A DNA stretch of 45,575 nt, counting the filler, from Hausera hauseri (Eukaryota), in the NCBI GenBank assembly GCA_046269625.1. It is 8 parts of 8 records of this genome, joined end to end, with 100 filler letters (N's around TTAATTAATTAA, not from the genome) between each part and the next. Parts side by side here need not be neighbours in the genome. Positions count along the whole stretch, not along the records: positions 8,042 to 17,786 come from JBJURY010296611.1; positions 17,887 to 21,921 come from JBJURY010804087.1; positions 22,022 to 26,575 come from JBJURY010530011.1; positions 26,676 to 30,674 come from JBJURY010829527.1; positions 30,775 to 34,999 come from JBJURY010690549.1; positions 35,100 to 39,640 come from JBJURY010535231.1; 2 more parts are not named here. The stretch is one strand, 5' to 3'. Of this stretch, positions 1-45,575 are shown piece after piece; position 1 is the stretch's first letter, and the number at the start of each line of letters is the position of its first letter. A model generated the notes under the pieces. It was given only the letters and a program-made list of their open reading frames with translations, had not been told where the DNA came from and did no database searches. Both the position numbers and the translations under genes were made by a program.

Positions 1-110
1 ATCATCTCCTCCAGAAGAAAGGAAAATATTATTACTCCAAAGGAATATTTCAGAAAGACTATGCAGATACTGAAGAATGGAAGCAATTACCTAAATCGAT
101 ACAAGGAGCT

Positions 111-866
111 ATGGAAGAATTAATTAAGAATGAAAACGGAGGGGAACAATGTAAAATTAGATGGGTAGCAACGTTAGATCTAATAGAACCAGTACAAGAA
201 GATCTCAGCCTGACACCAATGACGATAACATCTGAAGCTAGTACAATTTTAGCTACTATTGAAAGTCTAATAAACCCAGTAGAGGAATACAATTATACGA
301 TGGCTAACCAGATAATCTCATACTTCAGATCAGTAAATGCCCTAAGATTAAACCCAACTAACCTCCCGTCTGCTCGAGAGGAAATAGATAGAGTATTGCA
401 TAGACTAGTATATCAACCATTACAGCATACCATCGTCAACTCAATAGAAATATGCCTACAAGACCAAGATATCCCAGATACCATAAAGAAACCACGTCTT
501 ATAGCAAATAGAACCAAACAATGGCTAAATGATATTGACTCAAATAACGATCACCCTAGCACCACGCTTCGTTTATTCGGAGAAAGTCCCCGTGAATGGC
601 TAAAGGATAGCGTAGATTGTTTATTGTTAAGAGGTAGCATAAATCAACTATCAAAAGAAGACCGAAAAGACTTCATCAAATTATACATAAGTCTATACAG
701 ACCATATTTTTATCGACTGGAACAGGAAACTGAAATAAACTTTAGAAAATTAGACTACAAATATCAATTACTCCTGATAGCCAGAATCTTATATACCTCC
801 TATAAAATTCCAGATAATAGCTTATTATCTTGTTCAGTAAATGATTTTCAAGCCATAATATACTAG
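111..866 (+). CDS. Hypothetical helical protein (251 aa; probably part of a longer disrupted ORF)
   Basis: Long open frame with the same composition as the rest of the block; no recognised motif. Confidence 0.45.
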   Translation: MEELIKNENGGEQCKIRWVATLDLIEPVQEDLSLTPMTITSEASTILATIESLINPVEEYNYTMANQIISYFRSVNALRLNPTNLPSAREEIDRVLHRLVYQPLQHTIVNSIEICLQDQDIPDTIKKPRLIANRTKQWLNDIDSNNDHPSTTLRLFGESPREWLKDSVDCLLLRGSINQLSKEDRKDFIKLYISLYRPYFYRLEQETEINFRKLDYKYQLLLIARILYTSYKIPDNSLLSCSVNDFQAIIY

Positions 867-1402
867 GAAGGTTTTTACCTGTTCCGTAGAATTCTGATAG
901 ACATATCTGTACAATCAGTATGGCTTAGACCTACCAATATTATGATAAGAATTTGGAAGGACATAATGGGAATACCAAGCAATGAACCTATATGCCCCAA
1001 ACATGAACTACTATTAAAAACTCGACTAGAAACCCATTCTACATTACAGACAATACGCTACATCCGATAACTCGATCCACTGGTAAAAAATACCGGATAT
1101 CATATGAAGAGACTATAGTGTATGAGGATAAAGTTAAATATCAACCCGTATTCATCGGAAGTCGTAGAGAACGAGTATTAATTACTCACTTCGTACGAGA
1201 AAAACCATTATTATTTCCTACGACAGACATAATCAACCTATTACGAAGAATCTCCCTGGAGTTAATAGCAAATACACCCCCGAAAAAAGTTGTCAAATTG
1301 GGTAGCAGATGCCTAAGATTGTTCAAGTACTACGGCGGTGAAATATTAAATAAAATCCTAGCAGATTCCTTCATAATTAATTGTTAGATAGTATACACAC
1401 TC

Positions 1403-1708
1403 ATGACAATAAAAGATGACCTTGTTCAGGAAGAGATAGATACTTACAAAGAAGAAGAAGCACGAAGAGTATGGAATAATTATCTGAAACGGGATATAAG
1501 TACACCGCTAACCTCATCGGATTACGAAGATATAGATAAATTCGATGTTGTAAATGCAAGTGGATTTTTAGGTAAATTAAACGCCTTACGCTATCATTTA
1601 ATATTCTGTGAGTTAGATGACAATCAAGAGATTGCTAAACCGTTCAAAGAAGAACGGAAAATATTAATAAATACACGTTTGCTAAATACTAATAATGAAG
1701 AAAAGTAA
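1403..1708 (+). CDS. Unknown ~90-aa domain, copy 1
   Basis: Aligns by eye, without gaps, to the N-terminus of 3908-4543 (LKR...LT..DY.DI..F..VNA.G..G..N..RY.LIFC......A..FK.ER). Confidence 0.6.
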   Translation: MTIKDDLVQEEIDTYKEEEARRVWNNYLKRDISTPLTSSDYEDIDKFDVVNASGFLGKLNALRYHLIFCELDDNQEIAKPFKEERKILINTRLLNTNNEEK

Positions 1709-3381
1709 CAACAGATATGACAAAAAGTATACGGCGATTAAGTGCCTTCGAAAGACATGCTTTGCGTATGTGCTGTAATAGAGAGTTATTCAAAATGGAG
1801 AAGCATAAAGATATGCCACTTAATGACGACGACCTCAATGAGATGAGGCGTATAACAAACATAAACCACCAGTAGTAGACGAGACACAATATGGAACGTA
1901 TCAACTCAACAACAATAGCAACCAAGCAACAGGAAACAATAACATAAACTAAGATGAACCTATACCCATTAAGATAACCAAACATTTGACACAGAAATAT
2001 ATTATAAACCCAAATACTACCGAAGAATGTAATAACGACATTCACCCAACATCAAATGAAAATCAATCTAACATAATTAGCAACGGATTTACTTACTCAA
2101 CATAAATGCTACTCATTATACCATTTATGTTACTTTTAACATCTGAAGCTACTCCTATGACGGTAAACATTACTCAAGAAAGTTCATCAGTTTGGGTATT
2201 ATTATCAATTTTAGTTAATTTAATGTTGCACATGAAGACGTCTGAGCAATCAAATAGTGATAAAGAGGTAACTCCAACGGAGGGAGACACCATAACGGAA
2301 GAAGTTACCACCATCAAACCAAAATATATAAAACGTAGAATGCTTGCAAGGATGAAGGAAATATCAATTAATAAGCCTTTTTTACCCTATGGTGATAAGG
2401 AAGATATTAACCTGCAGGTGAATATTGCTGCAGACGAACAGAATCAAATGAATCCCAAAACCCAATGCCAAACCCATACCTATAACTATCTTGCCAAGTA
2501 GAACGTTATGAAAGAAGAAGACTACAAGAAGATAAACGAGAAAATCAAATCTTTATTAAGAATTTTGATCAAACAACAGAATGGTCAAAATTGGATGGCC
2601 CCATCCAAATAAACTTAGAGATTTATGCAAAAGAGCCAACACTGAATCTCCATTATATACAGTTAATAGCTCAAAACAAAGAAATTACCAATTACATAAA
2701 GGAAGAGATTTATTCTCCGTTCGACGTACTCTCAGAAGAAACGTAGATAATCGTAGCTTTGAAAGCACAAGGAGTAGGCACAGTAGCAGAACATCCCTAT
2801 TTAACCACTAGTAAAATAATTCCAATACTCCGTGACATAAACAAGCTTCTCAAAGACCATCATGAACAATCAAATGGAGAATACGAGCTATATAGAGTAG
2901 CCAACCGTTTGGCCCAATTACCATTAGATAACAGAAGTCTCGTAGCAATAGTCGAACAAAACCCGGATAAGCGGACAATGATTAACTATTTCAGACAAGC
3001 CTACGTTACTCATTTGGAATTGAGAAAGGAAATCAAACAATCCGATCTAATCAGGAAAGTTGCACTATTAATGTACCAGAATGGAATACAACCCTACTGA
3101 AGAAATAAGATAACTGTTTATCAAAGTATCCAATATACAATTTGTTTATGGGAGACACTCAAACATATTAAACTAAAATTTATAACCTTTCACCTCGATG
3201 TGTACAAAAATATTTCGAACAATACCAGAAAGAGTCAAGGTATGATCCACCCACTCACCCAGTGAGAGATAACTTATTACTAATTACCAGCTTTCAACAC
3301 CAACTTTTCAAGTAAGTACTGCACAAAGGTAGATCATTTAAAGAACGACACGAAAACGAACGAACCAACTATAATTCAGGG

Positions 3382-3924
3382 TTGAGAATATTTGACGAAA
3401 TTATGAATGTATCTGGCTCAAAGCTTTCATGGTATAACCATATGCATGAGTTAGCCAGAGCTTGGAATTATAGATGGAAAATAAAATCCATCCACTTTGA
3501 GAATCGAAGATACGAATTAATAATTATGTATGAGTTACACCTATCAACTATACCACAATTGTTGAAAAAAATACGATTAGTCGACTTATTAAATGTAAGA
3601 CATGATTTCAGTGCGAATGCAACACTTGTAATTGGATCTAGCGTAGATTATGAACCCTTATTCATAGGTAACATAGCTGAAGGAAACTCTTTAACAAGAT
3701 TTCTCCGAGGTTATAGAGCCCCTCTGCCAGTCAATCACATTAAAAGAGAAATCGAAAGCGAATTGCCTGGCATAAAAGATTATGTTGATAATCACGAAAT
3801 GTATAGTGTAATCAGTTACCATCTAACCTTATATGAATGGTTTGGATTAGAATTGAGACAGCAATGTAAGGGTCACATATATACCACGTATCATAGCCTA
3901 CTCATTAATGGCATTAAAAGATAA
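3382..3924 (+). CDS. Hypothetical protein (180 aa)
   Basis: Open frame that overlaps the next ORF start; no recognised motif. Confidence 0.4.
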   Translation: MRIFDEIMNVSGSKLSWYNHMHELARAWNYRWKIKSIHFENRRYELIIMYELHLSTIPQLLKKIRLVDLLNVRHDFSANATLVIGSSVDYEPLFIGNIAEGNSLTRFLRGYRAPLPVNHIKREIESELPGIKDYVDNHEMYSVISYHLTLYEWFGLELRQQCKGHIYTTYHSLLINGIKR

Positions 3925-4543
3925 GCTTGATGAAGAAGCGTTACAGACGATAGAAGAAAAGGAAATTAAACTCCTATTGAATAAATGTTTGAAACGAAAC
4001 TCAAATCATAAACTTACGAAGCAGGATTACCAGGATATATACTCGTTTTGTAATGTAAACGCAGAAGGACTATCTGGTCGAATAAATGTTATCCGATACC
4101 GCCTAATATTTTGCTCAATACCCTTGTCCAACGAAAAGGCAGAAGAATTTAAATTAGAAAGAGAAAGAATAATATCACAAAGAAGGCCAATTAATCGAGA
4201 CAAAATTAATGATTGGATAAAATTCGTGACTAAACCTTTTACTCCAGCAGTACCTATGCTTATACCATCATTTTTAATTAAGAAAGCTGATGCAGAAACG
4301 ACTACCAATATTACATTACTAGCAAACAAGCCAATAGTCTCTCCAATAGTTATACTAGAATACACTATTTCCGCAGTAATATTGACACTTCTAGTTAGTC
4401 TTATAATAGGAGCAAAAATATTCTTCAACAAGAAAGTCAACCGATATAAGCGATTGAATTCCATTAGACTAGATATACTACCAACAACCAGTGGATTTAT
4501 GATTAGAAGCATCTTAATACCCTATCTAAAGCAAGAATATTAA
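3908..4543 (+). CDS. Unknown ~90-aa domain copy 2, followed by signal-like segment, NIT sequon and transmembrane helix
   Basis: Paralogy to 1403-1708; hydrophobic run YTISAVILTLLVSLIIGAKIFF followed by basic NKKVNRYKR. Confidence 0.6.
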   Translation: MALKDKLDEEALQTIEEKEIKLLLNKCLKRNSNHKLTKQDYQDIYSFCNVNAEGLSGRINVIRYRLIFCSIPLSNEKAEEFKLERERIISQRRPINRDKINDWIKFVTKPFTPAVPMLIPSFLIKKADAETTTNITLLANKPIVSPIVILEYTISAVILTLLVSLIIGAKIFFNKKVNRYKRLNSIRLDILPTTSGFMIRSILIPYLKQEY

Positions 4544-5778
4544 CAAAGAGGCATACTCATACAATCAAACGACAGATATAATATGACTAATATTACTAAT
4601 ATCATTCGTCCTTGCATTGATGAGTTATATCTCCGTTCTAATCAAAAAGTTTTATAAAATAAGGAGAGAAGTAAGAAGAAGTGAGCAGTTAAAGCTGGAT
4701 GTGGAAACAGCAAACGAGGAACCACCTCCAAAGTATGATGATGTGTCAGGTAATTCACCACGTATTTACAAACAAATAGCAGTACCTGTTGCATTGTCAT
4801 CACTCAATGTAACCTCAACGTAAGCAAGTCAATATGAATACGCAGTCATCCCTACCTTACCTGTTATGTATTACAAATCATTTCTGTTGGTATTGTTTCT
4901 AATGGGTTTAGCCAGTAGCACTGTAGTCGCATTAATAATAGTAGCATTTTATAAATGTTGCCGAGTAGTAAAATACTATCAAAGGAGAGCCAAATAATCG
5001 CCGCATCCTAATTACAAAGAAAACCAAGGTAACTACGGTAGACCAAATCCAATACTTTTATTTACCCTGGTAATACGCTGTTTAATTGGAAACTGCGCTG
5101 CCCAACCGGTCAGCTCAAGTGAGAAAGATTATGGAAAATATGTAAAATTTATATCATACGTACTAGCAATATATGCAGTCGAAAAAATAACAGAATTAAT
5201 TAAATTCACTAGGCAGCAATGGGAAAGAAAAAAACGAACCAGTAGAGAAGAATTCTTAGGTGCAATTCATACTATATTAGCCCCAAGGATAGTTCAAAAC
5301 TACATGTTACCAAAAGTAGAAATAGTAGAAAACCTATGGACAAAAGATCCACATATACAACGGTTATTAAAGGAATCATCAACAGCCTTAACAAAAGGAG
5401 TTGTTAGAAGTCATACATGGCCGAAAGTGGAATTAGACGATATACCCTGAATGGAGAATGAAGAAATCCAAACGGAACTCAACAGAATAGCAATAGACCA
5501 ATGTATCGTCTCAGAGAACAATACACTTAAATCAATTTCCGATACTATCCTATTAGAATTCAGAAAAACCTACGAGGAAATGTCAGCGGAAGATAAATTC
5601 TTATTGCTAAAATCGTGTGATGTAATAAGAAATAATGAGATAGCAAAAGAGAATACTTGGGATAGTTTACCTTACAGAAATATAACAGCTATAATAAAAA
5701 GATTCAAATTCTATAAAAAGAATGACGTCGACCTGTCAATCGAAGTACGCGAAAGTAGGAGGAAAATGGCGGTTGGGT

Positions 5779-7557
5779 CCCCCCCCCCCGGGGTGCGAAT
5801 CGATATAGCACATGTGCCAGTCGATAGTGTACATGCAGCACTATCGACCGGTAGAGTGCTAGGCGACGGTACCACTAGAGACCATTGCTATGCACACTTT
5901 TGCAAATTTGACAAATCGATCGCTGCACAATGCACTATTGATCGAATCGATCTGCACTTTGTGCTAATCGATAGTGCACATCGAGTTGCACCGATTGTTG
6001 CACAGTGAAGGTGTGCAGCACATGTGCAAGTGCGAAAAAATTAATATTATCAAATTTCTGATAATCCCAATATTGATGATTAGCACTCAGCATTGGGTGA
6101 AATTGGTAGCCCATGTGATGCGGTATGTGAATTTGCAGATAGAATTTAAATTGGTTGATTGGCTTTCGAATTATTCGCAAGTGGGACCGAACCACCACAG
6201 GCCTTTCCGCTATATATTTTAAATCAATAATATCAATATGGCGCATATACTGGCAGATGCAGCACTTGATTTAGTATCATTCGGTGCAAAACTCGTGTGT
6301 GGTGTGCACTTGGATACAGTTGCCAGGGCACTTTTTCACTTTACACATTTTTGCAGTTGTGCAGCTCAGGAGTGATGGAATTGATCGGGGTCAAGTGCAG
6401 GTGGATAGAGCACATGGAGGTGCATTTTGATATGTGGTGTGCAGTGCAAAAACATGTGTGCAAATGTGCAAAAATCATTAATATCGAATTTCCGATATTT
6501 CCAATATAGATGATTAGCCATCGGCACCGGGCGAATTTGAACACAAACATGGTGTAGTATATGAATGTGCAGTTAGAATTTAAATTTATCGATTAGCTAT
6601 CGATTAATATGGATGGAAAGTGAATAATGACCGTATTTTCCATAGATTTTTTAAGCCTATGGAAGCAAAATTCAATAACATTGAGCGGAGACATATATGA
6701 AATCCTCTATGGTGAACTCGAATCTCGAGTTGAAAATTCGAAATTGCAATTTTTTCGAGCTCGAATATCGAAGTTCGAACGATTGGAAAAATGTAACAGG
6801 GGCACTGATTCATCGTATTCAAAAACCCCTATGTACATAAAAATTATTCCATGAATATGTACTATACAGGCATAAAATCAATATTTCGAATTAAGCAAAA
6901 TGTGCATTTGAAGTCCAATGAAGCGAAAATCGATAAATCTAATAGCGTGGCTGGATATGAAGTCATATATGCCGATTCGGAATATGGCTTCAGGTATTCG
7001 AATTCGAGCTTACAAGTTGAATACTTGGATATTCGAACTCGAAAACTCGATCAAGCATACATTATTTGAAGAATGTAATGAAGGCATTCGATGCCCCATG
7101 GTCGGAAACCTGTATGGCAATCAAGATTATTGTGGTGCAGTGCTATGCAGTGTATAAAAACAAGGTTTGTCAAATGTGCTAAAAGTGCTTGTTAAATGCT
7201 GAGTAATTGTTATATTGATTAAGCAATAGAGGTGATTTTGAAGGTGAAGCACACAGAAATCAATAAATCTTTAAGCGCACATGGATAGGAAAGCATATGT
7301 GAAGAATCCGAATCTGATGTCAGATATTTCAATACACTATTCGAACTCAAAGAATTATCAAATCGAACTCGAATATTCGGTCAAGCAAGCATTATTTGAA
7401 GTATCCGATGGCTTTAATCAATTCCGCATATATGAAAACCTATTCAAATATAGCACCGTCACATATTTAAATCATTTGATGCATTAAAACAACAATGAAA
7501 AGCAATACGATGGCATAATTACGTGACAAGTTCATGCATTTGATGCATTAAAACAAA
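5779..7557 (+). repeat. Palindrome-rich interspersed repeat ('R' family), copy 1
   Basis: Starts at a C-run/G-run. Homologous to 17639-17786 and 37549-38740. Dense ATCGAT/GTGCAC/TCGA words, internal duplications (~6010-6170 vs ~6435-6600; ~6890-7110 vs ~7220-7445), and ends near ATTTGATGCATTAAAACAA as copy 3 does. Confidence 0.75.
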
Positions 7558-7941
7558 CGCATGATGTTAACAATACAACGTATTAGCAACAATATGCAGT
7601 GCCACATTTACCCCACCATTAAAATTATTTCCTTACATACGTTTTGTTTCACTGCATCAATATTATTTTCGTACGTGTTTTGTTTTACTTCATCAATAAT
7701 CAAAAATTATACAATGCAAGTTGACATAGCTATATTTTTCATTATTTCCAAATTCACTTCCACGAATGGTAAGTTTTTCTTATTTGTGTTCATCAAATCA
7801 TTGCTTTGTTTAGATGTGCAAACTTTACAGAGAGTGCTTGGCTCCAATCCATGAGACGGAAATATGCCATAGTATTATGATGAAATACTTTGGGCATATG
7901 TTCAACAGGGTTCAGTATTATATATGCCCTACATGTGAGGT

Positions 7942-8041
7942 NNNNNNNNNNNNNNNNNNNNNNNNNNNNNNNNNNNNNNNNNNNNTTAATTAATTAANNN
8001 NNNNNNNNNNNNNNNNNNNNNNNNNNNNNNNNNNNNNNNNN
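7942..8041. other. Synthetic contig spacer
   Basis: 44 N + TTAATTAATTAA (stops in all six frames) + 44 N. Confidence 0.98.
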
Positions 8042-8912
8042 AATTAATTTTAAGCCCAGAAAATGTATTATTCTCGAGTGTTTTCTTAAGGTTCAGTTCA
8101 AGTTCATATGTTAAGCAGAGAAATGCAAAGTTAAATTAAATAATTCTAATTTCGTAAAATATAGCTCATTTATTTATTTGATTTGATGTTTTCTCATTCT
8201 TTGATAATTGGATAGATTGAAATCGTCGACAAATTCTGGCACGGCCAATTTCAATGATAAACGATGTGTAAATATATTTTAAGTGAAACACACGCACGCA
8301 CACAGATACTCACACACGACCACAGCCGGTAAATTCGATAATAAACGAAATAATAGCACCCCGAACTACAGTTTGTGTTGATTGATGCTGCCGGCCCGAA
8401 AAAGAAAAAAGGTTGTAAAGCAAAAAAGCAAAACAAAAGGCAGAGACAGAGAGACAAAGAGACAAAGAAAACAAAAAAGTAAAACATATTTGGTGTAGAG
8501 TGGACGTACGACCATAATTTAAAGTAAGCACGAAAACCCAGCGAAAAAGAAGATACAGACATTTCTATTACTGATAGAATTCTCGGCAAATTGAGTAGCA
8601 CATGTACACAAACGATTCGCTATTTTTTGGAAAAAATACTTTGCCGCCATTGATATATACTCAACAAATCTGTGGAAGCTATCAATGATATTCTCTACGA
8701 TCAGACACGCACACACGCATACGGTCACCCCTATATATATCTCTCTGGTAATTTTCGCTATATCACAATTGTTTGTCCGACTCACGTCCACGCGACGGGT
8801 CCAAATTGTCCGCAGGTGTTTCCGGTGACGGTGCCGAAACAGGGACCGGGTCGGACTGGCTGCTTACACTACGGTACTGCGCGCCTTTCGGTGACAGTCG
8901 TGCCGAATTTTG

Positions 8913-10020
8913 CTAAAAGGCTCCTTCTGATTTCGGTTGAAATCGCCGCAGCATAGCATCGTCATCATTGTCGTCGTTGATTCCATAAAAATCTAACCAG
9001 GAATCAATGAGACTGGCGGCCAGTGGATGACGTCGGGATGATCGCATACGAGCGATGGAGTATCCCCGACGAGTGATAGAGACGTCCAACCAATCGCGTA
9101 ACAAACTGTCTGTTCGATGGGACTCTTCCTCGGTCAGAAGGTGAATGGGAAGAAGCTGTTTGTTGCAATCATACAAAGGAAGGAGACAAATCGATGAATT
9201 ACTGACAGCAACGTGGAGTGTCTGACCAAAACTCTCTCCATAATTGCTCAGTCCGGTCATACAACTTCCGGCCAACGAACAGACACTACTGTGTGACGAA
9301 TCGTAAGTATGTTGGTTGCGGGCGAAGGAGCCAGGGTGCGAACGTAAGGCTGCGTAAATGGCCGGTGCACTGGATGGATTGAACGAAGTTTCTGATGGAA
9401 CAAGAGCGGAAAAGTGTCTCCTAGTGTAACACAGGACAATTGGATTACGAGAACAGAACCACTTTTCCCTCAGTAAAGGAAGATAGACTCCTTGAAAAAA
9501 GTCAAATCTGACTGGCTCGTTACGATAATCATTAATAAACTTGACCCCGTAAACGATAATTGGTCGTCAAAATATGTGACACAGAACAGATATGTGGACC
9601 TGCTCCAATGGTTCACCTTGTTGGCATGCGATTTGCAAAAGATTTTGCCAATCCCTCTGAAACTAAAATTCATTGATTGTATAATTGAAAGCTCGTGCTT
9701 GATTTTTTTCGTATTCTCGCCAACATGGATAAAAAATATGCTCAGCTTCACGCATACCTTCGGCAAGTGCGGTGCGTAAAATATTATCCCTATCAAGAAT
9801 TCCCCATATTGCCTGGAAAACGCTATCTAACAAACGGTCCCAGCAGTACGATTCCACAGAGCTGTCAAACGATTTTGTGTACTGTTGAGAGCCCACCAGT
9901 TAATCACCTTTTCGTTTACCTCGAGTTCCCTTAATATATTTTTGTCAACCAATTCATCATATAGCTGACGACGGGTCAGTGGAGGTAGTAATTCGATTTC
10001 TGCTGGTAAACAAAACGTAC
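8913..10020 (-). pseudogene. ZRANB1: TRABID OTU-deubiquitinase C-terminal half, disrupted
   Basis: Reading across frameshifts gives TFCLPAEIELLPP...RLTALWNRTAG/DRLLDSVFQAIWGILDRDNILR...LEQVHISVLCHIF*RPIIVYGVK...FQGVYLPLL...PIVLCYTRRHFSALV...LLRDWLD...RRHPLAASLIDSWLD, colinear with TRABID. It has in-frame stops, and the catalytic Cys position reads R. Confidence 0.88.
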
Positions 10021-11332
10021 TATGATCCAGAATAAAATTCTCTAAACAAGATGTTTGCGTTCCAAAAACTCGAGAATGTTTTGCCCGTTAAATTGGCAAA
10101 AAAGGCGGGAAATTTTGCATTGTATTGGGCGACCATGTAGTCGGCCTCATCGGGTACATCGGTGAATTGGAAAGAGTACCTTTTTCTTACGCATTTTGCA
10201 CGGAATTTTTCAGTTCTATTTTTAGAGAATAAGTCCTTCAATTCATTGTAAACATTGAATTCCTTGAAACCGGACTTAATCAAAAAATACACGCATCTTT
10301 CAAGATTCGAAACGCGAATGACAGTTTGAATATTTCTGCTCATTTTGATTTCCAATTTTACCGAACAGAAACACAGAACCAGGAATTTTGTAATCTTTGT
10401 ATTCATCTATCCAAAAAACACAATTGTCTGAATTGAATTTTGATATTTCTTTAACGGAGAACGTATCATCGAGTCAGTATGGCTAACAAACAATTGACTA
10501 TCATCGGCTTCTTCTACTTCTTTGAATTTAGATTCACTGAACGCATCGCTGAAATCAACATCTATATCAAAAGATTCCGTATTAATTGGCCTTTGATCAG
10601 TGGAAATTTCCTTTTCGGTAACTACTTGTGCATTGTCAACGGATTTCTTCGTATCAACTTGAGGTTTCCTTGTTGGTAATGGTTCGGTACCTTTTTGATT
10701 AAACGTTTCGCTTTGATCATAAGCGTCCTCTATGACATATTCAATTGTTCCCAAATCAATAGAAGTCTTTGCAGAACGTTTTATAGGCACAGAACTAACA
10801 TAGGAATCAATTTTAGCTCGTTTAAAAGGTGCTTCGGATTTTCCGTGTAAAGAAAAATTTGTCTTTGGTGCTTTAACCTCAAATGGATTTAAAATTGTGT
10901 TCTGTTGCTTCACATATTTCTGGGTAGGATAAGCCACGGTTGTAAGTAACTCCTCAATTAATTCGGTTTCTTTCTTTTGTTTTTCCACTTTGTTTTTGCC
11001 ACCCGATCGAAACATATCAAAACAAATACTTTGTTTTGCATTCGAATGCAATAATTTATTGGAATCCGTCAGTTTACCTTTTCGGATTAGATTTGGATTT
11101 CGAAAGTTTTACTTCTTTCTCAGCCGTTTTTTCTTCATCCACATACTCATAAACGTCATCCTCTTTATTTAATTCAAGGTGATGAAATCCTTTAGCTTTA
11201 TTTTCCTTTAACTTTTTAAGATCAGCAAAAATTTGAGACTTTAGAATTTCTAATTCGCTTAGATCTTGATTGAAAACCAGCATTTAACACTTTGTCTGAT
11301 ATGAGTGAAACAAGTGAAACATCTGACACCAT
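10021..11332 (-). pseudogene. POLA1: DNA polymerase alpha catalytic subunit, N-terminal fragment, frameshifted
   Basis: LKKLKENKAKG...EDDVYEYVDEE; FFWIDEYKDYKIPGSVFLFGKI; VSNLERCVYF; RKRYSFQFTDVPDEADYM..Y; LTGKTFS..FGTQTSCLENFILD are all Pol alpha N-terminal motifs. Confidence 0.85.
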
Positions 11333-11559
11333 TTGTTGTATTGCAAACAACAGAAACGCAAATAATATTCTGCAAAATTCCAATGACGAAAATGTCAGAA
11401 ATATCCAAAATAAAACAACTTTACAAACTTTCAATCATTAAATATGGTCGACTAATTCAATATTTATTTTTATCACATTACACTTGTAAATTGTCTCTAC
11501 CATATTCAAACAAATTTTTTTCTTTTTTTACAACGAAAACAAAATTTATTTACATATTA

Positions 11560-12760
11560 ACGTAATGAATATTTGTTAAAATCAGCATGTCATTAACAGG
11601 TTCTTCATTACTAAGACTCAATATGGTAACTGTAGAATTATCCGTTGAAACATTCAGAACTACAATAAATACATAATTGAAGAAGTTGGAATTTCAGAAC
11701 TGTCTGATGCCTCTGAGATAGCGACTTGTAATGGTCTTATTAAACGGTACATCAACGACTTTGCGCCATTCGTCTTCTATGTCGTCATCATCATTTGGTA
11801 ATGAGGCTTTAGACGATTTCTTGCAATCGATTTTAAAAATCTGTAATCTTCCAATCATGAAAGTATTAAGCAATATTATAAATTCGCGCCTTTTGCCATT
11901 GTTCTGGTTTTGGTAGTACGTATCATATATAAATCGTGTTGATTATGAATCAGCAGTTTTTCTATGTCATTATTGATATGATCTTCATGTTCGACGATTG
12001 TAAGGGGAGCATCGAAACTGTCGATATCGTCAACATCTGAGTTAAGGTGGTCTTCAGATGGTAGCAGAGTCTGACTTTCTGTTACAGATGTCAAGAAATC
12101 TGGAAGGTAACTGCAGAGATTTTCTGGACGAAACGTAATATTGCTTGCGTACGTTACATCGCCAGTAGAAGAGCTTTGCGGCAAAACACAAACACCATCT
12201 CAACATTCGAATTCAACTATTGTTGTATATTTGATTTCCTTCTGTTTATCCAAACCACCCAACAAACGTAACTTACGATTAATTTTCCGAACAGAGAACA
12301 ACTTCTTACTGACATTTACGTTACCAAATCCTGTAGCAATTCTTGACGTTTACGTTCCGAACTTAGCATAGCAATCGGCGTGATCTTAGCGAAGTAAAAC
12401 GGATTTTCAATCGTCTTTATAAAGTCTGCTTTCCACAAAATCGATTGTCGGAATTGTGGTGTGACTCATCTCCGATGTATCATAATTCGAAATTGTCAAA
12501 TGTTTCAGACATAAACTTTTTTTGTTCAATGGCTCTTCGTGCCTATCTTTCTTTCTATGATTAAACTTTTGAATTATTCATGAATCGTCAATCATTTTTG
12601 TATCTGACAGTTTTTCTTCTTTAGAGGCCAGTTGTATATAATCTAACGCTTTATGTGAATCTTTGACTTTATTGGTGTCAGGTAACAACTCTCGTTTTTC
12701 TGAATCTGATTTCCCTTCTTTGACGTTTTTCGGAACATAATTGACAGTATTTATTTACAT
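11560..12760 (-). pseudogene. Unidentified low-complexity coding fragment with several stops
   Basis: Near-continuous minus-strand frame including ORF 11876-12184; no motif recognised. Confidence 0.3.
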
Positions 12761-12911
12761 TATACACTCGGATTTCGTCGATATTTCTTAACTAACGGAG
12801 CAAGCATTGTACAAGCAACAGCATAATATTTAATAGGGATTTTCGCACATAATTCACTTAAACGTTGGCCGCTTTCATTTTTTCCATTCACTACAATATA
12901 GAACACAATAT

Positions 12912-13280
12912 ATGAGTAAAATCTGCGATAGTATCGGAGTTATAGTTTCTCCGGATGACAAATAAAAAGCTAACGGACAACCTTGAAGGTCTTGAAAAGT
13001 TGAATAAAGAAGAGAAAAATGAGAACTCGATTTTGGAAAAGAAACTGGTGTGTATAAATGATAAAATGGATGAGTTATGTAGCACAAATGAAGAGTTGAA
13101 AAGTACCAATTGCATTCTGCAAAATTGCACAGATAACTTAGAATTATTGGATAAATCTCAGGCTGATAAATTGGAATTATTTGCGCGAGACATCAGCGCG
13201 CTTAATTCAGAAAATCAGGCTCTTAGAGGCCGTTATTTACGATTGCGAGAAAGATATAATATTGACAGACAGTTTTTCTA
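12912..13280 (+). pseudogene. Coiled-coil protein 5' fragment interrupted by the gypsy LTR
   Basis: Heptad-rich L/E/K/N sequence. The ORF-track tail beyond 13280 is antisense LTR. Confidence 0.4.
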
Positions 13281-13401
13281 TGTGAGCTTGACTTATGGCA
13301 GAAAATCGGGAGGCCGCCTACGCGTTTGTCGCGCCGACGGCGGAAAACCCGTCCGTGCCAAACCGAATGGGTCGGAGGGCACATTCGACGCGGGCACCAC
13401 A
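13281..13401 (-). repeat. 3' LTR, 121 bp (TGTGGTGCCC...AAGCTCACA)
   Basis: TGTG...CACA termini, directly preceded on minus by AACTTTGCCACGGGGCGTGA (PPT region) after the pol stop; related to 36158-36248. Confidence 0.75.
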
Positions 13402-16400
13402 TCACGCCCCGTGGCAAAGTTAGAACTATAAAGGATAAAAGAAAGAGAAAAAAGGCGCAAAACGAAAAGTGTGTGTGTTAGTTGAGCTTAGTGTGTATAA
13501 GTCGTTGAATACCTTCGACTGATTTTTCCCTACTATATTGGCTGAATGTGACTCTGCGTGTTGTGTATTTGTGCTATGTGTTTCTTTGCAGAGATTGAGG
13601 CTGAAGAAAAATTTGTTAGATTTTAGTGTAGGTGTTATGTCGATTGAAGATGACGAGGAAGGTGAAGAAGGTGAAGAATAAGGTAAAGAAGGAAGAATGA
13701 TTGTTGAAGAAGGAGGGTTAAAGATATTGAAAAGAGTATTAGAAGTCGAAGGAGTGATGAAAGGTGTAGTGGTGGATAAAGGAAGAGAAGTTGGAGTAGA
13801 GATTGGAGTCGTGTTGAGTGAAGGAGTGGAAGAAGAAGATAATACAAAGGTAGTGGTAGAGATAGAAAATATGGTAGGAATAGAAGGAGAAATTGTAGAA
13901 GATGATGAAGCAAGACTAGGCGCGGAAGAAGAAAGTGGAAGTGGTATAGTAATAGATGTAGGGATAGAAGGGAGTGGAGGAGTAAGAAAAGACTTTGGCG
14001 TGTCGGTTGGTAAGGTGTCGTCGACAAAGAAAGCAGGCTTTAGGTTGGTTATGTGTACTGTGAAATCTTTACCGTCTTTGGACATGATGATGTTATGCGA
14101 GTGCAGCTTTATAAGTATATAGGGCCCCAGATACCGTGGTTGGAAACTGCAAGGAGCCTGATTCTTCAGCCAAACGAATTTTCAGGTAGGTAAGTTTTAT
14201 CTTTGTGAAGTAACCTGCAAAACGCATCTCTGCTGATCTCGACGAAGTGACTTTGAGCCGCCCGCATCGTCTCATCTGTGGGAGTGTCGTCTAGGGCGGT
14301 TAATTCGAATAATGAGCGGACAGGAGTTCCGAATAAGGCTTCAGTAGGCGAGCATCCTGTAGAAGTGGACGGAGTGTTCCGCCAGCCAAGCAGAACGAAA
14401 GGAAGACGATTGGTCCAACTAGAACGCTAGGAGGCCGTTCGATTGGGAATGATAAGGCATAGTATGAATGTGGTTGATCCCCAATCGGTTAACAAGGAAT
14501 TTGAACAGGTTGGATTCAAATTGTAGACCTTGGTCCGTGAGGATGAAGCAAGGTGATACGAACCTGTTGATCCATGTGCGAATGAAAACGTCAGCTATGG
14601 TGTCGGTGTTTATGCTCCACAGAGGGATGGCTTCTGGCTATCGCGAGGAACGGTCCATCATGGTGAGGATGAATTGATGACCATTGTCTGGAGGAAGAGG
14701 GCCAACAATGTCGATATGCACGGCTTCGAAACGCGATATGCAGGGGAAGTGGAATAGTGGTGGCTTTAAATGCTTAGCTGTTTTGTATTTTTGGCATGCC
14801 ACACACTCCTTAACCCATGCCTGCACATCAGAATGCATTGACGGCCATATTACTTGTCGACGGGGGAGGCGAAAAGTGTCTTTAGCACCAGGATGGTGTA
14901 ATGAATGCATGTGGTGAAATGCTTGTCTTTGCAACGAAGGTGCTAGGATTATTACTGAATGACCTGATTTGCAGGTGTCTAAAGCCACGCCGTCAAAGAT
15001 TGTGCAAGATTTAAAAGTATTAAGCATGTCTTGAGGTGGCTAATTCTGTTGAAGTTGTTCTTGCGTAAAAATCGGAGAAAAATTAATAGAACTAACCAAC
15101 CTAGATAAAAAATCAGCAACTAAATTGTTAACTCCGTTTATATGTTTAATATCGAAGTTAAATGTCAATAAGTATGATATTTGTCCTTCTTGGCGTGTGG
15201 AAAGGTGTTTCATGGACATGATGTTAAGTAAAGGCTTGTGGTCCATTTGTAGAGTGAAATGACGAGCGACGAGTAAGTGTGAGAAATGTTTGAGGGAGAG
15301 AACGATTGCCAACAGTTCTCGATCGAATGTGGAATACCTGGTTTCAGGTGCGGTTAGTTTGCGAGAAAAAAATTCAATGGTTCGTTTTCTCCCTTGTAAA
15401 TTTGGTGGAGTGCAGGGCCTAAAGCAGTGGTTGACGCGTCAGTGGCGAGGATGAGCTCTGCATCAGTCTTGGGAAAAGCAAGAATATCTACAGTTTTGAT
15501 GCCTTCGCGCAGCTTGTCGAATTTGTCAACCAATTTAGGTATCCACTAAATTGGCTGATGTTTTTTGCCGCCGTTTAGATGTGCGAATGGTGCTGTTAAT
15601 TCCGAGCAATAGGGTACATATTTGTGAACAAAGTGTAGCGTGCCAAGGAAGCTACGCATTTCGGTGGTCGTACGTGGCAATTGGATGTTTTTAAGCTCTT
15701 CGACTCGATCTGATTGGGCAGAATGACCGTCTGGTGTGATAGCATGTCCTAAAAAGTTAATGCGCATTTTGAAAAAGTGGCATTTGTCGAAGTTAATTTG
15801 GAGATTATGGTAGTGAAGACGTTGGAATATCGACTAGAATGTCGTCGATATAAGGGTTTGCAAACGAGAAATCGGAAAGAATGGAATCGATGTGTTGCTG
15901 AAAGGTTTGTGCGGCATTTAGTAAACCGAGTGGCATAAACAGATATTCGTAGAGACCAAACGGAGTAGTTACTGCGGTTTTTTCTGTCTTCAGATGCTAC
16001 CGGTATTTGGTGGTAGGCTTTAGCTAAATCAATGGTAATTGACTTAATACGATGCAGGACATCCTTAATGAGTGGTAAAGGATATGTATCCATAATTGTC
16101 AAGTTGTTTAGCTGTCGGTAGTCACAGCATGGTCGAAAAGTACCATCCTTTTTGTACCACGTGTAAAGGTGATAACCAAAGTGATTTGGAACGGCGTACG
16201 ATGCCGGAGCGTTCTAGCTCAAGAAACTCGGCTTCTATGGCTTGTCTTCGGCGAGGTGAGGGAGGCCGTACCTTTTGACGTATTTGACGTTGATGCTGTG
16301 TGACTATGCGGTGTTAAGTGCTGTTGGCGGGAGTAAAAGTGCTATCCTTTTTAAGTACGCGTGAACATGATTTATTAATGAATTGCTGTAACGTTGTAGG

Positions 16401-17136
16401 TAGCTGTGAGAGATTCTGTGAAAGTAGTGGAACAATTTGAGTGGTAGCGGGTGAAATATGAGTTGTTAGGTGATGTGCAGTCAAGTGGTATTTGGTGTAA
16501 GATGGATGAATTGAAAATGGTGTTGGCTGAGGTATTTTCGTCAAATGAATTAGCACTGTTGGCAGTACCACACTTATCGACATCAAATCTTGATCGTATA
16601 TCAGTGTTATTGTTTAAAAATTTCCGAATTGAAGTATTATTATGAGAATTTGAATTATTGTTATAAAAAGTCGAATTATTCGCAGACTTTTAAGATTGAC
16701 TTCCGCCCCACGGTCCACTGTGCGGTAGTCGAAAAGCTATTTATATGACCAGAAATGTCGCCAACGGTGCCTTTCCTCAAACATTGCTGGCTGCAGTCAA
16801 CCAGTAGGTTGTAGTGTGAGAGAAAGTCAGACCCTAGGATTGCCGACTGGACGTTAGCGACTGTGAACGTTTAGCGGAAAGATGTAAAGAAACCAGACAA
16901 GATGAAAGATAATGTAGCCGTGCCCGAGATGCGCAGCGGCTGGCCTGAAGCAGTATATAAAGGCTAAAGTTTGAATGGAAAATTTTATGTAGGAAAGGTT
17001 TGCGGTAATAGAGAAATTGCGGGCCTGTATCAATAAGGAAGTCAAGAGATTGAGTTGTAGGGGCAGTGATTGCAGCCTTTAACGTAAAGACTGAGAAAGA
17101 GATGTGTCGGCGTGCAGAATGTAAAGTAGTGCCTTT

Positions 17137-17178
17137 GCCAGAGTTTGCCGTGACCTCTGGCGGCAAACTTAGTTTTTT
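17137..17178 (-). promoter_or_regulatory. -1 ribosomal frameshift signal at gag/pol junction
   Basis: A AAA AAC TAA followed by GTTTGCCGCCAGAGGTCACGGCAAACTCTGGC (stems GTTTGCCG/CGGCAAAC and GCCAGAG/CTCTGGC, H-type pseudoknot geometry). Confidence 0.75.
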
Positions 17179-17638
17179 GGAAAAGATGAACTGGAACGAC
17201 TGTGAGAAGTGAAGGCAGTACGTCCGTCGTTCGTATTAAAATTGAAGGTACAGCCAGGGATACATTTACATGCTTGATTTTTGAATCTCGCGTGGTAAAT
17301 GCAAACCACGGTGTTTGAGGAAAACTTCTGGTTATAAAATTGGCAACCCAGGCAGCATTTCTAAGCGGTTGTGTTCAATCTGCTGTGGTAGTAGCAGATA
17401 GACGAACGCGCAGGCGATGGTGAGTGGTTCCGTGACGTAGAACTGGCACGGGAAGCGGCAAAACCGCCTCGTCGGGACAGGGACAACTCGTTCAACTTAT
17501 TGTTGATGTTGTTGATTGTTGCATGTAATGCCATGTTTTCAGCACGTAGCTGACCAAGTTGTTGTTCTATGGATGTAGTGTTTGATTGTATGTCGTTAGT
17601 TGCGACAGTAGGGGGAAAATACCGCTTCTGGCTCAGCT

Positions 17639-17786
17639 CCCCCCGGGGGAGATCGATAAATCGATTTTGCACGTGCCGATCGATAGTGCACCCGGAACAC
17701 TATCGATCCATGAAATGCTAGGCAACGGTTCCGTTAGGCACCGTTGCTAGGCACATTTTTGCACATTTGATAAATCGATCGCTGCA
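17639..17786 (+). repeat. 'R' family copy 2 (terminus only, cut by contig end)
   Basis: CCCCCCGGGGG start and the same twin hairpins as copies 1 and 3; truncates gypsy gag. Confidence 0.8.
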
Positions 17787-17886
17787 NNNNNNNNNNNNNN
17801 NNNNNNNNNNNNNNNNNNNNNNNNNNNNNNTTAATTAATTAANNNNNNNNNNNNNNNNNNNNNNNNNNNNNNNNNNNNNNNNNNNN
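17787..17886. other. Synthetic contig spacer
   Basis: 44 N + TTAATTAATTAA + 44 N. Confidence 0.98.
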
Positions 17887-18141
17887 CAGAACAAAATGGT
17901 AAAAATCGACGATTGTCGAAACAATTCGGAGTCCAACGAGAATTCTCCCTCCTTTCCAACTACAGTTCATTTTGAACCAAATAATCAAAAAGGCCCTGAA
18001 TTCAAATATCACAAAGTAAAATTCAAAAATCACTCCAACGGTATTGCATTTCCAATGATCAAACCCACAAAGCAATTGCTGGGGAGTTGTTCAAGTCTCG
18101 TTGCGGGCGATACAAAACACAAAATACTCGGCGATGAAATA

Positions 18142-18240
18142 CCACCGACGTGCTGGATTCCAGATCACACCGATGGGTCCCCCCAGGCAACCTAACTTTG
18201 TCAGCGGGGGTAATGTGGTGCTCACATTGGCCCACCCAAA
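18142..18240 (+). mobile_element. LTR-element 3' module: conserved pre-PPT segment, PPT (GGGGG 18206-18210) and LTR head TGTGGTGCTCACATT (18214)
   Basis: Colinear with 28678-28775 and with the PPT/LTR junction of gypsy copy 1. Confidence 0.7.
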
Positions 18241-18420
18241 AATAACTATATATATGTAATCGCTTTTTTTGAAAAATGTGTTTTGTAAATATTCGTATTT
18301 ACGATGATGGTAAAAATTTAAAATGAAATAAAAAATTATGGCAGCTTTTTTCTTTCTGAAACTATGAATTTTGAAGATTCAGGTACTTTGGAATATATTC
18401 GAAATAAAAACGAATCTATC

Positions 18421-21400
18421 AAAGATGAATTGATGAGCATTGTTTCGAGGAAGAGGGCCAACAAGATCTATGTGCATGGACTCGAAAGGCGATGTGCAAG
18501 GGAAATGATGTAGTGGTGACTTCAAACGCTTTGTGGTTTTAAATGTCTGGCAATCCGCGTAATCCTTAACCCACTCTTACACATTAAAACACATTGAAGA
18601 CCAAACTACCTGTCGGGGAAGCAAGCGAAAAGTAGCCTTAGCACCAGGGTGATGTAATGAATATACGCTGTTGAATGCCTGTTTTTGCAAGGCAGGGGTT
18701 AAGATAATTTTAGACTGCCCTGGTTTGGACGTGTCTAAGGCCACGACGTCAATGTTGTAGCAAGATTTAAACGATTTAAGGATGCCTAGAGGTGGCTGGT
18801 TTTCACGAAGCTGGTTTGGAGTGAAAAGAGGCTTAAACTTAATTGAGCTAACTAACATAGATAAAAAGTCTGCGACTAAGTTGTAAACACCGTTAATATG
18901 ATTAATTTTAAAATTAAATGTCGACAAGTACCAAATCTGTCGTTCCTGTCGAGTAGAAAGTTGTTTCATTCCCATGATGTTTATTAAGGGTTTATGGTCA
19001 GTTTGTATAGTGAAGCCTCGAGCAGGGAGTAAATGTAAAAATGTCTTAAAACGAGAACTATCGACAGTAGTTCTCGGTCGAAGGTGAATTATCTAGTTTC
19101 AGGAGGTGTTAGTTTGCGTGAAAAAAACTCCTTCAGTTGATTTTCGCCTTTATGAATCTGATACAGTACAGCGCCTAAGACAGTGGCGGCAGAAAAAGCT
19201 TGGCATCTGGCTTAGGATAAGCTAAAATTTTGACTGTTTTTAGGCCTTCTATTAATTTATCAATGTTATCCAGCAGTTCCGGCGTCCACAGTATTGGATG
19301 ATGCTTTTTTCCTCTACTTAGCTGAGCAAAGGGCGCGGTTAGTTCTGAACAATATGGATCATACTTGTGGCCGAAATATAATGTGCCAAAGACGCTCCTC
19401 ATTTCGGTAGTTGTTCGAGTTAATTGGACGTTCTTGAGGGCTTCGACTCAATCAGGCTGGGGAAAATGCCCTTCAGAAGAGATAAAGTGTATGAAGAAAT
19501 TTGTACGTCGTTTAAAGAAGTGACATTTCGTAAAGTTTATCTGAGGGCTGTGTTTGTGTAAACGGTGAAAGATGGATCGGAAATGTTCTTCATGTTGTTT
19601 GGTGGATGAAGAAACAACAAGAATATCATCAGTGTAAGGATGATCATAAGGAAGATCAGAAAGAATTGCATCTATATGACATTGGAAAGTTTGTGCGGCA
19701 TTCCTTAAGCCAAAGGACATATATAAATAATCTAAAGGCCGAAGGGTGTAGTAACGGCGTTTTTTGATATCTTCGGGTGCCACCGGGATTTGATGATAAG
19801 ACTTGGCCAAGTCAATGGTGGAATAGGTTGTGGCGGATTTAAGACCATGTAATATATCTTTTATCAATGGTAAGGAATATTTGTCCATTACAATCAAACA
19901 GTTTAGTTGCCGGTACTCACCACATGGTCTGAACGATCCGTCCTTTTTTGCACAGCATGTAAGGGAGAGAACTATGGTGACTTGGATCAACGTACAATGC
20001 CAGAGCTTTCAAGGTCTAAAAATTCGGCTTCAACCGCCTTTCTGCATCTAGAAAATAATGGTCGTACCTTATGGTGTTGCGCAATGATGTGATGAAAAGT
20101 GCTATTTTCTGGTGTGAAAAACCTATCTTTTTGAATTACGCGAATGCATGATCTATTTAGGCACTGCTGCAGATTTTCAAGCAATTGTGAAATTTATTTT
20201 GTGGCTTAAAATCGAGAAGTATTTGATGTAGAATGGTCGTGTTCAAAATTGTATTTAAAATAGTGATCTCATCCTATGATTTTTCAGTGGAGACAAAATT
20301 ATAGTTATTGACATTCAATCTCCCTTCGTTATTTATACTATATTTTAATAATTTATCAAATAAATCATGTTTATTTCAAAATATCGGTTTATTCGCGTGC
20401 TTTTTCAAAATTGACTTCTTTGTGACATTTATCTGCGCAACAGCTGTAACTCTATTTATCTGGTTGGTTCGATTTTTTTGAAGATACTTTTCACACAACG
20501 TTGTCTACAATCCATCAAAAGATTGTAATACGGTAAAAATCAGATCCAAGAATGGCTGAATGTACATTTGCGACTATAAATGTCCACTGAAACTTTGAAG
20601 AAAAGTTTGGCAAAGTGAAGGAAAGTTTAGAAGTTCCAGAAACATACAACGGTTGTCAGGAAGCTGTAAAAAGAGATTTCGTTTTAGATGTAACGTTTTG
20701 AATTGGGAAATTGAGCGGTAGAAGCGATATTGCTGCACCTGTGTCGATAAGGAAGTTTATATGTTGAGATGTCGGTGAACTGGTAGAAGCTTTTAATGTG
20801 AATGCAGCGAAAGAAATTTTTGGGCTATTAGAAAATAATGGGTGGCCTTCACCAATGCTCGCCAAAAGCTCTGGCGGCTAAGTTAGTTTTTTGCAAGAGA
20901 GGAACCAGGACGGCTGTTAGAAGCAAGAATAGCGAGTCCGTTATTTGAATTATGAGCGTTGTTTTTAAAAGTGCAACCTGGGATGCATCTGCATGCATTG
21001 TTTGACTTTTGCATGATATGTGCAAATGACGCTGTCTTTACGATACTTCTAGGTTTCAAATTTGCACCCCTGGTGGCATTTTTGTGCTTTATTATCAAAC
21101 CTACCGTGATAATAGCAAATCAGTGATAGTCCAGTTGAAGGTGACCGACCACGGGACACAGAACTGTTACGGTCAGGTATAAAACTCCTTCGTTTTGTCA
21201 GCGAAATTTCATTTAATCTGTGATTAATATTATTAATTGTTGTTTGTGAGGTCGCATTTTTAGCCCATAGTTTATTTAATTGTTGTTCGAATGCTGTATT
21301 GTTGTTGCTAGCAGCTGCAGAAATGATGGGCTGTGCATGTAGGTTCAAAACTTTATATGTTTTATCTGCCAGTTTGGCCAATTTATCCAAAGCCCTCGAT

Positions 21401-21921
21401 TTCTCGACGACGGTAAGTAAGTTTTGATCTGGATGGGCAATGCATTTAGGAAGTAACGTCGTAAGAGGTCAGCATTATGTTGTTTAGTAACGCCGAGTGT
21501 TTGCAATTGAGCAAGGGAAGTTTTTAAAAAATCAGACGGTTTCTGCGTTCACATGGCACTGTCATTGAAGAATCTATGGATAATAGAATCCATGGATGGT
21601 TCCGTATGATTTAATACTGCGTTATAGAGATGGGTGCATGGGTCAAATTGTTGAAATAGATCTAACAAATCATGATTAGACGTTTTTACTGCTGTCGGTA
21701 AGAGACAAAGTAAGCTATGAGTTTTGGCTGATGGATCGGTGATGCCACTGGACTTCAGCTAAAGTTTATGAAAATTAAGGCATGTTTTGCTTGAATTTTC
21801 ATGGTCTATAAAATACTCTGTGCATTGGGAAGAAGTGCTTTTAGATTGCGAAGGAATAGTGGTAAAAGTAGTCATGTTGGATGGTGTGGTGACAGTCGTT
21901 GATTTTTGAAAAAAGGGTGTA
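18421..21921 (-). mobile_element. Ty3/gypsy retrotransposon copy 2 (gag to mid-integrase, degenerate)
   Basis: gag start ~21875, twin zinc knuckles, FLIDTGAAISLLP, IDLAKSYHQIPV, FGLRNAAQTFQ, YTDD, DHKPL, LHHPG, HIDLVGPLP; many stops and frameshifts. Confidence 0.95.
20851..20892 (-). promoter_or_regulatory. -1 frameshift signal, gypsy copy 2
   Basis: AAAAAACTAA then CGCCAGAGCTTTTGGCG stem, at the same gag/pol position as in copy 1. Confidence 0.65.
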
Positions 21922-22021
21922 NNNNNNNNNNNNNNNNNNNNNNNNNNNNNNNNNNNNNNNNNNNNTTAATTAATTAANNNNNNNNNNNNNNNNNNNNNNN
22001 NNNNNNNNNNNNNNNNNNNNN
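21922..22021. other. Synthetic contig spacer
   Basis: 44 N + TTAATTAATTAA + 44 N. Confidence 0.98.
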
Positions 22022-23369
22022 CCGAAATTAAGGACCTTACCCATAAACGTTCTAAAGAACTTTGGTATAACAGTGTAGGTGGTCCTATATGATGTCTCGT
22101 ATTCAATTAAAAAAGGCAACGACATGATTCTCGGCAATAGTAATTTATGTAGCCATTTAAATCAAATACGCCGTTTACAAATTCCAAAAGAATCATACAA
22201 CCTATCGTAGGCAAATCTGTGTATTGATTAAAATAGGTTTGCGCTGGACTAATTATCGTTAAATTATCTTTCGAAATGACTATAATACTTATCAGGGCCT
22301 GATGAAACGTGAATCTCAATTCCCCTTAGGAATGAATGCTCAAACGTGAAAGTAAATCGGCAATCTCAGACAAACTCATATTTGAAGGGAGTAACCCTAT
22401 AATGGTGAGCATATAGGTTTCAGGGGGCAATGCTGTGCCAGCATTGGCATGAACGATAATAAATGAGAGAAATGAATGGAAAGTATTTTTAATGAAAAAT
22501 ATATTAAAATATTTGACGAGAGAATGACACAATACTATCAGTCTTACCTCGTCGTATGTCTCCAAAAAGCTTGCCGATGATTTTATCTGATTGATGAAAA
22601 CCTTTGAATTGTGACTTTCAGAGAAATTATTCTTCTTTGCTGATTAAGTATGCGTTGAATTATTGAAGTATTAGCAGTATATACTAAAGCTATACGCTTA
22701 ACTGTCATGTGAGGTAGTAGAATTGATGTTGGTGAAAGAGGCGGTAAAGTACTTGCAATATTGATGGTGTTGGTCCGCTGGGTACGTGCAACAGTGTCTC
22801 AAACTGTTTGGTACAGAGTTATTACACCATTTTCATTCATTTGAGTAAGGTTTTTAGACCTTAAATGTAAAAATCCAGCGACAAAGGTGATACATTCATT
22901 TTCACTGGAATTCACTTTTTCAGCAATTTTATCGGTTCTTTTGACCGTCACAGATTTCATATTTTCGTCTGCCTGAAATACATCGGGTTTTATAAAATAA
23001 TCATTTGGTGCCAAGTTTAATTTTGGTTTGGTTTGAGTTTCAAAACTTGCCAAACTTCTAATGAGTAAGTGGTCTATTTGTTGAAGAGAAGTTAGTTGTA
23101 TCTGAACATTTGTATTTGAACTATGGATAGACATGAAAGAACTATTTTGGTTTATAACACAAGGCTGAGGTGATTTAATCATTCGCTGAGGCAAGCGTGA
23201 AAGACATTGCGGAGATATGGATTTATAAATGTAGAATAATTTACAGAATTTAAGGCTTGAGTAGTGAAAAGATTATTTGATTGTGGTCTAATTGGAGTAT
23301 GTTGAGGAAGTCTTGTAATCTTGAAAAATTATTAAAAGTAGTTATTGGAATGGGTTGTTGTACATTGCA

Positions 23370-23730
23370 TGGCTTCATTTTATAGATAGCAGATGGTCCA
23401 AGCATTTGAGCTTCTATTTGAATATACTGAGTGAGGGTTGTCAACAACTGATTATACATTGCCATACGCCGGCACATGGCATCGCCTATTTGTGAAAGAG
23501 AAATAAGGGCTTCTAAAGCACAGCAGAGCGGATAAATATCAGGTACGAGTAGTTGTGACAATATGGTTGATATAAATCTGCTTTGGAGGTGTTCTGAAAG
23601 AACTTCGTGATTGTCTTCAATCAAATACAGGATTTGAACCATGTCATATGCTGACAGCCTGTCAAATCGAACATCACTGTGTAGAAGTGAATTAAGGAAA
23701 TCCAAAAAAAACTGAGAAAACCACTCATCG
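23370..23730 (-). pseudogene. ARID2: ARID2/BAF200-like armadillo segment
   Basis: SLLHSDVRFDRL...EDNHEVLSEHL...LLVPDIYPLCCALEALISLSQIGDAMCRRMA...IEAQMLGPSAIYKMK matches the remembered ARID2 pattern (EDN..LI...L..PD..L....LE.LY.L...GD.AC..IA...Q.FGP.A...K). No ARID domain is visible upstream. Confidence 0.6.
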
Positions 23731-26575
23731 TCATTATCATCATCGTCATTCGATAACAACGGACAAATGTTACTGTCGAGATCAACGGTATTTATTGGCG
23801 GTATTACATTACACTCACTCAGATTATATTCATTAGATTGTATATCGATTTCCAACTTAGAATCTTTTATATCATCTCTTGAATTTTCACCAATAATAAT
23901 TGAAGATACTTTGAACATTTCAGTAATATGATTATCTGAACGTTTAGTATTCTCATTACATTTTAAAGGTTTAAGAAGCTTCGACTGAGAACATCCTGAC
24001 ATACCAACGCCTGCATCCGAATTTCGAGACGCATCATTGTCCTGATTTCCAGAGAATTGGTTAATATAATCCATAATTTCATATTGTACACTGGGGCCGT
24101 TATCTAGATTAAGTTCGTTTTTCTGTATATTAGCCACAAAACTAAGTGTTTTTGAATCATCTCCAACATAGTCATTGTTAGACAGTTCTGAAGAAGGAAA
24201 TTTTGATATATCAATGTGTGGACAAGTTTTAGAAGACTGAATACTTTGATCAACTTCGGGAATAGTTTCTAACAGATTAGAATAATAAGCTTGCTCATAA
24301 TTGTTCATTTGCGCAATTTTTAGGGTCAACTGTTAAACTGCGTATATCTGGTGGAAAAGCCTTAAGGACTTTAACAACCGGTACAGAGATCTTTGAACTT
24401 TGGATTTCTGAATTTGACGAATGTTTATTTTTATCACCAGTAATTAAAGACTTTGAGGCCTTAAACATTGACTCTTTTCGGTATTCATTACCAATATTCA
24501 AGATTAGATGCTGGAATTGCCTCGGATTTTCAACAGATACTAAGACATTATTCAGCATGATAGATGGTACCGGAACAGCCTTTTCTTGATTTTGCTCATC
24601 AAGATGAATATTAGCTGCACAACTGTACATTGTTGCGTCTCTGATTGCTTGTTCAGTTGTATCAGAATGTAAATGTGACTCAGATGTTTTGGAAACGTCA
24701 ACGATTGGAGTCATTATTGGTTTCACATAATCGCTTGGCATGGATGTTTTTTCCAGTGTTTCGTCGTTCGATTTTAGAGATTGGTTACTTTGTGTATTAG
24801 ATATCGGAATATCAACCATCAAAGAAGACGACATAAGTTTGTCTAGATTTTGGTTTTGAGACTGTCGCTCGGTAAAACAAGTTAGCATCACAGAGTCACT
24901 TTTCTGATAAGACATATCTGAAGAGGCCAATTATGATATTTCAATTACACATTTTTATGAATATGTTCCAAGGTCACTTGTCGTGGATGGCAATAAACTG
25001 TTGAGCTGAGAACATTCAAGGGTGTTGTTTTCGAGAGTCTGATCTGTATTCCGATTACAAAACGATTCAGTACAATTATCCATTAACAAGAATGACACAG
25101 TATGTTCTTTGTTTTGAGTTTCGGATGTTGATTCACTTGAAGAATTAAGTGTTCGGAATTCACTTTTTGTATTCACGGACGCATCAATGCACATATTTGA
25201 TAAAACCTCTGGAGGAATTTCAACTGATGATTTTTCTGAAAGTGTCATAACAGTTTCTCGATCTGATTTCCTCAAACCCTCTGCCTCCTCGTCGATATGA
25301 AAACAATGAATCAGATCAGTGTCTTTATTTTGGTCAGGCATATAATCGCTATTCGTTAAAGTAGATACGACAGTTTCCCCTATTTTTGGCTCATCAGAAT
25401 GTAGTTCAGTTACAGAACTAAGTGTCGCTGAAACATCGTTTCTTATCTGAAGAACTATTGGACGTTTTAACAGTTTAGACTTACTATCAGGTATGGATGA
25501 TTGTGCAACATTGGACCCAGACTCTTGTAGAATGTCGTCGTCTATCTTCGAAGTAGGCGACAAAAACGTGTCTTGTTTGCAGGGCGGAATATGAAAATCC
25601 ATTAATGGCAACGCTGAATTCGTGGACGTGTTCTCATGCTGTTTGTTGGAGAATTCAGTTGAAATATTTTTAAAATTTAATATTAATGTTGGCCTCACAC
25701 AATCATTAACAGAGACTATCGAAGACCCTGTCTGGGTTATCAGAAATTTTTCCGGATGGTTGCGATTATAAATAGTCTTCTTTTTCTAAAGAGCCATCCA
25801 CTGCATTTAACAATGAGGTATGTGAGACTGTTCACAGTAAGTTTAACATCAACCGACAATATATCATCGTAAGCAGTTTCAATTATCTTAGACTGGATCT
25901 CGTATAGTATATCCTTTATAATTTTGTCAACTAAACGTCTTGCTGCAAGTTCAATGAATTCAATTTCATCGGTATCTTCTGATGGTGATACACTTAAACT
26001 TTCGTCATTAACTCCAGTGGATTGAAATAATTTTGAATGGAGTACTTTATTGATAGGGAAATGCCAACTACTGTCGTTTTGCATTAGATGTGGATGTGTA
26101 CTTTCTTCAGTACTATCTAATGTATCAGAATGTTTATCTGATTTAATTTCGTTGGATGTTTCTTGGATGATTGTTCCTTGAGCTCTTGTACATTAACTGA
26201 AGATATATATCCACAAGTATCTTGGTCTGATTTAGATTGAATAGCCCTCAATTTAACATTCTTATCATCTATTGCTCTATAGACATTTCCAGAATCTGTT
26301 TCATGTTCCTTACTAAACAGAGTTCTGTTCCACAAAACTATTTTTTTGATTACTTTCTGTATTAGTAAATTGAATGATATCAGACAGATCTGTACAGCCA
26401 CTTTCGACTCGCGCTGTTGCAGAACTAATTTCAAAGGTTTCTTTTCCATCTCTATCAAAACTAACAGAAGAAGAGATGCATTCAACATTATCTCTCACCT
26501 CTACAGCCTTTTCACTTTTCTTCATTTCATTGGATGGGAAAAACGTTACTTTTTTCATCCTTCCTATGACATTTC
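23731..26575 (-). pseudogene. Large S/D/E/N-rich disordered protein, frameshifted
   Basis: Chain of minus-strand ORFs (26313-26558, 26117-26488, 25740-26084, 24955-25698, 24295-24930, part of 23250-24329) joined by frameshifts and stops. Confidence 0.55.
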
Positions 26576-26675
26576 NNNNNNNNNNNNNNNNNNNNNNNNN
26601 NNNNNNNNNNNNNNNNNNNTTAATTAATTAANNNNNNNNNNNNNNNNNNNNNNNNNNNNNNNNNNNNNNNNNNNN
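26576..26675. other. Synthetic contig spacer
   Basis: 44 N + TTAATTAATTAA + 44 N. Confidence 0.98.
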
Positions 26676-27056
26676 TGTTAGGAGGTGGCTGGTTTATTGA
26701 AGTTTGGATTGAGGAAAAATTGGTGTGAAATCAATCGAGCTGACCGATTGGGAGAAAAAGTCAGCTAGTAAATTGTCGACTCCGTTTAGGTGCTTAATTT
26801 CAAAATTAAATGTGGAAAAATACGATATTTGCCTCTCCTGACGTGGAGAAGACGATTTCATAGTGAGAATTTGAAGCAAGGGCTTGTGGTCCGTTTGTAT
26901 TGTAAAAGTTCGTGCAGTTAGTAGATGTTTAAAGTGTTTTACAGCAAGGACCAATGCAAGCAACTCTCAGTCAAAGGTGGCATATCTTTGCTCTTGTGCC
27001 GTGAATTTTCGTGAGAAGTCTGGCTCATGGGATCCATTTTTGACTTGATGGAGGAC
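26676..27056 (-). mobile_element. Gypsy RNase H fragment (copy 3)
   Basis: VLHQ...FSRKFTAQEQRYATFD*ELLA...KHFKHLL...TDHKPL...GVDNLLADFFS. Confidence 0.92.
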
Positions 27057-27453
27057 TGTCGTGCCCACATTCACCTAATCGATAATTTGGACAAAAAAAA
27101 AACATTTTCTTGTCTAAATTTATAAATCAAATTCTCTTGTTTTCAGCCAATTTCGAACGTTTAATATTTCAAGTCTATTTTTCTCTTTGTAACTCGACTG
27201 TGCCTAATTTTGACATGTAATTTTCTCATCATTATGAAATGGTTATCAATCTTGGGCAGCTTTGTTATTGTATGATACGGTTCAGAATTTGTTGATATTG
27301 TACAGACTAAATACAACACGCGAATTTCAACTTACTCTCTATTGATGTTGGATTTAATGTCGTAATCGTTTTATTTTCTGTAGAGTTTTGGCTATCCATG
27401 GATAACCGTACAATAAATGACCAAATTATAAACCAAAACCTCGGAAATCACAC

Positions 27454-27464
27454 TGGTGTCAGAA
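27454..27464 (+). promoter_or_regulatory. Primer-binding site complementary to tRNA-Leu 3' end
   Basis: TGGTGTCAGAA one base after ...TCACA; this is a common invertebrate gypsy PBS (TGGTGTCAGAAGTGGGAT). Confidence 0.6.
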
Positions 27465-27699
27465 CCCCACATCTGTACACAGTCGTTGTACAACGGGCAG
27501 AAGTCCAATATTTTCTAATGGTCATTGATCCAGTAGGATCAACCGTTTTCCATCAACCAGTTAACCCAGGAGAGACCAATTCTCTAATAATCGAAACACG
27601 TCAAATAGAATTTTACATCCCATATCTACATCTCGGCGAAATCCAGGAATTATTTTATTTCTCCATCAACAGCACAGTCGACACAACAGATACTGTCAG

Positions 27700-28677
27700 T
27701 GCTGCTCCCGTCCAGCCGAATAAAATGCTAAAAACCAACGATTGCTGACGCAATTCTCATCCCTCTCACTCACCAAAATATAATTGTCGGGATATTGAAG
27801 GATCCAATACAGACACTTCTGAAATCGCCATTTGATTTCCTTAAAGCACTTTGTAATCTCACCCAAGGCGGGATTGTCAAACATTTTACTGCCTATATCC
27901 AGAATTTATCAGATCGTCATTCACGAAATCCTCAAGTATATTGGAAGGAAAAGGACCGTGCACTGCTCTTCATTACTTCCATTGCATCACATGGCGGTAC
28001 CGAAAGATACAGCGTTACGAATGCGACCTTCGTTGACATTGCTGCACTCTATAAGAGTCACGTGTTGCCGGGATTATCTGATAAATTGGCGGTAATGCAG
28101 TCGTTAAAGCCAACTGTATCAAGTATCTTATGGCATTCTGTAATATCATTTCCCACGACGAACTGAAATCATTGATAAATTTGCTATCGCAATTTGCCTG
28201 TCATCAATTTCACATCGTCTACACGTATGCAGCTTCTGCCGTTAATAAATTATTGATGGTTCGTTATCCGTAGTCACCAAATGCCATCAGTACTGCGGCA
28301 TATGTTAACGAAACGATGCTGTTTCGGTTGTGCGATGCATTGCAGATCGAAGGATCAGAAGAAAATGACTGTACTATGCAGGTCATTATGCGAGGTTTGA
28401 GTATGTTGAAAACTAGTCAGCTGCTGTTGGATAAAATTCTGCCGTTCTCACTACGAAAATTGGATTTAGCCGTTAAAAATCCGAAGAAACCACGATTCAA
28501 TCATTTCGTAATGGAATCCATTGACTGTGCTTAAAAATCGTGTGCAATAACAATTCCAATTACGTCAGTGAACTTAAAACTGCACTGGCACCAATAGTCA
28601 AAACGGTCTTTCAGAAAGAAGTTGAACAATTCCGGCCGTACATATTTCAATTGCTGAGTCTCCTTCTAGGTCACAGT
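27700..28677 (+). pseudogene. CSE1L: Exportin-2 internal fragment, frameshifted
   Basis: RDIEGSNTDT, DFLKALC, NPQVYWKEKDRALLFITSIASHGGTE, HIVYTYAASAVNKLL, GSEENDCTMQVIMR, KNPKKPRFNHFVMESI, QFRPYIFQLLSLLL. Confidence 0.88.
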
Positions 28678-28861
28678 CCACCTACATGTTGGTCACTAGA
28701 AGACTCACGTTGGGTCCCGCCTGGCAAATCTGACTTTGCCACGGGGGTGTGGTGTGGTGCCCACATTCACCCAATGAGTGATTTGTTGATAAAAACTTTG
28801 TTTGTTTCAATATTCAAAATAATAAAAGTTTTTTTGAGTTTCCTTAAATCCTTTTTGCACA

Positions 28862-30029
28862 ATGAGTGACTGTCTTTATATTCCCTGCATGGACAAACAG
28901 GTTAGACTAACATGGGAAAACGTTAATGAAGGTATTGTGTTTAATGATGGTTTTACGTCGGATATTTCTTCTGCTTCTGGTTTGTTGACTGAAGTTAAAT
29001 GGCTTTGTTCAATGCAAGAGCCGATTTCCCAGTATTTAGCTATACAGTCATACCATATTTTTGAAAAGCTTCAAAGTTTAAAAGAATACGATTTGGAAAG
29101 CCTCTGCAAAAGTCAAGAATACATAGCTGTCCTTACAGAATGCAGATAGCAGATTGAAAATGAAATTAATTTTTTGGAACGAAATGGACAAGATAAGAAT
29201 AACGATAAATACGTGTACTTAACGTCTCAGTGTAACACAATTAGAGATCAGCAGTTGTTGTGGCATTTGTCTGAAATTCTGTTTATCAAGTCCAGTCTAG
29301 CGGGCTACCTGCTACAAGATTTAAAAGGTTGTCTGAATCTGCAGCAGCAACATGTCTTGTCAGCCTACGAATTATTGCTGGATTTATTCAATGACGGTGA
29401 TCGGGATATGATATTGGAAGACGACGATAGATTCTGGCCAACGGTTATTTCATTAGGACTTCACGGTCGAAATTTAGAGCTCGCCAACTTGTTGTCCTAT
29501 TATTCTCACAACAACCGTCAGATCTTTAGAACTATTCTCGACGTTTTAGATCTCATGCCGGTTTTTTGGTACGAAATTGAAAATCTCACAGAATTTGAAA
29601 TTGCTTGGCAAAAATGGCATCGATTGGTTCGAGAATCGCTGATCGACAGTTGCGTGCTGAATGTGTATCCACACTTATGTACCCTGGCGAGAGTTTTGGC
29701 CGGCGACGAACGCGTATTCATTGAAGATATCGTGATGTAGCTTTTCGACGGATATCGGTTTTTGGCGTTTATATCGTTTAATTTGCACTCATCACCGTTA
29801 GCAAGTATTAAGTATGTTAAACAGTGTTACAAGCGATTTAAACAGTCATTTTTGAATTCATTAGAATATCAGAAAGTTCCGAATATGGGGCAATTATCCG
29901 AAGAATTGTTGAAAGCCATCGATTCGATATTCAATTTGAATATCGGCAACTTAATTCTAACCATTTCTAAAAACAAAAACAATTGGTGGTTGCTAGCCCA
30001 TCTGATTGACATGATCGATAAACTTCACA
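28862..30029 (+). pseudogene. NUP85: Nucleoporin Nup85, N-terminal ~390 codons with two in-frame TAG
   Basis: One frame from ATG 28862 with TAG at 29147 and 29738. Motifs SQEYIAVLTEC, LLWHLSEILFI..S.AGYLLQDL, FWPTVISLGLHGR, F..AWQKWH, PHL..L.RVLAGDE, NWWLLAHLIDMID. Ends abruptly at the tRNA-complementary sequence. Confidence 0.82.
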
Positions 30030-30030
30030 C

Positions 30031-30069
30031 TGGTATAAGAAGTGGTATTCGAACCCACGCCCACGAAGT
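30031..30069 (-). other. Mature tRNA-Leu 3'-half copy including CCA (an extended PBS when read on +)
   Basis: + strand TGGTATAAGAAGTGGTATTCGAACCCACGCC vs tRNA-Leu complement TGGTGTCAGAAGTGGGATTCGAACCCACGCC (3 mismatches in 31). No 5' half of a tRNA is visible. Confidence 0.8.
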
Positions 30070-30189
30070 TTATTGCATCTTATGAATTTTGAAATTGAGA
30101 ATTCTTGTTGGCCATTTTTTTAGCGTCGCAGTTTTAATTTAATCTATCGCCGATCGGGTTTAATTTATTACAATCGTGAATTAGATTTT

Positions 30190-30674
30190 TTATTTATTGC
30201 CATATTGGAATATTCCTTTGGAATATTCTCTTTCTTGGATTTCATTTATCCTCTCGTCCGTGGAGACGTCTGCAAATTGCTCACTAACCTTTGCAATTTC
30301 ATTCCGTACAGCTTGCATTATTGGGTCTGGTATTTGCAGATTAGTGTTAAACTCGACTAATGCATTATGCATTCTTGCTAACAAGGTTTGCAGTAATGTT
30401 GCCAATGATACGTTATCTACATCAGATTCATCTTCTTTTGTTAACAATCTTCGGAAAACTTTATCATCTCTGGCCTTTCTGCCTTTTAGTTGATAAAGTT
30501 TTGTCGTTCCGTTCGGTCTTCCGCGTGTTCTTTTATCTGATTGTATTTGTTCAGATATAGGGATATTTATTTCGTTTCCCATCTGCTGTGCTTCTTGATG
30601 ATGCCCGGCTTCTTCCATTTCTTTTTATCCGACATCAGCTATAATCTCATCGATTGTCTCTTGTTCAGACTGTC
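30190..30674 (-). CDS. Unknown protein C-terminal fragment with RGRP (AT-hook-like) motif
   Basis: ORF 30190-30618 (KRTRGRPNGTTK); runs toward the contig edge. Confidence 0.3.
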
Positions 30675-30774
30675 NNNNNNNNNNNNNNNNNNNNNNNNNN
30701 NNNNNNNNNNNNNNNNNNTTAATTAATTAANNNNNNNNNNNNNNNNNNNNNNNNNNNNNNNNNNNNNNNNNNNN
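30675..30774. other. Synthetic contig spacer
   Basis: 44 N + TTAATTAATTAA + 44 N. Confidence 0.98.
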
Positions 30775-31433
30775 TGAAAGGCTGCATAGAAAGCTATACA
30801 ACAATAGTGTTTTTAGCAAGACGATGGAAAATATCCGCAACAGGATCAACATTGAGCTAGTAGGTGACTGGAAGCGGACAAAGAAGCTCATTACCAAGCC
30901 TAACTTCCACAGCAGCAACATATATGCGGAGAATTTGGTAGGAATCCATATGCTGAAAACAGCATTGGTATTCAATAAGCCCATATATGTGGGTATGGCA
31001 ATATTGGATCTATCAAAATCTTTAATGCATCGATTCCATTATGACATCATGGTCCCCAAGCTCAAGTCCATGCAGTTGATGTATATGGATACTGATGGTT
31101 TTATCTATCAGATCCATACAGATGATATTTATGAAGACTTTGCCTCGGGCTATCCGAAGGTTCATCCCAACTATTTAATAACAAAGTCCTAGGGAAATTC
31201 AAAGACGAGATGAATGGAGCTATTATTTCGAGATTTGAAGCGCTCAGGTCCAAAATGTATGCACTAGACATATGTGGTCAGATCAAAAAGAGAGACAAGG
31301 GCGTTCAAAGGGCTACATTGGTCAAGATCAGTTTGGAGGACTATGTGAGAGTTCTGCATGAGTAGACTCATATCATATTGGAGATCCGAAGGATCCAATC
31401 TAAAGATCATAACATCCAAACAGTAAGGACTAA
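30775..31433 (+). mobile_element. Polinton-type family-B DNA polymerase, C-terminal fragment
   Basis: KLYNNSVFSKTMENIR (motif B), NKPIYVGMAILDLSK, YMDTD (motif C), LGKFKDE, LRSKMYA, KGV. Confidence 0.9.
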
Positions 31434-31434
31434 T

Positions 31435-31600
31435 GAGGGAATATATCATTATTATAGTGAATATAGAGAGGGAATATACCAAGATAATAAGATTATTGAA
31501 GGAATATGCCAGTCATATAGTGAATATAGAGCGGTAATATACCAATATAATAAGGATTATTGAATGAATATGTCAGTATTATGGAGGAATATAAGGAGAG
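31435..31600 (+). repeat. Tandem repeat, ~63-64 bp unit, ~2.5 copies
   Basis: GAATAT..CA.T..TATAGTGAATATAGAG.GG.AATATACCAA.ATAATAAG.ATTATTGAA recurs at ~31439, ~31502 and partially at ~31566. Confidence 0.8.
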
Positions 31601-31829
31601 AATTGTGAGACTCGGTCATTTTTACTTTCTGTTGTAGAAGGGTCTGATGTTGGCCCATTATAGTTTGTATACCACCGAGAGGGTGTTTTGGATATATTGA
31701 TTCTTGATATGAATCTCTTAGAGTGGATGGTGGCGGTTGAGACGGTTGAAGAGGTATGCTGCTGAGTAGAGCTGATTTATGTAACGAATCCTAATGTACC
31801 ATAGGTGATGGGAGATTGCGGTTCATACT

Positions 31830-32360
31830 GTCAAAAATTTCATCGGCGGCGTCTTTGTCGCTTTGTAAAGATGCACTATCGTAATTATTGCCACACATTT
31901 CCTCCAAACTCAAACCGATTATTGCAAGGGCCTCATTAATCAATTTAGTCAGACGAGCACCACCCGACTCAAGTCGAAAATTTTTTAGATTTAATGTTTC
32001 TAATGAGTTAATGGCGTCCTGATATATTTTTTGAATATACCGCAATTTGGCCAGCAATATTTTGGCTTCCAGTTTATATCCGCCGTCCACTGATAACAAT
32101 ACATCGTCAATGTTTTCTATAATTTCTATTGCTTCATCGCCAGATATCGAATCTTCTTCATTAAGAAATTTTTTTACTTTCGCCTCAGCCATTGCCAAAT
32201 AATAGAGAACCTCCAGTTGTGATAGTGGTTTTTCATTACGAATTTGAGTAGTTAAATCATAAGCTTTGTGCCATTTAAATTCGGCTCTGAGTTTCTGAAT
32301 ATAAAATTCCAATTTGGTACGTTTAGACCTGTGTGATTTGATTAAGAACGAGTGTCTCAT
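31830..32360 (-). pseudogene. TTC7: TTC7 (PI4KA-complex TPR protein) N-terminal fragment
   Basis: KLEFYIQKLRAEFKW, LAMAEAKVKKFL, LEAKILLAKLRY....YQDA, RLTKLINEALAIIGLSLE match the TTC7A/B N-terminus; similarity is lost after DEIFD. Confidence 0.75.
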
Positions 32361-32544
32361 TGCGATGATGAAAGTTTGAAAATCAATTATAAATTTCTAT
32401 AATTATGATACCAAAATACAAAACTTTACATCATCTCAAAAATCGGCTAAAAAAGTAATAAATTCCACTACTTTCAAAATTCTCCAAAATGTATTTCTGT
32501 ATTTAAATAAAATACAAATGTTTTAACATACCAGGTTCCGCATG

Positions 32545-32577
32545 CAGATCACCGATTGGGTGAATATGGGCACCACA
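32545..32577 (-). repeat. LTR head TGTGGTGCCCATATTCACCCAATCGGTGATCTG
   Basis: Near-identical to the heads at 27057 and 28753; interrupts the PolB frame exactly at its TG. Confidence 0.75.
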
Positions 32578-34240
32578 TAAACATTTCTGGATCCTGAATG
32601 AGCTTAATACGACATGGACTCGTTTTAGTGCAGTTGCCCAAGATAATCCTGGAATAGATACGAAATTAAGCGCTTCTAAGCCATTCTCCAACTTAACCTG
32701 CTTTCTAAATCGTTCAAAAATATCACCTAACAAGTATACACCTAGTTTCATGTATACTAGCTTGTAGTCTAAAATCGGGCTACATTTATATCTTAACCAA
32801 GTAAGTTGAGCCTCTTGATGATCGCTGTCATTAATACCATTCCATTTCGGTGGTAATTCAGAAATCGACTGCAAGTCAGCAAACTATTTGGTTGCAGTGT
32901 ATGGAAAAACACCTTTAGCTTTAATGATATCAGATGGAAAAGCTGTTTTGGTAAATGGGTAACAGTCTAAATTAGAGGCAAGTTTCTTCAGTGAAGCAGT
33001 TAAAAACTAAAGCGTGTCCAAAAAGCGAATTGAAACAGACTTTTTACCTGCACATAGTATCATACCCTGCATAGTGAGGACTTTTTCCGTTGTTTGCGGA
33101 ATAACACTTAATTCCCAGTTGTGAATATATTAATACGTGTTTTAAAATATGATAAAGATCATACCCACTCAAATTATAGAACATAACAGGTAGATTGTAC
33201 CGAATCTGTCGAGCCAAGTTACATTTACTACATGCTGGGCCTAAGAATTTATCTGTAACATGGCAGTGATCTCCAAGAAATTGTGAACCGTTGTCATAAT
33301 AGATGTAACAGTATGTGGCATTTTTAAACCAAAATAATTCAGCGGATGTTAGTGGGATCATTGGCTTTTTAGCATTTTCGTACCAAGCTTTTCACAATTT
33401 CCTCTAAACAAGCCAAAAACCGAGCGATAGAATTTTCACAAACAAACTGCCTATACTGAATACACGTTGTCGGCAATAACAAAAGACCGGTTGCAGCAGG
33501 CAAATGGGTATGCTTAACCTTATTATCAGGACACAGAACTGATCCAATGTCAGCATATATGACAAAAAGGACTTATAAATTTGGCCAAGTCCCTAAATTC
33601 AAAAAGCTTGTTTTCAGGCATTCTGTACAAAGTTGTGCATTTGGAACAAGATATACACATTTTTAAATGCTTAGCATAAGCAGCGTCACGCCTAAATCCA
33701 TGCAAACATTTCTCACACCAATGCTGACATTGAATTTTCATACCGTTAGACCGTATTTTCAACAACCGAATAGGATTTTTACTTCCATACAAACTATCAA
33801 CGAATGGATTTTTCATTATATACTCATCAAAATCTACATCATTCTCATCATGAAACAACAAAACATTAATTAACAACTGTGGATTCTGCCTTTCAAATGT
33901 ACTTATGTTGCATATTTTCATAGGCATATCATTCAAGGAATATTTTATCTCGCTTAAATATGGAGTGTAAGTGCCAACCCTATATCTATAATTGTTAAAG
34001 AGGGAATACTTGGTTACGGCAAGAATCAAGTATAAGAAAAATTGTCCTCATTCTGTATATTAACAACAGCCATTGCATTTTTCAATGCGTCAGATGTTGG
34101 TAGATAGAATTTTTCAGACAGATAGGGTAGTGGACGTGTTTTAACTATATGAAAACAGTATTTCAGAATTTTCACTACCTTCCTATTACTACCCATTTCG
34201 GCAAATTTTCCACTTGCTATCGCAAAGTATCAGCTACAGA
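32578..34240 (-). mobile_element. Polinton-type family-B DNA polymerase, N-terminal half, degenerate
   Basis: FERQNPQLLINV, C2H2 (CEKCLHGF...HLKMC), IYAD exonuclease motif, endonuclease-VII-like DHCHVT.KFLGPACSKCNL, FYNLSGYD, IRFLDT, KGVFPY, LLGDIFERFR, SIPGLSW. Confidence 0.9.
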
Positions 34241-34999
34241 TTGTGGGTAAGCCGATTATTAATCAAATTAAAAACCACATAAATGTTTTAGTGAATAAAA
34301 AAATGTACTCTGCATAACAAACTATAAATACCATTTCAATGCTCATTCAGACATTACTGCCAGGGAGAACAACGACAAAACTATTATACTCAATGATGGT
34401 TGTGAAAATAATGAAAGTTCAGATTGGTCGTGTTTGTTTGGCTACAAAAGAGGCAATTCTAATGTCAAACTGCTGGAACCTGTCCAAAAATTAGAAAAAC
34501 CGGGTGATTGTCTGCAGATTAATTGTCTTAAAACGAAACAGGAACTTTCTCAGAAATAATCAGCAGCAGCAGAAAAACCGACGTTAAAAGGCAAAATACA
34601 ATGNNNNNNNNNNGTGTAAAACGGCTTTCGGATAAAAATTTGGATAAACTTTCTGATGCTCTACATCAATTAAAGTTTGATTTAAAGTTAGACGAAACAA
34701 CTGTGCAACAGCAATCTGTCGATTTACCAGCACAGAAAACGAAATTGTTTCATTTTATCGGTCGCGAAATGTTTCATGTACTCCATGATGGTAGTGGTTT
34801 AAAATATCGACTGAATATTGAATTGCAAGGATACAATGAAAAAGCCGGTATCAAAAGCCCGATTTGGCATGCAGCTAAAGCACATTTTAATTATCAATAA
34901 ATTTTGTTTTACCGTTCTTCCTCTTCTTTCATCAACCCAATTAACGAGTATATATATATATAATTTTAATATTGGCTTAAGCATAGTGATAATGAATGA

Positions 35000-35099
35000 N
35001 NNNNNNNNNNNNNNNNNNNNNNNNNNNNNNNNNNNNNNNNNNNTTAATTAATTAANNNNNNNNNNNNNNNNNNNNNNNNNNNNNNNNNNNNNNNNNNNN
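35000..35099. other. Synthetic contig spacer
   Basis: 44 N + TTAATTAATTAA + 44 N. Confidence 0.98.
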
Positions 35100-35309
35100 A
35101 AATAAGCTATAATTTGTACACAAAACTGTACAGTACAACTAACAACAAGAATATTTCAAAAATCAGGACATTATGAAGCCGAATAAATTATAAATTTATA
35201 TTGAGAAAAACGGTTTGTTTTGAAATATTTAGACGGTACCTATACAAGTAAATAAATTAATATTTAATAATTGAAACTTATTAAAAATAAGTGTTCAAAC
35301 AACAGACTC

Positions 35310-36069
35310 ACCAAATCAAATAGTCGCCAGGAATCCAATTTTTTAATCTCATGGTCTGAATTGTCACATTTTTCAATTTGTATTGCAACGGTTTTACAAT
35401 AGCATAGCCACAGTAAATTCGCAATACTTTAACCAGCTTGTTGTCAATGTTGTAATGTTTGGAAAAAACAGATAGTTCTTCTTAGTTTGTTTCAAATTAC
35501 TATTATTGAACTTGTCACCATCTGACTTAGTTGACGAGTCTATGTCATGTTCAGAATCATTATAATCACCATAGAAACCATTTTTTATTCTGACCCTTAA
35601 ATCATTGGGCAGAGCACGGTTATTATAATTTCCGTCTCTGTTATAATTATATTCTTTCGCAGAAGAACTATTTGATACGGTATCGTGATTCTTTTTATAT
35701 GAATTTTCCGAGGTATCGCTGATAAATCCATAACTTAAGGATATTGACTTCGAAGTATGGTATTTGTATTTTGGCTTGACTGCAAGCAATGATTTTTTTG
35801 GATTTCGCTGAATTGACCACATATTGTATAGATTGGATACTGGGATTTAAAGCGGATTGTTTCAGTTGCAAATGTTTTAAACCATTTGATTGAATGGTTT
35901 CGATTTCGGGAATATCTTTTAATAAATCAGTTAAAGTACTAAAACCATAATTCCGCCATGACAGAGTTTCTCCAGTTATATGTTTATATTCACCTTGAAG
36001 AGAATTTAGGGGTAATCCATGTTTCGACGATCCAATAACACTAACAATATTGGCTTTAATAGACTCCAT
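35310..36069 (-). pseudogene. LOTUS/OST-HTH domain protein (TDRD5/TDRD7-like) 5' part, frameshift near 35822
   Basis: IKANIVSVIGSSKHGLPLNSLQGEYKHITGETLSWRNYGFSTLTDLLKDIPE is a typical N-terminal LOTUS signature; possible GTGAGT donor at ~35311. Confidence 0.8.
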
Positions 36070-36157
36070 CAAAATTTGCATGCAATTATAAAACAATGGT
36101 TTTGTAAAGACCATCTAAAGGTATTTGAAAAGGAAATTATACTGAATGGAAGATTCA

Positions 36158-36248
36158 GGCCTGACTATGGGCCCAACACGGAGGCAACGGACGCCCGGCC
36201 GTGTCCAACCAAATGGGCCAGAGGGCGCCGGTTGCCGTGGGCACCACA
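36158..36248 (-). repeat. LTR-like segment related to 13281-13401, lacking the CACA end
   Basis: TGTGGTGCCC...GCCCTC...CCCATT.GGTT...CACGG.CGGG...CCATA.GTCA.GC is shared with the gypsy LTR. Confidence 0.7.
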
Positions 36249-37069
36249 GTTCGCACTTGTTCAAATATCTCTAATTACTTTAATATCTTCCACATATATC
36301 ATATTTTGGAAACTTCTTACTTCCGCATCGAGAAAACTGACAGAAATAGTTCCATTTAGTCCTATTCAATTTTTAGTAAAATTTTACACTCTTGTGAGGA
36401 TTTAGACCAGGCGTGGGAAAACTTTCTGATGAGCAGGTAACATGAAGAATTTATAATCAACGCTACACTACAAATTTTAAGTTTCCTTGGATAAGGTAAA
36501 CACGTCAAATTTTATAATAGCATTTTTCCTTCAAGCAAACCAAGAACATTCCGTGTGATACAAATAGAAACAGTGCATATTTATTGAAGAAAGTTTAGTC
36601 GTTAATGAGAAGTATGAAACTGTTGGTGAATTTCCAACACACGTTCCATATCAGACTTCAAGTTGGTTGTGGAGAGGCGCAGTATTGACTGAAATAACTA
36701 ACTTAAATGCAAAATAAGGCTTGCGGTCCAAATTATAATATTACACCTGAAACATAGTGCGGGCCAGGAAAAATCAAGTTGCGTGTCGTAATTTTCTGAC
36801 CCCCGATTTAGACGATCATTGCAAAATATGTTTGAACGAGACAGAGTCAATTTGTTATCCAAGGAAATTAAGGCTACAACGATTTTGAAGTGTGTGTATA
36901 TTTTATATGACCGACTAAACGGCGAGCCCGCTCTCAGTTGGACGAGAATTACACTTGTACAGTATTCCCCTACATTAATAAAACTGACGGTTTTTACTCA
37001 GTTTATCCAACGATGAATTTCAGTACAATTTCACATATTCGTTAGGTTTTCTTGAATTTATCAAGGATA

Positions 37070-37540
37070 ATTTGGAAGTAATACGGGGAAAATATGAGTA
37101 CCTTGTGGGTAGAGTATGGTGATATGAATGTAAAATATGGATAATATGTAAAAGATAGGCAAACTACATGCGATGTGGGCAACATTTGGTCATATGTAAG
37201 TAAAACATGGGTTATATGTTCAATATATAGTAAGTAAAATACATACCATTTGCGAGTAATATGTAAACTATCAGTACTATGTGGGTAATATGTGAGCATA
37301 CAGGTAAATTATGGAGCACATATAGGCTACTTAGACAAAATACAGGTGATATGAGAAATATGGGCGATATATGGACAAAATGTATGTACCATGGATGAAA
37401 TGGACGTAATATCTAGGTGACTTGGGTAAACTATGGTCAATATAAAGGGAATGCAAATAAAATACGGACCATTTCTGGGGAAATATGTAAAATATAATGA
37501 GGGTAATACAAGTAAAAGTAGGTATAAAATGGGAAGTCTG
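37070..37540 (+). repeat. Degenerate ~11/22-bp periodic purine-rich minisatellite
   Basis: Recurrent GTAA(A)ATATG(G/T)-like units with strong G/A strand skew. Confidence 0.6.
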
Positions 37541-37548
37541 CACCACCG

Positions 37549-38740
37549 CCAGGGGTGTGCGAATAGATAAAATCAATATGGCACATGTGCCAATCGATAG
37601 TGCACATGGAGCACTATGGATCGGTAGTGTGTCGAGCAACGGTGCCCGTTAGGTACCGTTGCTAGGCACATTTTTGCACATTTCACAAATCGATAACTGC
37701 ATATTGCACAATTGGTCAAATCGATGGGACCAAAGTGCTAATCGATAGTGCACATCAAGGCGCATCTTTATATGCACTGTGCAGGTCGCAGCACGTGCAA
37801 GTGTGCAAAAATCAATAATATCGGTTTTACGATATTTCCTATATTGATAATTAGCACATGGCACCGGGTGCAATCGATTGAAAATACGGTGCACTGTGAA
37901 TGTGCAATTAGAATTTAAATCGATCGAGTGGATTTCGAATAATATCGATCCAAAGTGCAACTGCTGCAGACTTCCCATAGTTTTTTAGGTCCCAAGGAGT
38001 CAAAATTTAACAAATGTTTAAGCGGGAACATATAGGAAGTGCCACATTGTAACCCGGCTCTTACATCTCAGATTTCAGAAATTCGATGCAGAACTCGAAT
38101 AAATATCGATTTTCACCGAATAGTATAGATATATCTTAACACCCATAATTTTTTGAGAAATCTGAGAGCGCGAGTCGATTCCCCATGTCTTAATGCATCT
38201 ATATAGCACTTTTCAGATGTGTCGCACAAGTGCAAGTGTACTTTAATTATTAATAACGGTGTTTCGATAAAACTTATAATTAATTTTAGCACACAAGCAA
38301 GTCGAAATCGAAAAATGTAAAAGCGTACACACATGGAAACTAACGTGCTGTATCCGATTATGACATCAGATATTCGAAAACTCGAATACAAGTCGAACTT
38401 TTAGAATAATTGATTTTCTATCCGAGTGGACGTCCGAATATGACGTCACATTCGAAAAGAGGCTTAAATAAAAAAGCCGACTTTTCGATCGATTTCGAAT
38501 ATTCTAATAGTACCATCGGATTCCCCATGTCAGAAAACCTTTGTAGACCAAAAATAGAGTGTGTAAAGTGTTTGGAACATTCTAGAAATGAATAAAATCT
38601 TAAAAAATTCAATAATATTCGATCAAGAATAAATTATTGGAACAATCTGATCACTCCATGCGATTGCCCGTGTATGACAACCTTTAAGCAAATTGTCGCC
38701 CAAGTGCATTTAACTTATTTGATGCATTGAAACAAAGTGT
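37549..38740 (+). repeat. 'R' family copy 3
   Basis: CCAGGGGTGTGCGAAT start, twin hairpins, colinear with 5790-6800, ends ATTTGATGCATTGAAACAA. Confidence 0.78.
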
Positions 38741-38778
38741 GTTACATTCGGTATATAAACAAATGTAAAATATAGTAT

Positions 38779-39051
38779 GTGGCCTGCATAATAGACTATA
38801 ATAATAATCCAATAACTGATATTAGCACTGATGATACGTCCTATGAAGATGATGTTCCAGAATACACATGTTGTCAGTCAGAAGATTACGGAGACAATGA
38901 CGACGTGGATACAGCTAGTAAACCTGAAGATACTGAATTGTTTGAGGACTGTTGCGAAAATTGTCAACAAAGTGAATGTGGTGATGACGAAATTAAAATC
39001 AATATTATCGAGGAGGAAGAAGAAGAGGAAGAAAGTTGCGATGAAAATTGA
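38779..39051 (+). CDS. Small acidic, Cys-containing protein (start codon uncertain)
   Basis: D/E-rich 90-aa frame with internal repeat (CCQSEDYGD / CQQSECGDD), TATATAAA ~25 nt upstream and AATAAA ~45 nt downstream. Confidence 0.4.
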   Translation: MACIIDYNNNPITDISTDDTSYEDDVPEYTCCQSEDYGDNDDVDTASKPEDTELFEDCCENCQQSECGDDEIKINIIEEEEEEEESCDEN

Positions 39052-39150
39052 TTATGTGCGAGTGTTATAATGACAGATTGTTACTGTTTTAGTGTTAATA
39101 AATTTGTTGTATACACACATGTTGCTTTTTGAAATAAGAGAAACATAAAT

Positions 39151-39577
39151 CTATAATAATATATTGTCTAAAACATATCTAACAAAATCAATATAATTCA
39201 AATCCTTCAAACCAGTTATAACAATTTTCCCTGTATGAAAGACATTTGCACATATGGGATTATAACAGGTTTATCTAAGTTCATGAAATAATTCTGGATC
39301 ATAGAGAATTGGGCTATTCCTCGCCAATATGTTGAGATCTATGGGTTCACTAAAATGACGTCACTGTAATTGATTTTATACACACAATTGAAATATTGTA
39401 GGGTAAACTGCATAGATTAATGGGCTTTTTACACCCCATTATTCGACACTTTCCATTGAAAAAGAATATTATCGTATATTCTGGGTATCGTGAAACACAC
39501 TGTTTAGGTCTGCAACCGAATTTGAATGCATCCAAGGAAACTGTAGTGACACCTCTGTAGTTTATGTTGCTCAGCAT
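39151..39577 (-). pseudogene. Compact, divergent TATA-binding-protein-like gene (one frameshift, one stop)
   Basis: Repeat 1: NINYRG...TIIFFFNGKCRIMGCK. After a frameshift near 39352, repeat 2: FSEPIDLNILARNSPILYDPELFHELR*TCYNPICANVFHTGKIVITGLK (cf. TBP YEPELFPGL...IF.SGK.V.TGAK). Confidence 0.75.
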
Positions 39578-39640
39578 TTTTGTAAAAATGACAGGTATTT
39601 ATAATTTTCCGGTTGACTTTTCAAATTCAAATTGATGAAA

Positions 39641-39740
39641 NNNNNNNNNNNNNNNNNNNNNNNNNNNNNNNNNNNNNNNNNNNNTTAATTAATTAANNNN
39701 NNNNNNNNNNNNNNNNNNNNNNNNNNNNNNNNNNNNNNNN
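39641..39740. other. Synthetic contig spacer
   Basis: 44 N + TTAATTAATTAA + 44 N. Confidence 0.98.
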
Positions 39741-39741
39741 T

Positions 39742-40518
39742 CTTATCGGGACGGACGACGCCACAACCTGCCATTTTGTCGTGCTCGATTGTTCGGCTGC
39801 ACAACTTGTGGGAGCGGCTCATTTCGACGGTTGTGCTACAGAACAATTCTTTGACAAGTATGTTGGGCTACTACAGAAATGGACGAAATCGATGAGAAAC
39901 ATCGGCCGCGGCAAACAAACGGAACAGATGCATGATGTTACAATCCACATAATTGGCGGATTTGCCGACGATGGGAATAGCTCGGTGGGTTTGTCCATGG
40001 AAAATCTTAATTTGGTTGTCGAAAAATTTCCCAATATCAAGTTTCACGTCGGCGTGCTGAGTATAATTCATTTGGATAATTACGTAAAAGACGGTATTAA
40101 TTTTCCCAATCATTACGGAGCATTGTATGATGTCAAATCTATGGAAATTCATCCGGCGGAATTCGATAAAATCGCCAAAGATCCTATGCGAATATTGCGA
40201 TTGACCAGATTCTGTTGTCCACAGTCTGTATACACCGTGTACAATCTAGATAAGTCTGTTTTGGAATTGACCGGCTTTGACTATAGCGGCTGCCGAAATC
40301 AGTTGTATTATCTAATGTTGTCGGAATCCACCGATGACGAATTGATTTGTTATTCAACTTCTCCGGCTCAGGAAAAACCAGATTTTGTGTTTAACTTGAG
40401 AACGACGTTTCGATTTATGTACGATAATCTCGATCCAAAACGATCGTTGTTCAGTGGGAAAAATAGTATTCGTTATAAATGTGACGCGCTAACTGGTAAA
40501 TGGAATCGGTTGACTTGA
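39742..40518 (+). CDS. NTAN1: Protein N-terminal asparagine amidohydrolase (5' end beyond contig edge)
   Basis: LIGTDDATTCHFVVL, AHFDG, IHIIGGFADD...S, HPAEF, YSTSPAQEKPDFV; frame is uninterrupted. Confidence 0.9.
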   Translation, partial: LIGTDDATTCHFVVLDCSAAQLVGAAHFDGCATEQFFDKYVGLLQKWTKSMRNIGRGKQTEQMHDVTIHIIGGFADDGNSSVGLSMENLNLVVEKFPNIKFHVGVLSIIHLDNYVKDGINFPNHYGALYDVKSMEIHPAEFDKIAKDPMRILRLTRFCCPQSVYTVYNLDKSVLELTGFDYSGCRNQLYYLMLSESTDDELICYSTSPAQEKPDFVFNLRTTFRFMYDNLDPKRSLFSGKNSIRYKCDALTGKWNRLT

Positions 40519-40859
40519 ATTTTCTTTTAATTTGGCTAGTTTTATTATGATTTTTAGTTCTATCACGCCATTTAAATATGACTCATTTTTTATTCAATAT
40601 GGATGTTACTTATTAAGTTGTCACTAGTGAAATTTGTTGGTTAAACAAATACTCATATATGTGCGCCATGTGTCCCATAGGACAATGAATTTGATTGAAT
40701 ATGATTGATGCGAACTTTTTATTTGTTTCACTTCATTCTTATCAATAATTGTGTTACTCATTAATTTGTCAATAGTATATACGGTTGAACTTCAAAAACG
40801 ATTATATACATAAAGTTTTATGTCAATCTTTAACCACTCGCTATTTCAACGTGAGAAAA

Positions 40860-41120
40860 ATTCAATTCAAACATTTACAATTGACCCTGAAATGTGTATG
40901 TTTCTTTGTCAGCAGGTACACATTCATACTTTTGTAATCAAGAATAGTAAACATGTAATTCTGGCATCATCAACTGGACACAATCATTTAGACCATGGTT
41001 ATGTAAGGTGTTTCTCATCTAAGAAGAAGCCGAAGAGACTCACATTGCGTACTTAAATGGAAATTCTCCACACGGTGGAGTACAATAGAACGGGATATGG
41101 TTAACATTTTGAGCATATCA
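40860..41120 (+). pseudogene. Highly degenerate RRM (ELAV/Sxl-like)
   Basis: Across a frameshift: IKNSKHVILASSTG....HGYVRCFSSK/EEAEETHIAYLNGNSPHG...IWLTF resembles RNP1, helix 2 and LNG of an RRM. Confidence 0.35.
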
Positions 41121-41358
41121 TGGACAGAACGGTCAGAGGAATATGCGTACTGTAATTATTCATATAGCACCGTTCTTCAATGTAACAAGATAAGCACTCT
41201 TGAAAAAGAAAACAGGACAATTCTCTAATTGTATTTGACCAACAGAAGTAATGAAAGCGGTGCTTATTTCTTCTCTCAACCGGAAGCTGTGGCTTTAACG
41301 AAACGACTTTCAAGTTATTAGACAAGATCAAAAAAGCATCAAAATTTATTGAATCTAA

Positions 41359-42252
41359 TCATCGTCTGTGTTTCTTCTTATTCCCCTTAGGTACAGATGG
41401 TCGAAGAACGGGATTGCGGCCACTAGTTATGCCGAGTACCGATGAACGAGTCGTAACCTGACGTGTGGCGAATGGATAGCCAATTCTTTCTCTGACATCG
41501 TGGAATTCTGAGCCACCGAATGAATACTTCAATTCGTCGTCAAAATCGTACTGTGAATTAGTTTTCTTAGCTCGTTCCATTGGCATCCGCTGATCAGAAC
41601 AATAAACGTAAGATGTCCCATCGGTGCGTTTCCCGCCTTTGGGTGTTGGCACTATGAACTGTAATCAATTCGTCAAATGTTATATGCCAATCAGAATTTT
41701 ACCTTGGTGTTGCGTAAATTCAGTTTATAATTCTTCCTGAAGAACACTACCAACTCGCAATTTTCTTTAATCTTAGCTGGAATTCGACCGATGCTGTTGT
41801 TGCCGCAATGTGAACAAAAGAAAAAATCCGTTCTTTTGAATTTCCTTATTGGCCGATAAAATCTAATGAACAAGATTTATTGACTCACTTTAAACACCCA
41901 CGACACCACGAGATGAATATTCTAGGTTGTTTGACAATCATTCGGTCGACGGATAAAATGAGCACTTTCATATGGAGTAAAATTTTTTGCATTGCGTAAT
42001 CTGTCGTTAGACAACCAACTTTTGGGACGGTTTCTAAATTCTCCAGTGAGACCATTTCATCGCTAAAAAGAGCAACAAAATGTTTTATTTCACACTACTT
42101 ACAAATAATTAGTAAATAAAAGTTACAATATTTGTGGCACTTATATAGTATCCCCTCAATCACTGCATGTAAACAAATTTCCTTTAGAGATGACATTCCT
42201 TAATCGTAAATTTAAGGTCGGTTAAAATGTATTTGTCGGGAGGGTCGATACT
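41359..42252 (-). pseudogene. NOB1: NOB1 3' part, copy A, introns retained
   Basis: VGCLTTDYAMQKILLHM, WCRGCLK, FCSHCGNNSI, VPTPKGGK, CSDQRMP, PFATRQVTTRS, with short GT-AG introns. Confidence 0.88.
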
Positions 42253-42255
42253 CCT

Positions 42256-42604
<349 letters not shown>

Positions 42605-43229
42605 CATTTTCGATGAAATATATATTTTCGGTTTTATGTCCGTTTTGTCTTCACCCATGAGCATGAGTATTAGATAAATATTTTGTTTAGGCAGAACATC
42701 AATAAAACGTGATAAATTGAGAATGTGAACGAAAATATTGTCATGGGGCGGAGGAGAATTGAACAAGTGCCGAGATTGGGTTAATTTTAAAAATACTTTG
42801 TCGTAAAAATCATTTTCTCGTTAACATTTTAGATTGACAACATTTCCGGAAAATACGTCTGGAATTGTAAATTGAAAATTTGCATACATATATTTAATGG
42901 TTCCATATTGGGGAACCTCTTATGCCAGAAGTACCGATGATACAAAAATTATCATTATTTTATACTCTGGAATTTCTGGATAAGAGGAAAATTATTTTGT
43001 TATTTAAAAGTTATTTCATTAAAATCTCGAGAATTTGATGTTGATTTAATAAAAAAGGAAAAAATTATTTTGTGAAATATTTTCTTATTTATCATTATGT
43101 AACAAAATGTGTATCAAACTTTGAACACTTGTACAAATTATGTTCGATTCGACAAGTACAAAATTTTATACTGATTAATAATATGTAAATTGTTTCTAAA
43201 TGTTACGTCATTTTGCATTTCTTTAATTT

Positions 43230-44561
43230 CCCCTAACTTACTGAGGAATTCGGTTTTTCAATTCATATTGGTAATTTAAAAAAGATAAAATCAACTGAAG
43301 ATAGAAGAAAAATGTTCCAAAAAGTAATCACAAATGCGGATATCGATGATTTGTTGACGAATACTACCAACGGTAATCATTTTCAAATTGGCAATCATGA
43401 TAATGACAAGAAATCGACGGATTTAAATATTTCTGTTACGGATTTCGATTCGGAATTTGATGAAAATGACATGGACAATTTTGAGAAAGTTTGTCTAGAA
43501 GAATTGTCAAATGTCTATGACAATATAATTTGTAAATTAGAAGAAAATAATGAGAATGAGATTGTTTAAAAATCAGAAGAAGCAAACGATTCAGATTCAG
43601 GTGAATGGGTGACTTTAAGAATATCGATAAACATAAAGGAACGGGATTTGGATTGGACAAAACTGGGTAAGATTTTATAATTAATATATAAATATGGCAT
43701 CTGTGCAGTATCGACCCTCCCGACATGTATTTCAACCGACCTTAAATTTACGATTCAAGAATGTCATCGCTAAAGGAAATTTGCTTACATGCAGTGATTG
43801 AGGGGATACTGTATAAGTGCCACAAATATTGTAACTTTTATTTACTAATTACTTGTAAGTAGTGACATAAAAAATGTTGCTCTGTTTAGCAATGAAATGG
43901 TATCACTGGGTAAGTTAAAAACCGTCCCAGAAGTTGGTTGTCTGACGACAGATTACGTAATGCAAAACGTTTTACTCCATATGAAAGTGTTCATTTTATC
44001 CGTCGACGAAATGATTGTCGTGGGTGTTTAAAGTGAATCATTAAATCCTGTTCATTCGATTTTATCGGCCAATAAGGAAATTCAAAAGAACGGATTTCTT
44101 CTTTTGTCCACATTGCGGCAACAACAGCATCGGTCGATTTCCAGCTAAGATTAAAGAAAACGGCGAGTTGGAAGTGTTCTTCAGGAAGAATTATAAACTG
44201 AATTTACGCAACACCATGGTAAAATTCTGATTGGCATAAACATTTGACGAATTGATTACAGTTCACAGTGCCAACACCCAAAGGCGGGAAACACACCGAT
44301 GGGACATCTTACGTTTATTGTTCTGACCAGCGGATGCCAATGTAACGAGATAAGAAAACTAATTCACAGGACGATTTTGACGACGAATTGATGTATTCAT
44401 TCGGTGGCTCAGCATTCAACGACGTTAGAGAAAGAATTGGCTATCCATTTGCCACACGTCAGGTTATGACTCGTTCATCGATACTCACAATAACTAGTGG
44501 CCGCAATCATGTTCTTCGACCATCTGTACCTAAAGGGAATAGGAAGAAACACAGACGATAA
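43230..44561 (+). pseudogene. NOB1: NOB1 middle and 3' part, copy B, introns retained, disrupted
   Basis: Acidic linker, DSDSGEWVT (WIT motif), VGCLTTDYVMQNVLLHM, FCPHCGNN, PTPKGGK. Introns at 44033-44076 and 44219-44261, premature stops, and a 31-nt deletion. The 5' boundary is approximate. Confidence 0.85.
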
Positions 44562-45575
44562 TTAGATTGTTTGTTTAATCAATCTTTTCCACTTGACGGA
44601 GCCACGTCATCTGTTCAGTCGACGAACAATGCTGCTGGTAAAATTACCGCTGACCAGACACGTAAAAAACAGATTTTGGAATAAAAATTTTGTTGTTTGT
44701 TGTACGTTTTTTTGTTTTTTTGGTCGTTTTTTGGCGATCTATTAGGGGGTACCACGATCTTAAATTTTACAGAATTTCGACACTTGTTCAGGATTCCCCA
44801 TCAATGTGTGGGAATTTTTAAAGATTTGAGCTTTATTTTTATAATTAAAAATAACTATTATAGTATGGTATTTCTTTGTAATATAGTCGATACTGTTTTA
44901 TATTTATCGTTTTTATTGTAAAAATAAAATCAATTCAAAAGCTTCCAACACGATTTGCAGAGTAAAGGTATACATTCGATAACTCTTTATAATGCATATT
45001 TCTAATGCACATTTTTATCTGCTGTGTTGAATTTACTAGATTTTTGGAAGTATCTGGTGAAATTTGGAAATCGGTGGACAACGGAGTTATATCTTTTCGG
45101 TAAGACTTAGTGCAACTGGTTGTTAATTATAAGACCACTATATTAATACAATTTTAGTTGAAGGATAGTTAGGCAATTAACATTTTGTAAATGAATTTTT
45201 TGGTGGAAGCAAAACGTTTATTTGTTTACTATCTAATTTCAGTTTCTATTTTATCTATTGAATGATTTTTAAATAAATCTGTGGAAGAAATACAAATGGG
45301 CGTTACCAACTGATTTTTGACGAATAAAATTGTCAAATGGACTTATTGAACATTACCATATAAAATTGTTCAATTTTTTAATTTGTTATTCATTGGTTTC
45401 GTATTTTTCTTTCAACAATAATTAATTATTAATTAATACTTGTTATTGTTTACTTCTGTTTTACAATTTATTACGGCACAATTGCTTACGTCGATTGAAC
45501 TTTTAAGGCTTCATTGAACGTTTGAAATTAATGTAACATATATCGTAATATATATGAAATATAGGTAATATATAA

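Follow-up and report, generated by a model that had tools for sequence, protein, structure and literature searches.

The window analysed here is the whole stretch of 45,575 nucleotides (filler included) of Hausera hauseri DNA, joined from eight parts, and its first 5.7 kb raise the question of which protein this block encodes and what kind of element carried it. A preliminary description had read the block as a decayed polyprotein made of repeated small membrane-protein modules, as opposed to a single-copy, spliced host gene.

A single decayed frame with one known relative

From position 1 to approximately 5748, the block is real coding sequence in a single, decayed, intron-free frame (Table 1), interrupted by 12 premature stops and 7 frame switches (near 1085, 1700, 1850, 2490, 3205, 3890 and 4535). 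In seven frame segments, picked by eye and by homology, 11 in-frame stops were counted over a total of 1,774 codons versus approximately 133 expected from composition; the twelfth stop, at 1950 inside the linker, is additional to these. Free of stops are, among others, the segments 3-863, 3316-3921 and 3857-4540. The frame joins near 3205 and 3890 rest on homology only, and that near 2490 on the related protein P0001. The region 4545-5778, proposed earlier to be a single frame, is one, with four stops (4584, 4821, 4995 and 5448). The block itself had been delimited as 1..5778, and this holds as coding sequence to approximately 5748, whereas the last ~30 bases (5749-5778) come from an unrelated abundant repeat. 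Recoding of stop codons was ruled out, since all three stop codons and also frame switches are present.

Table 1. Features of the block and of the sequence that follows it.
Feature	Position	Strand	Description
Polyprotein frame	1..5748	+	at least ~1,900 codons; open at 5′ edge; P0001 colinear with 2064-3582; copies in run X1
Soluble domain copy 1	27..1680	+	~550 aa, predicted helical, no family
Linker	1699..2081	+	part N/Q/T-rich low complexity
Cassette 1	2082..2230	+	signal-like helix (interrupted by stop 2103), small-residue site before 2151, sequon 2166, 13-residue second helix 2190-2228
Soluble domain copy 2	2540..4183	+	paralogy to copy 1; match to P0001
Cassette 2	4245..4455	+	weak signal-like helix, site before 4295, sequon 4307, transmembrane helix 4367-4423, basic tail; no stop
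Cassette 3	4500..4745	+	weak signal-like stretch over frame switch, sequon 4563, stop 4584, transmembrane helix 4587-4643, basic tail
Cassette 4	4780..4994	+	weak signal-like helix, stop 4821, transmembrane helix 4878-4952, di-cysteine 4956, polybasic tail
Cassette 5	5052..5180	+	signal-like helix, small-residue site before 5103; second helix short, amphipathic; below thresholds
C-terminal soluble region	5181..5748	+	at least 185 aa, stop 5448; no family; cut by repeat
Unrelated repeat	5749..7941		truncates block; 434-nt period at 6023-6608
Artificial contig linker	7942..8041		44 N, 12-base all-frame stop spacer, 44 N; 7 identical in window

The sole relative found among 1.84 billion protein representatives was P0001, 34-46% identical; a word-index protein search returned P0001 alone out of 7,303 candidates and, for longer proteins, nothing out of 1,587. 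P0001 is unbroken over the equivalent of 2064-3582 and has the cassette fused with the domain. It thus runs stop-free from cassette 1 into domain copy 2, which bears out the reading as a decayed polyprotein. The stop at 2103 lies within a hydrophobic stretch through which P0001 is open. Cassette 1 matched P0001 with 35% identity over 69 aa (E 1e-7), and P0001 retains the signal-like helix, the cleavage motif, the sequon and the second helix, with the small residues at -3/-1 and the sequon conserved. Since P0001 is unbroken over cassette 1 and these elements are kept, the signal of cassette 1 is internal to the polyprotein; this comparison covers cassette 1 alone of the five. The N-terminus of P0001 (residues 1-135) did not match the linker of the window (z ≤ 0.7). 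Separate genes with junction signals of the negative-strand-virus type were also ruled out: the A-runs of six or more (n = 5) lie off the cassette borders, and P0001 is continuous.

A duplicated soluble domain

Two paralogous soluble domains of ~550 aa each, which arose by tandem duplication and were overlooked in the preliminary description, fill ~3.3 kb of the block, against ~1.1 kb for the five short membrane cassettes together. The claim of a block built from repeated small membrane modules was therefore not confirmed. The paralogy of the two copies was found in four pieces (z = 10.9, 3.8, 8.9 and 33.6); the last ~97 aa of copy 2 are 43% identical to copy 1 (1388-1678), and copy 1 also matched P0001 (phmmer E 1.2e-14). 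The C-terminal region showed no relation to the duplicated domain when compared by sequence.

The folded model of the C-terminal half of copy 1 had a pLDDT of 54.7, with residues ~120-200 at 64-87, and that of P0001 a pLDDT of 53.6 and a pTM of 0.32. Foldseek with these low-confidence models gave no match in BFVD or PDB at E ≤ 0.001. The best VIA Z scores, 5.1 and 6.2, both fell on poorly modelled helices and barely covered the confident subdomain; such scores do not amount to a match, and they do not establish that the fold is new. Given an alignment of more copies, the duplicated domain is a candidate for fold discovery.

Five membrane cassettes

The five peptides quoted in the preliminary description were all found where it had placed them. 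On the + strand, three stop-free 19-residue windows had a mean hydropathy of at least 1.9 (4334-4429, 4587-4646 and 4878-4952), versus 0.22 ± 0.48 (maximum 2) in 100 dinucleotide-model sequences. The same scan gave 16 windows on the - strand, a by-product of the A-rich + strand. Full transmembrane helices are thus present in three cassettes and the other two are weak: cassettes 1 and 5 are under the threshold, and their second helices, of just 13 and 11 residues, appear short for a membrane span.

A home-made rule for signal, cleavage site and second helix found sites in three of the five cassettes (1, 2 and 4), and none in cassettes 3 and 5; for cassette 1, it matched both the block and P0001. 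Its clusters numbered 5 in the block versus a mean of 0.25 (maximum 2) in 40 null sequences, where the rule was devised after the sequence was seen and the null set is not protein-coding; its two extra matches are themselves transmembrane helices. The signal helix of cassette 2 contains prolines and two lysines. Sequons occur in three of the five short ectodomains (chance 0.001-0.008, post hoc), those of cassettes 4 and 5 having none. Glycosylation needs a sequon ~12-14 residues from the next helix; those of cassettes 1 and 3 are ~8 residues ahead of it, and are perhaps too near. The module pattern proposed earlier (signal, site, sequon, transmembrane helix and basic tail) stands as far as the three helices, the three sequons and the three rule sites go, and fails the rule in cassettes 3 and 5. 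Likewise, the description of the block as free of known motifs is right for families but overlooks a PPxY at 4725 in the tail of cassette 3, which also has YxxV at 4734.

Copies of the block and the repeat that truncates it

The block is a member of a repeat family, because the sequencing run X1 contains many divergent copies, 80-90% alike (8 longest pieces). The evidence on copies is from this one run, possibly the source of the window itself. At single listed places, 6-90 contigs deviate from the window, and at the stop at 1950 all 11 X1 contigs covering it have a different letter. Length differences between copies were found in at least four of the seven frame-switch windows (1084, 1700, 1848-1850 and 4540), among 12 of 15 rows; an additional row, at 3309, corresponds to no frame switch. 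Thus, in place of a single-copy spliced host gene, a frame that is multicopy in run X1 and intron-free was observed.

The summed X1 depth over the block was 287-4,357 versus 4-8 per long contig, a depth that does not equal copy number, and it rose from 287-742 over the first 1.3 kb to 1,092-4,357 at 3181-5300, in the 3′ half. This bias is weakly in line with the 5′ truncation expected of a giant non-LTR or Penelope-like element (Terminon type) that had the block as an accessory frame. Terminons reach 40 kb, and their ORFs carry coiled coils and transmembrane domains (PMC6431247). Against this origin, to which we give little credence, Rfam models, the hammerhead included, had no match at E ≤ 1 over 1-7941, and no RT is linked to the block.

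The repeat that follows the block had a depth of 85,718-485,601, and copies of it with different flanks lie at 17602-17786 and 37571-37870. It is 20-1,000 times deeper than the block and is found next to unrelated flanks, and its start is identical at two unrelated places, so that a role as the LTR or polypurine tract of the element is unsupported. The sequence beyond the artificial linker at its end is unlinked to the block.

Searches for the carrier

Pfam, PHROGs and NCBIfam scans of block segments and P0001 gave nothing above curated cut-offs (best E 0.007). The PDB searched by sequence had no match at E ≤ 1 (best E 0.45 in a second search), and the ESM Atlas gave no usable match. None of the pattern matches in JGI metagenomes (495 and 599), IMG/VR (592, 504 and 2) or GTDB genomes (247) was confirmed as a related locus, and phages likewise gave none. 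With one relative among the protein representatives and no family or fold match, the block represents an orphan protein family.

In Pfam scans, no gag with CCHC knuckles, protease, RT, RNase H, integrase, env, RdRp or helicase was found within 1-5748, on a contig open at 5′ and cut at 3′, nor any BIR, ankyrin, MATH, BCL2 or env-like domain within the block. No LTR or terminal repeat linked to the block was found in the window, and the true ends of the element lie outside. The RT and integrase matches of the window are all on other, unlinked contigs, and its Gypsy RT was therefore ruled out as the missing pol.

The composition of the block is foreign relative to the other window stretches: the sense strand is 40% A (44% at third positions), and TpA o/e is 1.02 versus 0.67-0.84 in seven other stretches, ordinary Gypsy remnants among them. 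It also differs from that of the intron-free host-like frames on other contigs of the window, frames that would otherwise favour a pseudogene of an expanded intron-free host family, a multi-pass membrane protein with ordinary spans and no cleavage. Several signal helices are weak, as such a gene would allow, but the protein searches found no annotated eukaryotic homologue and the -3/-1 residues and the sequon are conserved in cassette 1, and we regard this origin as improbable. NTAN1, on another contig of the window, matched only two mollusc proteins, at 30-31%, so that the host is probably a divergent animal.

The A-rich sense strand without TpA depletion would suit an endogenised polyprotein piece from a positive-strand RNA virus with a large genome, flavi-like or nido-like. 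Host elements would have reverse-transcribed it, with later amplification either passive or following capture by a retroelement. The planarian nidovirus PSCNV and a ~40-kb flavi-like virus have single-ORF giant polyproteins, and the cited portions describe signal-peptidase cleavage, multiple membrane regions, and repeats or helical domains of unexplained nature as typical there (PMC6211748, PMC11287256), like the predicted sites and regions of the block. Both viruses have RNA genomes that encode RdRp and helicase, whereas the block is a repeated genomic DNA family in which no such enzyme was seen. No cysteine-rich glycoprotein ectodomain occurs in the 5.7 kb, and neither IMG/VR nor the predicted viral structures of BFVD gave a match; RdRp, helicase, protease and class II glycoprotein had no Pfam, PDB or BFVD match, with low-confidence models and a block that is possibly an accessory region. 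Moreover, many divergent genomic copies require an amplifying carrier. We hold this origin to be rather unlikely.

In Polinton-type and other large DNA elements, the genes are as a rule separate and spread over the two strands, whereas here one strand and one frame extend over 5.7 kb and P0001 joins cassette and domain. Cargo of such an element (a Polinton/Maverick, an integrated large DNA virus or a giant DNA transposon) is distinctly unlikely. In its favour, such genomes often contain small membrane proteins and tandem paralogues, like the tandem 550-aa duplication, the block is multicopy, and other contigs of the window contain remnants that are Polinton-like by their motifs, of which a profile search found only endonuclease VII (E 0.025). 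There was no PHROGs or phage match, and no pPolB, integrase, ATPase or capsid gene or terminal inverted repeat in the block. If the carrier were an RNA or DNA virus, the block would be a fossil of an unsampled virus lineage.

Proposed origin and processing

The reading that we prefer, with even chances of being right or wrong, is that the block is an accessory polyprotein of a giant Burro-like LTR retroelement, from which signal peptidase would release p7-like hairpins and cytosolic domains that stay attached to the membrane; the parent element is likely virus-like, giant and undescribed so far. Burro elements (GYPSM1) are planarian giant Gypsy-like LTR retroelements with polyproteins of 4,873-5,140 aa and thousands of copies that decay through stops and frameshifts (PMC6431247). 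The block resembles them in being multicopy, with a very long intron-free polyprotein (at least ~1,900 codons) of non-standard domains and decayed copies. No domain in common was detected, and for Burro the cited portion reports neither a series of signal-membrane cassettes nor a 550-aa duplication (PMC6431247). Against the Burro-type reading, neither gag-pol nor an LTR could be connected with the block, and Pfam scans found no Burro accessory domains in it; the composition, unlike that of the Gypsy elements of the window, also fits an RNA-virus origin.

For cleavage, carrier and function of the polyprotein, we infer the following. The polyprotein would be cut at the ER by host signal peptidase, as it would be under an RNA-virus origin. 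Every internal signal helix would re-open translocation, with cleavage behind it; 10-25 residues would reach the lumen, glycosylated in at most three cassettes, and the next helix would act as stop transfer. Through this alternation, the C-terminal region and the two ~550-aa domains would remain on the cytosolic side, anchored to the membrane. Cassettes 2-4 would come free as hairpins of two helices (~80-100 residues) whose cytosolic loop is basic, in the topology of HCV p7 and alphavirus 6K. The type-I membrane proteins proposed earlier need this correction, because the released pieces would retain the next signal at the C-terminus. The products would probably serve membrane remodelling and host-pathway manipulation, as an aid to the assembly and cell exit of the element's particles. 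PPxY motifs recruit Nedd4-type ligases/ESCRT, as that of cassette 3 may do; gag-pol would lie outside the contig. Serial signal-peptidase cassettes, in the case of a retroelement carrier, would give such elements a novel means of drawing several small membrane proteins from a single frame. A genomic parasite would then follow a strategy of RNA viruses, and have in it a candidate route for exit or cell-to-cell spread without env.

The topology of alphavirus 6K is like that of HCV p7. The latter, a class IIA viroporin, is released by signal peptidase and has two helices, a basic cytosolic loop and both ends in the lumen, according to the cited portion (PMC4576187). For cassettes 2-4, the likeness is one of topology only, predicted from hydropathy: there is no sequence relation, the cassettes are serial instead of single between a glycoprotein and a non-structural protein, and their loops are longer, with PPxY/YxxPhi.

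Reovirus p10-type FAST fusogens have a small ectodomain, a transmembrane helix, a juxtamembrane di-cysteine and a polybasic tail, as summarised in the cited portion (PMC12945298). The FAST-like topology suggested earlier is borne out in these features by cassette 4, the only one of the five with a di-cysteine (basic tails occur in cassettes 2-4). It does not extend to an ectodomain cystine noose or cysteine pair, nor to an N-terminal glycine for myristoylation, the predicted cassette N-termini being T, E, Y, S and Q. In addition, the cassettes are part of a polyprotein, and the common features are also general to palmitoylated single-pass proteins.

A further, unlikely reading is an undescribed giant endogenous virus-like lineage of animals that uses signal peptidase to produce a row of micro-membrane proteins and tethered copies of a new domain, and spreads from cell to cell without a classical envelope glycoprotein. 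The micro-membrane proteins would then be p7-like pores, a PPxY budding adaptor and a FAST-like palmitoylated piece.

Reading frame and domain organization of the block

On the plus strand of the first contig (1-7941), open frames succeed each other from 1 to about 5748, forming a block that continues past the 5′ edge of the contig, with switches of frame near 1085, 1700, 1850, 2490, 3205, 3890 and 4535. The seven segments contain 11 stops in 1,774 codons versus about 133 predicted from composition, and a twelfth premature stop is located at 1950. Stop-codon recoding was ruled out because all three stop codons occur among the premature stops, indicating that the block is decayed. Its sense strand has 40% A, 44% A at third positions and a TpA observed/expected ratio of 1.02; the seven other window stretches measured, including two Gypsy remnants, gave 28-35% A and TpA ratios of 0.67-0.84.

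Every peptide quoted in the preliminary description was found at its place. The membrane modules proposed there, here called cassettes, span about 1.1 kb. The larger part of the block had been overlooked: it is duplicated in tandem, with two soluble domains of about 550 residues occupying about 3.3 kb. Similarity links 1388-1678 to 3893-4183 (43% identity across 97 residues, E 1e-21), and over the whole domains it falls in four pieces (z = 10.9, 3.8, 8.9 and 33.6 against 300 shuffles). Along the block, domain 1 is followed by a linker, cassette 1, a second linker, domain 2, cassettes 2-5 and a further soluble region.

Positions of features along the window
Feature	Position	Strand	Remarks
Domain 1	27-1680	+	
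Domain 2	2540-4183	+	
Cassette 3 loop motifs	4725; 4734	+	PPxY; YxxV
Cassette 4	~4780-4994	+	juxtamembrane di-cysteine, basic tail
P0001 alignments	2064-2261; 2429-3208; 3205-3582	+	35%, E 1e-7; 34%; 46%
Abundant repeat	5749-7941; 17602-17786; 37571-37870		non-coding, extremely abundant, 434-nt period, many short palindromes
Artificial linkers	7942-8041; 17787-17886; 21922-22021; 26576-26675; 30675-30774; 35000-35099; 39641-39740		eight unrelated contigs concatenated
Decayed Gypsy-type LTR elements	13426-17699; 18400-21468	-	RVT_1, Integrase_H2C2; unlinked to block
Host-gene pieces	27311-30085; 31791-32396; 35695-36114; 39742-40518		Cse1, Nup85, TTC7, LOTUS domain, NTAN1; long, intron-free
Inverted-repeat arms	41352-42228; 43729-44568		about 850-880 nt, 90-95% alike

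Membrane cassettes and a relative

Three full-length hydrophobic helices were found on the plus strand (4334-4429, 4587-4646 and 4878-4952), versus 0.22 ± 0.48 expected from 100 random sequences. A home-made signal-site rule gave five clusters in the block versus a null maximum of two (40 null sequences); it detected cassettes 1, 2 and 4, missed 3 and 5, and fired twice on the transmembrane helices themselves. Since the rule was devised with the sequence already seen and the null was non-coding, this is modest evidence for the cassettes. Sequons occur in three of the five ectodomains (chance 0.001-0.008, post hoc). PPxY motifs, one of which lies in the loop of cassette 3, bind Nedd4-type ligases and act as budding signals, a role that the cassette 3 motif may share.

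When domain 1 was searched against 1.84 billion protein representatives, a single match was obtained (E 1.2e-14): P0001, a 622-aa protein forming a nameless one-member cluster, from a 2,053-base ENA contig. P0001 reads all three aligned stretches (2064-3582) in one uninterrupted frame. Both helices of cassette 1, the signal-like one and the second, are conserved in it, as are the small residues ahead of the site, with a sequon likewise a few residues past the predicted cleavage site. The window stop at 2103 lies inside the helix that is intact in P0001; the Met at 2106 is thus internal, and so is the predicted signal of cassette 1 within the polyprotein. For the earlier proposal of a polyprotein cut by signal peptidase, P0001 is the best evidence, and it extends to cassette 1 only.

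In the proposed mechanism, each internal signal helix would re-open ER translocation and the following helix would stop transfer, so that topology would alternate consistently along the chain, with the large domains cytosolic and 10-25 residues per cassette in the lumen. Because every released piece would carry the next signal at its own C-terminus, the predicted products are hairpins of two helices, not the plain type-I proteins first suggested. With a basic loop and both ends in the lumen, such pieces would share the topology given for HCV p7 in PMC4576187. FAST fusogens differ, since the block cassettes have neither the cystine noose nor the myristoylation site described in PMC12945298.

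No match to the block was found in Pfam, PHROGs, NCBIfam, PDB sequences, ESM Atlas, IMG/VR, JGI metagenomes, GTDB, phage genomes or Rfam. Two AlphaFold models were mainly helical with low confidence, pLDDT reaching 64-87 only in the domain's final ~90 residues, and fold searches with both, which scarcely probed this subdomain, gave no significant match. Search listings of the open-access literature showed neither a retroelement nor an endogenous virus that combines a duplicated large domain with a series of signal-micro-ectodomain-helix cassettes; a consensus may sit unnamed in Repbase-type libraries or paper supplements. The parts of the strategy are already known, and the protein family and arrangement appear new. 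The family is a real orphan with one relative and a conserved odd architecture, its signal and cleavage features being predicted ones.

Copies of the block and its carrier

Copies were sought at 80% likeness in the contigs of one sequencing run (X1), which has no record as RNA, contains 0.56 of sampled words and may be the window's own source. X1 covered 30 of 30 bins, its eight longest pieces falling in the block (80-90% alike), and at single listed places 6-90 contigs depart from the window sequence. Summed depth over the block was 287-4,357 versus 4-8 for a long contig, depth not being copy number. Length differences of other copies fall in four of the seven frame-switch windows (12 of 15 rows among those listed), and one listed row, at 3309, corresponds to no switch. 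At 1950, the sole premature stop among the 40 of 1,691 rows listed, all 11 contigs spanning the position have a different letter. The block is therefore one of a family of repeats, in an old and damaged copy.

We favour a giant LTR retroelement as carrier, because a sequence must travel with something that replicates in order to amplify inside the genome, and because Burro elements set a precedent. Burro elements, with polyproteins of 4,873-5,140 residues and thousands of copies (PMC6431247), have a long polyprotein and many copies in common with the block, in which, however, neither a retroviral enzyme nor any of the Burro domains was detected. The block may also be an amplified RNA-virus fossil, a reading kept because large RNA-virus polyproteins likewise use signal peptidase and contain unexplained repeats (PMC6211748 and PMC11287256). 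Alternatively, the same copies may represent cargo of a DNA element, part of a Terminon-like element or a host gene family.

Other elements of the window

At about 5749 the frame is cut off by a different repeat, which recurs twice with different flanks, one copy adjoining a Gypsy remnant. Its X1 depth is 20-1,000 times that of the block (up to 485,601), and it may be MITE/Helentron-like or a satellite. The seven identical linkers (44 N, 12-base spacer, 44 N) separate unrelated contigs, so the window is not one locus and adjacency across linkers carries no meaning.

Frames at 30731-31192 and 33044-34047 resemble Polinton DNA-polymerase remnants in their motifs; their Pfam scan gave endonuclease VII only (E 0.025). 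A 217-aa minus-strand frame (8913-9566), which we take to resemble an A20/OTUD7-type deubiquitinase region, had no match in a Pfam scan, nor did a 110-aa frame (43237-43569) in the 1.5-kb core of the long inverted repeat, which reads as a foldback-type element. NTAN1, Nup85, TTC7, Cse1 and LOTUS-domain frames are present on other contigs; the host is probably a divergent animal, because NTAN1 matched just two mollusc proteins (30-31%). The Cse1 and Nup85 pieces are both broken by stops, and the intron-free pieces are either retrocopies or genes of an intron-poor, fast-evolving host.

Follow-up and report, generated by a model that had tools for sequence, protein, structure and literature searches.

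Why the left ends of long terminal repeats (LTRs) of a gypsy element should repeatedly be followed by the 5' ends of host genes in the same orientation is the question raised by this stretch of DNA. The window, i.e. the whole analysed stretch of 45,575 nt, consists of eight short scaffolds of the animal genome Hausera hauseri GCA_046269625.1, and decayed repeats and gene fragments are present throughout (Table 1).

Table 1. Features of the window, in order of position.
Positions	Strand	Feature	Remarks
13281..13401	-	complete GC-rich 121-bp 3' LTR, TGTG...TCACA, long-head type	flank is unrelated antisense coding DNA, coiled-coil ORF on + strand
13402..13424	-	G-run polypurine tract (PPT)	upstream context common to 18214 and 28753
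13426..17640	-	decayed CsRn1-type gag-pol	CHCC-type Gag, RT, RNase H, GPY-bearing integrase
17889..17927	+	internal frame, 5' side of cargo slot	79% like 27718-27756
17928..18141	+	cargo in slot	unrelated to CSE1L cargo (score 22 vs shuffle mean 23.6)
18142..18213	+	3' internal ~72 nt and PPT	73% like 28678-28752
18214..18408	+	short head and AT-rich body	interrupted by antisense gypsy integrase DNA, without right-end motif
18409..21921	-	second decayed CsRn1-type gag-pol	
26676..27056	-	gypsy RNase H fragment	reaches 27057 head
27057..27452	+	396-bp LTR unit: head, A10 run, AT-rich body, TCACA	candidate ATG 27234, TATAAA, AATAAA 41 nt before end
27454..27464	+	short primer-binding site (PBS), tRNA-Leu type	
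27465..27756	+	internal leader of non-autonomous element	high summed depth in run X1
27757..28677	+	CSE1L (exportin-2) mid-CDS piece, frameshifted	classical internal capture; X1 contig bridges junction to 3' internal part
28678..28752	+	3' internal 75 nt and PPT	
28753..30029	+	1,277-bp LTR unit: 33-nt head, 76-nt AT-rich leader, NUP85 codons 1 to ~388	start codon at 28862, reading frame with two stops, right end TCACA at 30025-30029
30031..30060	+	extended PBS	after TGG, 25/27 nt match the tRNA-Leu(TAA) gene 3' end
31824..32577	-	short head (32545-32577), 184-nt leader, TTC7 codons 1 to ~179	ATG 32360
32578..33558	-	broken protein-primed polB (pPolB) coding DNA adjoining 32577 head	sub-threshold match to DNA_pol_B_2 (E 4e-4)
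35397..36248	-	long head (~36157-36248), 87-nt leader, LOTUS-domain gene from ATG 36069	scaffold ends before any right end; frame apparently shifted

Heads and family assignment

All six predicted LTR starts (heads) were real: five of them carry the exact 8-mer TGTGGTGC, and that at 27057 reads TGTCGTGC with one mismatch. Within the window the head 15-mer gave four matches with at most two mismatches against 0.28 expected, and at least four were obtained in none of 100 shuffles. A further exact 8-mer at 7131 was rejected as a head, its likeness stopping at 8 nt. The short heads 27057, 28753 and 32577 are alike over 33 nt (27-29 of 33 positions in comparison to 28753) and the short head 18214 over ca. 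15-26 nt. The long heads 13401 and 36248 are alike over ca. 55 nt, the likeness being weak out to about +92 (p = 0.066). The hairpin that the head had been said to form is perfect only at 28753, with 4/5 pairs in four heads and 3/5 in one, and the second hairpin is perfect only at 32577.

The left-end integrase motif published for LTRs of the CsRn1 clade of Ty3/gypsy, 5' att TGTGGYG, was found exactly in 5/6 heads, and the corresponding 3' att MSYYAMA was matched at 6/7 positions by all three right ends found (motifs as in PMC3601003 Table 3). As the TGTGGTGC 8-mer is thus a clade-wide motif, the long and short heads need not represent one family. Also the coding regions fit the clade: the Gag CX2HX9CX3C (CHCC) motif is intact in the 18409-21921 element and stop-interrupted in the 13426-17640 element, Pfam gave the Pol order RT-RNase H-integrase, and the GPY/F module was present, GPY being read in the ORF 13426-14181. 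The gypsy pol predicted upstream of the 13401 head was confirmed. The associated PPT was so in part: a G-run with a common upstream context of ca. 22 nt precedes 13401, 18214 and 28753, but it is short, and purines make up 9-10 of the 16 nt upstream, no higher than at the other heads. The head itself was rejected as a primer-binding site because it comes after the PPT. No target-site duplications were found in register. None of 71 integrase candidates from metagenomes was confirmed and the head pattern had no matches in metagenome contigs; its three matches in large viral contigs were taken as chance.

A host-filled LTR

The original prediction did not mention right ends. TCACA, one base and a primer-binding site close both the NUP85 unit and the unit 27057-27452, and TCACACTGG occurs twice in the window against 0.19 expected, both times in sense and downstream of a head (0.017 expected within 1,300 nt of the six heads). 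NUP85 homology continues up to the TCACA right end. Because the host piece stops at codon ~388 and is then followed by TCACA, one base and the tRNA-Leu primer-binding site, 28753-30029 is a host-filled LTR. The gene was identified by Pfam as Nup85, and the start of a relative lies within ca. 7 residues of the start in the window; a full HMMER scan gave 55 matches and a word-indexed search none among 4,135 candidates. Trematode proteins were among the best named matches.

The LTRs 27057 and 28753, which flank one internal region, have only ca. 41 nt in common, and LTR interiors were unrelated in 15/15 pairs (best local score at most 26). Host pieces are flanked by discontinuous element DNA on both sides in NUP85 and CSE1L, and on the left side only in TTC7 and LOTUS. 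Rfam gave six chance-level matches on 26676-30674.

Host N-termini at the other heads

The start codons predicted at +109 (NUP85), +217 (TTC7) and +179 (LOTUS) held, with Pfam matches to Nup85, TTC7_N and OST-HTH/LOTUS, and the TTC7 ATG aligns exactly with residue 1 of a 728-aa homologue at 53% identity. True host N-termini in sense orientation thus follow three of the six heads. The probability of at least three of six heads lying at most 250 nt from a sense N-terminus was 2e-4 with 8 N-termini in the window and 0.02 with 40, both counts being assumed. Exchange of the LTR interior for host 5' sequence is supported, completely for NUP85 and at the left end only for TTC7 and LOTUS. A likeness to a degenerate tail and primer-binding site after TTC7 was not significant, as 11.5% of 8,812 windows score as well, and no tail (right end) was found at the LOTUS and 18214 units. 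The idea that the extra 25 nt following the head at 32577 copy the 3' end of the 27057 unit was discarded (p = 0.61), as was an R-U5 common to the units (p 0.08-0.88).

At the remaining heads the prediction was not confirmed. At 13401 a complete LTR of 121 bp is followed by antisense coding DNA, a counter-example to the proposed head and host 5' end. The candidate ATGs 18364 and 27234 both exist but are without family support: the region of 27234 had no Pfam match and 18364 is only ca. 15 codons before pol DNA. The unit 27057-27452 may contain a captured host 5' end, or it may be an ordinary LTR; the latter is possible because the unit has AATAAA and an ordinary length for CsRN1, whose LTRs average 330 in the published compilation (PMC3601003). 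The ORFs at 27311 and 3866 gave no usable match in ESM Atlas.

Read depth and introns

One public run (X1), with 0.27 of the sampled words, was mapped to 26680-30670, covering two of the six heads. Summed contig depth, which according to the warning of the tool does not equal copy number, was 11,243 in the head bin, 3,088-7,634 in bins at or behind the two primer sites, 352-435 in the body of 27057 and 35-82 in nine NUP85 bins. The contigs carry sense codons at both in-frame stops of NUP85, and the copy in the window is therefore a decayed derivative. No contig bridged either NUP85 junction among the 8 of 3,991 pieces and 6 of 425 loose ends listed.

No introns were seen in the X1 contigs over NUP85 across 374, 239 and 253 nt, and further host genes without introns occur in the window at a distance from heads. 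The lack of introns does not therefore prove an RNA step, and with no parental intron seen the RNA origin is not proven.

Origin of the host-filled LTRs

The main reading, with a probability of roughly 0.6, is that host 5' ends came to lie inside CsRn1-type LTRs that kept their att ends, and that this took place at first strand transfer, when cDNA jumped onto a co-packaged host mRNA, followed it to the 5' end and returned to the element RNA close to where the LTR begins. tRNA-Leu would prime at the primer-binding site seen here, and after as few as 6 nt (TCACA and one base) the cDNA would switch to an internal site of the host mRNA, as suggested by the NUP85 junction. The reverse transcriptase would then exhaust its template at the mRNA 5' end and land 12-90 nt into the LTR start, to which the junctions of NUP85, TTC7 and LOTUS point; such a course would produce sense, 5'-complete and 3'-truncated host pieces. 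As both att ends survive, the product could presumably integrate. Filled LTRs may be copied further, the body of 27057 recurring in X1, and the non-autonomous frame also takes cargo internally by the known route (CSE1L). In favour of this reading are the att motifs, the two occurrences of TCACACTGG, the match of the 30031 site to a tRNA-Leu 3' end, the NUP85 homology reaching the right end, the unrelated LTR interiors, the small overlap of the LTRs 27057 and 28753, the depth contrast in X1 and the N-termini in register with homologues.

Insertion just upstream of Pol II genes, which is known from the fission-yeast element Tf1, was the other half of the original interpretation, and the heads do lie 109-217 nt upstream of true start codons. 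It is nevertheless highly improbable, because what borders the heads is transposon DNA (PPT, RNase H or pPolB) in place of host promoters and the genes are truncated, broken copies; moreover, the right end of the LTR is absent between head and gene. What stood of that interpretation is the replacement of the LTR body by host 5' sequence, which may come from mRNA or from promoter DNA. A mosaic formed at the DNA level is a somewhat more serious, still unlikely, alternative: nested insertions, deletions, ectopic recombination or mis-joins at the 33-nt repeat would have placed LTR stubs of different CsRn1 families beside duplicated gene fragments. The eight short scaffolds rich in decayed repeats and gene fragments, the clade-generic 8-mer, the 18214 unit ending in pol DNA without att, the 27057 unit adjoining pol with possible microhomology and the fact that no intron loss was shown agree with it. 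It leaves unexplained, however, the sense N-termini at 3/6 heads (P 2e-4 to 0.02) and the NUP85 piece lying precisely between both att motifs with PPT and PBS outside, and a 5-nt overlap cannot produce an assembly mis-join. Points against the main reading are that a complete unit of head, host piece, tail and PBS is present at only 1/6 heads, that the tail is missing at LOTUS and 18214 and not significant at TTC7, that the short LTR at 13401 is ordinary and 27057-27452 possibly so, that neither a parental intron nor a target-site duplication was seen, that the X1 contigs listed do not bridge the NUP85 junctions, and that the PBS query has its best background match, with a score of 36, in an RT stretch at 16195.

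Sense, 5'-complete host pieces inside a new LTR would also result from read-in (5' transduction), in which the promoter of a host gene drives transcription of an element inserted in it and the strong-stop cDNA extends through the LTR as far as the host cap and then jumps; for SVA, the available text of PMC13317346 describes 5' transduction from host promoters. We regard this as improbable, since an entire old LTR, head included, should then separate the host piece from the PBS, while the sequence before the PBS is just TCACA at 30025 and 27448, and a fuzzy search found no further head. A version of the main reading, counted within its probability and itself tentative, is that the landing was guided by a spliced leader, the first ca. 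12-16 nt of the short head being element and the next ca. 22 nt a host trans-spliced leader or an LTR-borne copy of it. Such a stretch would determine where the cDNA lands and select for mRNAs with complete 5' ends. At +17 to +37 the 32577 head resembles flatworm leaders at both ends, with the start of their 5' hairpin and a 3' end that terminates in ATG (PMC3795323 Table 1; PMC8629364), the two-ended motif occurs twice in the window against 0.18 expected (5e-4 in the first 40 nt of six heads), the long heads are without a leader-like stretch, flatworm LTR and LINE loci carrying partial leaders are on record (PMC12582326), and the trematode matches of NUP85 agree. However, the motif was drawn up after the likeness had been noticed, it fits only one of the four short heads and its second match sits in an unrelated repeat. 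The stretch is also ca. 22 nt in comparison to 31-37 nt in flatworm leaders (PMC3795323, PMC8629364), the comparison set is of flatworms and the host may not be one, and Rfam had no match at gathering score within the window. More speculative in scope, and doubtful, is the idea that host mRNAs routinely bridge first strand transfer through this stretch, the LTR interior being an exchangeable host 5'-end cassette that may supply start-site elements and is amplified with the element.

Implications

LTR finders and LTR dating rest on two assumptions, namely that LTR interiors are inherited from the element and that they are identical at both ends on insertion. Host-filled, mismatched LTRs would cause an element to be overlooked or wrongly dated and its cargo to be annotated as genes. 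L1 retrocopies are 5'-truncated and internal LTR capture takes any part of an mRNA, from both of which a route selecting mRNA 5' ends would differ. Each junction between head and host piece would record a germline start site or leader, and host-filled LTRs would form a testable case of how little R homology strand transfer needs and of the origin of variable LTR promoters.

Comparison with known systems

In the 1991 Ty1 work of Derr and colleagues on cDNA capture in yeast, the reverse transcriptase reportedly switched onto cellular mRNA within the particle, giving a product flanked by element DNA; these are said to have been selected reporter events. With the CsRn1 clade, as characterized in the accessible parts of PMC2582038 (PwRn1/AgCR) and PMC3601003 (LTR motifs), the present elements share the CX2HX9CX3C Gag, the GPY integrase module, the 5' att TGTGGYG and the 3' att YYAMA. 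They differ in having LTR units of 121 to 1,277 bp, a non-identical LTR pair around one internal region and, in the non-autonomous copies, an extended tRNA-Leu type primer site in place of tRNA-Trp. The last difference concerns the two primer sites found, both on non-autonomous copies, the 5' ends of the gag-pol copies being outside the scaffolds or lost.

The TRIMs Cassandra, Helenus and Ajax are likewise non-autonomous and hold host-derived RNA sequence within their LTRs, but each lineage has one fixed small-RNA piece (Pol III promoter) for which SINE insertion was proposed (PMC10886601, available text), while here different copies have different protein-coding 5' ends. No tRNA- or 5S-derived Pol III promoter was found inside an LTR, as nothing reached the Rfam gathering score in the window, and the sequence complementary to tRNA is located at the PBS position, beyond the LTR. 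In plant LTR elements, the BARE-2 promoter swap and the shared-LTR complexes show switching between co-packaged RNAs altering the LTR interior, and 28753-30029 resembles a shared LTR with a PPT before and a PBS after it; the donor in the plant cases presented is, however, another retrotransposon and not a host mRNA 5' end (PMC13317346; PMC1950507, in part). Protein-coding 5' ends inside LTRs were not described in the titles and abstract openings of the mostly open-access literature searched, supplements aside, and the supplements of PMC5131818 may hold such junctions.

The closest system is metazoan LTR-mediated retroposition (Tan et al. 2016, PMC5131818), in the available text of which host mRNA pieces of several genes were joined to LTR-element DNA by a double template switch, with non-autonomous re-mobilisation and, in Blastopia, a recurrent switch-back site. 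In the Drosophila set presented there, part of the internal ORFs was replaced "in all cases" and junctions were located anywhere in the mRNA. The CSE1L piece fits this fully, internal ORFs having been replaced, whereas the NUP85 piece begins upstream of the initiator and sits between both att ends of the LTR instead of in place of internal ORFs. Host gene capture is usual in the middle of an element, and capture between the att ends of an LTR is a variant of it.

Heads and the genes behind them

All six predicted heads were found in the window, the one at 27057 with a single mismatch. The 5' integrase motif of CsRN1 LTRs is listed as TGTGGYG in Table 3 of PMC3601003, and the Gag motif CX2HX9CX3C, described in PMC2582038 as the defining trait of the CsRn1 clade, was seen in both gag-pol remnants of the window. 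Since the heads carry the first motif and the remnants the second, the head is an LTR start, though with a clade-wide motif. The long and short heads thus need not belong to one family, and may represent sister families. The short type has about 33 nt in common (fewer in 18214) and the long type about 55 nt, with weak likeness to about +92; past the heads, pairwise comparison of the six units revealed no likeness among the LTR bodies in 15 of 15 pairs. Of the hairpins claimed for the heads, each is perfect in a single copy only. A short G-run with common upstream context precedes three heads, and at 13401 the G-run PPT lies downstream of gypsy pol, as had been stated.

The starts of NUP85, TTC7 and the LOTUS gene do lie 109, 217 and 179 nt past their heads. 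A homologue of 53% identity aligns its residue 1 with the TTC7 ATG, and the start of a NUP85 relative falls almost exactly where the NUP85 piece begins. The candidate ATGs proposed at 18364 and 27234 found no family support. Such an association of heads with N-termini has a probability of 2e-4 to 0.02, assuming 8 to 40 N-termini in the window, and heads are unlikely to lie beside sense N-termini by chance.

Right ends and complete units

The scan for tRNA-end complements detected one site, 30031, directly behind the NUP85 piece. Past TGG, 25 of 27 nt agree with a tRNA-Leu(TAA) gene at its 3' end; this gene was taken from a viral contig as a proxy for the host tRNA. TCACA and one further base immediately precede this primer site, and a 9-mer of the same right end recurs at 27448, ahead of a shorter primer site; the two are the only copies in the window (0.19 expected). 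The LTR of the 13401 head likewise ends in TCACA, at 13281, and the CsRN1 3' motif fits at 6 of 7 positions in all three right ends. Pairing heads with right ends therefore gives three complete units. The 1,277-bp NUP85 unit has a PPT in front and a primer site behind, and the 396-bp unit, which contains TATAAA and AATAAA, is perhaps an ordinary LTR. The host 5' pieces in the LTRs are real and better defined than at first, on the basis of a single window that holds one complete unit and two halves.

Coordinates of the features in the window
Feature	Position	Strand	Description
121-bp complete unit	13281-13401	-	interior is element DNA
396-bp complete unit	27057-27452	+	interior AT-rich, origin ambiguous
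1,277-bp complete unit	28753-30029	+	head, 76-nt leader, NUP85 codons 1 to ~388, tail
Head	18214	+	
TTC7 unit	32577	-	left end only
LOTUS unit	36248	-	left end only
Gag-pol remnant	13426-17640	-	gag interrupted by one copy of the palindrome-rich repeat
Gag-pol remnant	18409-21921	-	Gag motif intact
A-rich ORFs	1007-5750	+	string on the same strand
Paralogue-like ORFs	1388-1708, 3857-4543	+	likeness by eye
Host gene pieces	8913-13280	-	headless, intronless mosaic: OTU, DNA polymerase alpha N-terminus, unknown ORFs
Host-like coding stretch	22800-26575	-	~3.8 kb, intronless, frameshifted; no Pfam match
ORF	30190-30624	-	144 aa, no known family; antisense, behind second primer site
Protein-primed polB pieces	30776-31430, 32578-34047	+, -	either side of TTC7 unit
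63-nt tandem repeats	31428-31593		beside polB pieces
NTAN1 frame	39742-40518	+	open, 258 codons, without introns
Inverted repeat pair	41352-42252, 43707-44568		900 bp, 89% identical, ~1.45 kb between
Palindrome-rich interspersed repeat	5749-6701, 17602-17786, 37570-38293		three scaffolds, 72-80% identical

Internal region and sequencing run contigs

The interval between the 396-bp and 1,277-bp units consists of a leader of about 290 nt, then part of CSE1L, then a 75-nt stretch with the PPT at its end. Region 17889-18213 is a second copy, with the same flanks as 27718-28752, unrelated cargo and cargo borders at matching places, and the two sequences suggest a second, internal fixed cargo slot.

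Contigs of one public sequencing run (X1; 0.27 of sampled words) were compared with 26680-30670 only. Summed depth, which is not a copy number, was 11,243 in the head bin; it ranged over 35-82 across the nine NUP85 bins, over 352-435 in the 27057 body and over 3,088-7,634 at and behind the two primer sites. By this contrast, X1 has many copies of the head and internal leader and few of the 27057 and NUP85 bodies. Bin 27350-27483 already has high summed depth, and the 396-bp unit may thus end in common element DNA. Among the matches listed, one contig fuses a 28753-type head with the 27057 body and one spans CSE1L to the 3' internal part. The X1 contigs have sense codons at both in-frame stops of NUP85. 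The CSE1L cargo occurs in X1 in a deletion form at 27796-28349, which a single contig of depth 611 shows with 8-nt microhomology at the joint. Further joints run into 28673 and 28749; the cargo keeps altering while the frame stays. The antisense ORF behind the second primer site has the top non-pol summed depth (18,000-22,000).

Origin of the host pieces

Directly present are att ends, PPT, primer sites, sense 5' host pieces and truncation. In the capture reading, tRNA-Leu would prime cDNA at the primer site, the cDNA would switch early onto a co-packaged host mRNA, reverse transcriptase would run off at the mRNA 5' end, and the cDNA would land on element RNA near the LTR start. Ahead of its primer site, the NUP85 unit has only six element bases, which could be a very short R-U5 or reflect a switch during initiation; HIV-1 initiation is distributive for about six bases. 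Two results count against capture: the X1 NUP85 contigs, covering 374, 239 and 253 nt, have no introns, so that no intron loss is demonstrable, and neither NUP85 junction was bridged among the matches listed (8 of 3,991 pieces, 6 of 425 loose ends).

The Pol II promoter targeting of the original prediction did not hold, as the head-gene interval has no right end, and RNase H DNA flanks 27057 and polB DNA flanks 32577. Read-in, by which a host-promoter transcript of an element inserted in a host gene is copied into the LTR, is very improbable; it predicts a second head ahead of the primer site, and this is absent. A DNA-level mosaic of LTR stubs and gene fragments would agree with the many headless, intronless gene pieces in the window, with the 18214 unit stopping without a tail and with the non-significant likeness of the TTC7 tail, yet is considered unlikely. 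It is similarly doubtful that the short-head stretch +17 to +37 is a flatworm-like spliced leader: in the 32577 head both its ends resemble the leaders presented in PMC3795323 and PMC8629364, and the two-ended motif has two matches in the window vs 0.18 expected, but it was defined post hoc, fits one of four short heads and is shorter than the known leaders of 31-36 nt reported in PMC12582326, which also records partial leaders at LTR and LINE loci. If true, the leader would show that the pieces came from RNA and would account for the fixed landing site.

Host and other features

The window scaffolds (n=8) measure 4.0-9.7 kb each, with N spacers between. The host is, judging from NTAN1, a fast-evolving animal, because this protein is 30-31% identical to those of molluscs; the intronless NTAN1 may also indicate an intron-poor genome. 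Named NUP85 matches include trematodes, sea cucumber and fish.

Pfam gave no matches for the eight A-rich ORFs scanned, nor did ESM Atlas for the longer paralogue-like one; the string may come from an undescribed element, virus-like or mobile. The OTU piece is presumably TRABID-like, and a gene end with an A-run about 230 nt ahead of the polymerase alpha start resembles two tightly packed genes or two mRNAs joined together. The polB pieces we take to be Polinton-like. The inverted repeat pair is possibly a foldback or TIR element.

Comparison with known systems

In the part of the literature covered, no paper was found to describe LTRs that contain the 5' ends of protein-coding genes. Small-RNA pieces are described in the LTRs of Cassandra, Helenus and Ajax (PMC10886601), and BARE-2 is reported to have gained LTR sequence from another element via template switching (PMC13317346); Ty1 work is summarised in PMC5470649. 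In flatworm families of another clade, primer tRNAs differ between families (PMC12471100). Captured host pieces replace internal ORFs in the account of Tan et al. 2016 (PMC5131818), which the CSE1L piece fits whereas the NUP85 piece does not. With its PPT and primer site, the NUP85 unit resembles the shared LTRs described in PMC1950507.

What the first reader, a model, noticed from the sequence alone, without database searches (positions are those of the whole stretch)
27057..30069. Candidate new system: LTR retroelement whose 'LTRs' are built from captured host gene 5' ends
Seen, in order on one contig: head TGTCGTGCCCACATTCACCTAAT (27057, cutting a gypsy RNase H frame), then 396 bp ending TCACA (27452), C, and a tRNA-Leu PBS (27454). 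An internal region carries a CSE1L fragment, then the conserved 3' module and GGGGG PPT (28678-28747). A second head TGTGGTGCCCACATTCACCCAAT (28753) is followed by NUP85 upstream sequence and ~390 codons ending TCACA (30029), C, and a tRNA-Leu complement (30031). Established: LTR elements have TG...CA LTRs, a PBS just after the 5' LTR and a PPT just before the 3' LTR, and the two LTRs are identical at insertion. Here every cis signal is correctly placed, but the two LTR-position segments share only ~33 nt and the last 5 nt. Inference: tRNA-primed minus-strand synthesis starts on host transcripts at CACA-like sites and is transferred onto the element's short U3 head. That would make variable, host-derived LTRs and chain-like cargo arrays mobilised in trans by the gypsy family in this window.
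Basis: partly seen in the sequence, partly recalled or inferred. Interest (0 to 1): 0.85.

Follow-up and report, generated by a model that had tools for sequence, protein, structure and literature searches.

The report
Host mRNA fused into retrotransposon LTR
A decayed retrotransposon copy, probably in a flatworm genome, has pieces of two host genes (CSE1L and NUP85) copied into it by reverse transcriptase; this is an unusually clear fossil of a known copying accident, not shown to be a new mobile system.

Summary
The two heads share about 41-44 nt, not 33. The right-hand tRNA complement is 38 nt long and includes the complement of the CCA end, so it was copied from a mature tRNA-Leu.

NUP85 homology runs in one frame from its start codon to about codon 388. 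It has no intron and only two in-frame TAG stops. The CSE1L piece is an internal, frameshifted fragment.

In the only public run that holds this DNA, the head, 3' module, PBS and leader are high-copy. The CSE1L piece is also repeated. The NUP85 piece is at roughly single-copy depth.

Best reading: an LTR-mediated chimeric retrocopy. Minus-strand synthesis began on a tRNA-Leu primer, switched after at most 6 nt into NUP85 mRNA, ran to near its 5' end, and switched back into U3. Plus-strand synthesis then read 38 nt into the primer, which is the mark of a dead-end product.

The 5' LTR shows no host-gene similarity, and there is no matching LTR pair and no target-site duplication.

A recurrent system of host-derived LTRs could not be tested, because no other copies of this genome were reachable. 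It is not excluded (about 10%).

The parts
26694..27056 (-). Decayed Ty3/gypsy-type RNase H fragment, cut off at the head of the LTR. It has one in-frame stop at 26967-26969.
   Evidence: Pfam RT_RNaseH E 2.5e-10, profile positions 54-105 of 105. Frame translation. Very high summed depth in run X1.
27057..27452 (+). 5' LTR of 396 bp, TGT...ACA. The first roughly 43 nt are the shared 'head'. The body shows no host-gene similarity. GC 31%.
   Evidence: X1 depth is about 280-410 for the body. Variants carry a 93-nt replacement and a head-2-like head.
27454..27464 (+). Primer binding site. 11 of 11 nt are complementary to the 3' end of tRNA-Leu(CAA), one base (C) after the LTR.
   Evidence: Published tRNA-Leu(CAA) probe and sequence. 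The same PBS is described for Steamer elements.
27465..27760 (+). Element leader. High-copy, with no recognisable protein domain.
   Evidence: X1 depth 2.2-6.5k. Pfam, protein database and ESM Atlas searches all blank.
27785..28680 (+). Internal cargo: an intronless fragment of a CSE1L/CAS exportin mRNA lacking both mRNA ends. It is broken by two frameshifts and several stops.
   Evidence: Pfam Cse1 228-370 of 370 and CAS_CSE1 30-149 of 435, in colinear pieces in frames 1, 3, 3 and 2. The start before 27819 was read by eye only. Its 3' part is repeated in X1 at depth 1.3-4.6k.
28681..28752 (+). Conserved 3' module with a G5 run (28743-28747) in the polypurine-tract position, followed by TGTGG.
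   Evidence: GC 57%. X1 depth is about 10.9k for the bin containing it and head 2.
28753..28795 (+). Head 2: the first roughly 23-43 nt of U3, ending in an A-run that is the likely switch point.
   Evidence: 36 of 44 aligned columns match head 1. The exact 15-nt core occurs twice, against 0 expected.
28796..30024 (+). NUP85 retrocopy: about 66 nt of 5' UTR plus codons 1 to about 388. It is in one frame with no intron and has two in-frame TAG stops (29147, 29738).
   Evidence: Pfam Nucleopor_Nup85 E 8.5e-18. tblastn hits are colinear in one frame to NUP85 residues about 19-410 of flatworm and other proteins. X1 depth is only 35-80, and X1 reads GAG and CAG at the two stops.
30025..30030 (+). 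TCACAC: identical to the last 5 nt of the 5' LTR plus the spacer C. This is the second likely switch point.
   Evidence: Repeat D8, 27448-27464 against 30025-30041.
30031..30068 (+). 38-nt complement of the 3' part of a mature tRNA-Leu: CCA, acceptor strand, T arm and part of the variable arm. Read as a retained copy of the primer.
   Evidence: 28 of 31 nt match the mouse tRNA-Leu(CAA) probe, and 25 of 27 nt (positions 12-38) match the tRNA-Leu(AAG) probe. The T arm was recognised by Rfam's tRNA/tmRNA clan in truncated mode, weakly, at E 0.62. There is no complete tRNA.
30069..30250 (.). AT-rich flank that is low-copy where it could be checked (depth 20.6 at 30125-30127 and 46.6 at 30158). It is not a continuation of the gypsy gene cut at 27056.
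   Evidence: Depths. GC 28%. No RT or RNase H domain to the right.

Best explanation
This is a decayed, non-autonomous, tRNA-Leu-primed LTR retrotransposon copy. It belongs to the abundant gypsy-associated family that owns the head, PBS, leader and 3' module. It records two reverse-transcriptase template-switch accidents of the known 'LTR-mediated retroposition' kind.

1. An older accident put an internal CSE1L mRNA fragment into the element body. That chimera then amplified as part of the family.

2. A younger accident made the NUP85 junctions.
- Minus-strand DNA synthesis started from a tRNA-Leu primer on an element PBS.
- It copied at most about 6 nt of U5 (TCACAC) and switched into a co-packaged NUP85 mRNA near codon 388.
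- It ran to, or near, the mRNA's 5' end, then switched into U3 at an A-run about 43 nt from the U3 start.
- It continued through the polypurine tract and the element body.
- Plus-strand synthesis then copied head-NUP85-TCACAC and read 38 nt into the primer tRNA instead of stopping after about 18 nt.

Such a product cannot complete plus-strand transfer or offer a proper right end to integrase. It was therefore probably fixed by a non-canonical route, hence no target-site duplication. It is a one-off, dead-end pseudogene and not a working LTR.

What is shown: the anatomy, the identities of the pieces, and their relative abundance in one run. What is inferred: the order of switches and the route of insertion.
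For: - Motifs and boundaries are exact.
- NUP85 homology is colinear in one frame from the start codon to about codon 388, preceded by about 66 nt of AT-rich leader.
- CSE1L pieces are colinear, but frameshifted and truncated at both ends.
- The same TCACA-C-TGG boundary stands at 27448-27456 and at 30025-30033. This points to a genuine U5/PBS junction rather than a chance site in NUP85.
- The 38-nt tRNA-Leu complement includes TGG, the complement of the post-transcriptionally added CCA. It therefore came from a mature tRNA, not from a tRNA gene.
- Published work shows that plus-strand synthesis running past tRNA positions 58/54 yields cDNA that cannot be integrated (PMC8599865).
- Chimeric retrocopies flanked by discontinuous LTR elements are documented across animals. 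They have microsimilarity of a median 6 bp at the switch points, partial mRNAs, several genes per locus and secondary amplification (PMC5131818).
- Candidate microsimilarities here are the A-run (AAAAA, possibly plus C) and TCACAC.
- In run X1, depth is at least 10k for the head and 3' module, 4.6-6.5k for the PBS and leader, and 1.3-4.6k for the CSE1L 3' part. It is only 35-80 for NUP85 and 20-46 just right of the tRNA copy.
- X1 reads sense codons at both TAG stops. Of the 26 listed X1 differences inside the coding part, 9, 7 and 10 fall at codon positions 1, 2 and 3 (my count). That fits neutral decay of the window's copy.
Against: - One canonical replication cycle would give two identical LTRs. 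Here the 5' LTR is ordinary and only the 3' position is chimeric. An extra step is needed, such as a second R-mediated transfer, a read-through template, or later recombination.
- The parental NUP85 and CSE1L loci and the family's canonical LTR were not available, so microsimilarity and intron loss are not demonstrated.
- The head, PBS and leader are 10-30 times deeper in X1 than this LTR's body. Ordinary subfamily divergence explains that, but so would variable LTR bodies.
- X1 may be a different strain or species, so 'low copy' need not hold for the source genome.
- No read or contig spanning either NUP85 junction was listed.
Confidence: 0.55

Rival explanations
1. This is a family whose LTR bodies are routinely replaced by host mRNA 5' segments, because tRNA-Leu primes on host transcripts at CACA-like sites and the cDNA is handed to the short U3 head. 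The result is variable LTRs and cargo chains mobilised in trans by the gypsy family.
For: - NUP85 occupies the LTR position exactly, with all cis signals in place.
- The head, 3' module, PBS and leader are far more abundant in X1 than this LTR's body, as variable bodies would predict.
- Two different host genes lie in one element.
Against: - The NUP85 module is near single-copy depth in X1.
- The 5' LTR shows no host-gene similarity.
- About 43 nt of U3 is unlikely to supply a promoter, and there is no R, so such an LTR could not sustain transcription or strand transfer.
- The 38-nt primer copy marks a non-productive product.
- There is no partner LTR and no target-site duplication.
- Depth in the bin 27346-27479 suggests, roughly, that the last tens of nt of the 5' LTR are shared with the abundant family, as in an ordinary LTR.
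Confidence: 0.1
2. A DNA-level mosaic. An ordinary element (27057 to about 28795) was joined to a separate chimeric element or retrocopy. The join came from ectopic recombination or deletion in the shared head, or from nested insertions followed by deletions.
For: - The two heads differ at 2 of 23 nt and carry indels.
- The flanks are not contiguous parts of one gypsy gene, and there is no target-site duplication.
- The region is a repeat-rich pile-up.
Against: - It still needs an RT-made head-NUP85-TCACAC-tRNA unit, so it moves the problem rather than removing it.
- No remainder of an ordinary 3' LTR lies in the 600 nt to the right.
Confidence: 0.17
3. An assembly artefact. Contigs were wrongly joined across the short high-copy head and the PBS/tRNA repeat.
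For: - Both junctions lie in high-copy short repeats.
- No listed contig of X1 spans them.
- The assembly method is unknown.
Against: - For a false join, NUP85 sequence would still have to abut a head on one side and TCACAC-tRNA on the other. The local junctions would therefore be real.
- 43 nt is short for a long-read misjoin.
Confidence: 0.1
4. This is the true NUP85 gene (a long first exon) with a truncated LTR element upstream and unrelated tRNA-derived sequence in its first intron. TG|GTATAAG could be a splice donor.
For: - One open frame apart from two point stops.
- X1 has an open version that is 94-98% identical.
- A GT follows the breakpoint.
Against: - It requires two coincidences: a U3 head at the 5' UTR, and the exact U5-end/spacer/CCA-complement at the other end.
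- There are two in-frame TAG stops.
- The listed differences from X1 show no third-position excess.
Confidence: 0.05

Closest known systems
LTR-mediated retroposition / chimeric retrocopies (Tan et al. 2016, PMC5131818; yeast Ty1 retrosequences cited there)
   Same: - Intronless, partial host mRNA copies are embedded in discontinuous LTR-element sequence.
- There is no poly(A) tail and no L1-type hallmark.
- There are short candidate microsimilarities at the junctions.
- More than one host gene lies in one locus.
- The chimera amplified secondarily (the CSE1L piece).
   Different: - In the described Drosophila cases the retrocopy replaces internal ORF sequence, and both LTRs are expected to coexist in the product.
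- Here NUP85 replaces almost all of U3-R-U5, with a switch within about 6 nt of the primer.
- A 38-nt copy of the primer tRNA is retained.
Gene-fragment capture by plant LTR retrotransposons (Bs1; 425 maize elements, PMC2774510)
   Same: A host gene fragment is carried inside a non-autonomous LTR element and amplified with it, as the CSE1L fragment is here.
   Different: This is an animal host. That survey found no element carrying fragments of more than one nuclear gene, whereas this locus has two. The capture here is in the LTR position.
Ty3/gypsy-type elements primed by tRNA-Leu, e.g. Steamer of bivalves (PMC8905726)
   Same: The same PBS, TGGTGTCAGAA(G), lies next to a TG...CA LTR.
   Different: - Steamer's PBS follows the LTR directly, whereas here one C intervenes.
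- No gag-pol is present in this copy.
- No sequence relationship was tested.
Plus-strand strong-stop read-through of the primer tRNA (HIV-1 with tRNA lacking m1A58/m5Um54, PMC8599865)
   Same: The plus strand copies the primer beyond positions 58/54. The predicted outcome is a product that cannot complete transfer or integration.
   Different: That is an experimental retroviral system. Here it is a genomic fossil in an invertebrate retrotransposon, and the modification state of the tRNA is unknown.
Retroviral oncogene transduction
   Same: Host mRNA sequence is joined to retroelement sequence by non-homologous RT recombination.
   Different: Transduced genes sit inside the genome between intact LTRs and depend on a DNA-level fusion upstream. 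Here the host sequence replaces the LTR itself.

Membership tests
LTR retrotransposon (non-autonomous copy) | LTR bounded by TG...CA | tested here: met
   27057 TGT ... ACA 27452.
LTR retrotransposon (non-autonomous copy) | PBS complementary to a tRNA 3' end just after the 5' LTR | tested here: met
   27454-27464 matches the published tRNA-Leu(CAA) 3' end at 11 of 11 nt.
LTR retrotransposon (non-autonomous copy) | Two near-identical LTRs | tested here: not met
   Only about 41-44 nt at the start and 5-6 nt at the end are shared. The rest is at shuffle level.
LTR retrotransposon (non-autonomous copy) | Polypurine tract just before the 3' LTR | tested here: inconclusive
   There is only a G5 run at 28743-28747, followed by TGTGG before the head.
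LTR retrotransposon (non-autonomous copy) | 4-6-bp target-site duplication | tested here: not met
   The left flank is GAGGAC. To the right, CTGGTA follows 30029, TTTATT follows 30068 and AATTTT follows 30083.
LTR retrotransposon (non-autonomous copy) | gag/pol coding capacity | tested here: not met
   No retroelement domain lies between 27454 and 28752. Only CSE1L pieces were found there.
LTR-mediated chimeric retrocopy | Intronless copy of a host mRNA segment | tested here: inconclusive
   Homology to NUP85 (about 388 codons) and to CSE1L (about 290 codons) is uninterrupted and colinear. The intron positions of the parental genes could not be obtained.
LTR-mediated chimeric retrocopy | Flanked on both sides by discontinuous LTR-element sequence | tested here: met
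   CSE1L lies between the leader and the 3' module. NUP85 lies between the U3 head and the U5 end plus primer copy.
LTR-mediated chimeric retrocopy | Microsimilarity at switch points | not testable with these tools
   The candidates are the A-run at 28791-28795 and TCACAC at 30025-30030. Confirming them needs the parental mRNAs and the canonical element.
LTR-mediated chimeric retrocopy | Partial mRNA with no poly(A) tail | tested here: met
   NUP85 stops near codon 388 of about 650-790. CSE1L lacks both mRNA ends. There is no A-tail at either right junction.
   NUP85 does. The body of 27057-27452 has no Pfam, protein-database or Atlas similarity and behaves as a repeat family in X1.
   No access to the source genome.
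   X1 depth is 35-80 over NUP85, against thousands for the element parts. X1 may not be the source strain.
Non-LTR (L1-type) processed pseudogene | Poly(A) tail, 5' truncation, long target-site duplication | tested here: not met
   The 5' end is complete, the 3' end is truncated, and there is no A-tail and no target-site duplication.

The most novel reading that the evidence does not exclude
The abundant head/PBS family regularly makes LTRs out of host mRNA 5' segments. A short U3 head and the last few U5 bases would then be all that integrase and RT need. Diverse host 5' exons would be spread through the genome as LTR-like modules, and the NUP85 unit would be one young example caught before decay.
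Probability: 0.1. Interest if true: 0.8.

Novelty: new variant of a known kind. Interest (0 to 1): 0.4.

Why it matters
If the reading is right, this locus preserves three steps of an aberrant reverse transcription in one piece of DNA:
- a switch onto a host mRNA within a few bases of the primer;
- a forced jump from near the mRNA's 5' end back into U3;
- plus-strand read-through deep into the primer tRNA.

It extends LTR-mediated retroposition, described mainly for insects and vertebrates, to what is probably a flatworm, and to a case in which the LTR itself is replaced. It also shows a host exportin fragment (CSE1L) being amplified as retrotransposon cargo. That matters for gene annotation and for small-RNA cross-talk between transposons and genes.

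It does not at present justify a new class of mobile element.

Tried and rejected
Searches for other copies of the element:
1. Protein searches were blank for the ORF spanning the 3' module, head and NUP85 junction, for the LTR-tail/PBS/leader ORF and for the right-flank ORF.
2. The 23-nt head pattern gave no hit in JGI metagenome contigs. The 19-nt head core gave none in IMG/VR.
3. The head core gave 6 hits in bacterial MAGs and the PBS 17-mer gave 18 hits in IMG/VR. By my own rough estimate, that is about what chance would give. I did not open these hits.

Ideas tested and dropped:
5. A full or internally deleted tRNA at 30031-30115. ARAGORN found none, and Rfam found no tRNA in the piece or in a 96-nt window. 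The 53-nt 'mini-tRNA' (ATAAGATG read as the 5' acceptor strand) folds no better than shuffles, z 0.6.
6. The 5' LTR as a host gene 5' end. No supporting hit was found, and the bacterial-type promoter scan is not informative.
7. Mapping the CSE1L pieces onto solved structures. There were no PDB sequence hits. Very short pieces gave no Pfam hit.
8. ESM Atlas searches for the two unexplained ORFs gave no usable hit.
9. A target-site duplication. None was found at any plausible right end.
Full report
**Scope**

Only places 26676-30674 are real sequence; the rest of the window is N. All work was done inside that range. The stretch is retroelement-derived DNA of an animal, so I only observed and compared. 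I built no consensus and repaired no frame.

**1.

The following were read directly:
- Head 1, TGTCGTGCCCACATTCACCTAAT, starts at 27057.
- The segment ends with TCACA at 27452, followed by C and then TGGTGTCAGAA from 27454.
- A G5 run lies at 28743-28747.
- Head 2, TGTGGTGCCCACATTCACCCAAT, starts at 28753.
- TCACA ends at 30029, followed by C and then a tRNA complement from 30031.

The 15-nt head core occurs exactly twice, against none in 100 shuffles. The repeat finder independently pairs the two heads (D1) and the two TCACAC-TGGT junctions (D8).

A local alignment shows the heads share 36 of 44 columns. There are two small indels, and the similarity ends in an A-run. After that, the 5' LTR body and the sequence behind head 2 are no more alike than shuffles (score 22 against 21.3 +/- 2.3).

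To the left, the minus strand encodes the C-terminal half of an RT-associated RNase H domain (Pfam RT_RNaseH, profile positions 54-105 of 105, E 2.5e-10). Its frame continues, through one stop, up to 27056.

**2. What the pieces are**

*PBS.* TGGTGTCAGAA is the exact complement of the last 11 nt of vertebrate tRNA-Leu(CAA), as printed in two papers. It is also the PBS reported for Steamer elements of bivalves.

- 30031-30068 matches the mouse tRNA-Leu(CAA) probe at 28 of 31 positions.
- Positions 12-38 match the tRNA-Leu(AAG) probe at 25 of 27 positions. This reaches through the T arm into the variable arm.
- It begins with TGG, the complement of the CCA end. Eukaryotic tRNA genes do not encode CCA (established knowledge), so the template was a mature tRNA.
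- There is no complete tRNA. Rfam recognised only the T arm, in truncated mode and weakly.

*NUP85.* tblastn with NUP85 proteins found by a full-library phmmer search gives one colinear hit in a single frame.
- The hit runs from the start codon at 28862 to about 30024 and covers residues about 19-410 of proteins of 640-790 aa.
- There are no frameshifts and no gap that could be an intron. There are two in-frame TAG codons, at 29147 and 29738.
- Upstream lie about 66 nt of very AT-rich sequence (GC 23%), plausibly the 5' UTR.
- The closest named NUP85 proteins are from flatworms: Paragonimus, Cichlidogyrus, Trichobilharzia and Macrostomum. Identity is only 28-36%. The host is therefore probably a poorly sampled platyhelminth. 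This is an inference.

*CSE1L.* Pfam finds four colinear pieces: Cse1 positions 228-317 and 333-370, and CAS_CSE1 positions 30-97 and 103-149.
- They span 27819-28680 in frames 1, 3, 3 and 2, separated by stops.
- By eye, homology seems to begin near 27785.
- This is an internal mRNA fragment lacking both ends. It is more decayed than NUP85.

*Leader.* The leader (27465 to about 27760) and the ORF that spans it have no Pfam, protein-database or Atlas match.

**3. Abundance in the one public run**

Only one run (X1) holds the stretch. It is stored as short contigs and is probably genomic. Summed contig depth per bin was:

| Segment | Summed depth |
|---|---|
| Gypsy RNase H fragment | 10-26k |
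| 5' LTR body | about 280-410 |
| PBS and leader | 4.6-6.5k |
| Middle of CSE1L | 220-350 |
| CSE1L 3' part | 1.3-4.6k |
| 3' module plus head 2 | about 10.9k |
| NUP85 | 35-80 |
| Positions 30125-30158 | 20-46 |
| 30294-30561 | 17-19k |

Single NUP85 contigs have depths of 28-35, so that is roughly the single-copy level.

What this shows:
- The head, PBS, leader and 3' module belong to a family of hundreds of copies.
- The CSE1L piece travelled with that family. One abundant variant lacks 27797-28348, between two 8-nt GAAGGATC repeats.
- This particular LTR body is a minor family of roughly ten copies. Its variants include a 93-nt replacement and a copy with a head-2-like head.
- The NUP85 part is not amplified.
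- X1 reads GAG and CAG at the two TAG stops.
- Of the 26 listed X1 differences within the coding part, 9, 7 and 10 fall at codon positions 1, 2 and 3 (my count). That is what neutral decay of the window's copy would give.
- X1 differs from the window nearly everywhere, so it is another strain or a close species. The copy numbers are therefore indicative only.

**4. Mechanism**

The two NUP85 junctions coincide with the two ends of an LTR. The right one reproduces the element's own U5-end/spacer/PBS boundary (TCACA-C-TGG). A chance site in NUP85 with that 6-mer at exactly the right place is unlikely.

Priming on a real element PBS followed by an early template switch explains it without extra assumptions. 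The steps below are inferred.
1. A tRNA-Leu primer anneals to an element PBS.
2. At most about 6 nt of U5 are copied.
3. Synthesis switches into a co-packaged NUP85 mRNA near codon 388.
4. It runs to, or near, the mRNA's 5' end.
5. It jumps into U3 at the A-run. AAAAA, possibly plus C, is common to both partners.
6. It continues through the G-run, the 3' module, the CSE1L cargo, the leader and the PBS.
7. Plus-strand synthesis copies head-NUP85-TCACAC and then 38 nt of the primer.

Published work on HIV-1 states that when RT is not stopped at tRNA positions 58 or 54, the plus strand runs on. It then becomes non-complementary after transfer and cannot be integrated. That fits three features here: the missing target-site duplication, the low-copy flank right after the tRNA copy, and flanks that are not contiguous halves of one gypsy gene.

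The general process is documented for flies, mosquito, fish, chicken and mammals as LTR-mediated retroposition. It involves microsimilarity-guided switches between element RNA and cellular mRNA. It yields partial, tail-less retrocopies flanked by discontinuous LTR-element sequence, sometimes from several genes, and sometimes re-amplified. The CSE1L cargo is a textbook case. Gene fragments inside plant LTR elements are likewise common.

**5. What does not fit, and the rivals**

A single canonical cycle would place the chimeric LTR at both ends, but the 5' LTR is ordinary. An extra step is needed. Three candidates are:
- a second, R-mediated transfer before plus-strand priming at the upstream polypurine tract;
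- a read-through template;
- later recombination in the shared head.

I cannot choose among these.

It is also what ordinary subfamily divergence of U3/R gives.

Arguments against a self-propagating system:
- About 43 nt of U3 can hardly carry a promoter, and there is no R.
- The module is single-copy in X1.
- The long primer copy marks a dead end.

A misassembly across the short repeats cannot be excluded, because no listed contig bridges either junction. Even so, NUP85 sequence would still have to touch a head on one side and a tRNA copy on the other.

Reading this as the true NUP85 gene requires two exact coincidences and ignores the two stop codons.

**6. Comparison and novelty**

The locus works like an LTR-mediated chimeric retrocopy, and I file it there. 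It differs from described cases in three ways:
- the host mRNA replaces almost the whole U3-R-U5, not internal ORF sequence;
- one switch lies within about 6 nt of the primer;
- a 38-nt primer copy is preserved.

That makes it a new variant of a known kind. It is of moderate interest as a mechanistic fossil and as an example from a little-studied animal lineage. The stronger claim of a new system remains open at about 10%.

**7. Limits**

The following were not available:
- the source genome, the parental genes and the family's canonical LTR;
- long reads;

Searches of protein, metagenome, viral and prokaryote-genome collections gave nothing beyond roughly chance level.

Noticed in passing
window 27797-28348: In run X1 a more abundant variant of the element lacks these 552 nt of the CSE1L cargo. 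The deletion lies between two 8-nt GAAGGATC repeats (joint depth 611, against 220-350 for the long form). It could be an RT slip or a deletion derivative that amplified further.
   Followed up: partly
window 29147 and 29738: Both in-frame TAG stops of the NUP85 copy are read as sense codons (GAG, CAG) by all X1 contigs at those places. X1 also has a net +3-nt insertion near 29104-29108. X1 seems to hold at least two NUP85-like classes. One has depth about 29-35, is 94-98% alike and is open. The other has depth about 9-11, is about 90% alike and has 1-nt indels.
   Followed up: partly
window 30190-30618 (minus strand): A 142-aa ORF lies inside a very high-copy repeat (X1 depth 17-19k). It has no Pfam, protein-database or usable Atlas match. 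It is probably an unclassified transposable-element gene.
   Followed up: partly
window 30026-30124: The mean depth of this bin in X1 is about 3.1k, although positions 30125-30158 are at 20-46. Something within or next to the 38-nt tRNA-Leu complement is therefore highly repeated. Possible sources are many long tRNA-Leu-complementary sites or a tRNA-Leu-derived repeat. This is unexplained.
   Followed up: no
window 28748-28757: TGTGG occurs twice in tandem between the G5 run and the head (GGGGG TGTGG TGTGGTGCCC). Head 1 has a single TGTCG. It could be a 5-nt duplication at the polypurine-tract/U3 boundary.
   Followed up: no
window 26967-26969: The gypsy RNase H fragment carries an in-frame stop (…RYATFD*ELLAL…), so the element that was hit is itself decayed.
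   Followed up: no
window 27120-27126 and 27414-27419: A TATAAAT and an AATAAA lie in the 5' LTR at positions that would suit a promoter and a polyadenylation signal of an ordinary LTR. In 31% GC sequence this may be chance.
   Followed up: no
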